From positions 143,942-207,941 of the forward strand of contig DAWERN010000001.1 in NCBI GenBank assembly GCA_043390205.1: a stretch of DNA of 64,000 nucleotides. The letters are read 5' to 3'. The translations under genes and the position numbers were made by a program. A model generated the notes under the pieces. That model was not told where the DNA came from. It did not search any database and was given only the letters and a program-made list of their open reading frames with translations. The DNA is from Candidatus Azoamicus soli. Its GTDB lineage: Bacteria > Pseudomonadota > Gammaproteobacteria > UBA6186 > Azoamicaceae. Below are positions 1-64,000 of this stretch, piece by piece (the stretch's first letter is position 1; every line of letters starts with the position of its first letter).

Positions 1-316
1 TTAATTTAAGAATACAACTAAAAAAATTCGATTTAAACCTATTACTAATATTTAAAAAATACTTAATAAATACAAATTTGTCTGCAAAAATAGTCAACTT
101 CTTATATAAATAAAACACATGCCGTCTATCATTTTTAGCCAGAATTTTAATTAAATCACTGCAATGTACATCTATTAATGCAAAAAAAAAAATACAATCT
201 ATAATATTTAACTTTCCTTTAAAACTAGTTCTAACACCACCGCAGCTAATTTCACCAAACAAACTGTTTATAAAAACAATTTTATAAAAATCGACTTTAT
301 TAAAATTTTTTATCAT
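1..316 (-). CDS. Partial ORF running off the left edge; possibly a degenerate holA (DNA polymerase III delta) by position after leuS
   Basis: Hand translation from ATG at 316 (MIKNFNKVDFYKIVFINSLFGEISCGG...) stays open towards the window edge. The identity rests only on leuS-(lptE)-holA synteny. Confidence 0.35.
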   Translation of the reverse strand, partial: MIKNFNKVDFYKIVFINSLFGEISCGGVRTSFKGKLNIIDCIFFFALIDVHCSDLIKILAKNDRRHVFYLYKKLTIFADKFVFIKYFLNISNRFKSNFFSCILKL

Positions 317-335
317 ATTATCTTATCAAAACATT

Positions 336-2594
336 TTAAATAATTATATTAATCATTTTATTATCTTTATATATAACATTTTTAATATTTTTACCACATA
401 AATATTTTTTAATAACAGAATGTTCTGCTATCAACATTTCTACTTCACACCTAGTGCATTCTCGTTCTACAAAAAGTTTAACTTTAAACTTATTATTAAT
501 AAAAACAAAAATTTCATAACGTTTAATTGTTAAATACATATTTTTTATTTTTTTAGGAATTGATTCATTAATTATACACGTCTCTTCTAATAATATATAT
601 GTCCACATAAAATTTGTAATATGAGGTGTAATAGGTGATAAAAACACCAACAAAGATTTAAAAATTCTTTTGCTTAAATAAATATTACACGATATATCTA
701 ATATTATGTTATCTAACAATTTTAACATTTGCATTAAATATGCAATGATCACATTAAATGAATAGTTTTTTTCTAAATTAACAACTATTTTATCAATAAA
801 ATTATTAAATTTTATAATAATATTCAGCATATCATCATTAAAAAACAAAACACTTTCGTCCAAAATTACATCAACAGATTTATTCCTCAGTAAATAAGAA
901 TAACGCCAAATTTTATCAAGAAATTTTTTACAACCATTAATTCCATTATCTGTCCACTCAAAAGATTGATCAGCAGCAGCAGCAAACATCACAAATAAAC
1001 GCAATGTATCAGCTCCATAACATTCTATTAATTTTTCCTGATCAGGAATGTTACCTTTAGATTTAGATATTTTAGACCCCCCCATCAATACCATACCTTG
1101 AGTTAATAAATTTAAAAAAGGCTCATCACTAAAAACAATACCAAAATCTCTCATAACTTTATAAAAAAATCTAGAATATATTAAATGCATTGTTGCATGT
1201 TCTATTCCACCTATATATTGATCAACAGGTAACCACTTATTTAAACAAAACGTATTAATCCACTCTTTAGACAAATATTTGATATAATACCATGAAGATT
1301 CAAAAAATGTATCAAATGTATCAATTTCTCTATTAGCTATATCACCACATGCATAACATCTTGTTGAATAAAACTTTTTGATATTTTTTAAAGAAAATTT
1401 AGTATGTTTTTTAGCTGTAATAAACGGTAAAACAACGGGTATTTTATTTTCATTTTCAGTAAGAATGCCACAACTATTACAATACAACACTGGTATAGGA
1501 GCCCCCCAATATCTTTGTCTGGAAACACACCAATCTTGTAATTTAAAACATTCTTTCTTTTCTAAACACCTTTTTACTACAATTAATTTAAATAATACAT
1601 TTTTTAAACAAGAGATCTTCACATATTTAAAAAATATATTTTTGAATTTCCAAAAATCAAATTTATCACACATAATCAGTTTATAATTTTCACCTGATAT
1701 ATCATTAAATACGGATTTAATAACTATCTTAATTCTAGCTTTAGTTATTGGATTAAAAATATGTGTAATTTTGTGTTTTTTAAAAAATAAATTCAAGTTA
1801 TGATCTTTAAAAAAAACTATCTTTTTAATTAAATATACAAAAAATATATCATCTAAACATATAGAAACATCAACATTAAATTTTTCAACTCGGAATAAAA
1901 ATTCAAACACAACACTTTTACCAATCCAATTCTTTTGCATCTCTTTTACTTTATTTGGCCAATCAGGTAATAAATCCAAATTATATAATAACTCATTAGC
2001 ATAATCAGTAATCCGAAAATACCACTGTTTAATTTTAACACGCTTTATTAAAGCATTAGATCTCCAACCTCTCCCATTTATTACTTGTTCATTAGCTAAT
2101 ACAGTTTTATCAATCGGATCCCAATTAACAAAACCTTCCTTTTTATACACTAACCCTGAATTATAAAGTTTAATAAAAAACAATTGTTCCCACTTATAAT
2201 AATTTGTATTAGACGTTGTTACTTCTTTACTCCAATCAAAACTAAACCCTAATTTTTTTAACTGATTCCTCATATTTAAAATATTTTGTACAGTCCAATC
2301 TTTAGGAGCTACATTATTTCTGTAAGCTGCATTTTCAGCTGGAATACCAAAGGAATCCCAACCTATGACATTTAAAACATTTTTACCTTTTAATCTAGCA
2401 TATCCAGCAATAATATCACCTATTGTATAATTTCTAATATGACCTATATGTAATTTACCACTAGGATAAGGAAACATACATAAACAATAATATTTATTTT
2501 GCGAATTTAATTCATTAACAATAAAATTTTTATTTTTCTTAAAAATCCATTGCATAAAAATTTCAACATTTTCCGATATATACTTTAAAGTCAT
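336..2594 (-). CDS. leuS: Leucine--tRNA ligase with degenerate CP1 editing domain
   Basis: MFPYPSGKLHIGH, DWCVSRQRYWGAPIP, DQYIGGIEHA, KISKS. Start moved to ATG 2594 (MTLKY) by similarity to the typical N-terminus. Confidence 0.97.
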   Translation of the reverse strand: MTLKYISENVEIFMQWIFKKNKNFIVNELNSQNKYYCLCMFPYPSGKLHIGHIRNYTIGDIIAGYARLKGKNVLNVIGWDSFGIPAENAAYRNNVAPKDWTVQNILNMRNQLKKLGFSFDWSKEVTTSNTNYYKWEQLFFIKLYNSGLVYKKEGFVNWDPIDKTVLANEQVINGRGWRSNALIKRVKIKQWYFRITDYANELLYNLDLLPDWPNKVKEMQKNWIGKSVVFEFLFRVEKFNVDVSICLDDIFFVYLIKKIVFFKDHNLNLFFKKHKITHIFNPITKARIKIVIKSVFNDISGENYKLIMCDKFDFWKFKNIFFKYVKISCLKNVLFKLIVVKRCLEKKECFKLQDWCVSRQRYWGAPIPVLYCNSCGILTENENKIPVVLPFITAKKHTKFSLKNIKKFYSTRCYACGDIANREIDTFDTFFESSWYYIKYLSKEWINTFCLNKWLPVDQYIGGIEHATMHLIYSRFFYKVMRDFGIVFSDEPFLNLLTQGMVLMGGSKISKSKGNIPDQEKLIECYGADTLRLFVMFAAAADQSFEWTDNGINGCKKFLDKIWRYSYLLRNKSVDVILDESVLFFNDDMLNIIIKFNNFIDKIVVNLEKNYSFNVIIAYLMQMLKLLDNIILDISCNIYLSKRIFKSLLVFLSPITPHITNFMWTYILLEETCIINESIPKKIKNMYLTIKRYEIFVFINNKFKVKLFVERECTRCEVEMLIAEHSVIKKYLCGKNIKNVIYKDNKMINIII

Positions 2595-2682
2595 AAATAA
2601 CACACTTTTACTTATATTTAAAAAATATTCAATAATTATTATAGTAAATCTAATATTTTAAAAAAACACCATTCATATTATC

Positions 2683-3717
2683 ATGAAAAAAAAAAAAATA
2701 TTACTAAGTCTGTCAGCTGGTATTGACTCTACAAGCACATTACTACTACTAAAAAAAAATAATTTTTATATAGAAGCTGTATTCATTATAAATTGGACTT
2801 CACTACACTCATGTCAAAATAATAAAGACTTAATACACGCCAAAATTTTATGTAAAAAAATTAAAATAAAATTGAATACAATAAATTTAACAAACCATTA
2901 CTGGTCAATGGTTTTTATAACATTTTTAAAAAAATTAAAAAATGGATTAACTCCAAACCCTGATATAACATGTAATGAAAAAATAAAATTTCAAATATTG
3001 CTAAATTATAGCAAAAAAACATTAAACTTTAACTTTATAGCAACTGGTCATTATGCAACAATTTATAAAAACAAAAAATCAATAGAACTAAGACAATCAG
3101 TCAATTTAGAAAAAGATCAAACTTACTTTTTATCAAAAATAAAAACTAAAAAACTAAAAGCTGTATTATTTCCTATAACAAACTACCAAAAAACAGACAT
3201 AAAATTAATTCTCAGATTTTTAAAATTTATCAATGCAAATAAAAAAAATAGTGTTGGCATTTGTTTTATCGGAAATAATAACTTTAAAAATTTTATAAAA
3301 ATATATTTACACAAAAATTACGGCATTATAAAAAATTCAAACAATAAAAAAATTGGATATCATGAAGGACTACATTTTTATACATTAGGTCAACGCAAAA
3401 CATTTGCTGGTAAAAAAAAAATATGGTATGTATATAAAAAAAACATAAAAACTAACGTATTATATATTTCAACTAATAAATTTATCATATTAAATACACA
3501 TATTATTGAACTATGCAAAACAACTTGTTATTTAAATAACAAAGAAAAAGTTCTTTGTAAAGTTAAACTTAGACACCAAAGCATAACTCTATCATGTATC
3601 TTATATATTAAAAAAAATTTAATAATCATAAAAAAATTATTTAATATGACAGCATCAGGACAATGTATTTCATTTTACAAAAACAATACATGCATAGGCT
3701 ACGGTATAGTAAAATAA
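2683..3717 (+). CDS. mnmA: tRNA 2-thiouridine(34) synthase MnmA
   Basis: LSAGIDS, TPNPDITCNEKIKF, IATGHYA, KDQTYFL, GICFIG, YTLGQR. Confidence 0.95.
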   Translation: MKKKKILLSLSAGIDSTSTLLLLKKNNFYIEAVFIINWTSLHSCQNNKDLIHAKILCKKIKIKLNTINLTNHYWSMVFITFLKKLKNGLTPNPDITCNEKIKFQILLNYSKKTLNFNFIATGHYATIYKNKKSIELRQSVNLEKDQTYFLSKIKTKKLKAVLFPITNYQKTDIKLILRFLKFINANKKNSVGICFIGNNNFKNFIKIYLHKNYGIIKNSNNKKIGYHEGLHFYTLGQRKTFAGKKKIWYVYKKNIKTNVLYISTNKFIILNTHIIELCKTTCYLNNKEKVLCKVKLRHQSITLSCILYIKKNLIIIKKLFNMTASGQCISFYKNNTCIGYGIVK

Positions 3718-3729
3718 TGTAAAAAAATA

Positions 3730-4809
3730 TCACTCAAATACCTCACTGCTATTTTTTTTTAATATAACTATATCATTAGATTGCCCATATAATATAAACA
3801 TATTATTCTTAATAATGTTTAAATATACAAATAAATAAGCCTGTCGTATACCTGCTACATCACATCCATAACTTTTGATATAAATATTATTTTTAAATTT
3901 CACAATACTATAATTATCTATATGAATAAACGATATATGTGTAACTCTAGTTTTAATAATCTTTATAAGCTCAATTAAAATAATATAAGAAGGCATTTTA
4001 TAATTGTTAAAACTTATCCATGCTCGTAAAAGTTCTTTTAACAAAAACTTTGACATATTAATCAAACTTGACACATGTAAAGATTTATAATTAAAAACTG
4101 AACATTTAATAAAAAAATACAAAAATTTATTAACATATCGTACAATATTACTGTTTAAATTCAAATATCTTAAAATTATTCGCTTATTTATGATATGATC
4201 AGTAAAAAAATTATCAATATAGAATCGAATATAATTTCTACTAAGCTTTTTATTATAATTACTTTTGTCAATAATAAATGGAATATTATTTAATAACGCA
4301 TATGATATAATATCTAATTTAGTAATATTTAACAATGGTCTGACTATATTTACCTGTCCAATCCTATTTTTATTTTTAATACTAAGAATACCTACAACAC
4401 CAGATCCACGAATCATTCTCATAAAAATTGTTTCAACTAAATCATTTGTATGTTGTGCTAATAGTAATGTAGTATTTTTCATTAACGTATTTAAAATAAA
4501 ATTAAATCTCACAACTCGAAAATTCTCTTCAAGATTATCTTTATATACTATATTTTTAAAAGTATATGTATATAATCCAACATGATACTTATTACAAATA
4601 TTTTTACAAAAAAAACTCCAAGCATTAGCTTCTGAACTATAACTATGATTTATATGAATAACTTTTAACATATGCTTCTTTCTTAATATTCTACAAGATA
4701 AATCAAGTAATACACTAGAATCAATTCCACCACTATAACCTATATAAACATGTTTATGTAGTATCAACTTTTCATAAAGATTACTAAAATAAAATTTGTC
4801 AAGATTCAT
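3730..4809 (-). CDS. tilS: tRNA(Ile)-lysidine synthetase (C-terminally shortened)
   Basis: GYSGGIDS PP-loop, HINH, AQHTNDLVET, RGSG, IVRPLL, DKSN, RNYIR. Confidence 0.93.
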   Translation of the reverse strand: MNLDKFYFSNLYEKLILHKHVYIGYSGGIDSSVLLDLSCRILRKKHMLKVIHINHSYSSEANAWSFFCKNICNKYHVGLYTYTFKNIVYKDNLEENFRVVRFNFILNTLMKNTTLLLAQHTNDLVETIFMRMIRGSGVVGILSIKNKNRIGQVNIVRPLLNITKLDIISYALLNNIPFIIDKSNYNKKLSRNYIRFYIDNFFTDHIINKRIILRYLNLNSNIVRYVNKFLYFFIKCSVFNYKSLHVSSLINMSKFLLKELLRAWISFNNYKMPSYIILIELIKIIKTRVTHISFIHIDNYSIVKFKNNIYIKSYGCDVAGIRQAYLFVYLNIIKNNMFILYGQSNDIVILKKNSSEVFE

Positions 4810-4921
4810 TTTAAACTACAATTTTGAATATTTTAGTAAAATTTAATATAACTATATTTTAATAACAAAGTATTGTAAAAAAAAAAATATATATATAAAA
4901 ATCAATTTTCTATGATAAAAT

Positions 4922-6778
4922 ATGATAATCCTTATTAATAATAATGAACTAAAAATTAAAGACTACATAAATATAAAAAACTTAATAACAACACATATAT
5001 CTTGCATCAGTATAAATGATATAATAAACGACCAATATTACATAAATATTATAAACTTTTCTCTTCTATTAATTTCACTAAAAAATATAAAAGTTTTAAA
5101 CATACTTAGACATTCCTGCGCACATTTGATGGCCCACGCAATACAAAATATCTATAAAAACGTAAAATTTGCAATAGGTCCTGTAATAAAAAATGGATTT
5201 TATTATGATTTTTTTATTAAAAAAAAAATCACTAACATAGATCTAGTGACAATAGAAAATGAGATGAATATACTAACAAAGAACAGCATTCCCATTACAA
5301 AATATAACATTACCCTGCAAAATGCACGAAAAATATTTAAAAAAAACAAATATAAAACAGAAATATTAAAAAATTTAACAACAAAAATCGTATCATTTTA
5401 TAAACAAAAAAATTTTCTTGATTTATGTCTTGGTCCTCATGTAAAAAACACAAAATTTATAAAATATTTTAAATTAATAAAATTAACTGGCGCTTACTGG
5501 AGAAATAATAATAAAAATGATATGTTATATAGAATATATGGTACCATATGGAATACACAACAGAACTTAAAAAACTTTTTAAATAATAATTATAATAATA
5601 ATATAACTCACAAAAAAATTGGTTTTCAAACTAACTTATTTTGCTTTGAAAAACATTCAACTGGAGTTGTATTTTGGCAAAAAAACGGCTGGTATATTTA
5701 TAGAAAAATAACGACATATCTTCGCATGTTTATTTTTAAAAATAAATTCAATGAAGTCAACACTCCATTAATTCTAAATTCTTTCTTGTTTGATAAATCA
5801 GGTCATACAACCAAATTTAACGCCAATATGTTTAAATATCAAAATGATACTAATATAGATATACTTAAACCTATGAATTGTCCATGTCACATTAATATCT
5901 TCAATAATTTTTATAAAAAAAGCTATAAAGATTTACCATACAGACTATCAGAATTTGGTTCATGTTTCAGAAATGAAGTATCAGGTTCACTTCATGGGTT
6001 AATGCGTCTTAAAAGTTTTACACAAGATGATGGTCATATATTTTGTTCGGAACAACATATAGAAACTGAAATAAAACATTTCATAGTAGATTTAAAAAAT
6101 GTATATTATAATTTTGGTTTTAAAATATTTAAAATAACAATAGCTAAAAGACCTATAAATACTATCGACGATATCCATATATGGGAAAAAGCTGAAGAGT
6201 TATTAGAAAAAATAATAACAAGCTTAAATATAAAATATTTCATATCAAACGATGGTGCTTTTTATGGACCAAAAATAGAAGTATCATTAAAAGATAATAT
6301 AGGTAGATATTGGCAGTGCGGTACAATCCAAATTGATTTTTTTTCAAGTAAACGATTAAATACATATTATTCAGATAAATCAGGGCTACTAAAAGCTCCA
6401 ATAATCCTACATAGAGCTATCTTAGGATCAATAGAACGATTTTTTGGTATTTTAATAGAAAATCGTAATGGTGATATGCCATTTTGGTTAACACCATTTC
6501 AATTTGACATAATATATATAAATCATAAACATTTAAAATATGCAAAAAAAATATATAATGTTATTATTAAAAAATATACAGTAAGATTAAATATATTGAA
6601 TGAACGACTAGAACAAAAAATAAAAAAATGTATTTTGGAAAAAATACCATATATAATTATACTTGGAGACTATGAGGAAAAAAAAAAAATAATAAATATT
6701 AAACATCTAAAATCAAATAAGCGAATTATAATTCCGTTAAATAAATTTATTAGAAAAATGAAACTAAATACAGTATAA
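4922..6778 (+). CDS. thrS: Threonine--tRNA ligase
   Basis: RHSCAH, DLCLGPHV, KPMNCPCH, GLMRLKSFTQDDGH, GAFYGPK, HRAILGSIERF; thrS-infC-rpmI-rplT-pheST synteny. Confidence 0.98.
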   Translation: MIILINNNELKIKDYINIKNLITTHISCISINDIINDQYYINIINFSLLLISLKNIKVLNILRHSCAHLMAHAIQNIYKNVKFAIGPVIKNGFYYDFFIKKKITNIDLVTIENEMNILTKNSIPITKYNITLQNARKIFKKNKYKTEILKNLTTKIVSFYKQKNFLDLCLGPHVKNTKFIKYFKLIKLTGAYWRNNNKNDMLYRIYGTIWNTQQNLKNFLNNNYNNNITHKKIGFQTNLFCFEKHSTGVVFWQKNGWYIYRKITTYLRMFIFKNKFNEVNTPLILNSFLFDKSGHTTKFNANMFKYQNDTNIDILKPMNCPCHINIFNNFYKKSYKDLPYRLSEFGSCFRNEVSGSLHGLMRLKSFTQDDGHIFCSEQHIETEIKHFIVDLKNVYYNFGFKIFKITIAKRPINTIDDIHIWEKAEELLEKIITSLNIKYFISNDGAFYGPKIEVSLKDNIGRYWQCGTIQIDFFSSKRLNTYYSDKSGLLKAPIILHRAILGSIERFFGILIENRNGDMPFWLTPFQFDIIYINHKHLKYAKKIYNVIIKKYTVRLNILNERLEQKIKKCILEKIPYIIILGDYEEKKKIINIKHLKSNKRIIIPLNKFIRKMKLNTV

Positions 6779-6788
6779 GGAGTATATT

Positions 6789-7343
6789 ATTGATAAATCA
6801 ACAAGAAGAATAAATAATGAAATAAAAGCTGATAGAGTTAGATTAATTAATGATAAAGGAGAACAATTAGGTATAGTGTACTTAGCTGAAGCACTAAAAA
6901 TAGCTCAAAACTCAAATTTAGATTTAGTTGAAATTCAACCAAAAGCAAATCCTCCAGTTACCAAAGTAATGAACTACGGAAAATTTAAATTTTCTCTTAA
7001 CAAAAAACGTATAACTGTAAAAAAAAAACAAAAAGATTTAAGAATTAAAGAAGTAAAATTTAGACCTAATACAGCTGATAATGACTATTTAATAAAAATT
7101 AAAACTATTAAAAGCTTTCTACAAAACGGTAATAAAGCTAAAATAACTGTTTGCTTTAAAGGTAGAGAGATTATTCATAAAAAAAATGGTATAGATTTAA
7201 TAAATAAAATTTGCCTAGATTTATCTACTTGTAGTAAAATAGAAATAACACCTAAACTTGAAGGTAAAAATATAACAACAATAATACGTCCTATAAAATA
7301 TATAGAACAAAAAGATGAAAATAATAAAATTGAAAATCAGTAA
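6789..7343 (+). CDS. infC: Translation initiation factor IF-3 (ATT start)
   Basis: AAGGAG at 6777-6782, then in-frame ATT at 6789 giving [30 protein letters not shown]; KEVKFRP and FKGRE motifs. Confidence 0.96.
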
Positions 7344-7518
7344 AAGTATAACAAAACGTTTTAAAAAATTAAAAAATGGAAAATTTAAACATAAACAATC
7401 ACATTTAAAACATATTTTAACAAAAAAATCTGCAAAAAGAAAAAGACATTTACGTAATTTAAAATTTGTTGATAAATCGCACATTAAAACATTAAAAGAA
7501 GCATTGCAAAATTATTAA
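7315..7518 (+). CDS. rpmI: 50S ribosomal protein L35
   Basis: [34 protein letters not shown]; synteny. Confidence 0.95.
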
Positions 7519-7531
7519 TGGAAATATTATT

Positions 7532-7879
7532 ATGACAAGAGTAAAAAGAGGAGTAGTGGCAAGAAAACGCCACAAAAAAATTTTAAATCAAGCTAAAGGT
7601 TATTACGGAGCAAAAAGTCGCGTATTTAGAGTTGCAAAACAAGCTGTTATAAAAGCACAACAATATTCTTATAGAGATAGAAAAGTAAAAAAAAGAGACT
7701 TTAGAAGTACTTGGATTAAAATAATTAATGCTGCATTAAAACAATATAATATGTCATATTCTTCTTTTATTAAAAAATTGACTATACATGAAATAAAAAT
7801 AAATAGAAAAATGCTTTATTTTTTAATAACAACCACAGAGTTCTCTATAAATAAACTAATACAAAACACAACTATATAA
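7532..7879 (+). CDS. rplT: 50S ribosomal protein L20
   Basis: [27 protein letters not shown]...[12 protein letters not shown]. Confidence 0.98.
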
Positions 7880-7891
7880 CTATTACTCTAT

Positions 7892-8887
7892 ATGTCTCCA
7901 GAAAAAATATTAGATTTTTTTTTAAAAGAATATTCAACAGTAAAAAATAAAGAAGAACTTCATAATTTAAAAATAAAATATCTAGGTCGTAATGGATTTA
8001 TACCTGTAACATTCAAAAAAGCAAAAGTGTTAAACTTAACAGATACATTATCGTTTTTCACTAATTTAAACAAAATAAAAACTTATATCACTCAGAAAAT
8101 TACTCAAAAATATGATTTTTTTTTACTTGAAAAATCATATGATGCTTTAGATATAACATTACCTGGGTATGGGTTTGAATTTGGTGTTAAACATATCATT
8201 TCAACCACTATAAACGAAATAGATTTTTTTTTTACTAGATTGGGATTTAATATTTACAATGGTTATGAAATAGATTCAACATATTATAATTTTGAAGCCC
8301 TCAATATGCCATTATCACATCCATCTAGAAATTTAAACGAAACATTTTACATTTCTGATGATATATTACTTAGAACGCACACGTCGAATATGCAGGTACA
8401 TATTATGCAATCAAGTATTCCACCATTAAAAATTATATCTCATGGCAAAGTTTATAGAAAAGATTACGATGCATCACACACTCCTATGTTTCATCAAGTA
8501 GAAGCTATAGTAATAGATAAAAATATTTCTATTGCAAATTTAAAATATTTATTATTTGAATTCTTACAATTCTTTTTTAAAAAAGAAATTAAAATTAATT
8601 TTCGTTCGTCATACTTTCCATTTACAGAACCGTCTATGGAACTAGACATACAATGTATTAATTGCTTAGGTAAAAAATGTACGTTATGTAAATATAGTGG
8701 TTGGATAGAAATTCTAGGCTGTGGGATGATTCACTCAAATGTTTTAACAAATTGTAATATAGATAAAAAAAAATATACCGGATTAGCTTTTGGTCTAGGA
8801 ATCGAAAGATTAACAATGATAAAATATAACATAACTGATATAAGATTATATTTTGAAAATAATCTCGAATTTTTAAAGCAATTTTAG
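7892..8887 (+). CDS. pheS: Phenylalanine--tRNA ligase alpha subunit
   Basis: LLRTHTS, HTPMFHQVE, YFPFTEPS, WIEILGCG, AFGLGIERL. Confidence 0.98.
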   Translation: MSPEKILDFFLKEYSTVKNKEELHNLKIKYLGRNGFIPVTFKKAKVLNLTDTLSFFTNLNKIKTYITQKITQKYDFFLLEKSYDALDITLPGYGFEFGVKHIISTTINEIDFFFTRLGFNIYNGYEIDSTYYNFEALNMPLSHPSRNLNETFYISDDILLRTHTSNMQVHIMQSSIPPLKIISHGKVYRKDYDASHTPMFHQVEAIVIDKNISIANLKYLLFEFLQFFFKKEIKINFRSSYFPFTEPSMELDIQCINCLGKKCTLCKYSGWIEILGCGMIHSNVLTNCNIDKKKYTGLAFGLGIERLTMIKYNITDIRLYFENNLEFLKQF

Positions 8888-8890
8888 TTT

Positions 8891-10888
8891 ATGAAAATTG
8901 ATATTATTACATTAAAATTTTGGCTTGGAGAAAATATAGTTGTTGATGAAATTATTGATAAATTAACATCAATCGGATTTGAAACTTTCTTAGACAATGA
9001 TTTGTTGAATATATCAATACCACATAATAAAAGTAACTGCACTAATGTTTTTAGAATAATTGATGAATTATCTGGATTAATAAATCTGTCTTTTTTTAAA
9101 AAACGTAAAACATCATTTACATTAAAACGCAAAAAAAACAGCTATAACATAAATATTTTTCTTGACAAACATTTTTGTTATTTTTATTCATTATGTTATA
9201 TAACTAATTTTAAAAATGAAATAGAAACACCTAACTATATAAAAAATTTCTTAACAATTAACAAAATAAATTTAAATAACTTTATTGTAGATATATTAAA
9301 TTATGCTTTCTTAATAACTGGTCAACCATTTCATGTGTACAATGCTGAAAAAATTTTTAAAGATATAACTATTGATAAATTAGAACAAGATAGTGTTTTT
9401 CATACAATAAATAATACTGAAATAAATTTAATTAAAGGTTCTTTTGTTATAAAAGACACAAATAATGTTATTTTATCACTACCAGGAATAATAGGATCTT
9501 ATGAAACAAAAGTATATAAACAATCTACAGATGTTCTGATAGAAACAGCTATTTTTGATAAACATGAAATAAAAAAAATAAAAGAACAATACAACTTAAA
9601 CACTATATCGTCAAATGCATTTGAAAAAGGTATTAATTCAAATAATACACGTATAGCATTAAGTTTCTTATTATCATTACTACATAAACTTGATATAACT
9701 TATTTAGAAAAAACAATTGCTATAAAAATACCATCAAACTATAAAATACGTCTATATAAAAAGAAAATTTTAACTATATTAGGGTTTATTATTAGCACAA
9801 GCATGATAGAAAAAGCTTTAAAAAAAAGAAATTTTGCTTTTAAAATTTTTAATAGTTATTGGCTAGTAATTATACCGCATTATAGATGTGACATAACTCA
9901 CGAAGAACATATCATTTCAGAAATTTTAAAATATTATGGATATAAAAAAATTCCGATGCTTCCAATAAAAACCAATGTTATACTTCATTTTAATGATGAA
10001 ACTAAAATAAAAGAAATATTAACCAATTATTTAATATATGCTAATTTTACTGAAGTAATAAATTATAGCTTTGTAAATTCAATTTTTGAAGTTCAAACAT
10101 TTACAGAACAATTAATTTTTATTAAAAATCCTATTTCAGAACATATGAATGTAATGCGTTTCAGTTTATTACAAGGCTTATTGAAAAATATATTACTTAA
10201 TATAAATAGAGGAATAACTAATTTAAAATTTTTTGAAATTGGAAATGTTTGGTGTACTAATAATATCGTTTCAAATTTAAAATTAGGTTGTATATGCACA
10301 GAAATCACAACATATAAAAGTTTTTATAATACAGAAGAAACATTTTATATGTTAAAAAATCTAATAGAAAATATCTGTTTAAAAATATTAAAATTAACGA
10401 ATTTAACTTTTTGTACCAATTCTATGTCATGCTTAACATCAAGTATAAGTGCAGATATTATTATAGAGAATAAATATATAGGTAGTTTTGGATTAATTAA
10501 TGCTAAAACACTCAATTATTTTGATATAAAAAAAAAATTATATTTTGTAGAATTAGATTTAAATAATATAAGGAACATGTCTTCTATCACTTATTTTAAA
10601 CATATTTCAAAATATCCTAAAATAGAAAGAGATTTGTCATTTATTGTAGCTTATAACATACCATACATGACATTACTTGCAGTTTTAAGAGAAGCTAATA
10701 TTAAAGATTTAATAGATTTAACATTAATTAATATTTATTATATAGATAACAAAAACAAAAGTATCACAATTAGATTTATTTTTCAAAGTAATATTAAGAC
10801 CTTAGAAGATATTGATATCAATATAATAATAATTAACATTCATAATATAGTAAAAGATAAACTTGCTGCTACAATAAAAGGATTTTAA
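8891..10888 (+). CDS. pheT: Phenylalanine--tRNA ligase beta subunit (lacks B2 OB domain)
   Basis: KLTSIGFE, GQPFHVYN, NPISEHMNVMRFSLLQGLL, FFEIGNV, SKYPKIERDLS; follows pheS. Confidence 0.93.
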   Translation: MKIDIITLKFWLGENIVVDEIIDKLTSIGFETFLDNDLLNISIPHNKSNCTNVFRIIDELSGLINLSFFKKRKTSFTLKRKKNSYNINIFLDKHFCYFYSLCYITNFKNEIETPNYIKNFLTINKINLNNFIVDILNYAFLITGQPFHVYNAEKIFKDITIDKLEQDSVFHTINNTEINLIKGSFVIKDTNNVILSLPGIIGSYETKVYKQSTDVLIETAIFDKHEIKKIKEQYNLNTISSNAFEKGINSNNTRIALSFLLSLLHKLDITYLEKTIAIKIPSNYKIRLYKKKILTILGFIISTSMIEKALKKRNFAFKIFNSYWLVIIPHYRCDITHEEHIISEILKYYGYKKIPMLPIKTNVILHFNDETKIKEILTNYLIYANFTEVINYSFVNSIFEVQTFTEQLIFIKNPISEHMNVMRFSLLQGLLKNILLNINRGITNLKFFEIGNVWCTNNIVSNLKLGCICTEITTYKSFYNTEETFYMLKNLIENICLKILKLTNLTFCTNSMSCLTSSISADIIIENKYIGSFGLINAKTLNYFDIKKKLYFVELDLNNIRNMSSITYFKHISKYPKIERDLSFIVAYNIPYMTLLAVLREANIKDLIDLTLINIYYIDNKNKSITIRFIFQSNIKTLEDIDINIIIINIHNIVKDKLAATIKGF

Positions 10889-11542
10889 ATGTTAATATTA
10901 AGCCTTGAATACACTCAAAAACTGTTATCTATATCAATTTCTAACAAAAGCATTGTTTGTTATAAAGAAATTTTTGGCCAGTTTGTTAGCTCTAAATATA
11001 TATTAAATTTCATTAATTCTATTTTAATAGAAAATAAAATAACTTTAAATGATATAACAGGAATATTATTAAGTGAAACTATTAGTAATTTAACAAGTAT
11101 GAAAATTTTTTTCTCTGTCATTCAAAGTTTGAGTTTATCACAAAATATACCAATATTTCAAATTTATTCTTCAGATGCTTTAGTGGATGAATTAATATTA
11201 TCAAATTCAAAAAAATATATTTTAATACATACATATTCTAACATAATTAAAAAAGATTTATATAATTTATATTATATTAATAAAAATCTAATAAAAATAA
11301 TATTAAAAAACAAACATTTTCAACTCAATCACTTTCTATATCATAATAATTGCGTATTTTGTTTTTCAGATATAATTATATTTCAGGCTAAAATTGCTAT
11401 ACTAAAAACTTTTTTTTTAAATAAATCTATATATTTAGATAGTATTTTTAGGAAAAAAAGTAGAATAAATACATATATTCTACCAAATAGTTCATCTATA
11501 ACATATCTTGAAAATATTTATACTCTACCCATGCTTATATAA
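10889..11542 (+). CDS. tsaB: Degenerate t6A biosynthesis protein TsaB (YeaZ)
   Basis: N-terminus MLILSLEYTQKLLSISI resembles MxILAIDT..SVAL; ITLNDITGI...SLSLSQNIPIF matches the TsaB core; the GPGSFTG motif is eroded. Confidence 0.6.
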   Translation: MLILSLEYTQKLLSISISNKSIVCYKEIFGQFVSSKYILNFINSILIENKITLNDITGILLSETISNLTSMKIFFSVIQSLSLSQNIPIFQIYSSDALVDELILSNSKKYILIHTYSNIIKKDLYNLYYINKNLIKIILKNKHFQLNHFLYHNNCVFCFSDIIIFQAKIAILKTFFLNKSIYLDSIFRKKSRINTYILPNSSSITYLENIYTLPMLI

Positions 11543-11545
11543 TAA

Positions 11546-13126
11546 ATGAATAACATACTACTAATTAATAAAAACGAAATTGGTGAAATACGTGTAGCTT
11601 TTATAGAAAACGGACTATTAAATAATTTTGAAATAGAAACTAATAACCGTCAAAAAGGAAATATATTTAAAGGATTTATAACAAAAATAGAAATAGGATT
11701 GGATGCCTTTTTTATAGATTACGGTTCTAATAAAGATGGATTTTTACCATTTACAGAAATATCGAAAGATTATTTAGATAAATTACATCTATTTGATGAA
11801 ATGGAAGAGATAAAAGACTATACTAACATACTAGGAAAATCGTTTATTGTACAAATAGAAAAAGAAGAATGTAATGGAAAAGGTGCTTCTTTAACTACAT
11901 ATCTTAATATAGCAGGATGTTATCTTGTATTAATGCCTTATAGTTTAGCATTAAAAGGTATATCTAAAAAAATCAATGACCATCAACGTTTTGATATAAA
12001 AGAAATTTTAAACGGTATAGATATTTTAAATGAAATTGGAATTATAGTTAGAACATTCGGTCATGGGAAAAAAAAAGCAGAATTTAAAATGGAATTATTA
12101 ATGTTACTTTCACAATTAAAATTAATAAAAAACTTATATGCAAACGAGTTTTCCACATTTTTTATTTATGAACATAACAATCTAATTGTCAAGACCATTA
12201 GAGATTATTTGAAATTTGAACTAGCAGAAATAATTATTGATGATATACATATTTTTAATTTTATTTACAAATATCTTAGTGTTTTTTATTCAAATTTCGT
12301 GTCAAAAATTACTCTTTATTTACAAACTCAACCATTATTTACAAACTATCATATAGAACAACAATTAGAACTATTGCTAAAACGTGAAATTTTTCTACAA
12401 TCAGGCGGATCTATAACAATAGATTCTGTTGAAGCTTTAACATTTATAGATATAAACTCTTCAAAATCAAACAAATGCGATGATATTGAAGAAACAGCCT
12501 TACAAACAAATTTAGAAGCATTAAAAGAAATTGTAAAACAACTTAAAATTAGAGATTTAGGTGGATTAATAATAATAGATTTTATTGATATTGATATCGA
12601 TGGATTTACCTTGCTAGAAAAAAAATTAAAAGAATTATTATCATTTGATAAAGCAAAAATACAACTAAATAAAATTTCACAATTCGGTTTATTAGAAATG
12701 TCTAGAGAAAGAATTAAATCTATATTTGGTGAATCAAATTTTACATTATGTTATAAATGTCATGGAACAGGTAAAATGTCAAATATAAACACAATGTGCT
12801 TAATAATCTTAAAAGCTATAGAAAATGAATTAATAAAAAAAGATATAACACAAATAAATATAGAATTGCCAAATAAAATTTCAAATTATATGATTAATTT
12901 TAAGACAACTGAAATAAAAACCTTAGAAAATAATTACATCGTAAAAATAATATTAATAGCTAATGAATTCTTATTAATACCAGATTATAAAATATACATC
13001 TACAAAACAAAAAAAATAAAAATACACCAACACAAAATACAAAAGACAGCATATTTGAATTTTTTTAATTATAAAAAATCTCAGTCAATAACGACTAAAC
13101 ATTCTACTTTAAGCAAAAAAGTATAA
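11546..13126 (+). CDS. rne: Ribonuclease E, catalytic N-terminal half only
   Basis: EIRVAFIENG, GNIFKG, AFFIDYG..GFLP, SGGSITID..LTFIDINS, TNLEA, IRDLGGLIIIDFID, Zn-link CYKCHGTG. Confidence 0.9.
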   Translation: MNNILLINKNEIGEIRVAFIENGLLNNFEIETNNRQKGNIFKGFITKIEIGLDAFFIDYGSNKDGFLPFTEISKDYLDKLHLFDEMEEIKDYTNILGKSFIVQIEKEECNGKGASLTTYLNIAGCYLVLMPYSLALKGISKKINDHQRFDIKEILNGIDILNEIGIIVRTFGHGKKKAEFKMELLMLLSQLKLIKNLYANEFSTFFIYEHNNLIVKTIRDYLKFELAEIIIDDIHIFNFIYKYLSVFYSNFVSKITLYLQTQPLFTNYHIEQQLELLLKREIFLQSGGSITIDSVEALTFIDINSSKSNKCDDIEETALQTNLEALKEIVKQLKIRDLGGLIIIDFIDIDIDGFTLLEKKLKELLSFDKAKIQLNKISQFGLLEMSRERIKSIFGESNFTLCYKCHGTGKMSNINTMCLIILKAIENELIKKDITQINIELPNKISNYMINFKTTEIKTLENNYIVKIILIANEFLLIPDYKIYIYKTKKIKIHQHKIQKTAYLNFFNYKKSQSITTKHSTLSKKV

Positions 13127-13163
13127 AAATTAAAAATTAAACAAATATAGTAAAAAATGATAA

Positions 13164-13274
13164 TGCCTGGCGATGACCTACTTTCGCTAAATAACTATCA
13201 TCGGCGCTACATAGTTTAACTTCCGAATTCGGAATGGGATCGGGTGGAACCTATGCGCTAAAAATCGCCAAGCA
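13164..13274 (-). rRNA. rrf: 5S rRNA (shortened helix IV/loop D)
   Basis: Reverse complement of canonical 5S (tgcctggcg...ttcggaatgggatcgggtgg...cgccaagca), downstream of 23S. Confidence 0.95.
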
Positions 13275-13277
13275 CCA

Positions 13278-13292
13278 GCTATTTTGAATTAT

Positions 13293-13301
<9 letters not shown>
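13278..13301. repeat. 3' arm of 23S precursor processing stem (perfect 24-bp inverted repeat with 16185-16208)
   Basis: gctattttgaattataaagttaaa is the exact reverse complement of tttaactttataattcaaaatagc. Confidence 0.85.
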
Positions 13302-16184
<2,883 letters not shown>

Positions 16185-16191
<7 letters not shown>

Positions 16192-16208
16192 TTATAATTC
16201 AAAATAGC
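16185..16208. repeat. 5' arm of 23S precursor processing stem
   Basis: Pairs perfectly with 13278-13301. Confidence 0.85.
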
Positions 16209-16262
16209 ATTATCAAATATACAGTTTAAAAAAAATTAATGATTCTAATTCTGCAAAATTAT

Positions 16263-16335
16263 TGGAGCCAGTCGGAGTCGAACCGACGACCGCCTGCGTG
16301 CAAAACAGGTGCTCTACCAATTGAGCTATGACCCC
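16263..16335 (-). tRNA. tRNA-Ala(UGC), CCA not encoded
   Basis: GGGGTCATAGCTCAATTGGTAGAGCACCTGTTT-TGC-ACGCAGG...TTCGACTCCGACTGGCTCCA; G3:U70 present; in the rRNA spacer. Confidence 0.97.
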
Positions 16336-16345
16336 TTCAAAACAG

Positions 16346-16420
16346 TGGGTCTGGGAGGATTTGAACCACCGACCTCACCCTTATCAGGGGTGTGCTCTAA
16401 CCAATCTGAGCTACAGACCC
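16346..16420 (-). tRNA. tRNA-Ile(GAU), CCA not encoded
   Basis: GGGTCTGTAGCTCAGATTGGTTAGAGCACACCCCT-GAT-AAGGGTGAGGTCGGTGGTTCAAATCCTCCCAGACCCA. Confidence 0.97.
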
Positions 16421-16452
16421 TAAGGATATCTATTTTAATTGAATTAATTTAC

Positions 16453-18000
<1,548 letters not shown>

Positions 18001-18100
18001 TTACACATAAATAGTTAATAATTCAAAAAAAATAGATATCGCAAATAAATCATTATAGCTACAACTTATTAAAGTTTCGCTAAACTTAGTTACTGACAAA

Positions 18101-18128
18101 ATAATAACATTATATATTAAATAGTCAA
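18101..18128 (-). promoter_or_regulatory. Sigma70 promoter of the rRNA operon
   Basis: TTGACT-N16-TATTAT on the minus strand about 100 nt upstream of 16S; same hexamers and 16-bp spacer as E. coli rrn P2. Confidence 0.7.
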
Positions 18129-18131
18129 GCA

Positions 18132-19349
18132 TCAATTAACATTTTTTTCATTTTTTTTTTCTTTTAAAAAAACTTTTTTTATTTTTTTTTTACCACACTT
18201 CAATAAATAATAAATATCAACATATAAAATACATTCTCTATCTAATATAACAACTGAATTAACTTCAATAGACCCATATTTAATTCCACGCTTAAATTCA
18301 GCATGACTGCAAACAAATCCAATCAACAACAATAATCGTCGTAAATAAATAAATGTATTGTCTATATAAATAATACTAACTTCAATATTATTATCAAAAA
18401 TTTTCTTTGAAACCCTATCAATAAACTTAGCTTGTGCATCATCAGCTAAAAATTCATTATAAACACACGAAACTACCTTATTAGCCAACAAATACTTTAC
18501 TAACATAGGATTACCATACTCTAAAACTACATCACGAAATTGATTAGCATTTAAAAACCCTAAACATATAAAATACTCTTCTAACAACTTATCAGGCAAT
18601 GACATTACCTTACAAAACATAATATAATAATCATCATCAAGTGAAATATAATTATTTAAACTTTTAGACATTTTATTAAAACCATCTAACCCCGTAAGTA
18701 TAGGCATCATGAGTAAAACCTGCTGTCTTTGAAAATAACTCTTTTGTAAATCTCTACCTAACAACAAATTAAATTTTTGATCAATACCACCAATTTCAAT
18801 ATCAGAATACAAAAAAACAGAATCATAACTTTGTAATAAAGGATATACAAACTCATGCAATCCAATAGGTTTATTATTATTATATCTACTTTTAAAGTCA
18901 CAACGCTCCAAAATTCTGGAAACAGTAACAAAAGAAACTAATTGCATAAAATCGTTTAAATAAATAGAATTAAACCACACAGAATTAAAATAAACAAAAG
19001 TAAAATTTTTATCTAAAAATCTAAAAATATAATTATTATACGATGTATAATTTTCTTTTATATCATCATGGTCAATGACTTTACGCATTACACTCTTACC
19101 AGATGGATCGCCAATTGTTGCCGTAAAATCGCCAATTATTAAATGAATAAAATAACCGAATAACTGAAACTCTCTTAATTTTTTAAGTATCACATAATGT
19201 CCTAAATGTAACTTATCAGATGTAGGATCAAATCCTATCTTTACAACCAACTCTTTTTTCATAGATAATAACAAACGAAACTCACCTTCTGAAACTATTT
19301 CCTTCACACCCAACTGTAAAGATTTAAAAATATTATCTACATTACTCAT
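18132..19349 (-). CDS. tyrS: Tyrosine--tRNA ligase
   Basis: GFDPTSDKLHLGH, GDFTATIGDPSGK, YPLLQSYD, GGIDQKFN, KMSKS, C-terminal S4 domain. Start placed at MSNVDNIF (19349). Confidence 0.96.
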   Translation of the reverse strand: MSNVDNIFKSLQLGVKEIVSEGEFRLLLSMKKELVVKIGFDPTSDKLHLGHYVILKKLREFQLFGYFIHLIIGDFTATIGDPSGKSVMRKVIDHDDIKENYTSYNNYIFRFLDKNFTFVYFNSVWFNSIYLNDFMQLVSFVTVSRILERCDFKSRYNNNKPIGLHEFVYPLLQSYDSVFLYSDIEIGGIDQKFNLLLGRDLQKSYFQRQQVLLMMPILTGLDGFNKMSKSLNNYISLDDDYYIMFCKVMSLPDKLLEEYFICLGFLNANQFRDVVLEYGNPMLVKYLLANKVVSCVYNEFLADDAQAKFIDRVSKKIFDNNIEVSIIYIDNTFIYLRRLLLLIGFVCSHAEFKRGIKYGSIEVNSVVILDRECILYVDIYYLLKCGKKKIKKVFLKEKKNEKNVN

Positions 19350-19697
19350 ATGACAATTAATAAAACATTTATAAAAAAACACATCAATATAAACATTATT
19401 ATAACAAACAAAAATAATATCAAATCCCTTAATAAAAAATACAGACACAAAAAAAAAGCGACAGATATTCTAACATTTAAAGATATAATAAACAAAAAAA
19501 TTTATGCAGATATACTAATATGCAAAAAAATAATGAACGAAAGAAATAAAAATTTAAATAAAGCTATAATTCACGGCATTTTACACTTATTAAATTATAC
19601 ACACAATAACAATTATGACGAAAAAATCATGAAAAAATTAGAAAAAATAATAGGCATGAGTGGAATCGAACCACCGACCATCACTACGTCAAAGTGA
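19350..19697 (+). CDS. ybeY: rRNA maturation endoribonuclease YbeY
   Basis: LNKKYRHKKKATDILTF, DILIC, HGILHLLNYTH (H3XH5XH metal motif), MKKLE. Confidence 0.92.
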   Translation: MTINKTFIKKHININIIITNKNNIKSLNKKYRHKKKATDILTFKDIINKKIYADILICKKIMNERNKNLNKAIIHGILHLLNYTHNNNYDEKIMKKLEKIIGMSGIEPPTITTSK

Positions 19698-19722
19698 CGC
19701 TCTACCACTGAGCTACATGCCT
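19651..19722 (-). tRNA. tRNA-Val(GAC), antisense-overlapping ybeY; CCA not encoded
   Basis: AGGCATGTAGCTCAGTGGTAGAGCGTCACTTT-GAC-GTAGTGATGGTCGGTGGTTCGATTCCACTCATGCCTA. Confidence 0.95.
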
Positions 19723-19981
19723 ATTTTATTCTCAATTTAGAATTCAATCTACTCTTTAATCTGGCAGCTTTATTTTTATGAACGACACCCTTAGAAACAC
19801 TTTTATCTATTACTGAAACCACATGTGAATAATTCTGTATTGCTAAATCAATCTTTGATAAAGATATTAACTTCAAGAAGTTTTTTACAGATGTTTTTAC
19901 AATAGACAAATTTCTTTTATTAATTAAACGTTTTTTCAAATCCTGCCTAGCTCTTTTTTTAGATTGTTTAAGATTAGCCAA
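19721..19981 (-). CDS. rpsT: 30S ribosomal protein S20 (TTG start)
   Basis: ANLKQSKKRARQ...KGVVHKNKAARLKSRL; GGGAG SD (19988-19992) upstream of TTG at 19981. Confidence 0.95.
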   Translation of the reverse strand: MANLKQSKKRARQDLKKRLINKRNLSIVKTSVKNFLKLISLSKIDLAIQNYSHVVSVIDKSVSKGVVHKNKAARLKSRLNSKLRIK

Positions 19982-20068
19982 TATAAACTCCCATAAACTT
20001 TTTTTATTATAATACAAACATACCAAAACATCAATACTAGTAAAAGGTATTAATCACTAAATAATAAT

Positions 20069-20776
20069 TTATATTTTATTATTCAACATTTCAAACCTTA
20101 AATCAGCTATAGCTTTTGATGGATTCAAACCTTTAGGACAAACATAAGTACAATTCATAATAGTTCTACAGCGAAATATATTAAATTTATCATCTAATTC
20201 AACTAACCTTTCAATAGTTTTAGTATCTCTACTATCTTTTACAAATCTAGCAGCTTGTAAAGCTGCTGCTGGACCTAAAAATTTTTCAGGATTCCACCAA
20301 TATGATGGACATGCACTAGTACAACAAGCACACAAAATACATTCATACAACCCATCTAATTTTTCTCTGTCACTTTTTGATTGTAAACGTTCTCCGTCAT
20401 AATATACAGGTTCATCATTTTGTAAATAAGGTTTAATTTTATTATAGTGATTATAAAAATTTGTAAGATCTACAACTAAATCTCTTATTACAGGCATACC
20501 TGGTAATGGTCTTATAATAACTTTTTTATCATACAAGCTACTTAAAGGCGTAATACATGCTAAACCATTTTTACCATTTATATTCATAGCATCTGAACCA
20601 CAAACACCTTCAGAACACGACCTTCTATAACTCAAAGTTTCATCTAAATTTGCTTTAATATAATTAAGTGCATCCAATAACATTACTCCATCACAATCTT
20701 CTGGGTTAACACTATATTCTTGCATTCTATAATCAGAATTTGTTTTATAATCATAACGATATATTGAAATAAACAT
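20069..20776 (-). CDS. sdhB: Succinate dehydrogenase iron-sulfur subunit
   Basis: RRSCSEGVCGSD, ECILCACCTSACPSYWWN, FRCRTIMNCTYVCPKGLNP. Confidence 0.98.
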   Translation of the reverse strand: MFISIYRYDYKTNSDYRMQEYSVNPEDCDGVMLLDALNYIKANLDETLSYRRSCSEGVCGSDAMNINGKNGLACITPLSSLYDKKVIIRPLPGMPVIRDLVVDLTNFYNHYNKIKPYLQNDEPVYYDGERLQSKSDREKLDGLYECILCACCTSACPSYWWNPEKFLGPAAALQAARFVKDSRDTKTIERLVELDDKFNIFRCRTIMNCTYVCPKGLNPSKAIADLRFEMLNNKI

Positions 20777-20784
20777 AAACTATC

Positions 20785-22548
20785 CTAATATTTTCTAACA
20801 ACAGGTTTAAATGAAGGAACTAAACTTGGATTCTCATTAACAGCTCTAAATGCTACACTATCATCCAAATATACTAACATATGTTTAATCCAATTAATAT
20901 CATCTCTATTTGGATAATCTTCTCTAAAATGAGCACCTCTACTTTCTATTCTTTGAATAGCTGCTATTGCAGTAACTATAGCTATAGCCATTAAATTATC
21001 AAGTTCAAATGCTTCTACTCTAGCCATATTATATGTATAACTTTTATCAAACAACTTAACATTTACTAAATTAGCTCTAAGCTCTATCAAGGAATTCAAC
21101 CCGGCTTTCATGATATCTCCTGTTCTAAAAACACCAAAATCATTTTGCATGATTTTCTTTAAGCGTGATTTAATTTCAGAAACAGAAAATTTACCATCTC
21201 TAGAATTCCACTCATGAAATCTCCTACAAGAATAAGCTATATTTGAATCTTTAACTAAAGAACTATTATCAAAACTACCAACATGTGAAATAAAATGATT
21301 TCCTGCAGCACGACCAAAAACCACTAAGTCTAATAAAGAATTACCACCTAATCTATTTGCTCCATGAACAGATACACAAGCACACTCTCCAACTGCATAC
21401 AATCCAACAACTATTTTATCATTACCATTTTCATCAATAGTAACTACTTGACCATATTTATTAGTAGGAATACCCCCCATCATATAATGACAAGTTGGTA
21501 CAACAGGAATAGGCATCTTTACAGGATCTGCATTAGCGAAAGTAATCGCCAATTCTCTTATACCAGGTAAATAAGCTTTAATTACATCTTCACCTAAATG
21601 TTCTAATTTAAGATAAACATGATCTTTTTTAATTCCACATCCTCTACCTTCTCTAATTTCTATTGCCATAGATCTAGCGACCACATCTCTAGATGCTAAA
21701 TCTTTAGCATTTGGCGCATACCTTTCCATAAAACGTTCACCATTACAATTTACTAAATACCCGCCTTCACCTCTACATCCTTCCGTCACTAAAACACCAG
21801 AACCAGCAATGCCAGTTGGATGAAATTGCCACATCTCCATATCTTGAATAGGAAACCCTGCTCTTAAAACCATTCCTAGCCCATCACCAGTATTAATTAT
21901 AGCATTTGTAGTTGACTGATATATTTGGCCGCCTCCACCAGTGGCTAGAATAGTAGCTTTACTTCTTAAAAAACATAATTCACCCGTTTCTATACACATC
22001 GCTACAACTCCAACTATATCTCCATTATCACTTTTAACCAAATCTAAGGAATACCATTCATTAAAAAATATTGTATTATATTTTAAATTTTGTTGATACA
22101 ACGTATGTAATAATGCATGACCTGTTCTATCAGCAGCTGATGATGTTCTTGTTGCTTGTCCACCTTTACCAAAATCTTTCGCTTGACCACCAAAAGGTCT
22201 CTGATATATCCTGCCATTATCTAACCTAGAAAACGGAAGTCCCATATGTTCCAGCTCGTAAACAACCTCTCTGCCATTTCTACACATATATTCAATACAA
22301 TCTTGATCCCCTATATAATCAGCTCCTTTAATAGTATCAAACATATGCCATAACCAATTATCATCATCAACGTTTCCCAATGCAGCAGTAATACCACCTT
22401 GAGCTGAAACAGTATGCGATCTTGTTGGAAATACTTTAGAAACAAGAGCAACTTTAATACCAGATTTTGAAAGCTGCAAGGCTGCTCTCATACCAGCACC
22501 ACCAGCTCCAATTATAATAACATCATACGAATGTTCAGCTATATTCAT
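20785..22548 (-). CDS. sdhA: Succinate dehydrogenase flavoprotein subunit
   Basis: [19 protein letters not shown] (FAD-linked His), [26 protein letters not shown]. Confidence 0.99.
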
Positions 22549-22892
22549 TTAAAACTCCAAAGAATTTGTATAACACAAAAAACATACGACAGTAAAATTA
22601 CATTAATCATAAAATCTAAAACTATCCTTAAAAAAGTTTGTTTAATATAATCAGTTAAAATAATACTCATTCCTAAGCTAACATGCATAACTAAACTGAA
22701 AACAAACAATATTGTAAATATCTTAAAAAAAAATGATTGAAATAATAAACTTAAAGTACAATATTCAAACTTAAAAATTATCAAATAGCAAATAATAAAT
22801 AATGAATAAAAAAAAATATATAAACCTGTAAATCTTTGTACAACCCAATCTCTTAACCCACTTCTCCATCCGGAATTACTTAACATAATCAT
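22545..22892 (-). CDS. sdhD: Succinate dehydrogenase membrane anchor
   Basis: [25 protein letters not shown]; operon position. Confidence 0.95.
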
Positions 22893-23266
22893 AATAAAAT
22901 ACTCAAAAAAAATAAAAACGTTATTAGAACCAATACAACAATAGTCAATCTTTTACTACTAGATTTAGTATCAAAATAACCTATATCCATAATTATATGT
23001 TTAATACCACTTATTGCATGATAAATAAATGAAAACAAAAATATATAAAGAACTAATTTGATATAACTATTAGAACTAAGAGATGAAACAACAATAAATG
23101 AACTACTTGATTCTATTGTCAAATAAAAAAAATACAAAAAACCAGGCATTGATAAAAATAAAAACACTCCTGTTAATCTATGAATAATAGATCCGATAGC
23201 TGTAATTGGCCAATTAAGTACAAAAATATTTAAAAAAATATGTTTAGATTTCATTCCATCTACCAT
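22889..23266 (-). CDS. sdhC: Succinate dehydrogenase cytochrome b556 subunit
   Basis: PITAIGSIIHRLTG, YHAISGIKHIIMD. Confidence 0.95.
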   Translation of the reverse strand: MVDGMKSKHIFLNIFVLNWPITAIGSIIHRLTGVFLFLSMPGFLYFFYLTIESSSSFIVVSSLSSNSYIKLVLYIFLFSFIYHAISGIKHIIMDIGYFDTKSSSKRLTIVVLVLITFLFFLSILL

Positions 23267-23430
23267 TTAAAAAAACAATAAATTCATTATGATACTATTT
23301 TACCTTAATATATAAATCTATCAATATAAAATCAGAAATAGATACAAATATTTTATAATATTTTCATTTTGAAAAAGAAATAAAAAAAACTTTACAACAA
23401 AGATCTTTTTTATTAAAAAATATATTAAAA

Positions 23431-24201
23431 ATGACAATATATTATAAAGAAATAACTAATGAAATAGATATATTTAAAAAAGCTTTTATAAACAAACTAC
23501 CACTTATCATAAAAGGACCAACTGGATGCGGAAAATCTAGGTTTGTAGAAAAAATGTCAGAAATTTTTAATATACCATTAATACAAATAGCTTGTAATGA
23601 AGAAACGTCTTCTGTAGATTTACAAGGTAGGTATTTAATGCATAATGGTAATACAATTTGGCATGACGGTCCAGCCACAACAGCTGTAAAAACAGGAGCA
23701 TTTTTATATCTAGACGAAATATCTGAAGCCAGAGAAGATGTAATAGTAGTTATTCATCCATTAAGTGATCATAGAAGGGAATTATATTTAGATAAAAAAA
23801 ATGAAAAAATAAAAGCTCATAATAATTTTATGCTTATTGCAAGTTATAATCCTGGATATCAAAGTAAATCAAAAGATTTAAAACAATCAACAAAACAACG
23901 CTTTTTAACATTACAATTTGACTATCCAGAAGAAATTAAAGAACAAGAAATAATAATATTTGAATCAAATATCGACAGTATGCTAGCTGGCAAATTAGTA
24001 CTGTATGCTAAAAAACTAAGAAATTTAAAAGAATTAGATTTATTAGAAACTGTTTCAACACGTCTGCTAATAAATGCTGCAAAAATGATTGTCAGTGGAT
24101 TAAACGTACATTCCGCTTGTAAAATTGCTATAATACAAACATTAACTGATGATAAAGATATTCAAATTAGTTTAACAGATATTATGAGCCTATATATTTA
24201 A
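23431..24201 (+). CDS. norQ: NorQ/NirQ/CbbQ MoxR-type AAA+ ATPase (cNOR activator)
   Basis: KGPTGCGKSRFVE, W.DGP.T.AV, YLDEISEARED, SYNPGYQ..KDLKQSTKQRF, STRLL. Confidence 0.95.
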   Translation: MTIYYKEITNEIDIFKKAFINKLPLIIKGPTGCGKSRFVEKMSEIFNIPLIQIACNEETSSVDLQGRYLMHNGNTIWHDGPATTAVKTGAFLYLDEISEAREDVIVVIHPLSDHRRELYLDKKNEKIKAHNNFMLIASYNPGYQSKSKDLKQSTKQRFLTLQFDYPEEIKEQEIIIFESNIDSMLAGKLVLYAKKLRNLKELDLLETVSTRLLINAAKMIVSGLNVHSACKIAIIQTLTDDKDIQISLTDIMSLYI

Positions 24202-24202
24202 T

Positions 24203-26089
24203 ATGATAATAAGTTATATTAACCAAATATTAAATAAGTATAAACAAAAACATCATAACAATTCACGTGTATACTTAAAAGACAATATAAAGATTTTCAC
24301 TTATATAGCATCCGCTATAAGTAAAAAAAATATAGATATACTTGAATCACCTGATGAATTTGGTGGATATTTTAAAAATACAATTATTTTACCTAAAGAA
24401 ATAGCTCTATTTAAGAACAATCAAAATAATTATATTTATTATCTATATAAAATAATTTTTTTTGTGTATCTAAATCAATTAAATTTAAATAAAAAATACA
24501 AAATAATTTATTTAATTTTATCATTTATATTAACAATAAAAAAAAGCAGAAAAAATATAAAAACCGATTATTTAAATATTATTCATTTAGAAAAGATAAT
24601 TTATTCAAAAATTAAAAATACAAACTCAAATATAACATCATGCAGATATATACTACTAAAAATAATAATTGATAAAATAACGTATAACAACACGCAAACA
24701 TTACAACTGTTAACACTAAAAGAAAAAGAATATCTGTATAAATTAGAAAATTTAATAAATATAAAAAATAATAATATAGTACACATAATAAATAAGGCGT
24801 GTAAAAGTTTAAGAATGTTGTATGCTATTAATGATTCAATTACATTATATCACCCATGGGGATATTTCTACTATAATGATAAAAAAAAATCTAACAGATA
24901 TAATTTTAAAACACAATTAGAACAACGTAAAAAACATCAATTATTACAAAGACTCGTTAATTCTAAAAAAAAAAATGTCGTTAACAATAAAAATATTTTA
25001 CCACATTTTTTTGATTATAAAAAAACCATTGATAAATATAATAAAAATAATAATAAATCATTAAATAATACAGATGGATCGGAAGTTCAATATTTAAATT
25101 CAACAAATATACAAACTATAATTGAACATACTAGTAATTCACAATATATCATAAAAAATGATATATTAAATAATGTTTGTTTATCTTATCAAACAATTAC
25201 AAACGAATTCAAAAAATATGAATATGACGAATGGGATTTTAATTTAAATGCATATAAAAAAAATTGGTGCAAAATTTTTGAAAAAAAAACTCAAATTCAA
25301 CACAATCAAACCTATTCTGCAGATTTTATTAAAAAACACTTAAGCATATATAAAAATTTAATTTTATTTATTAGAAAAAAAATTTTATCAATTAAAAATC
25401 AAAAAACATGGATAAAAAAACAAAAATACGGACATGATATAGATATAGATACACTTATAGATAATTATAGTTACGTAAAAGATTTTAATTTTGAGAACAT
25501 ATATAAATATAAAAAAAATATAACAAACGATATATCTATAATTTTATTATTAGACTCAAGTTTATCCACAGATAATAATTTAATAAATAAAAAACATATT
25601 TTTTTTATAAAAATATTAACGTTGATATTATCTTTAAGTTTAGAAAAAATAATACCATACGAAATATCAACATTTTATAGTAACACACGGCATGATTGTA
25701 GATATATAAAATTAAAAGACTTTTCTGACACTATTAATAAAAAAATGTATGCTCTTACAACTTTAGTATCGCATGGCTACACTAGAATTGGTCCAGCAAT
25801 ACGCCATGCAACAAAATTATTAACAAAAAGACAAGAAAAACAAAAAATAATCTTGTTATTAACTGATGGTTATCCAACAGATTACGATGAATATGAAGGA
25901 TTTTACGGCATAAAAGACATAAAAACTGCTATAACTGAAACTTTAATAAAAAGAATAAAAGTGAAAACACTTGTGATAACAAATCAGCCAAACACATCAT
26001 TTTTAAAAATTTTAGATAAAAAAAATTATTTTGTAACGACTAACATCTCTTATAAAAACTTAATGACCATACTTTCTATCATATTTTAA
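24203..26089 (+). CDS. norD: NorD VWA-domain protein
   Basis: YDEWDF..YK.NWC, MIDAS LLDSSLST, GYTRIGPAIRHA, LLTDGYPTDYDEYEG..GIKD; follows norQ. Confidence 0.9.
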   Translation: MIISYINQILNKYKQKHHNNSRVYLKDNIKIFTYIASAISKKNIDILESPDEFGGYFKNTIILPKEIALFKNNQNNYIYYLYKIIFFVYLNQLNLNKKYKIIYLILSFILTIKKSRKNIKTDYLNIIHLEKIIYSKIKNTNSNITSCRYILLKIIIDKITYNNTQTLQLLTLKEKEYLYKLENLINIKNNNIVHIINKACKSLRMLYAINDSITLYHPWGYFYYNDKKKSNRYNFKTQLEQRKKHQLLQRLVNSKKKNVVNNKNILPHFFDYKKTIDKYNKNNNKSLNNTDGSEVQYLNSTNIQTIIEHTSNSQYIIKNDILNNVCLSYQTITNEFKKYEYDEWDFNLNAYKKNWCKIFEKKTQIQHNQTYSADFIKKHLSIYKNLILFIRKKILSIKNQKTWIKKQKYGHDIDIDTLIDNYSYVKDFNFENIYKYKKNITNDISIILLLDSSLSTDNNLINKKHIFFIKILTLILSLSLEKIIPYEISTFYSNTRHDCRYIKLKDFSDTINKKMYALTTLVSHGYTRIGPAIRHATKLLTKRQEKQKIILLLTDGYPTDYDEYEGFYGIKDIKTAITETLIKRIKVKTLVITNQPNTSFLKILDKKNYFVTTNISYKNLMTILSIIF

Positions 26090-26658
26090 CTAAGTTGACT
26101 TATAATTTTTATAACTGCATCAAAATTTTTATCTAATCCTTGATGATACAATTGTATCACTCCAGTTTTATCAAGGATAATTATTAAATTAGAATGAATA
26201 TATTCATTATCTTTATCTTTTTTATATTTTATACCAGTTGCTAAAGCTATTTTTAGAACATCCGTTGTACTCACTTTATATATATTCCAATAATCGTTAT
26301 TTAATTTTTTTTCTAAAAAAAATTTATTTAAAGAATAAATCGTATCACGCTCTGGATCTAAAGAAATTAACAAAAAACTGATATTATTTAAATATTGTTT
26401 AGGTATTAATTGTTCCAATATTTTCATATTAGAGATAATAATAGGACAAATTGTTTTACAATTTGTATAAATCATAGAAAAAATATGTATTTTCCCAGCT
26501 AAATCTGCTAATTTAATTTTTTTTCCATATCTATCAATCATATTAATATCTATATGATAAATAGAATTATCTGGTAAATTTAAAGAATATAAAATTACCG
26601 GAAAAAAAAATAAAAATAAAAACAAAAATTGTCTTATATCATTTAAAATTTTTTGCAC
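26086..26658 (-). CDS. SCO1/SenC-family copper chaperone
   Basis: YTNCKTICP (CxxxCP), ISLDPERDT, YIHS. Confidence 0.93.
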   Translation of the reverse strand: MQKILNDIRQFLFLFLFFFPVILYSLNLPDNSIYHIDINMIDRYGKKIKLADLAGKIHIFSMIYTNCKTICPIIISNMKILEQLIPKQYLNNISFLLISLDPERDTIYSLNKFFLEKKLNNDYWNIYKVSTTDVLKIALATGIKYKKDKDNEYIHSNLIIILDKTGVIQLYHQGLDKNFDAVIKIISQLS

Positions 26659-27424
26659 ATCTAAATCCTAATGTTGTCATTGTATAATTAGCTTCCAAAC
26701 TATTTCTAAACGCAAAACGCATAAAAGCTACATAATCAGCTGGATCTATTACACTTGTAGCTGTAGCACCACAGTACAAAACTTCGTCTAACTCACCGCC
26801 TTCAGCATCTGTATTTAATAATATAACACTATTAAAATCATTAACCCATTCCCATATAACACCATGCATACAACAAACTCCCCAATAATTATAATCTGTC
26901 ATAACATCTAATGAAACAATTTTAGATTGGGACAGAATGTACCAATCTAAAATGTGTTGTAAATACAACGGGTCATTTTTCCCATTAGAATCATATTTGC
27001 TAGCAGATGCTACATATTCCCATTCATCAAGTGTTGGTAATCTAGCTCCAATATAAGAACAATATGCTTCAGCTGCAAACCACGAAACATTAACAACTGG
27101 ATAATTTTTAATTTCATCAAAATTCTCATTGTCTTTCCAATGAACTAAATAATTTCTATCAGCAAATATTGATTTTATATTTTCAACACTCCACTCAGGT
27201 TTATCCAAGATAAAAAATCGAAACTCATCATTAGTAACAGGATGTTTATTAATATAAAAATCTGCAATATTTACATTATTAACCAAGTCAGAATATTTAA
27301 AAAATGCATTATAAGAACCATGTGAAATAAAAATCATCTCGTTATTTAAGTTATGATCTAATGAAAAACATGCGTTAACATACAACAACTGAACTAGAAA
27401 AAATAAAATTTTTACAAGCTCCAT
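26639..27424 (-). CDS. Formylglycine-generating-enzyme (SUMF1) family protein, NirV-like
   Basis: HPVTN.EF, PVVNVSWFAAEAYC..GARLPTLDEWEYVA, HGVIWEWV, GFRCA; directly downstream of nirK. Confidence 0.88.
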   Translation of the reverse strand: MELVKILFFLVQLLYVNACFSLDHNLNNEMIFISHGSYNAFFKYSDLVNNVNIADFYINKHPVTNDEFRFFILDKPEWSVENIKSIFADRNYLVHWKDNENFDEIKNYPVVNVSWFAAEAYCSYIGARLPTLDEWEYVASASKYDSNGKNDPLYLQHILDWYILSQSKIVSLDVMTDYNYWGVCCMHGVIWEWVNDFNSVILLNTDAEGGELDEVLYCGATATSVIDPADYVAFMRFAFRNSLEANYTMTTLGFRCAKNFK

Positions 27425-27445
27425 AACTTTACTATCAACTCATAA

Positions 27446-28456
27446 CTATTTTTTATCAGCTAAAAATTCTTGAGTATCTTTTCCTATAACTTTTAATATA
27501 CCTATACAGCCTTTATTAAAAGCTCTAAATATTGAATGATCAACTAACACAAAATTACCAGGCATTTTTGTTTGAAATTCTACCATTACAGCCCCACCTG
27601 CTGGAATAAGTGTAGTTTGAACGTCTTTATTAACTAACGATCCACCTTCTACAAACACTTTATCAAAAATTATTCCTATAACATGAAATGATGAAATTAA
27701 ATTAGGACCTGCATTACCAACAAATAAACGAACTTTATCACCAACATTAGCAGATAATGCTTTAGTATCTGTTAATGATCCTACTCTACCATTAAATACA
27801 ACATACTCAGGAAATTCCATCAAAGCTTTTTCTTGACTAAATCCGTGTAACCCTTTTTTACCATAAGGATTATCCGTGTAAAATTCAGATTGTAAAATAT
27901 AATATTCTTTATCAACTTTAGGTAATCCTTTTGATGGTTCAACTAATAATAATCCGTACATACCATTTGCTATATGTAATGGAACTGGTGGAGTGGCACA
28001 GTGATATATATAAATACCAGGATTAACCGCTTTAAATGTAAAGACAGATGTCCTACCAGGCGATGTATTTGAAAAAGCAGCTCCACCTCCTGGACCAGAA
28101 ACCGCATGTATATCTATATTATGAGGTAATTTATTATTCTTATTGTTGTGTAAATTAAACTCAACTATATCACCTTGTCTTACTCTAACAAATTTACCTG
28201 GTACAGAACCATCAAATGTCCAAAAATGATATTTTACACCAGCATCAAGATCTTTAACAAGTTCTATTACTTCAAAATTCACAACAACATGCGCTGAATA
28301 ATTTCTTTTAACAGGCGGAGGTACATCAGGCGCGAATGTTGTAATAGCATCAATTTTAGGTTTACTTTTTGCAAAAACACAATCAGTAGAAAATAAAAAA
28401 ACAGCAATTATAATTACAGCATACATTTTTAAAAAAAATTTAATTTGCTCTTTCAT
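27446..28456 (-). CDS. nirK: Copper-containing nitrite reductase (AniA-like)
   Basis: [53 protein letters not shown]; type 1 and type 2 Cu ligands present; Sec-type signal peptide. Confidence 0.98.
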
Positions 28457-28481
28457 AATATAGCCTCGTTATATATAAATA

Positions 28482-29822
28482 TTAATAATTTTTATTGAAT
28501 TTAGAAACTTTTGGTAACCCTGATCTAATAAAGGTATAAATAAAAGATACAATACCAGAAATAAATAAACAAGCTAAAGCAATAAGACATCCAAAAAAGA
28601 ATTTTAATTCTTCTCTAACTACAAAAAAATCCAAATCTAACATTCTTTCCAAATAAACTTGCACAATTCCTGCTAAAGCAAAAGACATAACCATACCAAT
28701 CATTCCTATATTAGAAGCCCAAAAAGCATATTTAGAAATTTTATATGTATAAATAGCTTTGTTATCAGTTATTATAGGTAATGTATAAGAAATCATTGAA
28801 ATAACAATCATGGCATACGCTCCCCAAAAAGCCAAATGTCCATGCATTGCAGTTATTAATGTACCATGAGTATAAATATTGATGCTAGGTAAAGTATGAA
28901 CAAATCCTAAAAATCCAGCACCAACAAAAGACATAACAGAACATCCTAACGTCCATGTTAAAGCTATTTTATTAGGATGATCTATAACTCTTTTATTAAA
29001 AATATAAAAAGAATAAATTGTTATACCTAAAAAAGCTAAAGGCTCCAGTGCACTAAAAAATCCGCCAACAAATAACCAATATTGTGGTGTTCCAATCCAA
29101 TAATAATGATGACCTGTACCTAATACTCCACTTAAAAATGTTAATCCTATTATGATATATAACCATTTTTCAACCAATTCTCTATCTACTCCAGTTAATT
29201 TTATTAATAAAAATGCCAATAATGAACCAAGAACTAATTCCCATACACCCTCAACCCATAGGTGTACAACCCACCAACGCCAAAATGAATCTACTGTCTG
29301 ATTAGTTGTATCAATCATACCAGGTAAATATAATAATGCTATAGCAAACAAAGCTCCATATAATATCAAACTTGTTGTTGTTCTTCTCTGCGCTTTTAAT
29401 ATTGTTAAACCCACTATACCTAAAAATAATAATACATCAACAACTACAAGATAATCAAGCGCTCTAGGAATTTCTAAGAATTTCCTACCTTCCCACCAAT
29501 TAAAATGAAACCCTATTATAGCTGTAATACCAACTATTACTAAAGCAATATATTGAACAACAGCTAGTGGCAATGAAACTAATTCTCTATCTACTTCTTC
29601 TGGAATGATATAATATGTAGCACCCATAAACCCACTTAATAACCACACTAGTAATAAATTATTATGAGTTGCTCTTGCTACATTAAAAGGAATAATATTA
29701 TGTAATACATCGTAGCCAAGATGAGCGAAGGCCATTATTAATCCATAAACTAATTGAAGACTTAATAATAACATTGATGCAGCAAAAAAATAATATGCTA
29801 TTTGTTGAGATTTAAATTTCAT
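28482..29822 (-). CDS. norB: Nitric oxide reductase large subunit (cNOR)
   Basis: WWVVHLWVEGVWE, GTGHHYYWIG, SALEP, HGHLAFWGAY. Confidence 0.98.
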   Translation of the reverse strand: MKFKSQQIAYYFFAASMLLLSLQLVYGLIMAFAHLGYDVLHNIIPFNVARATHNNLLLVWLLSGFMGATYYIIPEEVDRELVSLPLAVVQYIALVIVGITAIIGFHFNWWEGRKFLEIPRALDYLVVVDVLLFLGIVGLTILKAQRRTTTSLILYGALFAIALLYLPGMIDTTNQTVDSFWRWWVVHLWVEGVWELVLGSLLAFLLIKLTGVDRELVEKWLYIIIGLTFLSGVLGTGHHYYWIGTPQYWLFVGGFFSALEPLAFLGITIYSFYIFNKRVIDHPNKIALTWTLGCSVMSFVGAGFLGFVHTLPSINIYTHGTLITAMHGHLAFWGAYAMIVISMISYTLPIITDNKAIYTYKISKYAFWASNIGMIGMVMSFALAGIVQVYLERMLDLDFFVVREELKFFFGCLIALACLFISGIVSFIYTFIRSGLPKVSKFNKNY

Positions 29823-29838
29823 AAAAACTCCAATAACC

Positions 29839-30534
29839 TTATTTTTGCATTATTAAAAAATCAACTATATCTTTAATAGTTGATTCTGATAATGGAAATT
29901 TAGGCATTAATGAATTAATTTTAATTGATTTTGGATCTTTTAACCACTTTTCTAAGAACTCTTTATCTCTTAAAGTTCCTATGTTATCTAATATAGGAGC
30001 ACCTTCTATTCTATTCCCAACACCATGCAATGTATGACATGTTAAACATAATTTGTCAAATATATCTGGTTTTTTAATACTGATTGCTGCATTAACAGGT
30101 GCAGTCATTGTATATTTTTTTAAAAATGGCTCTGCAGGAAAACCATTGAGATCAACTTCACTACACCATTTTAAATATGATATTATATCGTCAATTTCAC
30201 CATCTGAAAAATCATATTTAATCATTTTTCTTTTTCCTGGATACATCGCCATTGGATCTTTTAAAAACATTTTAAGAAATTCTTCACTTCTTCTGATATA
30301 AACATTTGTTAATTCAGGAGCATAATATGCTCCTTCACCAAATATCGTATGACAACCCATACAATTATTACTTTCCCAAATATTTTTACCTCTTATAACA
30401 CTATTTGTTATATTTTCTTCATGTGTTTGATCGGGAATTTTTTTTAATGTATCATAACTTAGGAATAAAAAAACAGCAATAGCTGTAATTGTAACGATTA
30501 TAAATATTTTTAATGAATCTGATTTTGATAACAT
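29839..30534 (-). CDS. norC: Nitric oxide reductase cytochrome c subunit with an extra C-terminal haem c domain
   Basis: N-terminal TM helix, NNCMGCHTIFGEGAYYAPELT; second CLTCH...WLKDP...MP domain. Confidence 0.95.
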   Translation of the reverse strand: MLSKSDSLKIFIIVTITAIAVFLFLSYDTLKKIPDQTHEENITNSVIRGKNIWESNNCMGCHTIFGEGAYYAPELTNVYIRRSEEFLKMFLKDPMAMYPGKRKMIKYDFSDGEIDDIISYLKWCSEVDLNGFPAEPFLKKYTMTAPVNAAISIKKPDIFDKLCLTCHTLHGVGNRIEGAPILDNIGTLRDKEFLEKWLKDPKSIKINSLMPKFPLSESTIKDIVDFLIMQK

Positions 30535-30554
30535 AATTTAATAACCAAAAATAT

Positions 30555-30611
30555 AAAAAAAGGAAATTCTAAAATTAAAAACTAAATATTAGTGTAAATT
30601 AAAGAATTTCC
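30555..30611 (-). terminator. Long hairpin followed by a U7 tract between cytochrome c5 and norC
   Basis: ggaaattct (30562-30570) pairs with agaatttcc (30603-30611), with an inner actaa/ttagt stem; the A7 at 30555-30561 reads as U7 on the minus strand. Confidence 0.45.
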
Positions 30612-30623
30612 CCATAAATTAAT

Positions 30624-30992
30624 TTAATTTTCAATAGAACTCATAAATGTTATTGCAGCTTTTAAATCATTATCTGTGCAATCCATACATGTTCCCATTG
30701 GGGGCATACCATTATCAGTACCATTTGTAGCTGAAACTACTAATTTTTTTATAGCTTCTTCATCCCTGTTTTCATCTGTTAGATTAATTTCTATATTCTT
30801 TGACAGAGCAATTTCTTTTCTTTCATTCCACGCGTGTAGATCGTGTGCTGCTGGAGCATTAAACATTTTAGCCATACTAGGTGAATGACACACTGTGCAA
30901 TAACGATCAAAAATATCCTTACCTGTATTAGCTGAAACAGGCATCGATATTAATAAAGCATATGTTAAAATTACTGCAATTATATTTTTCAT
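30624..30992 (-). CDS. Cytochrome c5-family periplasmic electron carrier
   Basis: Signal peptide, CTVCH, APAAHD..AW..R, GMPPMGTCMDCTDNDLKAAI. Confidence 0.92.
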   Translation of the reverse strand: MKNIIAVILTYALLISMPVSANTGKDIFDRYCTVCHSPSMAKMFNAPAAHDLHAWNERKEIALSKNIEINLTDENRDEEAIKKLVVSATNGTDNGMPPMGTCMDCTDNDLKAAITFMSSIEN

Positions 30993-31009
30993 ACAATCTC
31001 CTCTTTGAA

Positions 31010-31615
31010 TTACAATATTGTTGAATTAGCTGATAAAAAAGCACTTATTCCTTCTGTTGAAGGTTTTATTCCAGTGTTTCCTTTCATCCATCCAGCTTGA
31101 CATACTTCACCATTCTTAGCATGAAAATCTAAAGCATCAAATAATCTAATATATTCATCTATATTTCTTCCTATAGGAAAATCATGAATATGTTGTACTC
31201 TAACTACCTTTTTATCATCTATTATAAATGATCCTCTATATGAAACACCAGTGTTTTGATCTTCTACACCATAAGATTTTATTATATTTTTTTTAATGTC
31301 AGATATTAAACAATATGATAAAGTACCTATTCCTCCCGATGTGATTGGAGTATTTCTCCATGCTTTATGTACAAATATTGAATCAATAGATATTGCTATA
31401 ATTTCTATATGTCTTTTTTTAAAGACATTTATTCTATTGTTTAGCGCTATTAGTTCAGATGGACATACAAATGTAAAGTCCATTGGATAAAAAAATAGTA
31501 AACAATATTTCTTGTCTATGTGTTTATAAAAATTAAAATCTTTCTGTATTGACCCGTCTGGTAAAATAGCTGGAGCAGTAAAATCTATCGCTGTGTTACC
31601 TATCAAATTTGCCAT
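31010..31615 (-). CDS. ahpC: 2-Cys peroxiredoxin (AhpC/TsaA family)
   Basis: FFYPMDFTFVCPSE, GRNIDE, GEVCQAGW. Confidence 0.93.
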   Translation of the reverse strand: MANLIGNTAIDFTAPAILPDGSIQKDFNFYKHIDKKYCLLFFYPMDFTFVCPSELIALNNRINVFKKRHIEIIAISIDSIFVHKAWRNTPITSGGIGTLSYCLISDIKKNIIKSYGVEDQNTGVSYRGSFIIDDKKVVRVQHIHDFPIGRNIDEYIRLFDALDFHAKNGEVCQAGWMKGNTGIKPSTEGISAFLSANSTIL

Positions 31616-31708
31616 ATTTAATTTTTCCTTATTTCATTTTTATAATATTACATTATTTTTTATAATAATTAAATATTTTTTTATTTTATATTAATTTATT
31701 TAATTGTA

Positions 31709-32845
31709 TTAATATTCTTGAGGAACCTGTCCCATTATAACATGACATTTTACAAACTTGAAATTTCTAAATACTTCTACTATATATTCTTTTCCAGGTT
31801 CTAAAGAACTAACAAATTTAGCTGAATCATTTAATGTTTTCATTATTACGTTATCGACTTTAGTTATTATATCACCAGTTACTATACCACCTTCCCAAGC
31901 TGGACCATATTTAACTACAGATTGTACATATACTCCGTAGCTTTCATCAAAACCTAACATATCACACATTTCTTTTGTAGTATCACTTAATTGAACTCCT
32001 AACCATCCTCTTACTACATGCCCTTTTTTGATTAGATCATCCATAACTTCTTTTGCTATATTTATTGGTACTGCAAATCCTATCCCTTGGCTACCTCCTG
32101 TTTTTGTTATTATAGCTACATTAATACCTACTAAAAATCCATTCACGTCTATTAAAGCCCCTCCAGAATTTCCAGGATTTATTGCTGCATCAGTTTGTAT
32201 TAAATTATCTAACCACCCGCCTAAAGAAATTTGTTGTTCATTTGATCTTGCACTTACTGAACCTAATCCACTTACTATTCCTTGTGTAACTGTATTATCA
32301 AATCCAAATGGATTACCTATAGCAAGAACTACATCTCCAACCTGTAGTGTATCAGAATCACCAATTAGTATAACTGAGATATTATTAATTAGCGTTTCTT
32401 CTTTAATTTTTAAAATAGCTAGATCTGTTTTTGAATCAGTACCTATTATTTCAGCTTCGCTTGTTATTCCATTTCTAAATTTTATCATTATAGAGGTTGC
32501 GTTTTTTATTACATGATTATTTGTTAAAATATATCCTCTTTTATCAACTATAACTCCAGATCCTAATCCTTGTTGCATGTGTTTTTGATACGGAGAAAAA
32601 TCATCTTTATTTTTTTCAGGTTCACCGAAAAAGAATTTAAATAATGGATCACTAAACATTGGGTGTGTTTCTATAGGTATTTCTTGTGATGTTTGTATGC
32701 TCACTACAGCTGATGCAGCTTTTGAAACTGTTTCTGCGTATGATACTTTATGTGTGAAATCTCTTCTGTTTTCCGCATATAATGTTAGTGTATACATTAT
32801 TAACATTACTGAAATGAGCGACACTATAAGATTTTTTACTTTCAT
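31709..32845 (-). CDS. HtrA-family (DegS/DegQ-like) serine protease with one PDZ domain
   Basis: GLGSGVI, TNNHV, TDLA, GNPFG, QTDAAINPGNSGG, RGWLGV. Confidence 0.95.
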   Translation of the reverse strand: MKVKNLIVSLISVMLIMYTLTLYAENRRDFTHKVSYAETVSKAASAVVSIQTSQEIPIETHPMFSDPLFKFFFGEPEKNKDDFSPYQKHMQQGLGSGVIVDKRGYILTNNHVIKNATSIMIKFRNGITSEAEIIGTDSKTDLAILKIKEETLINNISVILIGDSDTLQVGDVVLAIGNPFGFDNTVTQGIVSGLGSVSARSNEQQISLGGWLDNLIQTDAAINPGNSGGALIDVNGFLVGINVAIITKTGGSQGIGFAVPINIAKEVMDDLIKKGHVVRGWLGVQLSDTTKEMCDMLGFDESYGVYVQSVVKYGPAWEGGIVTGDIITKVDNVIMKTLNDSAKFVSSLEPGKEYIVEVFRNFKFVKCHVIMGQVPQEY

Positions 32846-32964
32846 AATTTTTCCTTATTGTTAGTATAATTAGTTATTTTACCATAAAAATTTATGTACT
32901 GTCACAATTGTTATTTTTTTTTTAATCCATTAAACTCCCGAAAAGGTTATATTGGGGAATATAT

Positions 32965-33156
32965 ATGGGATTTGGTAACATAAGTCCGTTGTCTTTACTT
33001 CTTATTTTTTTAATTATTGTTATATTATTTGGGACTAAGAAATTAAGAAATATAGGAGAAGATTTAGGTCATGCCTTCAAAAGTTTTAGAAAAGGTCTTA
33101 ATCAAATTGATGATAGAACAACAAAATTAGATGATGATAAAAAAGACGATAAATAG
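32965..33156 (+). CDS. tatA: Twin-arginine translocase subunit TatA
   Basis: ILFGTKKLRNIGEDLGHAFKSFRKG. Confidence 0.96.
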   Translation: MGFGNISPLSLLLIFLIIVILFGTKKLRNIGEDLGHAFKSFRKGLNQIDDRTTKLDDDKKDDK

Positions 33157-33280
33157 TTTGCTGGAGTGAGTTACTTTTATTAATTTAAATAGTTTTATTC
33201 AAATCTACTTATATAACAATACTGTTTTCTTTCTTTAAGAAAATGATAAAACCAGTTATATTTCTTATACAGAATTTAGT

Positions 33281-33721
33281 TTATTCTGGTAAATTTGATT
33301 TATTATCTTCTTTAATTTTTAATTCTTGGCGTTTATCATATTTCCTTTTACCAGAACATAGGTGTATTTCTAATTTTATAAAGTTATGTTTCCAATAAAT
33401 TTTTGAAGGGATTATTGTTAAATTTTTTATTTTTGATCTGCCATACAAATAATTTATTTCTTTTTTTTTTAACAAAAGTTCCCTGGTTCTTTTTTCATCA
33501 AATTCATGGATTTTAAATTCATACCTAATAGGCTTTATGTGTGAATTAATTAAAAAACATGCATTATTAGAAATATTGATATAGCTACAAGTGATGTTAA
33601 ATCCATTTTTTTTTATACTTTTGATTTCCCATGTTTTTAATATTATACCACTTTCATATGTTTCATCAATGGTGTAATTGAACAATATTTTTTTTTTGAT
33701 ATCTGTAATAATATTTGTCAT
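33281..33721 (-). CDS. smpB: SsrA-binding protein
   Basis: Y.I.ETYESGIIL..WEIKS, RTRELLLKKKEI, LTIIP, GKRKYDKR. Confidence 0.93.
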   Translation of the reverse strand: MTNIITDIKKKILFNYTIDETYESGIILKTWEIKSIKKNGFNITCSYINISNNACFLINSHIKPIRYEFKIHEFDEKRTRELLLKKKEINYLYGRSKIKNLTIIPSKIYWKHNFIKLEIHLCSGKRKYDKRQELKIKEDNKSNLPE

Positions 33722-34041
33722 TAAAAAAAAAAGTCCAGTGATGTAATTTTTAATGTATCATCAAATGATATGATCAGAAGTCTAATCACTCTACGTGATG
33801 TCATTATAGGAGCATTATCTATATAATAGTAACACCATATATTTAAATCCTGTATATTTAATTCGAGGTGTGGGGTGCCTATTTTTATAATAATTTCTGG
33901 TTGTGTTGTACATTGACTAATTGCTTGAAAATCAGCATATGTTATTAATTTGCCATAACCAATATGATTTTTTGTAAAACATGTGACTGGAAGAATAAAT
34001 AATAATATAATTATAATAATAATACAGTTTTTTTTCGTCAT
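33721..34041 (-). CDS. bamE: Outer membrane assembly factor BamE (SmpA/OmlA)
   Basis: IGYGK, TQPEIIIKIGTPH, WCYYY, LIISFD; upstream of smpB as in the ancestral bamE-(ratBA)-smpB locus. Confidence 0.7.
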   Translation of the reverse strand: MTKKNCIIIIIILLFILPVTCFTKNHIGYGKLITYADFQAISQCTTQPEIIIKIGTPHLELNIQDLNIWCYYYIDNAPIMTSRRVIRLLIISFDDTLKITSLDFFF

Positions 34042-34226
34042 TTTTCTAATTTCTTTTCTATATATTCTACGTGGCGTCTTATAATTGGATCGTATTTAAA
34101 CAGGCCGGATAATTTTCCGTCTTTTTTTGGCCCTCCTGGCATTTTTGAGTTTCTGACTTTTGTGTAAAAGTGTTTTGATGCTGTTGAAACTAGTTTTACT
34201 TTAATTGTTTTTATTTTTTTTGCCAT
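34038..34226 (-). CDS. rpmG: 50S ribosomal protein L33
   Basis: KVKLVSTASKHFYTK...KYDPIIRRHVEYIEKK; follows rpmB. Confidence 0.93.
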   Translation of the reverse strand: MAKKIKTIKVKLVSTASKHFYTKVRNSKMPGGPKKDGKLSGLFKYDPIIRRHVEYIEKKLEK

Positions 34227-34234
34227 GGTTTTTC

Positions 34235-34444
34235 TCAATTAATAAATTTATTAGCGCCAATTTTGTTAATTAATTTTAATCCTTTGCAAGATATTTTTAA
34301 GTGAACAAATTTATTTTTTTCTGGTATCCAAATTTTAAATTTTTGAATATTAGGAAAAAATTTTCTTTTTGTTTTTCTATTAGAGTGAGATACGTTATTA
34401 CCGCATATTGTATGTTTGCCTGTTATATAACAAAATTTTGTCAT
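34235..34444 (-). CDS. rpmB: 50S ribosomal protein L28
   Basis: CYITGK..CGNNVSHSNRKTKRKFFPNIQ. Confidence 0.96.
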   Translation of the reverse strand: MTKFCYITGKHTICGNNVSHSNRKTKRKFFPNIQKFKIWIPEKNKFVHLKISCKGLKLINKIGANKFIN

Positions 34445-34447
34445 GTT

Positions 34448-35050
34448 TTACTCCTTTTTGTTTTCTATTGGTGTTTTAGCTCCACCTGCACGTACTATTA
34501 ATAAATTTAGATTTTCTTTTTTTGATAGAATAGGTATATTAATATTGTTTGGAAATTTAATGTCTTTTAAAAAAAGAGATTTATTTGATGTGAGATATTT
34601 TAGGTCAATATTTATATGATTTGGCATATTTTCAACTGTAGTTTTAACTATTAGTGATTCCATATGTTTTATGATATATCCTCCAGCTAATATTCCTGGA
34701 GATTTTTTTTCGTCTATAAAAAAAAAGGGTACACGTGTTTTAATTATACTACTTAATTCTACTTTTTGTAGATCAATATGTGTTATATATAATTTTATAG
34801 GATGTTTTTTTATATCTTTTATTATTACTAAAAAAGTTTCGTTACTTATAGTGCAAGAAAATAAGTTTTTTTCTTTAGTTAATACTTTTAACATGTGTTC
34901 ACCATGAGCATTGTGTATATAGATAGCTTGATTATAATCTTTATTATATATCACCCCGGGTATTTTTTGATCTTTTCTTAAATGAGTTAAATAATGTTTA
35001 CTTGTTTTTGGTCGTTTGTAAGCTTCAAATGAATATATAGGTGTTGTCAT
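34448..35050 (-). CDS. rplY: 50S ribosomal protein L25/Ctc (long form)
   Basis: LRKDQKIPGVIY, HPIKLYITHIDL, SPGILAGG, PNHINIDL. True start MTTPIYSF at 35050; the longer ORF runs through a tRNA. Confidence 0.92.
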   Translation of the reverse strand: MTTPIYSFEAYKRPKTSKHYLTHLRKDQKIPGVIYNKDYNQAIYIHNAHGEHMLKVLTKEKNLFSCTISNETFLVIIKDIKKHPIKLYITHIDLQKVELSSIIKTRVPFFFIDEKKSPGILAGGYIIKHMESLIVKTTVENMPNHINIDLKYLTSNKSLFLKDIKFPNNINIPILSKKENLNLLIVRAGGAKTPIENKKE

Positions 35051-35072
35051 TGTATACCTTTTAAAATAATTG

Positions 35073-35146
35073 CTAGGGTGCCAGGATTCGAACCTGGGAA
35101 TGCAGGGATCAAAACCCTGTGCCTTAACCAACTTGGCTACACCCCA
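35073..35146 (-). tRNA. tRNA-Gln(UUG), CCA not encoded
   Basis: TGGGGTGTAGCCAAGTTGGTTAAGGCACAGGGTT-TTG-ATCCCTGCATTCCCAGGTTCGAATCCTGGCACCCTAG. Confidence 0.96.
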
Positions 35147-35157
35147 TTTTTAAAAAT

Positions 35158-35186
35158 ATTATGTAATTTTCAATAACTAATGTCAA
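35158..35186 (-). promoter_or_regulatory. Sigma70 promoter for tRNA-Gln-rplY-rpmBG-bamE-smpB
   Basis: TTGACA-N17-CATAAT on the minus strand, 11 nt upstream of the tRNA. Confidence 0.7.
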
Positions 35187-35249
35187 GCTTTTAAAGGCTT
35201 GTTTTTTTTTTTAATATAGTATAATAAATAATAAAACGAAGTATAAGTT

Positions 35250-35909
35250 ATGAGACAAATAGCTTTAGATACAGAAACAACAGGGTTGTTATGCTATGAT
35301 GGTCATAGGATAATAGAGTTAGGTTGTGTGGAATTAATAGACAGAAAAATAACTGGAAAAATTTTTCATTCTTATTTGAATCCTAATAGAAAAATAGATC
35401 CTATAGCTAAAGACATTACTGGATTGAATGAAAATTTTTTACAAAGTAAGCCTGAATTTTCACATATTGTAAATGATTTTTTTGATTTTATAGATAAGTC
35501 AGATGAATTGATTATTCATAATGCTATTTTTGATATAAATTTTATAAATAATGAATTGCATTTAGTTAATTTTAAAATAAATGATATTCGTAAGCATTTT
35601 AAGATATTTGATACTTTAACTTTTTCTAGAAAAAAACATCCTGGGAAAAAAAATAATTTAGATGCATTGTGCAGAAGATATAATATTGATAATCGTGAAA
35701 GAAGCGTACACGGTGCTCTTATTGATGCTGAATTATTAGCTAAAGTTTATTTAGCCATGACATCAAATCAAAATGAACTTGGATATATCAGAGATTTTAA
35801 TGTAACTAATATTTTTTGTGATTTACATGTAGAAACATTGAAAGCAAATGTTCAGGATGTTAAAAAACACGTAGCATTTCTTAGAGATATAAAACAACAT
35901 GTTTTATGA
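35250..35909 (+). CDS. dnaQ: DNA polymerase III epsilon subunit
   Basis: MRQIALDTETTG, HRIIELG, IHNAIFD, NLDALCRRY, HGALIDAELLA. Confidence 0.97.
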   Translation: MRQIALDTETTGLLCYDGHRIIELGCVELIDRKITGKIFHSYLNPNRKIDPIAKDITGLNENFLQSKPEFSHIVNDFFDFIDKSDELIIHNAIFDINFINNELHLVNFKINDIRKHFKIFDTLTFSRKKHPGKKNNLDALCRRYNIDNRERSVHGALIDAELLAKVYLAMTSNQNELGYIRDFNVTNIFCDLHVETLKANVQDVKKHVAFLRDIKQHVL

Positions 35910-37690
35910 TTAAAATAAGTAATGTGAGAAATTTTTCAGTAATAGCACATATTAATCATGGAAAATCTACATTAGCAGATAGGTTTTTAGAAATATGTAG
36001 AAATTTGAAGTTGAAAAAAACTGAGGAACAATGTTTAGATACCATGGATATTGAACGAGAACGTGGTATAACTATTAAAGCGCAGTGTTTGACATTAGAA
36101 TATACGTTTAATAGCGATAAGTATTTATTAAATTTAATAGATACTCCAGGACACACTGATTTTTCTTACGAAGTTAATAGGTCTTTGAGTGCATGCGAAG
36201 GTGTTATTTTATTAATAGATGTTACTAAAGGTATTCAAGCGCAAACAATTTCTAATTATAATAAAGCATTAGAAAAAAATTTAAGTATAATTGTTGTTTT
36301 AAATAAAGTTGATTTAAATATAAAGAAAGATAATATTATAGCTGATATTGAGTGTATTTTAGGTGTTCATCAAATTATTCAGGTAAGTGCAAAAACCGGT
36401 TATGGTGTTAAAGAATTAATTGAGTGTGTTATTCAGAAAATTCCATCACCTAAAGAAATTGATTCTGCAGATTTTACATCATTGATTATTGATGCATGGT
36501 TTGATCAGTATATTGGAATTACATGTTTAGTTAAAGTTAAAAGTGGAGAAATTAGACGAAATGATAAAGTTGTTTTGTCTTTTAATAAAAAAGTTTATAA
36601 AATTAGTGAGATTGGAATATTTATTCCTGAAAAAAAAATTAAAGATAAGTTATGTTTTGGTGAAATAGGATTTGTTAGTTTTGCAGCTAAAGATTTAGAA
36701 GATATAAAAGTAGGTACGTATATTCATTCTGAAAAGAGTGTTTGTTTTGATATTTTTCCTAAAAAAGATTTTTTACCAAAAGTTTATGCTAATATTTATC
36801 CAATTAATAGTGATGATTTTGCTTTATTAAAAAAAGCTGTCTTAAAGTTATCATTAAATGATTCGTCATTAATTTTTGTTGTACAAAAATCACAGCTCTT
36901 CGGTTTTGGATTTAGATGTGGGTTTTTAGGAGTACTTCATTTGGAAGTAACAAAGGAACGTTTAGAAAGAGAATATAACTTAGAGATAATTGTTACGCCG
37001 CCTAACATAACATTTAAAATTGTAACTATTAAATTACAAGAAATATATATATCCAGTCCATATGAGATAGATAATATTAATTGTATTAAAGAAATACAGG
37101 AGCAAATTACTTTAACTACAATTATAACGCCAATGGAATATCTTGGAAAAATTATGCAATTATGTATTCAGTCACGTGGTATTAAAGATGATATTACATA
37201 TCTTGGAGACAAAATATATCTTAAATATAAAATTCCATTAAATGAAATGATATTTAATTTTTTTAGTCAGTTACAAACAATAAGTAATGGGTTTGCTTCT
37301 TTAGATTATGAAATTCTTGGGTATGTAAAAGCTGATTTAAATAAGTTAACAATATTAATAAATAATAAAAAGCTTGATGCATTGGAATTTATTGTTCATA
37401 ACGATAAAATTCGCAAAATGAGCGTTGATCTGATAGAAAAAATTAAGACTATTATTCCTAGACAATTATTTGAAGTAAAAATACAAGCTGCTGTTGGTAA
37501 AAAAATAATAGCAAAAGGTCTTATTAAAGCATTAAAAAAAAATGTTTTAGCTAAATGTTATGGTGGTGATATTACACGAAAAAAAAAATTACTTGAAAAA
37601 CAAAAGCTTGGTAAAAGAAAATTAAAAAAAATAGGTAATGTAGAAATCCCGCATGATGCTTTTATTAGAATAATGAATTTAAATAAATAA
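35906..37690 (+). CDS. lepA: Elongation factor 4 (LepA)
   Basis: RNFSVIAHINHGKSTLADR, ERERGITIK, DTPGH, GFRCGFLGVLH, AKCYGGDITRKKKLL. Confidence 0.98.
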   Translation: MIKISNVRNFSVIAHINHGKSTLADRFLEICRNLKLKKTEEQCLDTMDIERERGITIKAQCLTLEYTFNSDKYLLNLIDTPGHTDFSYEVNRSLSACEGVILLIDVTKGIQAQTISNYNKALEKNLSIIVVLNKVDLNIKKDNIIADIECILGVHQIIQVSAKTGYGVKELIECVIQKIPSPKEIDSADFTSLIIDAWFDQYIGITCLVKVKSGEIRRNDKVVLSFNKKVYKISEIGIFIPEKKIKDKLCFGEIGFVSFAAKDLEDIKVGTYIHSEKSVCFDIFPKKDFLPKVYANIYPINSDDFALLKKAVLKLSLNDSSLIFVVQKSQLFGFGFRCGFLGVLHLEVTKERLEREYNLEIIVTPPNITFKIVTIKLQEIYISSPYEIDNINCIKEIQEQITLTTIITPMEYLGKIMQLCIQSRGIKDDITYLGDKIYLKYKIPLNEMIFNFFSQLQTISNGFASLDYEILGYVKADLNKLTILINNKKLDALEFIVHNDKIRKMSVDLIEKIKTIIPRQLFEVKIQAAVGKKIIAKGLIKALKKNVLAKCYGGDITRKKKLLEKQKLGKRKLKKIGNVEIPHDAFIRIMNLNK

Positions 37691-37692
37691 TT

Positions 37693-38349
37693 ATGGATAA
37701 AAAAATATTATATAAGGATTATTTTGAATTATTAATTATTATAATTTTGGTAATGTTAGTTAGGTTTATTGTTATAGAACCTTTTAGAATTCCTTCAGCG
37801 TCTATGAAACCAACATTAATTACCGGTGATTTTATTTTTGCTCATAAATTTATATATGCCTTGCACGTTCCATTTGTTAAAAAATGTTTTAATGTTACAA
37901 ATCCTCAAAGAGGTGATATTATAATCTTTTATAATGATAATATACGTTACGTAAAACGGTTAATTGGTGTTGTTTCAGATCTTGTTGTTTATAAAAAAAA
38001 AACATTATATCTTAATAATATACGTGTGAAAAAGAAAAAAATAGTATGTCAATATAGCTATTCTAGTAAAAAAAAGTGTTTGGCATTTGAATATTTAACA
38101 CCAAAAAATGAATATATTATTAAAATTAAAAATAAACATTATTCATATGAAAATGATTATGTGAATAAAAAACTAGATGTTAATTATTTTTTTGTGCTTG
38201 GGGATAATAGAGATAATAGTCACGATAGTAGAGTTTTTGGTTTTGTAGATAGATTAAAAGTTCGTGGTAAAGTTATAATTATTTGGATAAGTTTTGATTT
38301 TTACAAAATAGATTTACGTTGGAATAGATTTTTAAATGTTGTAATATGA
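37693..38349 (+). CDS. lepB: Signal peptidase I
   Basis: EPFRIPSASMKPTL, YVKRLIG, GDNRDNSHDSRVFG. Confidence 0.96.
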   Translation: MDKKILYKDYFELLIIIILVMLVRFIVIEPFRIPSASMKPTLITGDFIFAHKFIYALHVPFVKKCFNVTNPQRGDIIIFYNDNIRYVKRLIGVVSDLVVYKKKTLYLNNIRVKKKKIVCQYSYSSKKKCLAFEYLTPKNEYIIKIKNKHYSYENDYVNKKLDVNYFFVLGDNRDNSHDSRVFGFVDRLKVRGKVIIIWISFDFYKIDLRWNRFLNVVI

Positions 38350-39140
38350 ATAAGATTATCTCGATTATAGGTAGATCAAATGTCGGTAAATCTAGTTTAT
38401 TTAATAATTTAATTAAAAAAGAGATTTCTATAGTAACTAATAAAAGGTATACCACAAACAGGTGTGTTGAAATTGAGAGTAAAAATAATTTTGTTTTAAT
38501 AGATACACCTGGTCCTATAATTAAAAAATTACCTGTAGATTTTTATAATACAAATAAGTTAATATATAGCGCTATCAATAAATCTGACATACTGATTGTT
38601 ATGGTGACGCAAGATTTAATATCAGATGATTTTTTTATATTGGATTTAATTAAAAATCTTAATAAACCAAAGGTGTTGTTAATTTCTAAAGTTGATAAGA
38701 TTAAAACTAAACATATCTTGTTGTCATTAATATATAAATTATCACAATATAGTATATTTGATGCTATTTTCCCTTTATCAAATTTAACTTTATTTAATAT
38801 AGAAAGGTTAAAGGTTTTTTTGAACATTTCTGAAAACGTGTTTTTTTCATGTAATGTTATAACTACTGATTTGGTATTAGATGCAGTAAGACAAGTACTA
38901 TTAACTTTATTATCTAATGAGTTACCTTATAATATAACGGTTAGTCTCAGAAATAATGATAATATTATTAATTCTAAGAATTTGTATTTAATATTTTTTT
39001 TGAAAAAAGAATGTCAAAAAAAAATTATTGTTGGTAAAAATGGAAATATGATTAAATCAATAGTTAAAGATATTCATACTAAATTAAAGCTTTTATCTTT
39101 AAATATAGAAAAAATAGATATTAAGTTTAAATATTGCTAG
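38346..39140 (+). CDS. era: GTPase Era
   Basis: GRSNVGKSSL, DTPG, ELPY, QKKIIVGKNGNMIK (KH domain). Confidence 0.93.
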   Translation: MNKIISIIGRSNVGKSSLFNNLIKKEISIVTNKRYTTNRCVEIESKNNFVLIDTPGPIIKKLPVDFYNTNKLIYSAINKSDILIVMVTQDLISDDFFILDLIKNLNKPKVLLISKVDKIKTKHILLSLIYKLSQYSIFDAIFPLSNLTLFNIERLKVFLNISENVFFSCNVITTDLVLDAVRQVLLTLLSNELPYNITVSLRNNDNIINSKNLYLIFFLKKECQKKIIVGKNGNMIKSIVKDIHTKLKLLSLNIEKIDIKFKYC

Positions 39141-39142
39141 TT

Positions 39143-39499
39143 ATGATAGTAAATATTGGTATTGATGTAGTTGAAAAGAAAAGGATAAAAAAGATTTTTT
39201 GGAAGTATAGAAGACGTTTTGTGACAAAAATATTGAGTTTAGAAGAACTTGTAATTTTTAATGTAAAGAACGATAAAATAGAATTTTTGTCCAAAATATT
39301 CGCTATTAAAGAAGCTATAGTAAAAGCTTTAGGAACTGGGGTTAGAAATAGATTGTCTTTTAAAAATATTAATATAGTTAATAATTATATAGGAAAACCT
39401 TTTATTACAGATAATGAAAAAAATAAATTTTTTTTAACTGTTTCTCATGAAAAAAATGTTGTGATAGTGATGGTTATAATAATTACTAATTTACATTAA
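39143..39499 (+). CDS. acpS: Holo-ACP synthase
   Basis: IGIDVVEKKRI, FAIKEAIVKALGTG, GKP, VSHE; ATG at 39143. Confidence 0.93.
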   Translation: MIVNIGIDVVEKKRIKKIFWKYRRRFVTKILSLEELVIFNVKNDKIEFLSKIFAIKEAIVKALGTGVRNRLSFKNINIVNNYIGKPFITDNEKNKFFLTVSHEKNVVIVMVIIITNLH

Positions 39500-40754
39500 T
39501 TAAACGTTGACCATTCATATACTTTATTAAAACATCTGGAATTAGTATATTCCCATTAACATCTGAATAATTTTCAATTATTGCTAACAAGATTCTTCCT
39601 ATTGCTAAGCCTGATCCATTTAAAATATGTGGATATTCTGCAGTGACGCGGCTTTTTATTTTAGTTTTCATCCTTAGTGATTGGAATGTTTCTGTGTTGC
39701 TGCATGATGATACTTCTATATACATTTTTCTTTTTGGAAACCAAATTTCTAAATCATAAGTTTTCGCAGAGCTAAAGCCTGTATCACCGCTACACAAAGA
39801 TACTAATCTATAAGACATATTTAAATTTTGTATAACAGTTTCTGCGTTATTTACCAGTTCTTCTAATGCATCGTAAGCTTTTTCAGGGACAACTATTTTT
39901 ACTAATTCAACTTTATCGAATTGATGTTGGCGTATTAAACCTTTCACTTTGCATCCATAGTTACCTTTTTCTTTTCTAAAACACGATGTTTTAGATACAA
40001 GTTTAATTGGCAATTTCTGCTCTGATATAGTCGTGTTACTAAAAAAATTTGATAAGACTACTTCGGCTGTTGGAATTAGCCATAAATTTGTATTAATTAT
40101 ATTAAATTGATCATAAAAAAATTTTGGAAAATGACCACTATTAAACATTGTGTTCTCGTTTACTAGCAAAGGCGAATATATTTCTTTATAGCCGTGTTTA
40201 TAAATGTGTAAATCTAACATATAATTTCCTATAGCTCTATGTAAAGATGCTAAAGCATCTTTAAATATCACAAAACCAGCACCAGATATTTTTGCTGATA
40301 AATCAAAATCTATATAATTTTTATTTAATTCTATATCTTTTGAAATATAGTGTTTTTTTACTTGTATGTCAACTTTTTCAAATAAGCGTAATTCAATATT
40401 CTCTAAATTTGATTTTCCAATTGGCACTGACGTGTCTAATATATTTGGAATAGATAGTAAAATATTTTTTAAATTGCCTTCTAAATATATTAATTTATAT
40501 TTTTTTTCAGTTATTATTTTTTTTAACTTATTTGATTCAATAGTAAAATAGTTATATGCAAATATGATGTTTTTTAAATTCTTAATTAATAAAGATATCA
40601 AATTATGTTTGTATTGTAATTTATATATTATGTTTTTTTGTTTCTTTATTTTTGAATTTAATTCAAAAAAAAAGACATGATCAAAAGTTATTTGTCTTTT
40701 TATCAAACTATCTATATATTTTTTATATAATAACGGCGTTTTTATATCAATCAT
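39486..40754 (-). CDS. serS: Serine--tRNA ligase
   Basis: LIPTAEV, CFRKE, GLIRQHQFDKVE, KTYDLEIW, EVSSCSN, LNGSGLAIGR. Confidence 0.98.
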   Translation of the reverse strand: MIDIKTPLLYKKYIDSLIKRQITFDHVFFFELNSKIKKQKNIIYKLQYKHNLISLLIKNLKNIIFAYNYFTIESNKLKKIITEKKYKLIYLEGNLKNILLSIPNILDTSVPIGKSNLENIELRLFEKVDIQVKKHYISKDIELNKNYIDFDLSAKISGAGFVIFKDALASLHRAIGNYMLDLHIYKHGYKEIYSPLLVNENTMFNSGHFPKFFYDQFNIINTNLWLIPTAEVVLSNFFSNTTISEQKLPIKLVSKTSCFRKEKGNYGCKVKGLIRQHQFDKVELVKIVVPEKAYDALEELVNNAETVIQNLNMSYRLVSLCSGDTGFSSAKTYDLEIWFPKRKMYIEVSSCSNTETFQSLRMKTKIKSRVTAEYPHILNGSGLAIGRILLAIIENYSDVNGNILIPDVLIKYMNGQRLINVN

Positions 40755-40759
40755 AATTA

Positions 40760-41182
40760 TTAAAATGGAGTTTTATTATCAAATGGTACAAAATCATTTC
40801 CTTCTATGTCATCTTTTTTGACATCTGTCTTTTTGTCTAATTGTGTCTTTTTATTATTAATAATTTGAATACTAGAAGCAATTATTTCTGTTGTGTTTTT
40901 TATTCCTGAATCAGAGTTCCATGTATTATTTTTTAGCGAACCTTCTATAAATACTAATGTCCCTTTTGTTATAAAGTTTGCTGTAAATTCCGCCAGTTTA
41001 TTGTAAATTGTTATTTTGTGCCATTCTGTTTTAGTTATAATATTATTGTTTTTATCTTTCCATGTTTCATTTGTAGCGACATTAATTTTTACTACTGGAG
41101 TACCATTAGTTATGTATTTTAAAACAGGATCTGTGCCAATATGACCTAAAATGAAAACTTTATTAATACTATTTTTTAGCAT
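40760..41182 (-). CDS. ssb: Single-stranded DNA-binding protein
   Basis: INKVFILGHIGTDP, ATNETWKD, TEWH, acidic C-terminal ...PF tail. Confidence 0.97.
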   Translation of the reverse strand: MLKNSINKVFILGHIGTDPVLKYITNGTPVVKINVATNETWKDKNNNIITKTEWHKITIYNKLAEFTANFITKGTLVFIEGSLKNNTWNSDSGIKNTTEIIASSIQIINNKKTQLDKKTDVKKDDIEGNDFVPFDNKTPF

Positions 41183-41194
41183 ACTTTATCCACT

Positions 41195-43786
41195 TTAATT
41201 TTTCCCGTGACAATATTTATATTTTTTTCCGGAATTACAATTACACAGGTCATTTCGTCCAAGTTTAGTTGGCGTTAGTTTAATTTCTTGTTTATTGTGA
41301 TTTATCAAACCTGTGTCATTATAAATTAATTTTTCATTTAATTCTACTTCTATATTATTATTTGTTTTAATATTTTCGTTTGATAGTTTGAAAAAACATA
41401 TCATAAATTCAACTTGTGATGTATTTAACATATCATTGAATAAATAAAAAGATTCATTTTTATATTCTAATTTTGGATCTTTTTGAGCGTAACCTCTTAA
41501 ATGGATTCCAGCTTTTAGAATATCTAGATTTATTAAATGTTCTTTCCATTTTATATCTAATATATTTAATAATAATATTTTGCATAATGATAAAAGTAAT
41601 AAGTTATTATATATTTTAGTTTTTTTTAATAAATATTCATTGTAAAGTGTATTTATTATCGTTGTTTTTATTTGATTTATTATAACTGATGTTGAATTGT
41701 CAAGTGTTATGTTTAAATTAAATTTTTTATTAAATTCAAAAATAAATGTTTTATTTTTTATAGGTGTCTCTAATAAAAAATTTTCATGAAAATTGTTTAC
41801 AATATCTATAAGTAAATCCTTAAATAATGAATCAAAATTTTCTGCAAATATTATTGCATTTCTATAATCATAAAAAACTATACGCTGTTCATTTATTATA
41901 TCATCATATTCTAATAATTGTTTTCGTATATCAAAATTGTGGTTTTCTATTTTACGTTGAGCACTACGTATCATATTATCAATTAGTTTATGACTAATTG
42001 TTTCATTATTAGAAGTTTTTAATTTGTCTAATAGAGTTAATGTTTTATCACCTATAAAAATACGTATCAAGTCATCTTCTAATGATAAATAAAATTGACT
42101 TTCTCCAGGATCTCCTTGGCGACCAGATCTACCTCTTAATTGATTGTCTATTCTTCTAGCTTCGTGTCTTTCAACACCTATTACTCTTAATCCACCTAAT
42201 GCTACAATTTTTTTATAATTTTCTTGTTGTTTTTGAGATACGATAGAACCACCTAACACTATATCTGTGCCTCTTCCAGCCATGTTTGTAGCTATAGTAA
42301 CACTATATAAATTCCCAGCATTGGCAATAATTGTTGATTCTTTTTCATGATGTTTAGCGTTTAAAATGCTATGTTGGATGTTCTGTTGTTGGAGTATTTT
42401 TGATAAAAATTCTGATACACTAATTGAAGTTGTTCCTACTAAAATTGGTTTTCCAAGTATATTATTTTTTTTTATATCATTTACTATTGCTAAAAACTTT
42501 TTTTCTTTAGTCAAAAAAATAATATCTGGAAAATCTATTCTGATGGTAGGTTTATTTGTAGGCACAACAATAACCTCTAATCCATATATATTTTCAAATT
42601 CTATAGCTTCAGTCATAGCAGTCCCTGTCATACCAGATTTTTTTTTGTATAATCTGAAATAGTTTTGAAATGTTATTGTTGCTAGAGTTTGATTTTCATT
42701 TTTAATAGGGATATTTTCTTTTGCTTCTATTGCTTGATGGATGCCATCCCCCCATCTTCTTCCTTCCATTATTCGTCCAGTATTTTCATCGATTATTACT
42801 GCGGAGTTTTTATCTATTATATAATCTATATCTTTTTTAAAAAAATAATGAGCTTTTAATGATGCATAAATTATATGAAGAAGTTCTATATTTTTAACAT
42901 CATGAAGACTTATTTGATAGTCAAGTATTTTATGATTTTTTAATAGTAATTCTATTTTATTAAAACCATTGTCAGTTAAATATATCTGTTTTGATTTTTC
43001 ATCAATTATAAAATCACCAGTGACATGTTTTTCATTATTACACTTTAAATTCTTTATTAAATTGTTAATTAAAACATATAAACTTTTATTAGTGTTATCT
43101 GGAAGTGATATTATTAATGGTGTTCTTGCTTCATCAATTAATATAGAATCAGCTTCATCTAATATTACATATATTAATTCATTTTGAACTTTTTCTGACA
43201 GCGTTGTTACTATATTATCTCTTAAATAATCAAATCCAAATTCACTACTTGTACCATAAATTATTTGTGCTTTGTATGCTTGTTTTTTTTGTTCTAATGT
43301 CATGCTTGGAATTATAATGCCAATTGATATATTTAGAAAATTATAAATTGGCATCATCCATGTAGCATCGCGTTTTGCTAAGTAATCGTTTACTGTTATT
43401 ATATGTACATTTTTATTTATTAATGCGTAAAAGCATGCTGGTAATGTAGCAATTAATGTTTTTCCTTCACCTGTTGCTATTTCAGCTATTTTGTTATCAT
43501 GTAGTGCTAGTCCTCCAATAATTTGTACATCAAAATGTCTCATGCTTAATGTTCTTTTTGCTACTTCTCTTGTTAAAGCATAAACTTTTATTATAAGAGC
43601 TTGTTCATTAATATGCGATGTTGAGTAGTCAGTTTTTAATTTTAGATAGGTATCTTTTAAGTTTTCATCACTTAATGTTGCGTAATATTGTTCTAACAAA
43701 TTAATTTTTGCTAAAATATCTTTATATTTTTTTATTAAGCGATCATTTCTTGACCCTATTATTTTTTTTATAAAATTGAAAAACAT
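41195..43786 (-). CDS. secA: Preprotein translocase subunit SecA
   Basis: RHFDVQ, TGEGKT, TVNDYLA, GFDYLRDN, ATNMAGRGTDI, QLRGRSGRQGDPG, C-terminal CNCNSGKKYKYCHG. Confidence 0.99.
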   Translation of the reverse strand: MFFNFIKKIIGSRNDRLIKKYKDILAKINLLEQYYATLSDENLKDTYLKLKTDYSTSHINEQALIIKVYALTREVAKRTLSMRHFDVQIIGGLALHDNKIAEIATGEGKTLIATLPACFYALINKNVHIITVNDYLAKRDATWMMPIYNFLNISIGIIIPSMTLEQKKQAYKAQIIYGTSSEFGFDYLRDNIVTTLSEKVQNELIYVILDEADSILIDEARTPLIISLPDNTNKSLYVLINNLIKNLKCNNEKHVTGDFIIDEKSKQIYLTDNGFNKIELLLKNHKILDYQISLHDVKNIELLHIIYASLKAHYFFKKDIDYIIDKNSAVIIDENTGRIMEGRRWGDGIHQAIEAKENIPIKNENQTLATITFQNYFRLYKKKSGMTGTAMTEAIEFENIYGLEVIVVPTNKPTIRIDFPDIIFLTKEKKFLAIVNDIKKNNILGKPILVGTTSISVSEFLSKILQQQNIQHSILNAKHHEKESTIIANAGNLYSVTIATNMAGRGTDIVLGGSIVSQKQQENYKKIVALGGLRVIGVERHEARRIDNQLRGRSGRQGDPGESQFYLSLEDDLIRIFIGDKTLTLLDKLKTSNNETISHKLIDNMIRSAQRKIENHNFDIRKQLLEYDDIINEQRIVFYDYRNAIIFAENFDSLFKDLLIDIVNNFHENFLLETPIKNKTFIFEFNKKFNLNITLDNSTSVIINQIKTTIINTLYNEYLLKKTKIYNNLLLLSLCKILLLNILDIKWKEHLINLDILKAGIHLRGYAQKDPKLEYKNESFYLFNDMLNTSQVEFMICFFKLSNENIKTNNNIEVELNEKLIYNDTGLINHNKQEIKLTPTKLGRNDLCNCNSGKKYKYCHGKN

Positions 43787-43843
43787 AAGTATAACAATAA
43801 AAAGATAATGTGTATATTATTTTATCATAAATTTTAATTTTTG

Positions 43844-44521
43844 CTATGATGGTTCTGTTAAAAAATCATTCTTATTAGTAGTTTTAAAATTATTTTGTAA
43901 AAAAACACTTTTTAAAAAAGAATAGCCATCTAATATGGAAGTATGAAAAAAATTGATATCATATATTAAAGTTGTTTTTTTGTTAATAATATATAAAAAA
44001 TAATAAATAAATATATTTTTATTGAAATAAATTAATGGATTCCAAAATTGATGTAATATTAAAAAACAATGGGTTTTTATTGTTCCTGGACCTAGAATTG
44101 GTAGTATTAAATATTTTGAATAAAATTTATTTTGAAGTATATCAGTTTTTACTGATAAATTAAATGTTATTAAATTTAATATTTTTGTATTATCTACCAG
44201 ACCAAAACAATCAAGAGATGTATTTATGAGTTCTTTGATTATTTTTTTTTTATTATAAGCTTCGTTGGTAAATATTATATTAAAAAAAATATCTTCGATA
44301 TTTTCTATATTTGTAAAAAAATTGTTTAAATTAGATTTAAAACTACTAGGTAGTAGTTTTGTATATAGATTAATGGTTGGATTATAAAAAAAATAATCTA
44401 TTCCTCTGTTAAGATTGTAAATACGTCTATTAATATACTCAAGGTCAGTTGTAAGTGTATAAATTTTTGTATTTAATTCTACAAATAAATAAATTAGTAA
44501 TAATAAATAAAGTTTTTTCAT
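43844..44521 (-). CDS. mlaA: MlaA/VacJ-family outer-membrane lipid asymmetry protein (degenerate)
   Basis: INRRIYNLN..ID, NFFTN, INTS...FGLVD, YLILPILGP. Confidence 0.75.
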   Translation of the reverse strand: MKKLYLLLLIYLFVELNTKIYTLTTDLEYINRRIYNLNRGIDYFFYNPTINLYTKLLPSSFKSNLNNFFTNIENIEDIFFNIIFTNEAYNKKKIIKELINTSLDCFGLVDNTKILNLITFNLSVKTDILQNKFYSKYLILPILGPGTIKTHCFLILHQFWNPLIYFNKNIFIYYFLYIINKKTTLIYDINFFHTSILDGYSFLKSVFLQNNFKTTNKNDFLTEPS

Positions 44522-44809
44522 TTTTTTTTAGTTAATAAAAATTTTTATGGATAATAAAAATTATTAAAAGTACAATTCAGTTAAATTAATTTATATTGAT
44601 ATATGATCGTGTTAATATTTTATAATTGTTTGTTGTTTTTTATGATATAGCTGATATTTTTATCTATTTTTATTATATTAATATATTTTTTTGTATTTTA
44701 AAAAGAATGAATATATAATTCTAATAAGAGATATTAATAAAAAATATTGATATATGCAAAATTTGTTTATAGTGTTATTTACTATAAATCTATTAATTGT
44801 AATAAAATA

Positions 44810-45469
44810 CAAATGTTGAAGTTAGAATATTAACAAGATAAGAAAAATGGTAAAAATGTTTTTGTAATTAATTTTAATATTGATGCTAGATAAAGTTATA
44901 TTGTTATACAAATTATATCAGTAATTATTAATTTAATGAAGTTTTGGAGGATTAATTAGTAATGGTGATTTAGTTTCTGATTAATTTTAACGTTTAAGAC
45001 GTTCTGGTAGCATATTAATTGCATCGATTGTTGGCAGTAAGATTATAACAGTCAACTTTACTTTAAATGGTTTCGTAAGAAATTAAAAACTGTGGCAAAT
45101 CTTAATAAATTATTAAAAAAAATAATATAGAAATAGAGTGTAGTATCGTTGCCATTTATAAAACAACATTAAGTTTATTATATAAAATACCATAAAAGTA
45201 GATATAAATTTATTGATTCTTTAAATAAAACTTATTATCTTTTTACAAAGTTCATTGATAAGTATTGTTTTATGCTTGATTTTAATAAAATTTATACAAA
45301 TGAGCATTTGCATACTCAAGATACTCTTGAATTAAAATTAATATGGGAGATACAAATTAGCAAAGAATTTATTTTGAAACATTTATTGAATCATAAGATA
45401 TATTAATTTGTTTATCATTCTGAAATGTTAAAAGGTAAAGTTTTTAATTTTATTAAATATTTTAAATAA
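44810..45469 (+). pseudogene. Decayed reading frame, probably adenylate kinase
   Basis: In-frame fragments GLISNGDLVSD (44949-44981) and NFTLNGFVRN (to 45083) resemble Adk GxLVxD and GFxLDGFPR. A later fragment of about 98 codons (45173-45469) begins VYYIKY, like the LID VYHxKF. Several stops and frameshifts. Confidence 0.4.
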
Positions 45470-45472
45470 TTT

Positions 45473-46024
45473 ATGGCAAAATTACATTTTTATTATTCTA
45501 CAATGAATGCTGGTAAATCCACACTATTACTTCAGATTAATTATAATAATAGTGAAAAGAAAATACATACAATTCTTTTTTTACCAGACGTAGCAAGTAG
45601 CGACGGTATTATTACATCAAGACTAGGTTTATTTGCAAGAGCTATGTTATTATATGATAATCTAAATTTATTTAAGTATATAAAAAGTTTATCCGTTTTA
45701 CCTAAATTGATATTAGTAGATGAAGCTCAATTTTTAAAAAAAAAACAAGTTTTTGAGTTAATTGCTATAGTTGATATTTTGAATATCAATATTTTTACAT
45801 ATGGGTTGAGAACAGATTTTAGAGGAAAATTGTTTGATGGAAGTAAATATTTGTTAGCGTTATCTGATAAAATAATAGAGATTAAATCTATTTGTTTTTG
45901 TGGAAATAAAGCTACAATGACTGCACGCGTTGAAAACGCTAAACGACAAATAAGCGGTAATCAAATAGATTTGAGTAAAAAAAAATATATGTCATTTTGC
46001 AGGTATCATTATTATAATATTTAA
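45473..46024 (+). CDS. tdk: Thymidine kinase
   Basis: MAKLHFYYSTMNAGKST, LVDEAQFL, YGLRTDFRG.LF.GS, ICFCG, CRYH. Confidence 0.97.
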   Translation: MAKLHFYYSTMNAGKSTLLLQINYNNSEKKIHTILFLPDVASSDGIITSRLGLFARAMLLYDNLNLFKYIKSLSVLPKLILVDEAQFLKKKQVFELIAIVDILNINIFTYGLRTDFRGKLFDGSKYLLALSDKIIEIKSICFCGNKATMTARVENAKRQISGNQIDLSKKKYMSFCRYHYYNI

Positions 46025-47628
46025 TCATGATTTTTCAGTTTATATATTATATGTTTATAATTTTTTATACAGATAGATGTATATGGTAGTACTAATATAG
46101 AATTATTTATTTTATCTAATTTTAACATTACTTCTATACTAGAAACTATTTGTGGAATTATAGGTTTAATATAAAATAAAAGAATAAAAAATAAATTTAA
46201 AGCTGTAGTGCACACTTCGTGGCCTCTTTTATATGTTAATACATCAACGTGCAAATACCATGGTTTTTCTTTTTCAATGTATAAATTAATTTTATCTGTA
46301 TAATTAATTATTATTTTTATAATTTTATTGAATTTTCTTTTATTATATAATGAATTAATTGTCTTGTTTATACTTGTATATTCATAAAATAAATCATATG
46401 AAAATATTTTTTCTGCTAATATGCCATTATAATTTTTTATTAGAATAGTTGATATTCTACTGAGTATATTTATAAATTTACCTATAAGGTCTGAATTTAT
46501 TTTGTTTATAAAATCTTTGATGTTAAAATCTATATCTGTTATTTTATTATTTAATTTACTTGCTAAGTAAAATCTTATATAGTCTGTATTAAATTTTCCA
46601 TTTAAGTCTTTAGCTGTTATAAATGTATTTTTTGATTTTGACATTTTTTTACCATTTATTGTTAAAAATCCATGTACAATGATATCTTTTGGTAATTTAA
46701 TGTTCATAGCTTTCAAAATAGCTATCCAAAACAATGCATGAAAAGAAATTATGTCTTTTCCGATAAAGTGATATAATATAAATTTTTTTGTTTTGAATAA
46801 ATAATGATTAATATTTATATTTGATTTTAAAAAAAAATTTTGAATACTTGCAAAATAACCTAAAGGAGCATCAATCCATACGTAAAAAAATTTGTCCTGT
46901 TCACCAGGTATTTTTATTCCGAAATAAGGACTATTTCTTGATATATTCCATGGGTTTAATCCAATTTTGAACCATTCTGTCAATTTATTTAACATTTGTT
47001 TTTGTAATAAAGTTTTTTTGCACCAATTTATTAAAAATGATTGAAACTTTTCTAATGAAAAAAAATAATGGTTTGTTTGTAGTATTATTGGAGTTGTATT
47101 TGTTATTTTTGATTTAGGATTTATTAACTCTAGTGCATCATAATTAAAATTACATTTTTCGCATATGTCTCCATATTGATCAACGCTCTTACATTTTGGG
47201 CAAGTACCTATTATATATCTGTCTGGTAAGAAACTTTTTAATTTGTTATCGTAAAATTGAGATGTTTTTTTTATATATATTAAATTTTTTTCATACAGTT
47301 TATAAAAAAAATTTCTTGTAAGAATTTCATTTTCATATGAATGTGTTGTATAAAAATTACTGTAATTTATATTAAAGTTCAGTAAGTCTTTTTTATATGA
47401 TAGAAAGAAATTTGTTACAAGTTTCTGTGGAATGGTTTTTTCTGACAATGCTTTTAGCATAATTGGAGTTCCGTGTGCGTCTATACCAGAAAAATAAAAA
47501 GCGTTTAGATTATTCTTGTTTTTAAATCTAATCCATATATCTGTTTGAATAAATTCTAACATATGCCCTATATGTAAATTACCGTTTGGATAAGGTAACG
47601 CTGATGAAATAAAAATATATTTATGCAT
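46021..47628 (-). CDS. metG: Methionine--tRNA ligase (monomeric; no C-terminal tRNA-binding domain)
   Basis: SALPYPNGNLHIGH, DAHGTPI, CPKC..QYGD.CE.C, YVWIDAP, KMSKS. Confidence 0.97.
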   Translation of the reverse strand: MHKYIFISSALPYPNGNLHIGHMLEFIQTDIWIRFKNKNNLNAFYFSGIDAHGTPIMLKALSEKTIPQKLVTNFFLSYKKDLLNFNINYSNFYTTHSYENEILTRNFFYKLYEKNLIYIKKTSQFYDNKLKSFLPDRYIIGTCPKCKSVDQYGDICEKCNFNYDALELINPKSKITNTTPIILQTNHYFFSLEKFQSFLINWCKKTLLQKQMLNKLTEWFKIGLNPWNISRNSPYFGIKIPGEQDKFFYVWIDAPLGYFASIQNFFLKSNININHYLFKTKKFILYHFIGKDIISFHALFWIAILKAMNIKLPKDIIVHGFLTINGKKMSKSKNTFITAKDLNGKFNTDYIRFYLASKLNNKITDIDFNIKDFINKINSDLIGKFINILSRISTILIKNYNGILAEKIFSYDLFYEYTSINKTINSLYNKRKFNKIIKIIINYTDKINLYIEKEKPWYLHVDVLTYKRGHEVCTTALNLFFILLFYIKPIIPQIVSSIEVMLKLDKINNSILVLPYTSICIKNYKHIIYKLKNHD

Positions 47629-47739
47629 GTTGTATTTTAGATTAAAAAAAAATAATTACACGAATATTATTATAGTTTGGATAATTGATTAAATCAAATA
47701 AAAAGACTAAAATTTAAAAAAATTAAATAATAAATTGGT

Positions 47740-48048
47740 ATGCAGAATATAATAGAAAAAATAAAGAAACAAATTGAAGCTAATCAGTTAATCATATATA
47801 TTAAAGGAACGCCATCTAACCCTATGTGTGGTTTTTCAGCAAAAGTTGTTAACATATTAAATTTATTAGAGTTAGAATATTCGTATGTTAATGTGCTAGA
47901 AAATAATGAAATAAGACGAGCTTTGCCTGTATATTCTCATTGGCCTACATTTCCGCAGGTTTATTATAAGACAAAGCTCATTGGTGGAGCTGATATCATT
48001 TCGGATCTTTATGATAAAAATGAATTGAAAAAAATTTTAACGTCGTAA
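47740..48048 (+). CDS. grxD: Monothiol glutaredoxin Grx4
   Basis: KGTPSNPMCGFS, WPTFPQ, IGGADI. Confidence 0.97.
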   Translation: MQNIIEKIKKQIEANQLIIYIKGTPSNPMCGFSAKVVNILNLLELEYSYVNVLENNEIRRALPVYSHWPTFPQVYYKTKLIGGADIISDLYDKNELKKILTS

Positions 48049-48058
48049 TATAATGGGC

Positions 48059-48087
48059 TTGACAAACATTAAATATACGTATACTCT
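48059..48087 (+). promoter_or_regulatory. Probable sigma70 promoter for tRNA-Val/Asp
   Basis: Perfect TTGACA at 48059; -10 candidates are TATACT (15-nt spacer) or TACTCT (17-nt spacer), just before the tRNA. Confidence 0.5.
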
Positions 48088-48097
48088 TTATAATAAA

Positions 48098-48170
48098 GGG
48101 TGCTTAGCTCAGTTGGGAGAGCATCGCTCTTACACGGCGAGGGTCGTGGGTTCAAATCCCTCAGCACCCA
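48098..48170 (+). tRNA. tRNA-Val(UAC), CCA not encoded
   Basis: GGGTGCTTAGCTCAGTTGGGAGAGCATCGCTCT-TAC-ACGGCGAGGGTCGTGGGTTCAAATCCCTCAGCACCCA. Confidence 0.96.
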
Positions 48171-48188
48171 AAATAATTAAGGAATCAA

Positions 48189-48262
48189 GGAGCGGTAGTT
48201 CAGTTGGTTAGAATATCGGCCTGTCACGCCGGAGGTCACGGGTTCAAATCCCGTCCGCTTCG
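48189..48262 (+). tRNA. tRNA-Asp(GUC), CCA not encoded
   Basis: GGAGCGGTAGTTCAGTTGGTTAGAATATCGGCCT-GTC-ACGCCGGAGGTCACGGGTTCAAATCCCGTCCGCTTCG. Confidence 0.97.
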
Positions 48263-48273
48263 CTTATATTAAA

Positions 48274-49776
48274 ATGTTTAATAAAATATTTGTTTGGACT
48301 GTTGTTGTTGTTATATCTATAACATTAATTTTTACAAGTTTTGACTTTAGTAAAAAAAAATTAGAAAAAAATTTTAATGTTATTGATAATTATAGTATAA
48401 TAGATACCGAATTAGTGAACATTATTTCTTATTTAAAAGATAAATATAAGCTTGTAGAACTTAATGAGGTTACTACTTTTACAGATAAATTAAAAATATT
48501 TATATTAAATGATATTAGAGTAAATATTAAATTTGTAAAGCTTGGATTGATTGTTGCAAATAAAGATATTAAAAATGAGATATTATATAATTATCTTTTT
48601 AGAAAAGATAATAAGTTTTCAATTGATTTGTATAAAGAATTTTTATTAAAGAATGAATTTACAGATGGTTTATTTCAACAATATTTAATAAAAAAATTAA
48701 AAATTAGTAGATTTAAAAAAAATATACAGGTATTTTGTATCACGTATTTAGTTAATGCTATTAGCGTGTTAAAATATCATAAATATAAAATAGATTATTT
48801 GTATAGCCTTAATTCTATTAAGAAAAATTTTTTGTATAAAGATTTCTTTTTAAGACATGAATTAGACATTGTTAAATTAAACTTTTTAAATATCTCTATT
48901 AAAGAAATTATTAAGCATTGTGCTGTAGATAATTTTATTGTTATAGATATATATAATAAAAACAAGTATATATATAATTTCTTTACAGATATTAAAATTA
49001 GTCATATTAAAATTAGCAGACGCATTAAAAATTATTTTGCACTAATATCTTTGTTGAAAGATACAAATAATTTAATGAAGTTGCAACATAATAAATATTT
49101 TGCAAAAGTTAATTTGTTAATTGATCCGCTAGAATTTAACGTTAGATTTAAGATAATTTTAAAGCGTTATGATACTACTTTTGTTTTTTTTGAATCAGTA
49201 AGTGATTTTCATATTCTAATATATAAGAATTCTTTTTTAGCTAATAAGTTTTCTGTCATTTTAGATGATATTAAAAATAAATGTAAAAAAGAAAAAGTTA
49301 AAAACAAGATTTTCAAAAGCAAATTGTTTAATTTCGATTTTAATGCTACGTTAATTAATCTAAATTTACCAATTAGTTATGTTTATGTTGATCCTTATGT
49401 AAGATTAAAAGAGTTTGAAATTTTTAATAAACATCTCAAAAAAAAAATAGTAATAATTAATAAATATAATTATTTAATTTTAAATACAGACTATATTGGT
49501 AGAAATAGTTGTGACAATTATCTTGATGTTAATATAAAAGCATATTTTAATGAAATTAAATCTGATAAGAAATTTTTAACACTCTTTTTTATTAATGATG
49601 TTAACTTATATGATATGTTTGATTATAAATTTATTAGAAATAAATTGATTAAAGATCGATTTAAATTAATTAATCTGCATAAATATAATAATAAATATTA
49701 TTATTTTTATATTGATAACTATGTTGAAGATGTGTTATGTGATTACCAAACAATTGTAACTATGCAAGCTAGCTGA
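48274..49776 (+). CDS. ppiD: Highly diverged PpiD (SurA-N domain membrane chaperone)
   Basis: N-terminal TM helix; KLGLIVANKDIKNEI...FRKDNKFSIDLYKEFL resembles the PpiD SurA_N region; ISHIKI parvulin-like remnant; tRNA-Val-Asp-ppiD synteny. Confidence 0.65.
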   Translation: MFNKIFVWTVVVVISITLIFTSFDFSKKKLEKNFNVIDNYSIIDTELVNIISYLKDKYKLVELNEVTTFTDKLKIFILNDIRVNIKFVKLGLIVANKDIKNEILYNYLFRKDNKFSIDLYKEFLLKNEFTDGLFQQYLIKKLKISRFKKNIQVFCITYLVNAISVLKYHKYKIDYLYSLNSIKKNFLYKDFFLRHELDIVKLNFLNISIKEIIKHCAVDNFIVIDIYNKNKYIYNFFTDIKISHIKISRRIKNYFALISLLKDTNNLMKLQHNKYFAKVNLLIDPLEFNVRFKIILKRYDTTFVFFESVSDFHILIYKNSFLANKFSVILDDIKNKCKKEKVKNKIFKSKLFNFDFNATLINLNLPISYVYVDPYVRLKEFEIFNKHLKKKIVIINKYNYLILNTDYIGRNSCDNYLDVNIKAYFNEIKSDKKFLTLFFINDVNLYDMFDYKFIRNKLIKDRFKLINLHKYNNKYYYFYIDNYVEDVLCDYQTIVTMQAS

Positions 49777-50029
49777 ATTTTATAAGAGTAGTAGTTTTTT
49801 TAATTTTATTTATTATCTGGAAATATTTTTTATTATAAATATTTTTTATTAGTAGGTTATATATTAAATTATCAGATTCATTTAGAAGTAAAATGAATTT
49901 TACTTTTAACTTATTATTTAATCTATTGTAATGTTTTTCTAAGAATATTAATAATATTAAATCTAACTCTAGCATACCTCTTCTACAGTTAAGATATATT
50001 TCTGAAATATTTTTTTGCTTAATTTTCAT
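49769..50029 (-). CDS. sdhE: FAD assembly factor SdhE
   Basis: CRRGMLELDLIL..F, LLNESD. Confidence 0.93.
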   Translation of the reverse strand: MKIKQKNISEIYLNCRRGMLELDLILLIFLEKHYNRLNNKLKVKFILLLNESDNLIYNLLIKNIYNKKYFQIINKIKKTTTLIKFS

Positions 50030-50030
50030 A

Positions 50031-51437
50031 TTACTTATTTTTCATTAGTGGAAACAATATAACGTCCTTTATAGACATAGAATTAGTAAATAACATTGTT
50101 AATCTGTCAATTCCTATTCCTTCTCCGCCTGTTGGAGGTAACGCGTATTCTAATGATGTTATATAATCGTCATCTAATTGTAGTGATTTGTCATGTTTAT
50201 TGTTTAATTGTTCTAAAAATCGCAATTTTTGTTCATATGGGTTATTTAATTCAGAAAAACCATTTGCTATTTCTTTGCCACATATGTATAGTTCAAATCG
50301 TTCAACTATATTTGAATCGTAATCTGTCGTTTTTGATAATGGTGATATTCCCAATGGATGATGCAGAATGAATGTTGGAGTAATAAGATTTTTTTCTACG
50401 AATATATCAAAAATTTTACATTGCAAGTCATTGATATTCCAATTAGTATTTATTTCTATATTATTTTTTATTAAAACTGTTAATAACAGTTCTTTGTTAT
50501 TTAAATTTTCAAAAGAGATATTGTCACAGTATTTTATAATAGCGTCAAAAAAATTTATTTTTGTAAAATTTTGTGTAAAATTTAATCTGGTATTGTTATA
50601 AAATATTTCTTGATTGTTAAAAAGTGTGTTAACTAAATATTTAAATAATTGTTCTGTTAAATTCATCATGTCTGTGTAATTGGCGTAAGCTTCATAAAAT
50701 TCTATCATTGTGAATTCAGGATGATGTTTTTTTGAAAGTCCTTCATTTCTAAAATTTTTGCCTATTTCAAATACTTTTTCAAAACCTCCAACTATTAATT
50801 TTTTTAGATATAATTCCGGTGATATTCTAAAATACAAATCTTCATTTAAACAATTAATGTATGTTTTAAATGGTTCAGCATCAGCTCCACCTATTATATT
50901 TTGCATTATTGGTGTTTCTACTTCTATAAATTTTTTTTTCATAAAGAATTTTCTTATTTGATGAATTAATTCTGATCTGAATAAAAATGTTTTTTTACTT
51001 TTAGCGTTAACAAGTAGATCGATATATCTATGTCTGTAACACAATTCTTTGTCTAATAAGCCGTATTGTTTATCCGGAAAAGATTTTAAATTTTTTGCTA
51101 GTATGTAAAATGAAACTGCTTTTAATGATAATTCGTTGCTTTTGGTAGTAAATAATAATCCTTTGACACCAATAATATCACCTAATGTAATATTATTTAT
51201 TATAGTTTTGTAATCTTTTATATTTGAGTGAGAAATATAAATTTGTATCTTTGAAGACATATCTCTGAGTTCCAAAAAACATGCTTGGCCCATGAGACGT
51301 TTTCTGTAAATTCTGCCGCATAAAGAAAATTCTTTTTTAGAAAAATAATAACTGTCTGTTTTATTAAATATATTTATTACATCTTGTATTATGTGTGAAC
51401 GTTTAAATTTGTTAAAGTAATTACAATTAATATTCAT
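50031..51437 (-). CDS. lysS: Lysine--tRNA ligase (class II)
   Basis: YRHRYIDL, EVETP, ISPELYLK, FRNEG, HHPEFT, EIANGFSELN, PPTGGEGIGIDRL. Confidence 0.98.
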   Translation of the reverse strand: MNINCNYFNKFKRSHIIQDVINIFNKTDSYYFSKKEFSLCGRIYRKRLMGQACFLELRDMSSKIQIYISHSNIKDYKTIINNITLGDIIGVKGLLFTTKSNELSLKAVSFYILAKNLKSFPDKQYGLLDKELCYRHRYIDLLVNAKSKKTFLFRSELIHQIRKFFMKKKFIEVETPIMQNIIGGADAEPFKTYINCLNEDLYFRISPELYLKKLIVGGFEKVFEIGKNFRNEGLSKKHHPEFTMIEFYEAYANYTDMMNLTEQLFKYLVNTLFNNQEIFYNNTRLNFTQNFTKINFFDAIIKYCDNISFENLNNKELLLTVLIKNNIEINTNWNINDLQCKIFDIFVEKNLITPTFILHHPLGISPLSKTTDYDSNIVERFELYICGKEIANGFSELNNPYEQKLRFLEQLNNKHDKSLQLDDDYITSLEYALPPTGGEGIGIDRLTMLFTNSMSIKDVILFPLMKNK

Positions 51438-51461
51438 AATGTATAGTTGTAAAAAAATATG

Positions 51462-52547
51462 TTATAATTTTAGTAATTCTAAGATAAATATATCTAGGTT
51501 ACCATTTAAAATAAATTGGATATCAGTGATTTCTTGGTGTGTTCTTAAATCTTTTATATATGATTTATCAAATACATATGATCTTATTTGATTTCCCCAT
51601 GTTATAGCTAGCTTGTTTTTTTTATCCTTGGCATGTATAGTTGTAAGATTTTGTAATGCTTCTATTTTCATTTTTAATTGAGTTAATGCTTGTATTTTAT
51701 TTTTGTGTTGTGATCTGTCTGATTGGCACTGTACAACAATTTTTGTTGGTATGTGAGTAATGCGTATAGCGGAATCAGTTTTATTTACATGTTGACCACC
51801 AGCTCCACTTGATCTAAAAGTATCAATTTTTATATTTGTTTCATTTAAAACAGTAGAACATTTTTCTAAATTTTCTGGATATACAAATACTGAAGCAAAA
51901 GATGTATGACGTTTATTATTAGTGTCAAATGGTGATTTTCTTACTAATCTATGTATTCCTAATTCGTGTTTTAACCAACCATAAGCATTTTTTCCGTTTA
52001 TTTGAATTGATATAAATTTTATACCGCCTGAATCACCATTAACTAAGTCTTTGATGATGTATATGAAATTTTTTTTTTCAAACCAAGTGGTATACATTTT
52101 AAATAAAATTTCTACCCAATCTTGTGCATCTAGACCACCAGTACCTGATTGTATTTCTAGAAAAGCATTGCAATTGTCTGCTTGTGATGTAAACAATGTA
52201 TCTTCTTCTAGTTTATTCACATCTAATATTAATTTTTGAAATGTTTCTTGTAATTCTAATAACATTATTGAGTCATTATCATTTGTTGATAGTTGAAATA
52301 ATTCTTCAAAATCTTTAATGTTTTGATTTAATGAATTAATTTTATCAAGACATTTAATTAATGAAGCTTCTTCTGTAAACAGGTGGTCAATTTTAAAGTA
52401 TTTATCGAAGTTATTAACTTGTTTAAGAATGATAGTTAACTGATTTAATCTTTTATAGTAAATGTGTGGTCTGAGATACATCATTAGTTTTTCAAATTTT
52501 TTTTTTAAAATTAATAAGTTGTCTAGTATGTTTATATACTTTATCAT
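51462..52547 (-). CDS. prfB: Peptide chain release factor 2 (no programmed frameshift)
   Basis: GIHRLVRKSPF (SPF), RHTSFA, SGAGGQHVNKTDSA, WGNQIRSY; prfB-lysS synteny. Confidence 0.97.
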   Translation of the reverse strand: MIKYINILDNLLILKKKFEKLMMYLRPHIYYKRLNQLTIILKQVNNFDKYFKIDHLFTEEASLIKCLDKINSLNQNIKDFEELFQLSTNDNDSIMLLELQETFQKLILDVNKLEEDTLFTSQADNCNAFLEIQSGTGGLDAQDWVEILFKMYTTWFEKKNFIYIIKDLVNGDSGGIKFISIQINGKNAYGWLKHELGIHRLVRKSPFDTNNKRHTSFASVFVYPENLEKCSTVLNETNIKIDTFRSSGAGGQHVNKTDSAIRITHIPTKIVVQCQSDRSQHKNKIQALTQLKMKIEALQNLTTIHAKDKKNKLAITWGNQIRSYVFDKSYIKDLRTHQEITDIQFILNGNLDIFILELLKL

Positions 52548-52549
52548 AG

Positions 52550-53071
52550 TTAAAAAATGATACGATTTTTTAGTAATATGCTACTGTCTGTTAATGTAGT
52601 AGATGTTATATCATTATAGTCTAATAACTTTCCACCATAATTTATGTGAAACTTTTTTGCTGCGTTAATGTCGCTAAAAGGGACATATGTTAAACCCATA
52701 GCTCCATTCATATTACTATCTATAACATAATATGCATCTTGCGCTAACATCCATTTATCTTTGTATGAATCCCATTCTACATCACTAAAATCTTGTACAA
52801 AAAAATATTTTATATTTTTTATTCTTGTTTTATTTGTACTTTCATAAAAAGCTTCCCTAACTTCACAATAATAAGATCGTGAATTATCTTTCCATATAAT
52901 TTGTGCTTTAGGACCTTTATAATCAAGTATAATCATTGAATCATTTGCACAAATGTGTGTATTATTTAAGTTTAATGGAGTCGTATTTTTTTCTATTTTA
53001 TTATCATAAAAAATTATTATAACTATAATAAAAATAGATAAAATCAAAAAAAAAAAGTTTTTATGATACAT
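52550..53071 (-). CDS. nosL: Nitrous oxide reductase accessory copper chaperone NosL
   Basis: CANDSMIILDYKGPKAQI, VQD, AYYVIDS...GAMG...VPF...AKKF..YGG; ATG at 53071. Confidence 0.92.
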   Translation of the reverse strand: MYHKNFFFLILSIFIIVIIIFYDNKIEKNTTPLNLNNTHICANDSMIILDYKGPKAQIIWKDNSRSYYCEVREAFYESTNKTRIKNIKYFFVQDFSDVEWDSYKDKWMLAQDAYYVIDSNMNGAMGLTYVPFSDINAAKKFHINYGGKLLDYNDITSTTLTDSSILLKNRIIF

Positions 53072-53372
53072 GTGTATTATTATCTCCAAACAAATTTATA
53101 AATTTGTTATATATTTTTTTATATGTCTGATCAATTAAGTTTGAATATTTGAAATCTCTTTCTGTTATAATTTTATTATTTATTGTTTGACCTATTAAAT
53201 TTTTTATTTCTCTTGGATTATCTGTGTTAAATAGTTTTTTTATGTTTTTTTTTATCACGAGAAGTTCTTCTAGAGTTATTAATATATCTCTAGTTTTTTT
53301 GTTTTTAAGAATTTTTTTTCCAAAGTATTTATATGTTAAACTTGTGTGTATAAAATTTTTTGTTTTTGTCAT
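53061..53372 (-). CDS. Hypothetical 103-aa basic protein inside the nos operon
   Basis: Intact ATG ORF filling the nosY-nosL gap (7 nt after the nosY stop, overlapping the nosL start); no recognisable motif. Confidence 0.55.
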   Translation of the reverse strand: MTKTKNFIHTSLTYKYFGKKILKNKKTRDILITLEELLVIKKNIKKLFNTDNPREIKNLIGQTINNKIITERDFKYSNLIDQTYKKIYNKFINLFGDNNTHVS

Positions 53373-53379
53373 ATAACTA

Positions 53380-54183
53380 TTATTTTTTTTTTAAACAAAT
53401 AAAAAAAAATATATAAAGAATAATTATTAACCAGCTAAATGTTAATATTGTAATATGATATATACTTAAAAATATAATCTTCATACCGAACAAGTCTGTT
53501 ATAGCGTCTGGCATAAAACATAAAATAGATAATAATTTAAATATTTCTGTTGGATTTAGTAATAATAATAAATTTAAAAACGTTAATGATAATTTCCCGT
53601 AAAATAATATAGTTAATAAGATAAATAATATATCATATATTATTATGAAAAACAGCCATATTAGTATGCTTAATAAAATTACAATTGTTCTATCTTTAGA
53701 TGAATCTGATATATATAATGCAAAAGCATTAAATATAATGCTTAACCAAATGGAAATAATATAAAATTTTAGTAGCATAAAAATATTAATGCCAAGTGTG
53801 GTTAAATATATTCCTACAGGAATGAATCCTAACAAAAATGCTAACGCAAATATTAAACTGTTTCCGCATAATTTACCAAGAAATATTTCTAACAATGAGA
53901 TACGATAAGATAAGATTAAGTCTAACATACCAGATTCACGTTCAGCTAATATTGAATCATAAGATAACATAAATGATAATAATGGTATTAGATACATTTG
54001 TAAATGTATTAAAGATAGCACTAATGATTTTATATCAGTTTGAGAGTAATCACCAGAAATAATTTCTCCAAAATATATAATTAATAAGTTTACCGCGCTT
54101 ATTATAAAAGCTGACAAAATTATCCAGTAATTTTTTATATTGTGGTGAAATTCTTTTTTAATAATTTTATATATATTTTTCAT
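53380..54183 (-). CDS. nosY: ABC transporter permease NosY
   Basis: IKKEF, YLIPLLSFMLSYDSILAERESGMLDLILSY, LGK, LLNPTE. Confidence 0.93.
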   Translation of the reverse strand: MKNIYKIIKKEFHHNIKNYWIILSAFIISAVNLLIIYFGEIISGDYSQTDIKSLVLSLIHLQMYLIPLLSFMLSYDSILAERESGMLDLILSYRISLLEIFLGKLCGNSLIFALAFLLGFIPVGIYLTTLGINIFMLLKFYIISIWLSIIFNAFALYISDSSKDRTIVILLSILIWLFFIIIYDILFILLTILFYGKLSLTFLNLLLLLNPTEIFKLLSILCFMPDAITDLFGMKIIFLSIYHITILTFSWLIIILYIFFFICLKKK

Positions 54184-54185
54184 GA

Positions 54186-55106
54186 TTATGATAAAGTTGT
54201 TAATATTTCTTCTAAAATTTTATTATTTAATCTAATATCATTTATTTTTATATTTAGTGTTATTAAAGACGTTATTAATTTAATTAGTGTTTTAGTGTTA
54301 ACTTTTAATAGTAATGTAAATGTTTCATTATCTATTATAATTGACGGAAAATCGTTTTTTAATAAATTAATTGTTGTTTTATCTAGTGAGTCATCTAATT
54401 TTAATATTAATTCTTTATATAAAATTTCATTAGTATAATCAATGGTATTAATATTAATATGTTTTATTATAGTTCCATTTGATAAAATTAGTACTTGGTC
54501 AACGTTGTTATAAATTTCTGTTAAATGATGACTTGATATTAATACTATTGCTCCCATTGTAGTTAAATTCTTTAATATGTGATAAAACATTGCTATACTT
54601 CCACAGTCAAAGCCATTTGACGGTTCATCAAATAATATTATTTTAGGATTACCTATTATTGCTTGTGCTAAGTTTAATCGTTGTTTCATTCCTTTTGATA
54701 ATGCTTTTATTTGTTTATTGCGATGTTCTAATAAAAATACTGTTTTCAATGTGTCAGTTATATCATAATTATCATATCCCTTTAAACTAGCAAGCAATAA
54801 AAGAATTTCTTGGACAGTCATATTTTTATATAAAAAAAGAAACTCTGGCATAAATCCTAAAACAGCTTTGTATTGCATAATATTTTTTGACGTTATTTGT
54901 TCGTTGTTGTATTTAATATAACCAGATGTTGGTTTATAAATTCCAGTTAGAATTTTAAGTAAAGTTGTTTTACCGCTGCCATTAATTCCTAATAATGCTA
55001 TTATTTTACCACTTTCGATTTTAATGTTTATATTAGTTAATATTGTATTATTTTTTTTATATGAAAAACTGATATGTTCCAATTCTAAATAATTTATTTT
55101 TACCAT
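54186..55106 (-). CDS. nosF: ABC transporter ATPase NosF
   Basis: GINGSGKTT, LSKGMKQR, FDEP, ISSH; between nosD and nosY. Confidence 0.93.
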   Translation of the reverse strand: MVKINYLELEHISFSYKKNNTILTNINIKIESGKIIALLGINGSGKTTLLKILTGIYKPTSGYIKYNNEQITSKNIMQYKAVLGFMPEFLFLYKNMTVQEILLLLASLKGYDNYDITDTLKTVFLLEHRNKQIKALSKGMKQRLNLAQAIIGNPKIILFDEPSNGFDCGSIAMFYHILKNLTTMGAIVLISSHHLTEIYNNVDQVLILSNGTIIKHININTIDYTNEILYKELILKLDDSLDKTTINLLKNDFPSIIIDNETFTLLLKVNTKTLIKLITSLITLNIKINDIRLNNKILEEILTTLS

Positions 55107-56338
55107 ATCATTGCTCTCATTAATGGAAATTTGTCAACGATTGAATATTTTCTAAAAGCTGGAAATTGATTTTCAATTTTTTGTAGTAAAATTAACACTG
55201 GACTGTTTAACATAATCTTTAAAATTGGATAAGAAAATATTAACCAATCATTAATGTTTGTGACATAAAACAATTGATCACCTATATTATCCATATTTAA
55301 ATCCCATCCTAGATAATGTGACCAAAAATTGCCAGTTTTGCTAGAATTCCATATTAATTTATTATTATCTAAGTATTGTGATTGTAATCTATTACTAATT
55401 ACATTATTATCATACACCAAATTATCTGTACCGCCACTATATATTTTAATTCCTATATTGTTTTTTATAATGTCATTATTTATTATATCATTAAAATAGC
55501 TATTTCCAAGTAGAATACCATCATTATTATATAATGATTTATTTCTTAAAATTCTGCTATATAAAACATCTCTAAAAAACAATCCATGGTCGATATTTAA
55601 ATATGAAAAATTATTTACAAGATCAACATATTTAGAATACATTACAGCAATACCAATTAGAGAATCACTAATCATATTTGATGCAACTATACATCTGTTG
55701 CTAAACATATAATGAATACCAAATCTAGTATTTAGTAAAAAGTTTTTGTTGATAGAAATTTCTATTGAATTAGAAATATAAATACCGTCTCTACCGTTTA
55801 TTATAAAATTATTTGTAATAATGGTTCCATTGCTTTTATATATATTGATTGTATTTCCATTATCAGATAACATTGGTTCAGTAGTTCCTATGAATGTATT
55901 ATTTAATATATAACTATAAGATGAAGAATTTATCCAAATACCAAACCCGCATTCTGAAAAAAAATTATTTAAAATATACACATTATTTGAATTAATAAAA
56001 ACGCATGAATCTTTGTGAATCATGCTTTTTCCACTATTATAAAAATAAATACCGTCTATTTTAACATTATTGGCTGTTATTGTTACAATTGATCCATTAG
56101 CGTTTGATGTAAAAATCACTAATCCAGAAGCTATTAGTTTTATTGATTTATCTATTATATAATTTCCTATATATATTCCTGATTGTAATATTACTGTATT
56201 ATTTTCTTTAATATTTTTTAAACAATTTGAAAATTCACAAGCGTTCGTTAAATGGATACTAGAACAGTTAAGATTCATGGAATAGAATAATCCAAAAAAA
56301 AGTAAGAATTTTAAATTACCACCAAATATTTTTTTCAT
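55100..56338 (-). CDS. nosD: Nitrous oxide reductase maturation protein NosD
   Basis: Beta-helix repeats, RDGIY, RFGIHYMFS, GNFWS.Y.GWD.N.D.IGD, DKFPLM. Confidence 0.95.
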   Translation of the reverse strand: MKKIFGGNLKFLLFFGLFYSMNLNCSSIHLTNACEFSNCLKNIKENNTVILQSGIYIGNYIIDKSIKLIASGLVIFTSNANGSIVTITANNVKIDGIYFYNSGKSMIHKDSCVFINSNNVYILNNFFSECGFGIWINSSSYSYILNNTFIGTTEPMLSDNGNTINIYKSNGTIITNNFIINGRDGIYISNSIEISINKNFLLNTRFGIHYMFSNRCIVASNMISDSLIGIAVMYSKYVDLVNNFSYLNIDHGLFFRDVLYSRILRNKSLYNNDGILLGNSYFNDIINNDIIKNNIGIKIYSGGTDNLVYDNNVISNRLQSQYLDNNKLIWNSSKTGNFWSHYLGWDLNMDNIGDQLFYVTNINDWLIFSYPILKIMLNSPVLILLQKIENQFPAFRKYSIVDKFPLMRAMIW

Positions 56339-58319
56339 ATTTATTCCGTAGGTTTTTCTGTTTAATTGGTGGACATGTTGTGTCGTTATACATATTTGTT
56401 ATGCAAGTAAAACATCCAAAACATTTTTTTGAGTCGATTAAACCTGTTGATGTTATTGCTTTTGAATTGCAATTTTTTTCGCATATGTGACAAACAGCGC
56501 ATGTCCCTCTTCTTCTTAATTTTAATAAAACATTAAATGATAATAGCGATAGAAAAGCGCCTAATGGACAAATAAATCTGCAAAAAAACCTATATATAAA
56601 AATACTTATTACAATTAAGCAGACTGTGTAAATTGAAATGTAATAAGGTCTATGTATAATTCCTATAATCCATGTTGTTTTAAATGGTTCTAGTTCTGCA
56701 ATTAATTCTGCTAATGCAATACTATAAGTAGACAGTACTATTAATATGAAAAATATTATATACCTTAGATATGTTACTTGTTTATAATAGTGCCATTTAA
56801 AATGCATATTCAATATTAAGTTTCTTAATTTAAATATAAGTTCTTGTAACGCTCCAAAAGGACATATCCATCCACAAAATAATGCTTTTCCCCAGATAAA
56901 AATTGTACAAAAAATCATTAACCATGATAAAAAAATATATGGATCAAATAAAAATACTTCTAAATTTTTTATGTTATCTATTAAAGCAAATATGTTTACA
57001 ACAGATGGTTGCGCTTCCAGTAATATGCCTAATATGAAAACATCTAACATTAAAATACTTGTATAAATAATAGAAAGAACCACGGTATGTTTTGCAAGTG
57101 AATTGCGTGTTAAAAAAATTATTATTACACTACACCATACGCATAAAAATAAACTTATGTAAAATATTTTATCTTGCCATATTTGAAGCCACTTTATTGT
57201 ATATTGTTTACAAAATTCTTTTGGTATGGTGTATTTGATGTTGAATGTTTTATAATCTAATATTAAAGCTAAAGTCCATGGTTCCCATGGCTTATATTTT
57301 TTATTTGTTATTATAAAAATACCAGATTCTTTGATTTTATTTAGATCGATTAAATTCAGTTCATATACGTTTTGAAAATTTGTATCTCTAAATGTGAATA
57401 TATTATCGTTTTGTTCTATTCTAAATCTATCATAAATACCACCTCGTACAAATCCACTTCCTTTAAAGCTCCATGTACCATTATTTAATATTATTATTGC
57501 TGAATCATTGTCAGATAATTGTTCTAATATGTCATAATAATAATCGCCCAATAAATTTTTGCCTATTGATGGATGTTTTATATCAGCAAAATATATATCA
57601 ACTAATAAGTTTTTTTTTTCGTTTGGTGCTTCTTTTAGTTGGTTGTTTAATGAATAGTGTTTAATTGCTCCAATATTTATTAATTTTTTCCACGACATTT
57701 TTTTAAACAAAATATTTAAAGAACCAGAATGTATGTTATTTTTATCTATAAATTTTAGTATTATTCCTGCATTTTTACAGCTTTCAAGTATAGTTTCGTG
57801 TAGAATTAATGATGTAACTGTTGCTCCAGATATTATTGGTATACTTAATTCGTAGCTAGCGCTTTCACCTATACTAATTTTTTTGTTTATATTTTTATTT
57901 TTATAAAAAGAAAGTGCTTCTAGTAATTTTTCTATTGGTATACCTGTTAGTAATATTGGTTCGCTGTGTTTTATTAATTTTAAATTGGTTATTATACCGT
58001 TAGATTGTAAATGAATAAGTAAATCTAAGGATTTACCTGAATAAGCTACTATATTTGTCATATCCGTACTGTAAAATAAATAACTTTTTATAGTTTTAGA
58101 GGGTTTTTCATCTATTATTTCAATAATTTTTTCATTAATACAATTGTATAACATCCCTGTTTTTTTAATTGATAAATGTAAGTCTTTTTCTATATTGCAT
58201 ATAGTTTTTTCATGCTGATCTAATACTTCAGTATTAGATGTAACTGGTAACATTATCAATAAATATAATAAGAACCTTAAAATTATTTTTAGGTTCTTTG
58301 AGTATTTTAATAAGAACAA
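56316..58319 (-). CDS. nosR: NosR (FMN-binding periplasmic domain, TM region, polyferredoxin)
   Basis: AYSGK, HSEPILL.GIP, ISGATVT (FMN-Thr), SFKGSGFVRGGIYDR, FCGWICPFGALQE, FCRFICPLGA, CAVCHICEKNC, CFGCFTC. Confidence 0.96.
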   Translation of the reverse strand: MFLLKYSKNLKIILRFLLYLLIMLPVTSNTEVLDQHEKTICNIEKDLHLSIKKTGMLYNCINEKIIEIIDEKPSKTIKSYLFYSTDMTNIVAYSGKSLDLLIHLQSNGIITNLKLIKHSEPILLTGIPIEKLLEALSFYKNKNINKKISIGESASYELSIPIISGATVTSLILHETILESCKNAGIILKFIDKNNIHSGSLNILFKKMSWKKLINIGAIKHYSLNNQLKEAPNEKKNLLVDIYFADIKHPSIGKNLLGDYYYDILEQLSDNDSAIIILNNGTWSFKGSGFVRGGIYDRFRIEQNDNIFTFRDTNFQNVYELNLIDLNKIKESGIFIITNKKYKPWEPWTLALILDYKTFNIKYTIPKEFCKQYTIKWLQIWQDKIFYISLFLCVWCSVIIIFLTRNSLAKHTVVLSIIYTSILMLDVFILGILLEAQPSVVNIFALIDNIKNLEVFLFDPYIFLSWLMIFCTIFIWGKALFCGWICPFGALQELIFKLRNLILNMHFKWHYYKQVTYLRYIIFFILIVLSTYSIALAELIAELEPFKTTWIIGIIHRPYYISIYTVCLIVISIFIYRFFCRFICPLGAFLSLLSFNVLLKLRRRGTCAVCHICEKNCNSKAITSTGLIDSKKCFGCFTCITNMYNDTTCPPIKQKNLRNKYEKNIWW

Positions 58320-58328
58320 AATAAATCT

Positions 58329-60164
58329 CTAACTTACTATAAATCTGCCTCTCATTTCTAGATGAAGGGCATGACAAAACCATGTGCAATAATACCAGAA
58401 CATCCCTTTTCTATTAGCTTTAAATGTCACTGAAACTGTTTCTCCAGGAGATATTCCGAAATTTATATTGTGTTCACTTAAACAAAATCCATGAGTTAGA
58501 TCTTTTACTTTATCTAGATTTGTTTGAATTATAGTAATTTCATTACCTAAATTAACGTGAATTTCTTTTATACCATAATTTGGAGCAATGCTTGACATAA
58601 TGATGTAAACTTTGTTATCTTTTTTTATAATTTTATTAGCTCCAAATTCAAATCCTAACTCTTTGACTAGACTGCGTTCGTAAGAAAATTTTCTATCATT
58701 TATATTCCATAAACTTATAGTTTTTATAAGTTTTCTATCACATATGATACAATCGTGTGGCTCTGGTACAACTGGTCCGTCGTGTAATAATTTCATTGTG
58801 CCATCTGATATACCAATTAATTGATCATTATCAGGGAAAAAAGGTCCAGCTGGTAAGAATCTATCTTTTGAAAATTTATTTAATGATACCACAAAATTGC
58901 CATCAGCATTTTTAGTTTCACTCATAGAAGCATTTATATGGCCAGGTTGGTAATGCACATCTAGCTTTTGAATTAAATAATCTTTATCTTTTTTAATAGC
59001 TTTTTCTATATTCCACATTGAGACAACAGAATCTAAAAATAATGTTGTATATGCATTGCCTTTACCGTCAAATGCAGTGTGGAGTGGTCCTAATCCTATT
59101 TCTGGTTCTGCTATAACACATTCTCTTGGATTATTTATTTTTCCATCAAATGCGGCATCCACTTTATCCAAAGCGATTATTGTTGTTGTTGGAGATAATT
59201 TCCCAGCACATATAGCATATTTACCGTCAGGAGAAATATTTACGCCATGTGGATTTTTAGGAACTGGGATATATAAGACGTATGGATTTTTTCCTCTGCC
59301 ATCTATTATAGGTGCATCAGACTCTTTAAATTTTATTCCTTTTCCTAATTTTACTGCTGTTTCGATTCTTTCTAAATTAAAAATTGTTAAATGGTCTCTG
59401 TCTGCAGACATCATGTCTTCTAATAGAACTCCTTCTTCTGAGTTATAACATGTTCCCATTGAATATTTACCTTGATAATCTGTTGCACATAAATCCAAAT
59501 TGCCATCGACCATTATTTGCCATCGTACTTTCATTGTTTTAGCATCTATACAGGTATGCATAGCTACATATTTTTTTGGATTGTCTAGATCTCTTCCATC
59601 ATTTGGTAATGGTGTTCTAAATTCTGCATTACAATATACAGCTTCCAATTTATTTCTGGATGGAAATATACCGTGTGTGCCTTGTGAATATGGTATTTTT
59701 GTAATAGCATCTGTTTCCATGACATCTAATCTAATTCTAGCTAATCTTCCAGTACTTTTGTCATTTACAAAAGCAAATTTACCATCATATGTACCATCTT
59801 GATATGATAGGTGTACATGATGTGTATCACCTATTGTATAACCCTTTAATAATTGTTTACTATAATTCGTAATACCCCATCCTAATGTGCAATCATAATT
59901 GAACACTGGTATGCGTTTTAGCTCTCTCATAGAAGGGACTGCAATTAGTCTTACTTCTCCTGAGTGTCCACCTGACCATAATCCGTAATATCTATCAAGT
60001 TCTCCAGGTTTTACTATGTGTGTAACAATTTTTTTTTTACTATCACTTTTTATAGTAGTCATAACGCTGGAAGCAAAATAAAGTGCAGCAGCAGCAACTG
60101 TTGTACCTAATGCCTTCTTTAAGAAAATGCGTCTATTTTTTGATAGTATAATATCTTTAGTCAT
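58329..60164 (-). CDS. nosZ: Nitrous oxide reductase, clade I (Tat-exported)
   Basis: NRRIFLK twin-Arg signal, GDTHH, HG, PKNPHGVN, GLGPLHT, HYQPGH, EPHD, CuA WYYCTWFCHALHLEM. Confidence 0.99.
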   Translation of the reverse strand: MTKDIILSKNRRIFLKKALGTTVAAAALYFASSVMTTIKSDSKKKIVTHIVKPGELDRYYGLWSGGHSGEVRLIAVPSMRELKRIPVFNYDCTLGWGITNYSKQLLKGYTIGDTHHVHLSYQDGTYDGKFAFVNDKSTGRLARIRLDVMETDAITKIPYSQGTHGIFPSRNKLEAVYCNAEFRTPLPNDGRDLDNPKKYVAMHTCIDAKTMKVRWQIMVDGNLDLCATDYQGKYSMGTCYNSEEGVLLEDMMSADRDHLTIFNLERIETAVKLGKGIKFKESDAPIIDGRGKNPYVLYIPVPKNPHGVNISPDGKYAICAGKLSPTTTIIALDKVDAAFDGKINNPRECVIAEPEIGLGPLHTAFDGKGNAYTTLFLDSVVSMWNIEKAIKKDKDYLIQKLDVHYQPGHINASMSETKNADGNFVVSLNKFSKDRFLPAGPFFPDNDQLIGISDGTMKLLHDGPVVPEPHDCIICDRKLIKTISLWNINDRKFSYERSLVKELGFEFGANKIIKKDNKVYIIMSSIAPNYGIKEIHVNLGNEITIIQTNLDKVKDLTHGFCLSEHNINFGISPGETVSVTFKANRKGMFWYYCTWFCHALHLEMRGRFIVS

Positions 60165-60276
60165 TTACTTTCTCCGCAAATAAAATTAGCATATATATTA
60201 TTTTTATATATAAATGCATTTATAGTATAATAAAACATTTTATAAACTTTAAGTGTAATTTAAAATTTGGTTATAT

Positions 60277-60912
60277 ATGAAAAAAAATGTAATTATGTTT
60301 GATTTAAATACAGAAAAGATAAATGATGTTTTTAATATATATAAGCAAGAAAAAATAATAAATATAAAGCTTAATATATTTGATCTTGAACAACTTGAGA
60401 CTTCTTGCTTATATTTATTTGAAGAAACCTCAAAATCTTTTGAAATTTTTTTTCTATTATTAAAAAAGAATAAAGGAATGATGTGTATTGTTATAAATAG
60501 CAAATATCCTGAAAAAGCAGAATTAATTGAACAAGTGAATTATACTATATTACAGAAAAATATAACTGAAAATATTCTTTATGTTTTTGAATTTATTCAA
60601 TATATATTAAAAATGCAAACTGCATTACTATTTATTTTTTTATTGCATGAATTAGATAAACATCGATTTTTAATACAAAATCAAATATATAATTCCTTTT
60701 TTATAGAGTTAATGAATAGCATTATACATGAATACGGTGGTGTTAAAAAAATTTTTATTAATTGCATTTCAACATCTAATGTTCAAATGGTATATCAACA
60801 AAAAATATATCCTTATAATATAGATATTAATAAACACGAACAACTTAACCTGTTATTCTTATGTGAACTTTTATTAAAAATTAAAATAACAAATAAAATA
60901 ATAAAATTATAA
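60277..60912 (+). CDS. Degenerate short-chain dehydrogenase-fold protein (YciK-like)
   Basis: FDLEQLETSC..L, IEQVNY..LQ..I..NI, IIHEY...IFINCI, IYPY pattern resembles YciK; the Gly-rich and YxxxK motifs are absent. Confidence 0.45.
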   Translation: MKKNVIMFDLNTEKINDVFNIYKQEKIINIKLNIFDLEQLETSCLYLFEETSKSFEIFFLLLKKNKGMMCIVINSKYPEKAELIEQVNYTILQKNITENILYVFEFIQYILKMQTALLFIFLLHELDKHRFLIQNQIYNSFFIELMNSIIHEYGGVKKIFINCISTSNVQMVYQQKIYPYNIDINKHEQLNLLFLCELLLKIKITNKIIKL

Positions 60913-61773
60913 GTGATATAATATTCGCATTACTGCACTTCGTGCGGCTAAATTATTTTGCAATTCATTTATTGATGGTTTTTCTTCTATGCTGTTATGA
61001 TACATTTTAAGATATTTTATTGTTAAATGTGTTTTTATTATTCTATCTTCTAAAGAATTGAAGCTAATTAATATTAAAATACCATTAGGTAGAAAAAAAT
61101 GTTTAATATTTTTTAAGAAAATATTTAATGCTATTACTTCATTATTGACAAATATTCTAATTAAGCAAAAAATTTTATTTGAATTAAAATTAAATTTTTG
61201 AGTTGTGCGAGTGACTTTTGATAGTAATGATCGTAAATTTCTAGTTGTTTTAAACATATAATGTTTTTTAAAACTTAATATATTCTTAGTTATTTTATAT
61301 GCTAATTTTGGTGTACTTAGAGTCTTAAATATATCAAGTAATTCAGTTTTTTTTGCCTTATTTAACCAATCTAATGCTCTTATTTTTTGATTTTTATTTA
61401 TTCTCATATCAAGAAATCCGTTGTTTTTTGTATTTAATCCAATATTAGAATTAAATAATTGTGCTGTAGATATACCTAAATCTGTTAATATGCTTGTATA
61501 TATTTTTATGTTATAACATGTTGATAACATAGAAAACGATTCGAATGGTATATTGAATATATGTATATTCTGATGGGGTTTTACAATATTTTTAGAGTAT
61601 ATATGTATTGTGGTAGTGTTTTTGTCTAATGTTATGATGTGAGCATCAGAGTTTAAATATTTTAACATTTCGTTTGTATGCCCACCTGATCCATACGTAG
61701 AATCTATACAGAAGCACCAACAGTATATATCTAAGTATTTAATAGTTTCTTGTAACATTACTGGTTTATGCAT
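60907..61773 (-). CDS. rsmH: 16S rRNA m4C1402 methyltransferase RsmH
   Basis: MHKPVMLQET, DSTYGSGGH, DLGIS..Q, LDMR, RIFVNNE, ISFNSLEDRIIK, ARSA.MR. Confidence 0.95.
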   Translation of the reverse strand: MHKPVMLQETIKYLDIYCWCFCIDSTYGSGGHTNEMLKYLNSDAHIITLDKNTTTIHIYSKNIVKPHQNIHIFNIPFESFSMLSTCYNIKIYTSILTDLGISTAQLFNSNIGLNTKNNGFLDMRINKNQKIRALDWLNKAKKTELLDIFKTLSTPKLAYKITKNILSFKKHYMFKTTRNLRSLLSKVTRTTQKFNFNSNKIFCLIRIFVNNEVIALNIFLKNIKHFFLPNGILILISFNSLEDRIIKTHLTIKYLKMYHNSIEEKPSINELQNNLAARSAVMRILYHL

Positions 61774-62119
61774 AAATTTAGATAGTAAATAATTATAATA
61801 ATTATAAAAAGTTTTAAAGAATCATATATGTAGGTTATGCAACAATATTGTATTTTAAGTTATTAATATTATATTTATATAATTGTATGATAAATATTAA
61901 TACATTAATGTGAACAATATTATAACATACAATATTTGTAAAAAAAAAATAATAATAATTTGAATATACATAATAATAATCTTTAACATCAAGTATAAAT
62001 AAATAAAACTATATATTAATAATTCAGTTAGTGTTCTTATGTTTTTATTAAGCCGTGCGATTACACTATTACAGAATAAGCATGTATAATTTTAAATTAA
62101 TATTAATTATTATTAAATT

Positions 62120-62674
62120 TTATATTTTATTTAATTCGTCGATTTTTTTTAACATTATTTTTTCAATTTCATTAATGGCATTATCTATGTTTTTTTGTAT
62201 AGATGTCAAAAAAATTTTCTCTTCATCTTGTGAAATAGATTTATTCTTTGTTAAATTTTTTATATTAGTATTTGTATTACGTCTAATATTTCTAATAGTT
62301 ATTTTATGGTGTTCTGCTAAGTCTTTTATCTTTTTTATGAAGACTTGTCTTCTCTCAAGTGTATTTTTTGGATATATAATTTTGATTGTATCTGTATAGA
62401 TTGATGGAGTTAATTCCATGTTTAATTTTATTATTTCGTTATAAATTGTTTGTAGTATGTTTTTATCAAAAGGTTTTATATTAACTGTATTATTGTCAAT
62501 TATTATATTAGAAATCTGATCTAATTTGTGATATGAATTGTAGTAAGATATTGTGATATCTTCAATAACTGAAATATTAATTTTATTTAATGAATATTTT
62601 TGTAGTTCTTTTTTAAATGCAGTTATTGCAATGTTTAAGTCTTGTTTTAAAAATTCTAAATGCTTGTTTAACAT
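62120..62674 (-). CDS. frr: Ribosome recycling factor
   Basis: IKPFDK, TLERR, KITIRNIRR, ISQDE; downstream of tsf. Confidence 0.93.
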   Translation of the reverse strand: MLNKHLEFLKQDLNIAITAFKKELQKYSLNKINISVIEDITISYYNSYHKLDQISNIIIDNNTVNIKPFDKNILQTIYNEIIKLNMELTPSIYTDTIKIIYPKNTLERRQVFIKKIKDLAEHHKITIRNIRRNTNTNIKNLTKNKSISQDEEKIFLTSIQKNIDNAINEIEKIMLKKIDELNKI

Positions 62675-62679
62675 GATAA

Positions 62680-63462
62680 TTAACTTATTTTTTCACCTAC
62701 TTCAAATCTCACAAAAGTCAATAACGTAAATTTATTTGAAATTAATTCTTTTATACATGTTTTTTGCTCTTTTATGAACGGTTGTTCTAATAAGACTTGT
62801 TCTTTTAAAAATCTACTTATATCTTTATTAATATTTCTTTCTTGATTTAAAATGTTTTGTGGTATATCTTCTTGAGCTACATATTGTGGTTTCATTGCTG
62901 TTATTTGCATTGCAATATCATTATATAGTTGCATGTATTGTTCTAAAAATTGATTAGCAACAAATATTGAAGCTATTTTAATATTTTGATTTACACGATG
63001 TGTATATCCAAATATAAAATCGTCTTTTGTTGATAATTTTGTTAATCTTCTTACTATTATGTTTTCGCCTAATTGTGTTATTAAATCTATTCTAGCTAGT
63101 TCTAATTCTTTAGGCAGTATAATATTTGTTGATAAATTTATATTTTTAGAGTTTTTTTCATCATTTAAAAAATAATTATTTATTTTTTCTAACAATTTTT
63201 GGATTTCGTCTGATTTTACTACAAAATCAGTTTCACAATTAATTTCTGTCATGATAGCAGTTTTTTTATTTGTACTAATGTTTAACCCTATTAATCCTGC
63301 AGTGGTAATTCTTTCTGCTTTTAATGCTGCTTGTAAAATACCTTTTTCACGTAAATATAATATTGATTTTTCTATATTCATGTCATTTACAAGTAAGGCT
63401 TTTTGACATTCTGTTATACTGATACCTGTTTTATTTCTTAATTCTTTTATTTTTTCTAACAT
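62680..63462 (-). CDS. tsf: Elongation factor Ts
   Basis: IKELRNKTG..ECQKAL, LREKG, EINCETDFV, LGENI, LLEQPF, FVRFEVGE. Confidence 0.97.
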   Translation of the reverse strand: MLEKIKELRNKTGISITECQKALLVNDMNIEKSILYLREKGILQAALKAERITTAGLIGLNISTNKKTAIMTEINCETDFVVKSDEIQKLLEKINNYFLNDEKNSKNINLSTNIILPKELELARIDLITQLGENIIVRRLTKLSTKDDFIFGYTHRVNQNIKIASIFVANQFLEQYMQLYNDIAMQITAMKPQYVAQEDIPQNILNQERNINKDISRFLKEQVLLEQPFIKEQKTCIKELISNKFTLLTFVRFEVGEKIS

Positions 63463-63474
63463 ATCTGTGTCATG

Positions 63475-64000
63475 TTAATTGAGTTTTTGTTTTTCTTTTA
63501 TTTTTATTATGTGATTTGAGATTAAGTTCAAGTAAAATTTAATGGAGTCTGTGGAGTCATCATTTCCTGGAATAACATAATCGATATTTTCTGGATTACT
63601 ATTTGAATCAACTATACCAATAATGGGAATATTTAATTTTTTTGCTTCTAAGACAGCTATTGTTTCATAATTTATATCGATTATAAACAATGCTGATGGT
63701 AATATAGTCATATTTTTTATTCCTTGCAAATTCAGTTTTAATTTTGCTAGTTGTTTAGTTGCTTTTAATGTTTCTTTTTTTGTTAGATATTCGTTTTTAT
63801 TTTTTTTAAAATTATCTTCTAATTGTATCAATTTGGATATTGAATTTTTTATTGTATTATAATTTGTTAATGATCCGCCTAACCAGCGAAAATTAACATA
63901 AGGCATATTTATTTTTTCTGCATATATTTTTATTAAATTTGATGCCTGACGTTTTGTACCAACAAATAATATATTACCATTATTAATGATAATGTTTTCT
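63475..64000 (-). CDS. rpsB: 30S ribosomal protein S2 (5' part outside the window)
   Basis: FVGTKRQA upstream of the listed ORF, RWLGGSLTN, EAKKLNIP, DSNSNP, IPGNDD. Confidence 0.97.
   Translation of the reverse strand, partial: ENIIINNGNILFVGTKRQASNLIKIYAEKINMPYVNFRWLGGSLTNYNTIKNSISKLIQLEDNFKKNKNEYLTKKETLKATKQLAKLKLNLQGIKNMTILPSALFIIDINYETIAVLEAKKLNIPIIGIVDSNSNPENIDYVIPGNDDSTDSIKFYLNLISNHIIKIKEKQKLN

Follow-up and report, generated by a model that had tools for sequence, protein, structure and literature searches.

A segment of the published 'Candidatus Azoamicus soli' genome holding three respiratory modules of a denitrifying, putative ATP-supplying ciliate symbiont

The 64,000-nucleotide stretch of DNA analysed here (referred to as the window) covers bases 143,942–207,941 of the single 284,432-bp contig of 'Candidatus Azoamicus soli' (GCA_043390205.1). 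It is almost certainly a segment of the published A. soli genome holding three respiratory modules of a denitrifying bacterium that putatively lives inside anaerobic ciliates and supplies them with ATP. A total of 18,175 bp, or 28.4% of the window, was occupied by respiratory genes (29.1% when tatA and an orphan ORF of the nos cluster are counted), close to the share of roughly 30% in the original prediction, which had been made from the sequence alone. All the respiratory genes named there were present and uninterrupted: SdhC/D/A/B, SdhE, NirK, NorB/C, NorQD, NosZ/R/D/F/Y/L, cytochrome c5, and SCO by Pfam search, and TatA by translation of its ORF.

Respiratory modules of the window

The operon for complex II (sdhC-sdhD-sdhA-sdhB; Pfam) was located at 20069..23266 on the reverse strand, with SdhA and SdhB each being 77% identical to the orthologues of A. 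ciliaticola. The gene for the SdhA flavinylation factor, sdhE (Pfam Sdh5, E 1e-13), was found apart from this operon at 49769..50029 on the same strand. Next to complex II, the maturation pair of cNOR, norQ (AAA+ MoxR-type; Pfam AAA_5 and CbbQ_C) and norD (VWA), lies on the forward strand at 23431..26089, corresponding to soli genes 186–187 in the published table (Speth et al. 2024, PMC11549363).

The nitrite/NO module was identified by Pfam on the reverse strand at 26086..30992, and includes, in the order of transcription, cytochrome c5 (a monohaem cytochrome c; 30624–30992), di-haem norC with two CxxCH motifs (29839–30534), norB (28482–29822), nirK (27446–28456), a gene for an FGE/NirV-like protein (26639–27424), and the SCO copper chaperone gene (26086–26658); the assignments of norB and nirK were also based on PDB alignment. 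The best solved relative of NirK was AniA of N. gonorrhoeae (1kbv; E 6e-128 over a 305-residue alignment), and the copper-site region, including the His-rich, Cys-containing, and His..Met segments, was kept. NirK is thus predicted to be an AniA-type copper nitrite reductase, the type with two cupredoxin domains carrying type 1 and type 2 copper ligands. Likewise, residues 1–433 of NorB were aligned to cNOR of P. aeruginosa (3o0r_B; E 5e-113) with conservation of the motifs WVEG..E, GHHY, and HGH, and in NorC (231 aa), a second CxxCH domain is joined to the NorC core. As judged from the sequence, NorCB is predicted to have the characters of cNOR, that is, NorB with conserved His ligands and a Glu cluster, and NorC as a membrane-anchored c-type cytochrome.

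This set resembles the AniA/cytochrome c5/cNOR branch of Neisseria in that NirK is AniA-like and is adjoined by a small cytochrome c5, which in Neisseria is the electron donor to AniA (Speth et al. 2024, PMC11549363), but differs in the di-haem nature of its NorC and in the origin of the enzymes. The A. soli nirK was grouped with sequences of the Bacteroidota/Ignavibacteria type and norB with those of the Bdellovibrionota type, and the nitrite/NO enzymes of A. soli were acquired from donors other than the Neisseria branch. The same NorC form of 226–238 aa was found in free-living Bdellovibrionaceae, Leptospiraceae, and Spirochaetia; the di-haem NorC arrived together with the acquired cNOR.

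The N2O reductase cluster, also identified by Pfam, is located on the reverse strand at 52550..60164 in the order nosZ (58329–60164), nosR, nosD, nosF, nosY, an orphan ORF, and nosL (52550–53089). In Azosocius, the nos cluster is arranged otherwise, with cytochrome c5 between nosR and nosD. NosZ, 79% identical to that of A. ciliaticola, carries both nos_propeller Pfam domains, a twin-arginine signal (RR-x-F-L-K) at its N-terminus, and the Cys/His/Met pattern of CuA at its C-terminus. Clade I NosZ is distinguished by its twin-arginine signal and C-terminal CuA site as well as by nosR in the cluster, here adjacent to nosZ, and the A. soli protein is of this Tat-dependent clade. TatA is the pore subunit of Tat that is required for the export of NosZ. 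The ORF of 63 aa at 32965..33156 on the forward strand was identified as tatA by the TatA N-terminal helix motif in its translation; the product is 73% identical to the A. ciliaticola orthologue, and the gene is soli gene 196 in the published table (PMC11549363). The orphan ORF of 103 aa within the nos cluster (53061–53372, reverse strand) has a positional orthologue with 43% identity in A. ciliaticola, and was published as 'unknown' and confined to Azoamicus (PMC11549363).

Respiratory chain, electron donors and exchange of ATP

Outside the window, the A. soli genome carries narG (1972 bits; genome positions 54819–58505), the complex I marker nuoD, the complex III marker cytochrome b, the complex V markers ATP synthase alpha and beta, a CcsA-type (System II) gene for cytochrome c maturation, tatC, the cbb3 oxidase gene ccoN, and the ATP/ADP translocase gene tlcA, covering everything that the original prediction proposed to look for in the rest of the genome. 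Complexes I, II, III, and V of electron transport are retained, as judged from all four subunits of II in the window, a single marker each for I and III, and a pair of markers for V. The denitrification set is complete by the genes tested (narG, nirK, norCB, norQD, and nosZRDFYL). The original prediction of nitrite-to-N2 respiration was correct for the genes from nitrite to N2 and too narrow in two respects: because of narG, the pathway extends from nitrate to N2, and because of the cbb3 oxidase, A. soli is not strictly a denitrifier.

The intact ccoN (709 bits) leads to an alternative reading that A. soli mainly respires oxygen via cbb3 in micro-oxic groundwater, with denitrification being secondary, and ccoN of Ca. 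Azosocius aquiferis is indeed transcribed in oxic and anoxic wells alike. Against this, NirK, NorB, and NosZ, all intact, rank highest in conservation among the proteins of the window, nirK, norB, and nosZ are top transcripts in relatives, and the two modes of respiration can coexist and are not exclusive. Predominance of oxygen respiration is thus considered unlikely.

For respiration by denitrification, the following flow of electrons is proposed. Complex II (SdhCDAB with SdhE) would feed succinate-derived electrons into the quinone pool, and the small cytochrome c5 presumably draws electrons from the bc1 complex encoded outside the window. AniA-type NirK would then reduce nitrite to NO, cNOR with di-haem NorC would convert NO to N2O, and clade I NosZ exported by Tat would reduce N2O to N2. 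NorQ/NorD, SCO, and the NirV-like protein would serve the maturation of the metal centres, while NosR is the likely electron-donor and maintenance protein of NosZ, and NosDFY and NosL are the likely assembly factors of its copper centres. With NarGHI, complex I, bc1, cbb3, and ATP synthase predicted to be encoded elsewhere in the genome, the full chain would end at nitrogen oxides or oxygen, and the proton-motive force would power the synthesis of ATP. By analogy with Ca. A. ciliaticola, this ATP would leave through the single TlcA in exchange for ADP of the host. The life inside a plagiopylean ciliate, the gene expression, and the outward flow of ATP are all presumed from published work on relatives; the sole trace of a host is part of a plagiopylean 18S, recovered from the combined source data of soli and viridis (Speth et al. 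2024, PMC11549363).

The direction of ATP transport is the point at which a second alternative arises, that of an energy parasite, in which TlcA, as in Rickettsia and Chlamydia, takes up ATP from the host and the bacterium alone benefits from its respiratory chain. The translocase of A. soli was detected as a single match (565 bits; genome positions 119651–121132) in an open frame of 524 aa. One copy of tlcA is characteristic of Azoamicus and two copies are characteristic of Azosocius, as also found here for the two Azosocius genomes. The Azoamicus tlcA is reportedly of Rickettsiales origin, and such carriers of Rickettsiales import ATP. In addition, neither mdh nor maeA was detected in A. soli by a six-frame search that recovers both genes in relatives, and sucCD is lost as published (Speth et al. 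2024, PMC11549363); because of these losses, the fuel supply of A. soli looks thin. However, the 284-kb genome has kept, besides complexes I, II, III, and V and cbb3, the four enzymes of denitrification along with their full set of maturation genes. Moreover, tlcA and the respiratory genes belong to the most highly transcribed genes of A. ciliaticola. The respiratory catalytic subunits are the most conserved proteins, whereas an ATP importer is expected to lose them: the identity to A. ciliaticola was 78.5% on average for six catalytic subunits (77–82% individually) as compared with 49.1% for 39 non-respiratory genes (Mann-Whitney p = 1e-4). The catalytic respiratory subunits are thus conserved much more strongly than the fast-evolving housekeeping genes, and the reading as an energy parasite is even less probable than that of predominant oxygen respiration.

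The absence of mdh and maeA also bears on the electron donor of A. soli. The malate-oxidising enzymes are gone, yet an apparently intact complex I and complex II with its flavinylation factor are kept. One tentative possibility is that the chain draws mainly on host succinate via SdhCDAB, or on NADH still generated within the symbiont by an imported, host-encoded dehydrogenase, both readings having been raised by the original authors (Speth et al. 2024, PMC11549363). If the former is true, the symbiont re-oxidises what anaerobic mitochondria of the host typically form as their end product; if the latter is true, host-to-symbiont protein import, a hallmark of the organelle, takes place.

Housekeeping genes and genome erosion

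The GC content of the window was 25.4%, with only the rRNA operon being higher (34–36%). Genes covered 94.9% of the window, with a median spacing of 9 bp from one gene to the next and overlaps at 20 of the 71 junctions, in accordance with the extreme AT bias and near-zero intergenic space noted from the sequence. With 284,432 bp and 25.09% GC for the whole genome, A. soli falls within the range of extreme reduction of Azoamicaceae (about 234–374 kb, 20–26% GC, and coding density of more than 90%).

The first part of the window (1..13126; Pfam) encodes an ORF of unknown function cut by the window start, leuS (670 bits; NCBIfam), mnmA, tilS, thrS, infC, rpmI, rplT, pheS, pheT, a tsaB-like ORF (10889–11542; NCBIfam TsaB E 1.7e-5, under the family cut-off), and truncated RNase E (rne; 526 aa, 11546–13126). 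It is followed on the reverse strand by a single rRNA operon (13165..18000; Rfam and ARAGORN), consisting of 16S (16453–18000), tRNA-Ile, tRNA-Ala, 23S (13293–16191), and 5S (13165–13272), and then by the tightly packed or overlapping genes tyrS, ybeY (64.5 bits; NCBIfam), tRNA-Val(GAC), and rpsT (18132..20026; Pfam and ARAGORN). The genes for AhpC peroxiredoxin and a DegP/HhoB-type periplasmic protease are located at 31010..32845 on the reverse strand (Pfam). The region 33281..44521, examined by Pfam and for small ORFs, carries smpB, an ORF of 106 aa with weak similarity to BamE (E 0.039, under the family threshold), rpmG, rpmB, rplY, tRNA-Gln, rnt, lepA, lepB, era, acpS, serS, ssb, secA, and mlaA. 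Further genes are tdk, metG, grxD, tRNA-Val(UAC), tRNA-Asp, and a SurA/PpiD-like ORF of 500 aa (45473..49776; Pfam and ARAGORN); lysS and prfB, the latter encoding RF2 in a single uninterrupted frame (50031..52547, reverse strand; Pfam and published names); and an ORF of 211 aa with no family match in Pfam, rsmH, frr, tsf, and rpsB, cut by the window end (60277..64000; Pfam).

Erosion of housekeeping proteins was confirmed by the short RNase E, by IF3 of 155 aa, whose N-terminal domain is missing its start, by PheT of 665 aa, and by TsaB and BamE below the family thresholds. No DNA-binding regulator domain was detected by Pfam in the 64-kb window, and of biosynthetic or modification functions, only the single genes acpS, tdk, mnmA, tilS, and the tsaB-like ORF were found, as expected from the predicted lack of transcription factors and biosynthetic operons.

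The largest non-coding stretch (951 bp; 44522..45472) contains a decayed sohB (S49 peptidase) on the forward strand. Upon tblastn search with the intact 321-aa SohB ORF of A. ciliaticola, matches were obtained at about 45109–45403 in two frames (E 1e-12); by this match, adk was rejected as the identity of the gap. A remnant 'SohB, intergenic' was published at 189132–189343, which corresponds to 45191–45402 of the window (PMC11549363). The only large gap of the window is thus a dying sohB, confirming the published remnant.

Placement within Azoamicus and significance

In a maximum-likelihood tree of 16S, A. soli was placed in a five-member clade with 100/100 support, together with G002–G005 including A. 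ciliaticola (G004). This clade was sister (99/99) to two Azosocius genomes of about 350 kb (G015 and G021), and the family members with larger genomes fell outside Azoamicus and Azosocius. The 16S identity was 90–91% to other Azoamicus genomes and 86–87% to Azosocius. A. soli thus belongs to the genus Azoamicus, family Azoamicaceae, order UBA6186/Azoamicales, of Gammaproteobacteria, and the predicted membership of the Azoamicus symbiont group was borne out by both the 16S position and the genome-wide gene inventory.

The window is fully collinear with 148008–212104 of Ca. A. ciliaticola (292,520 bp; Graf et al. 2021, Nature 591:445), which shares the genus-level clade, denitrification, complex II, Tat, and tlcA, but differs from A. 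soli by the lack of cbb3 oxidase (ccoN) and the retention of mdh and intact sohB, with 16S identity of about 91%. Ca. Azosocius agrarius and aquiferis (G015/G021) belong to the same family with the same respiratory inventory including ccoN, but differ from A. soli in genome size (about 352 kb), in the two copies of tlcA, and in the presence of both mdh and maeA.

The type genome of A. soli is a circular MAG, already published (Speth et al. 2024, Nat Commun 15:9682, PMC11549363) and assembled from Ohio groundwater metagenomes; the sequencing runs holding the stretch were only three groundwater metagenomes, all from one 2019 study. The whole genome, a single contig of 284,432 bp, showed 25.09% GC and 34 tRNAs by ARAGORN, as compared with 284432 bp, 25.1% GC, 34 tRNA, and 0 tmRNA in the published Supplementary Table 1. 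The truncated RNase E, published at 155487–157067, matches the window position plus 143,941, and the published order of soli genes 185–221 is the gene order in the window (PMC11549363). The presence of cbb3, the absence of mdh and maeA, and the groundwater origin are likewise shared with published A. soli, and no difference in sequence features was noted. The exact agreement in length, GC, and number of tRNAs, in the coordinates of two features, and in the order of genes indirectly assigns the window to the species 'Ca. Azoamicus soli', for which the boundary is at least 95% ANI to GCA_043390205.1.

The new lineage considered possible in the original prediction, that is, an undescribed lineage or species of Azoamicaceae, is extremely improbable, for even though the nearest other species representative shows just 91% 16S identity, genome-wide reciprocal best hits between its proteins and those of A. 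ciliaticola average about 58% identity, and undescribed diversity does exist, as many unnamed NorC variants of 60–85% identity are present in metagenomes, the features listed above are all those of published A. soli and the distance to relatives agrees with the published soli–ciliaticola ANI of about 76% (PMC11549363). Since the genome has already been published, the window adds no new organism. It is useful as a check, in that the lifestyle was correctly diagnosed from 64 kb of sequence without tools. A small addition to the published annotation is the tmRNA gene, so far overlooked: it was not found in the whole A. soli genome by ARAGORN, but Rfam identified a full-length, intact gene at genome positions 110603–110941.

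To our knowledge, no endosymbionts other than Azoamicaceae have been proposed to function as a second respiratory 'organelle' of non-mitochondrial type, in which denitrification yields the ATP supplied. The family bears on the origins of organelles and on nitrogen cycling by protists.

Identity, placement and gene inventory of the genome

The window belongs to a genome of a single 284,432-bp contig with 34 tRNAs, and Supplementary Table 1 of Speth et al. (2024; PMC11549363) lists A. soli with 284432 bp, 25.1% GC, 34 tRNAs and 0 tmRNA. The pseudogene table of the same paper includes a truncated RNase E at 155487–157067, which equals window 11546–13126 plus 143,941, exact to the base, and a SohB remnant at 189132–189343, inside the only large gap of the window, and soli genes 185–221 of its gene table are ordered as in the window. 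On this agreement in length, composition, tRNA count, feature coordinates and gene order, the window is taken to be bases 143,942–207,941 of the A. soli genome. The original prediction of an organelle-like denitrifying endosymbiont was a correct reading of a real finding, except for the suggestion of a possible new lineage: the organism is one already known, its genome having been published and named in 2024. The public runs containing this stretch were only three groundwater DNA metagenomes of one 2019 study, with no RNA run listed; they agree with the origin named in PMC11549363 (Ohio groundwater), and the genome may derive from one of these runs.

On the 16S tree the genome was placed within the Azoamicus clade, as had been proposed, in a group of five members (support 100/100) including Ca. 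A. ciliaticola (292,520 bp), and this group is sister (99/99) to two genomes of about 350 kb with two tlcA genes each, as published for Azosocius. The gene inventory outside the window was obtained by six-frame searches of the whole genome. The components expected to lie in the rest of the genome were all found there, including narG (1972 bits), nuoD, cytochrome b, ATP synthase (alpha and beta subunits), ccoN (genome 20923–22296; 709 bits), a CcsA-type cytochrome c maturation gene, and one copy of tlcA (565 bits), so that this small genome does carry an ATP/ADP translocase; tatC was also identified. None of the outcomes named beforehand as refuting the prediction was seen. The gene ccoN is present in A. 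soli but absent from A. ciliaticola, as published for the latter. Within the predicted respiration from nitrite to N2, denitrification stands, but the starting point should be moved to nitrate given the presence of narG, and ccoN makes respiration of oxygen probable as well.

The single CcsA-type gene adjoins the cco cluster. Cytochrom_C_asm (PF01578) gave only one match in the genome (19892–20485), upstream of ccoN and in an open frame of 565 aa, and the gene table of PMC11549363 has a ResB-like protein immediately upstream of the Cytochrom_C_asm gene (soli genes 20–21). This arrangement points to cytochrome c maturation by System II (CcsBA-type) and not by ccm, which is reported only for A. 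viridis.

Compactness of the window and intactness of the respiratory genes

About 65 protein-coding genes lie in the window (25.4% GC; whole genome, 25.09%), beside a single rRNA operon and six tRNAs, and nearly all of the proteins were named by Pfam and NCBIfam scans. The majority of the genes are for translation, RNA processing and protein export, such as 10 genes for nine aminoacyl-tRNA synthetases, ribosomal proteins, IF3, EF-Ts, RRF, RF2, LepA, Era, SecA, LepB and SmpB. Since genes cover 94.9% of the window in our own gene list, with a median gap of 9 bp and overlaps at 20 of the 71 junctions, and respiratory genes occupy 28.4% of its bases, the compact and respiration-rich stretch described from the sequence proved to be described accurately.

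Three respiratory modules sit among the housekeeping genes: complex II (sdhCDAB, 20069–23266, with sdhE separate at 49769–50029); norQD (23431–26089), convergent with the group of cytochrome c5, norC, norB, nirK, nirV and sco (26086–30992); and nosZ-nosR-nosD-nosF-nosY-orf103-nosL (52550–60164). A short frame of 63 aa at 32965–33156 was assigned to tatA. The respiratory proteins are intact. NirK aligned with Neisseria AniA (1kbv) over 305 residues (E 6e-128) with the copper-ligand segments conserved, residues 1–433 of NorB aligned with the cNOR of P. aeruginosa (3o0r_B; E 5e-113) with the His and Glu motifs conserved, and in NosZ the twin-arginine signal, the two propeller domains and the CuA motif are all present.

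NorC (29839–30534, minus strand) is a protein of 231 aa with two CxxCH motifs. The idea that this di-haem form is a fusion specific to the symbionts was rejected, because homologues of the same length (226–238 aa) and with matching Pfam domains, at about 50% identity, occur in free-living Bdellovibrionaceae, Leptospiraceae and Spirochaetia; these homologues indicate that the second haem domain predates the symbiosis and that the di-haem NorC came with a horizontally acquired cNOR. In metagenomes, NorC gave more than 60 distinct clusters (90% identity) at 60–85% identity, mostly on short contigs, in agreement with the wide diversity reported since, and the closest cluster (85% identity, on a 70-kb contig) may belong to an organism more closely related to A. 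soli than any with a named genome. The relatives of NirK in the scan of genome contigs, after the window's own and near records were left out, were distant (54–65% identity) and spread over many phyla.

Eroded genes, tmRNA and a candidate replication origin

The largest gap of the window (44522–45472; 951 bp), its sole large non-coding stretch, carries a frameshifted remnant of sohB (S49 peptidase), detected by tblastn in two frames at about 45109–45403 (E 1e-12); on this evidence a decaying adenylate kinase was rejected as its content. The gene is intact in A. ciliaticola (193147–194112) but decayed in A. soli. Two frames resemble housekeeping genes that have been heavily eroded: one, at 10889–11542 on the plus strand, is TsaB-like (TIGR03725; E 1.7e-5; 24.9 bits, where the cut-off is 69), and the other, at 33721–34041 on the minus strand and adjoining smpB, is very weakly BamE-like (E 0.039). 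No usable Pfam or NCBIfam family was found for three frames, of 211 aa (60277–60912), 105 aa (2–316) and 103 aa (53061–53372), and a YciI match (E 0.045) in these scans was treated as noise. The last of the three, orf103, is Lys-rich, lies on the minus strand between nosY and nosL, and is matched at 43% identity by a positional orthologue in A. ciliaticola; the published gene table lists it as 'unknown' and present only in the three Azoamicus genomes.

A tmRNA gene was identified over its full length with the Rfam model RF00023 at genome 110603–110941 (minus strand; L020:1501–1839, minus strand), scoring 73.8 bits where the gathering score is 47, and the predicted RNA has both tRNA-like ends intact and the tag ANKNYNYAVAA. 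This covariance-model match supersedes the negative result of ARAGORN on the whole genome, and by the same match the published count of zero is a miss of ARAGORN. With a tmRNA gene present, the retention of smpB in the window (33281–33721) is explained.

Over the whole genome, the cumulative GC skew is lowest near window 34,000 (about 32000–36000; genome about 178 kb) and highest near genome 78 kb, and the minimum would put the replication origin near tatA and smpB. A six-frame search detected no DnaA gene above threshold. Allowing up to one mismatch, the window has 29 DnaA boxes where 24.4 would be expected, which is no enrichment, so no origin can be called from the boxes.

Probable electron flow and conservation of respiration

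In the most likely chain read from these genes, the quinone pool would be fed by succinate through complex II of the window and by NADH through complex I, and bc1 would hand the electrons to small cytochromes of the c type, among them the c5 whose gene adjoins norC, and from these they would go to NirK, cNOR and NosZ or to the cbb3 oxidase, with NarGHI taking electrons straight from quinol. Among the accessory proteins, NorQ and NorD are predicted to place the non-haem iron in NorB, SCO and NosL to handle copper, NosDFY to assemble CuZ, NosR to sustain NosZ, and TatA with TatC to export folded NosZ. The proton-motive force would then drive ATP synthase, and TlcA would exchange the ATP for host ADP. 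The sequence itself shows which genes are present and that they are intact; for A. soli, residence in a host, expression and the direction in which ATP flows are taken by analogy from studies of A. ciliaticola and Azosocius aquiferis.

The six-frame searches of the A. soli genome detected neither mdh nor maeA, confirming the absence stated in PMC11549363, whereas mdh is present in all four relatives compared (G003, another genome of the Azoamicus clade; A. ciliaticola, G004; Ca. Azosocius agrarius, G015; and Ca. Azosocius aquiferis, G021) and maeA in three of them. Since both genes are absent while complex I, judged by nuoD, is apparently intact and sdhCDAB is intact, the fuel could be either succinate, entering through the complex II of the window, or NADH produced by an imported host enzyme, both ideas having been raised by the authors of PMC11549363.

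Comparison of open reading frames with the whole genome of A. ciliaticola yielded 314 reciprocal best hits, which average 58% identity, and the window is collinear with its positions 148008–212104 without a single rearrangement. The catalytic subunits SdhA, SdhB, NirK, NorB, NorC and NosZ show a mean identity of 78.5% (77–82%), the 14 accessory and anchor proteins 57%, and the 39 non-respiratory genes 49%, the difference between the catalytic subunits and the non-respiratory genes being significant (Mann–Whitney p = 1e-4). In the window, then, no function is conserved as strongly as respiration. A simple energy parasite, in which TlcA would import host ATP, is argued against by this order of conservation, with the catalytic respiratory subunits at the top; such strong conservation of respiration, read from sequence identity, is what the model of a respiratory symbiont would lead one to expect.
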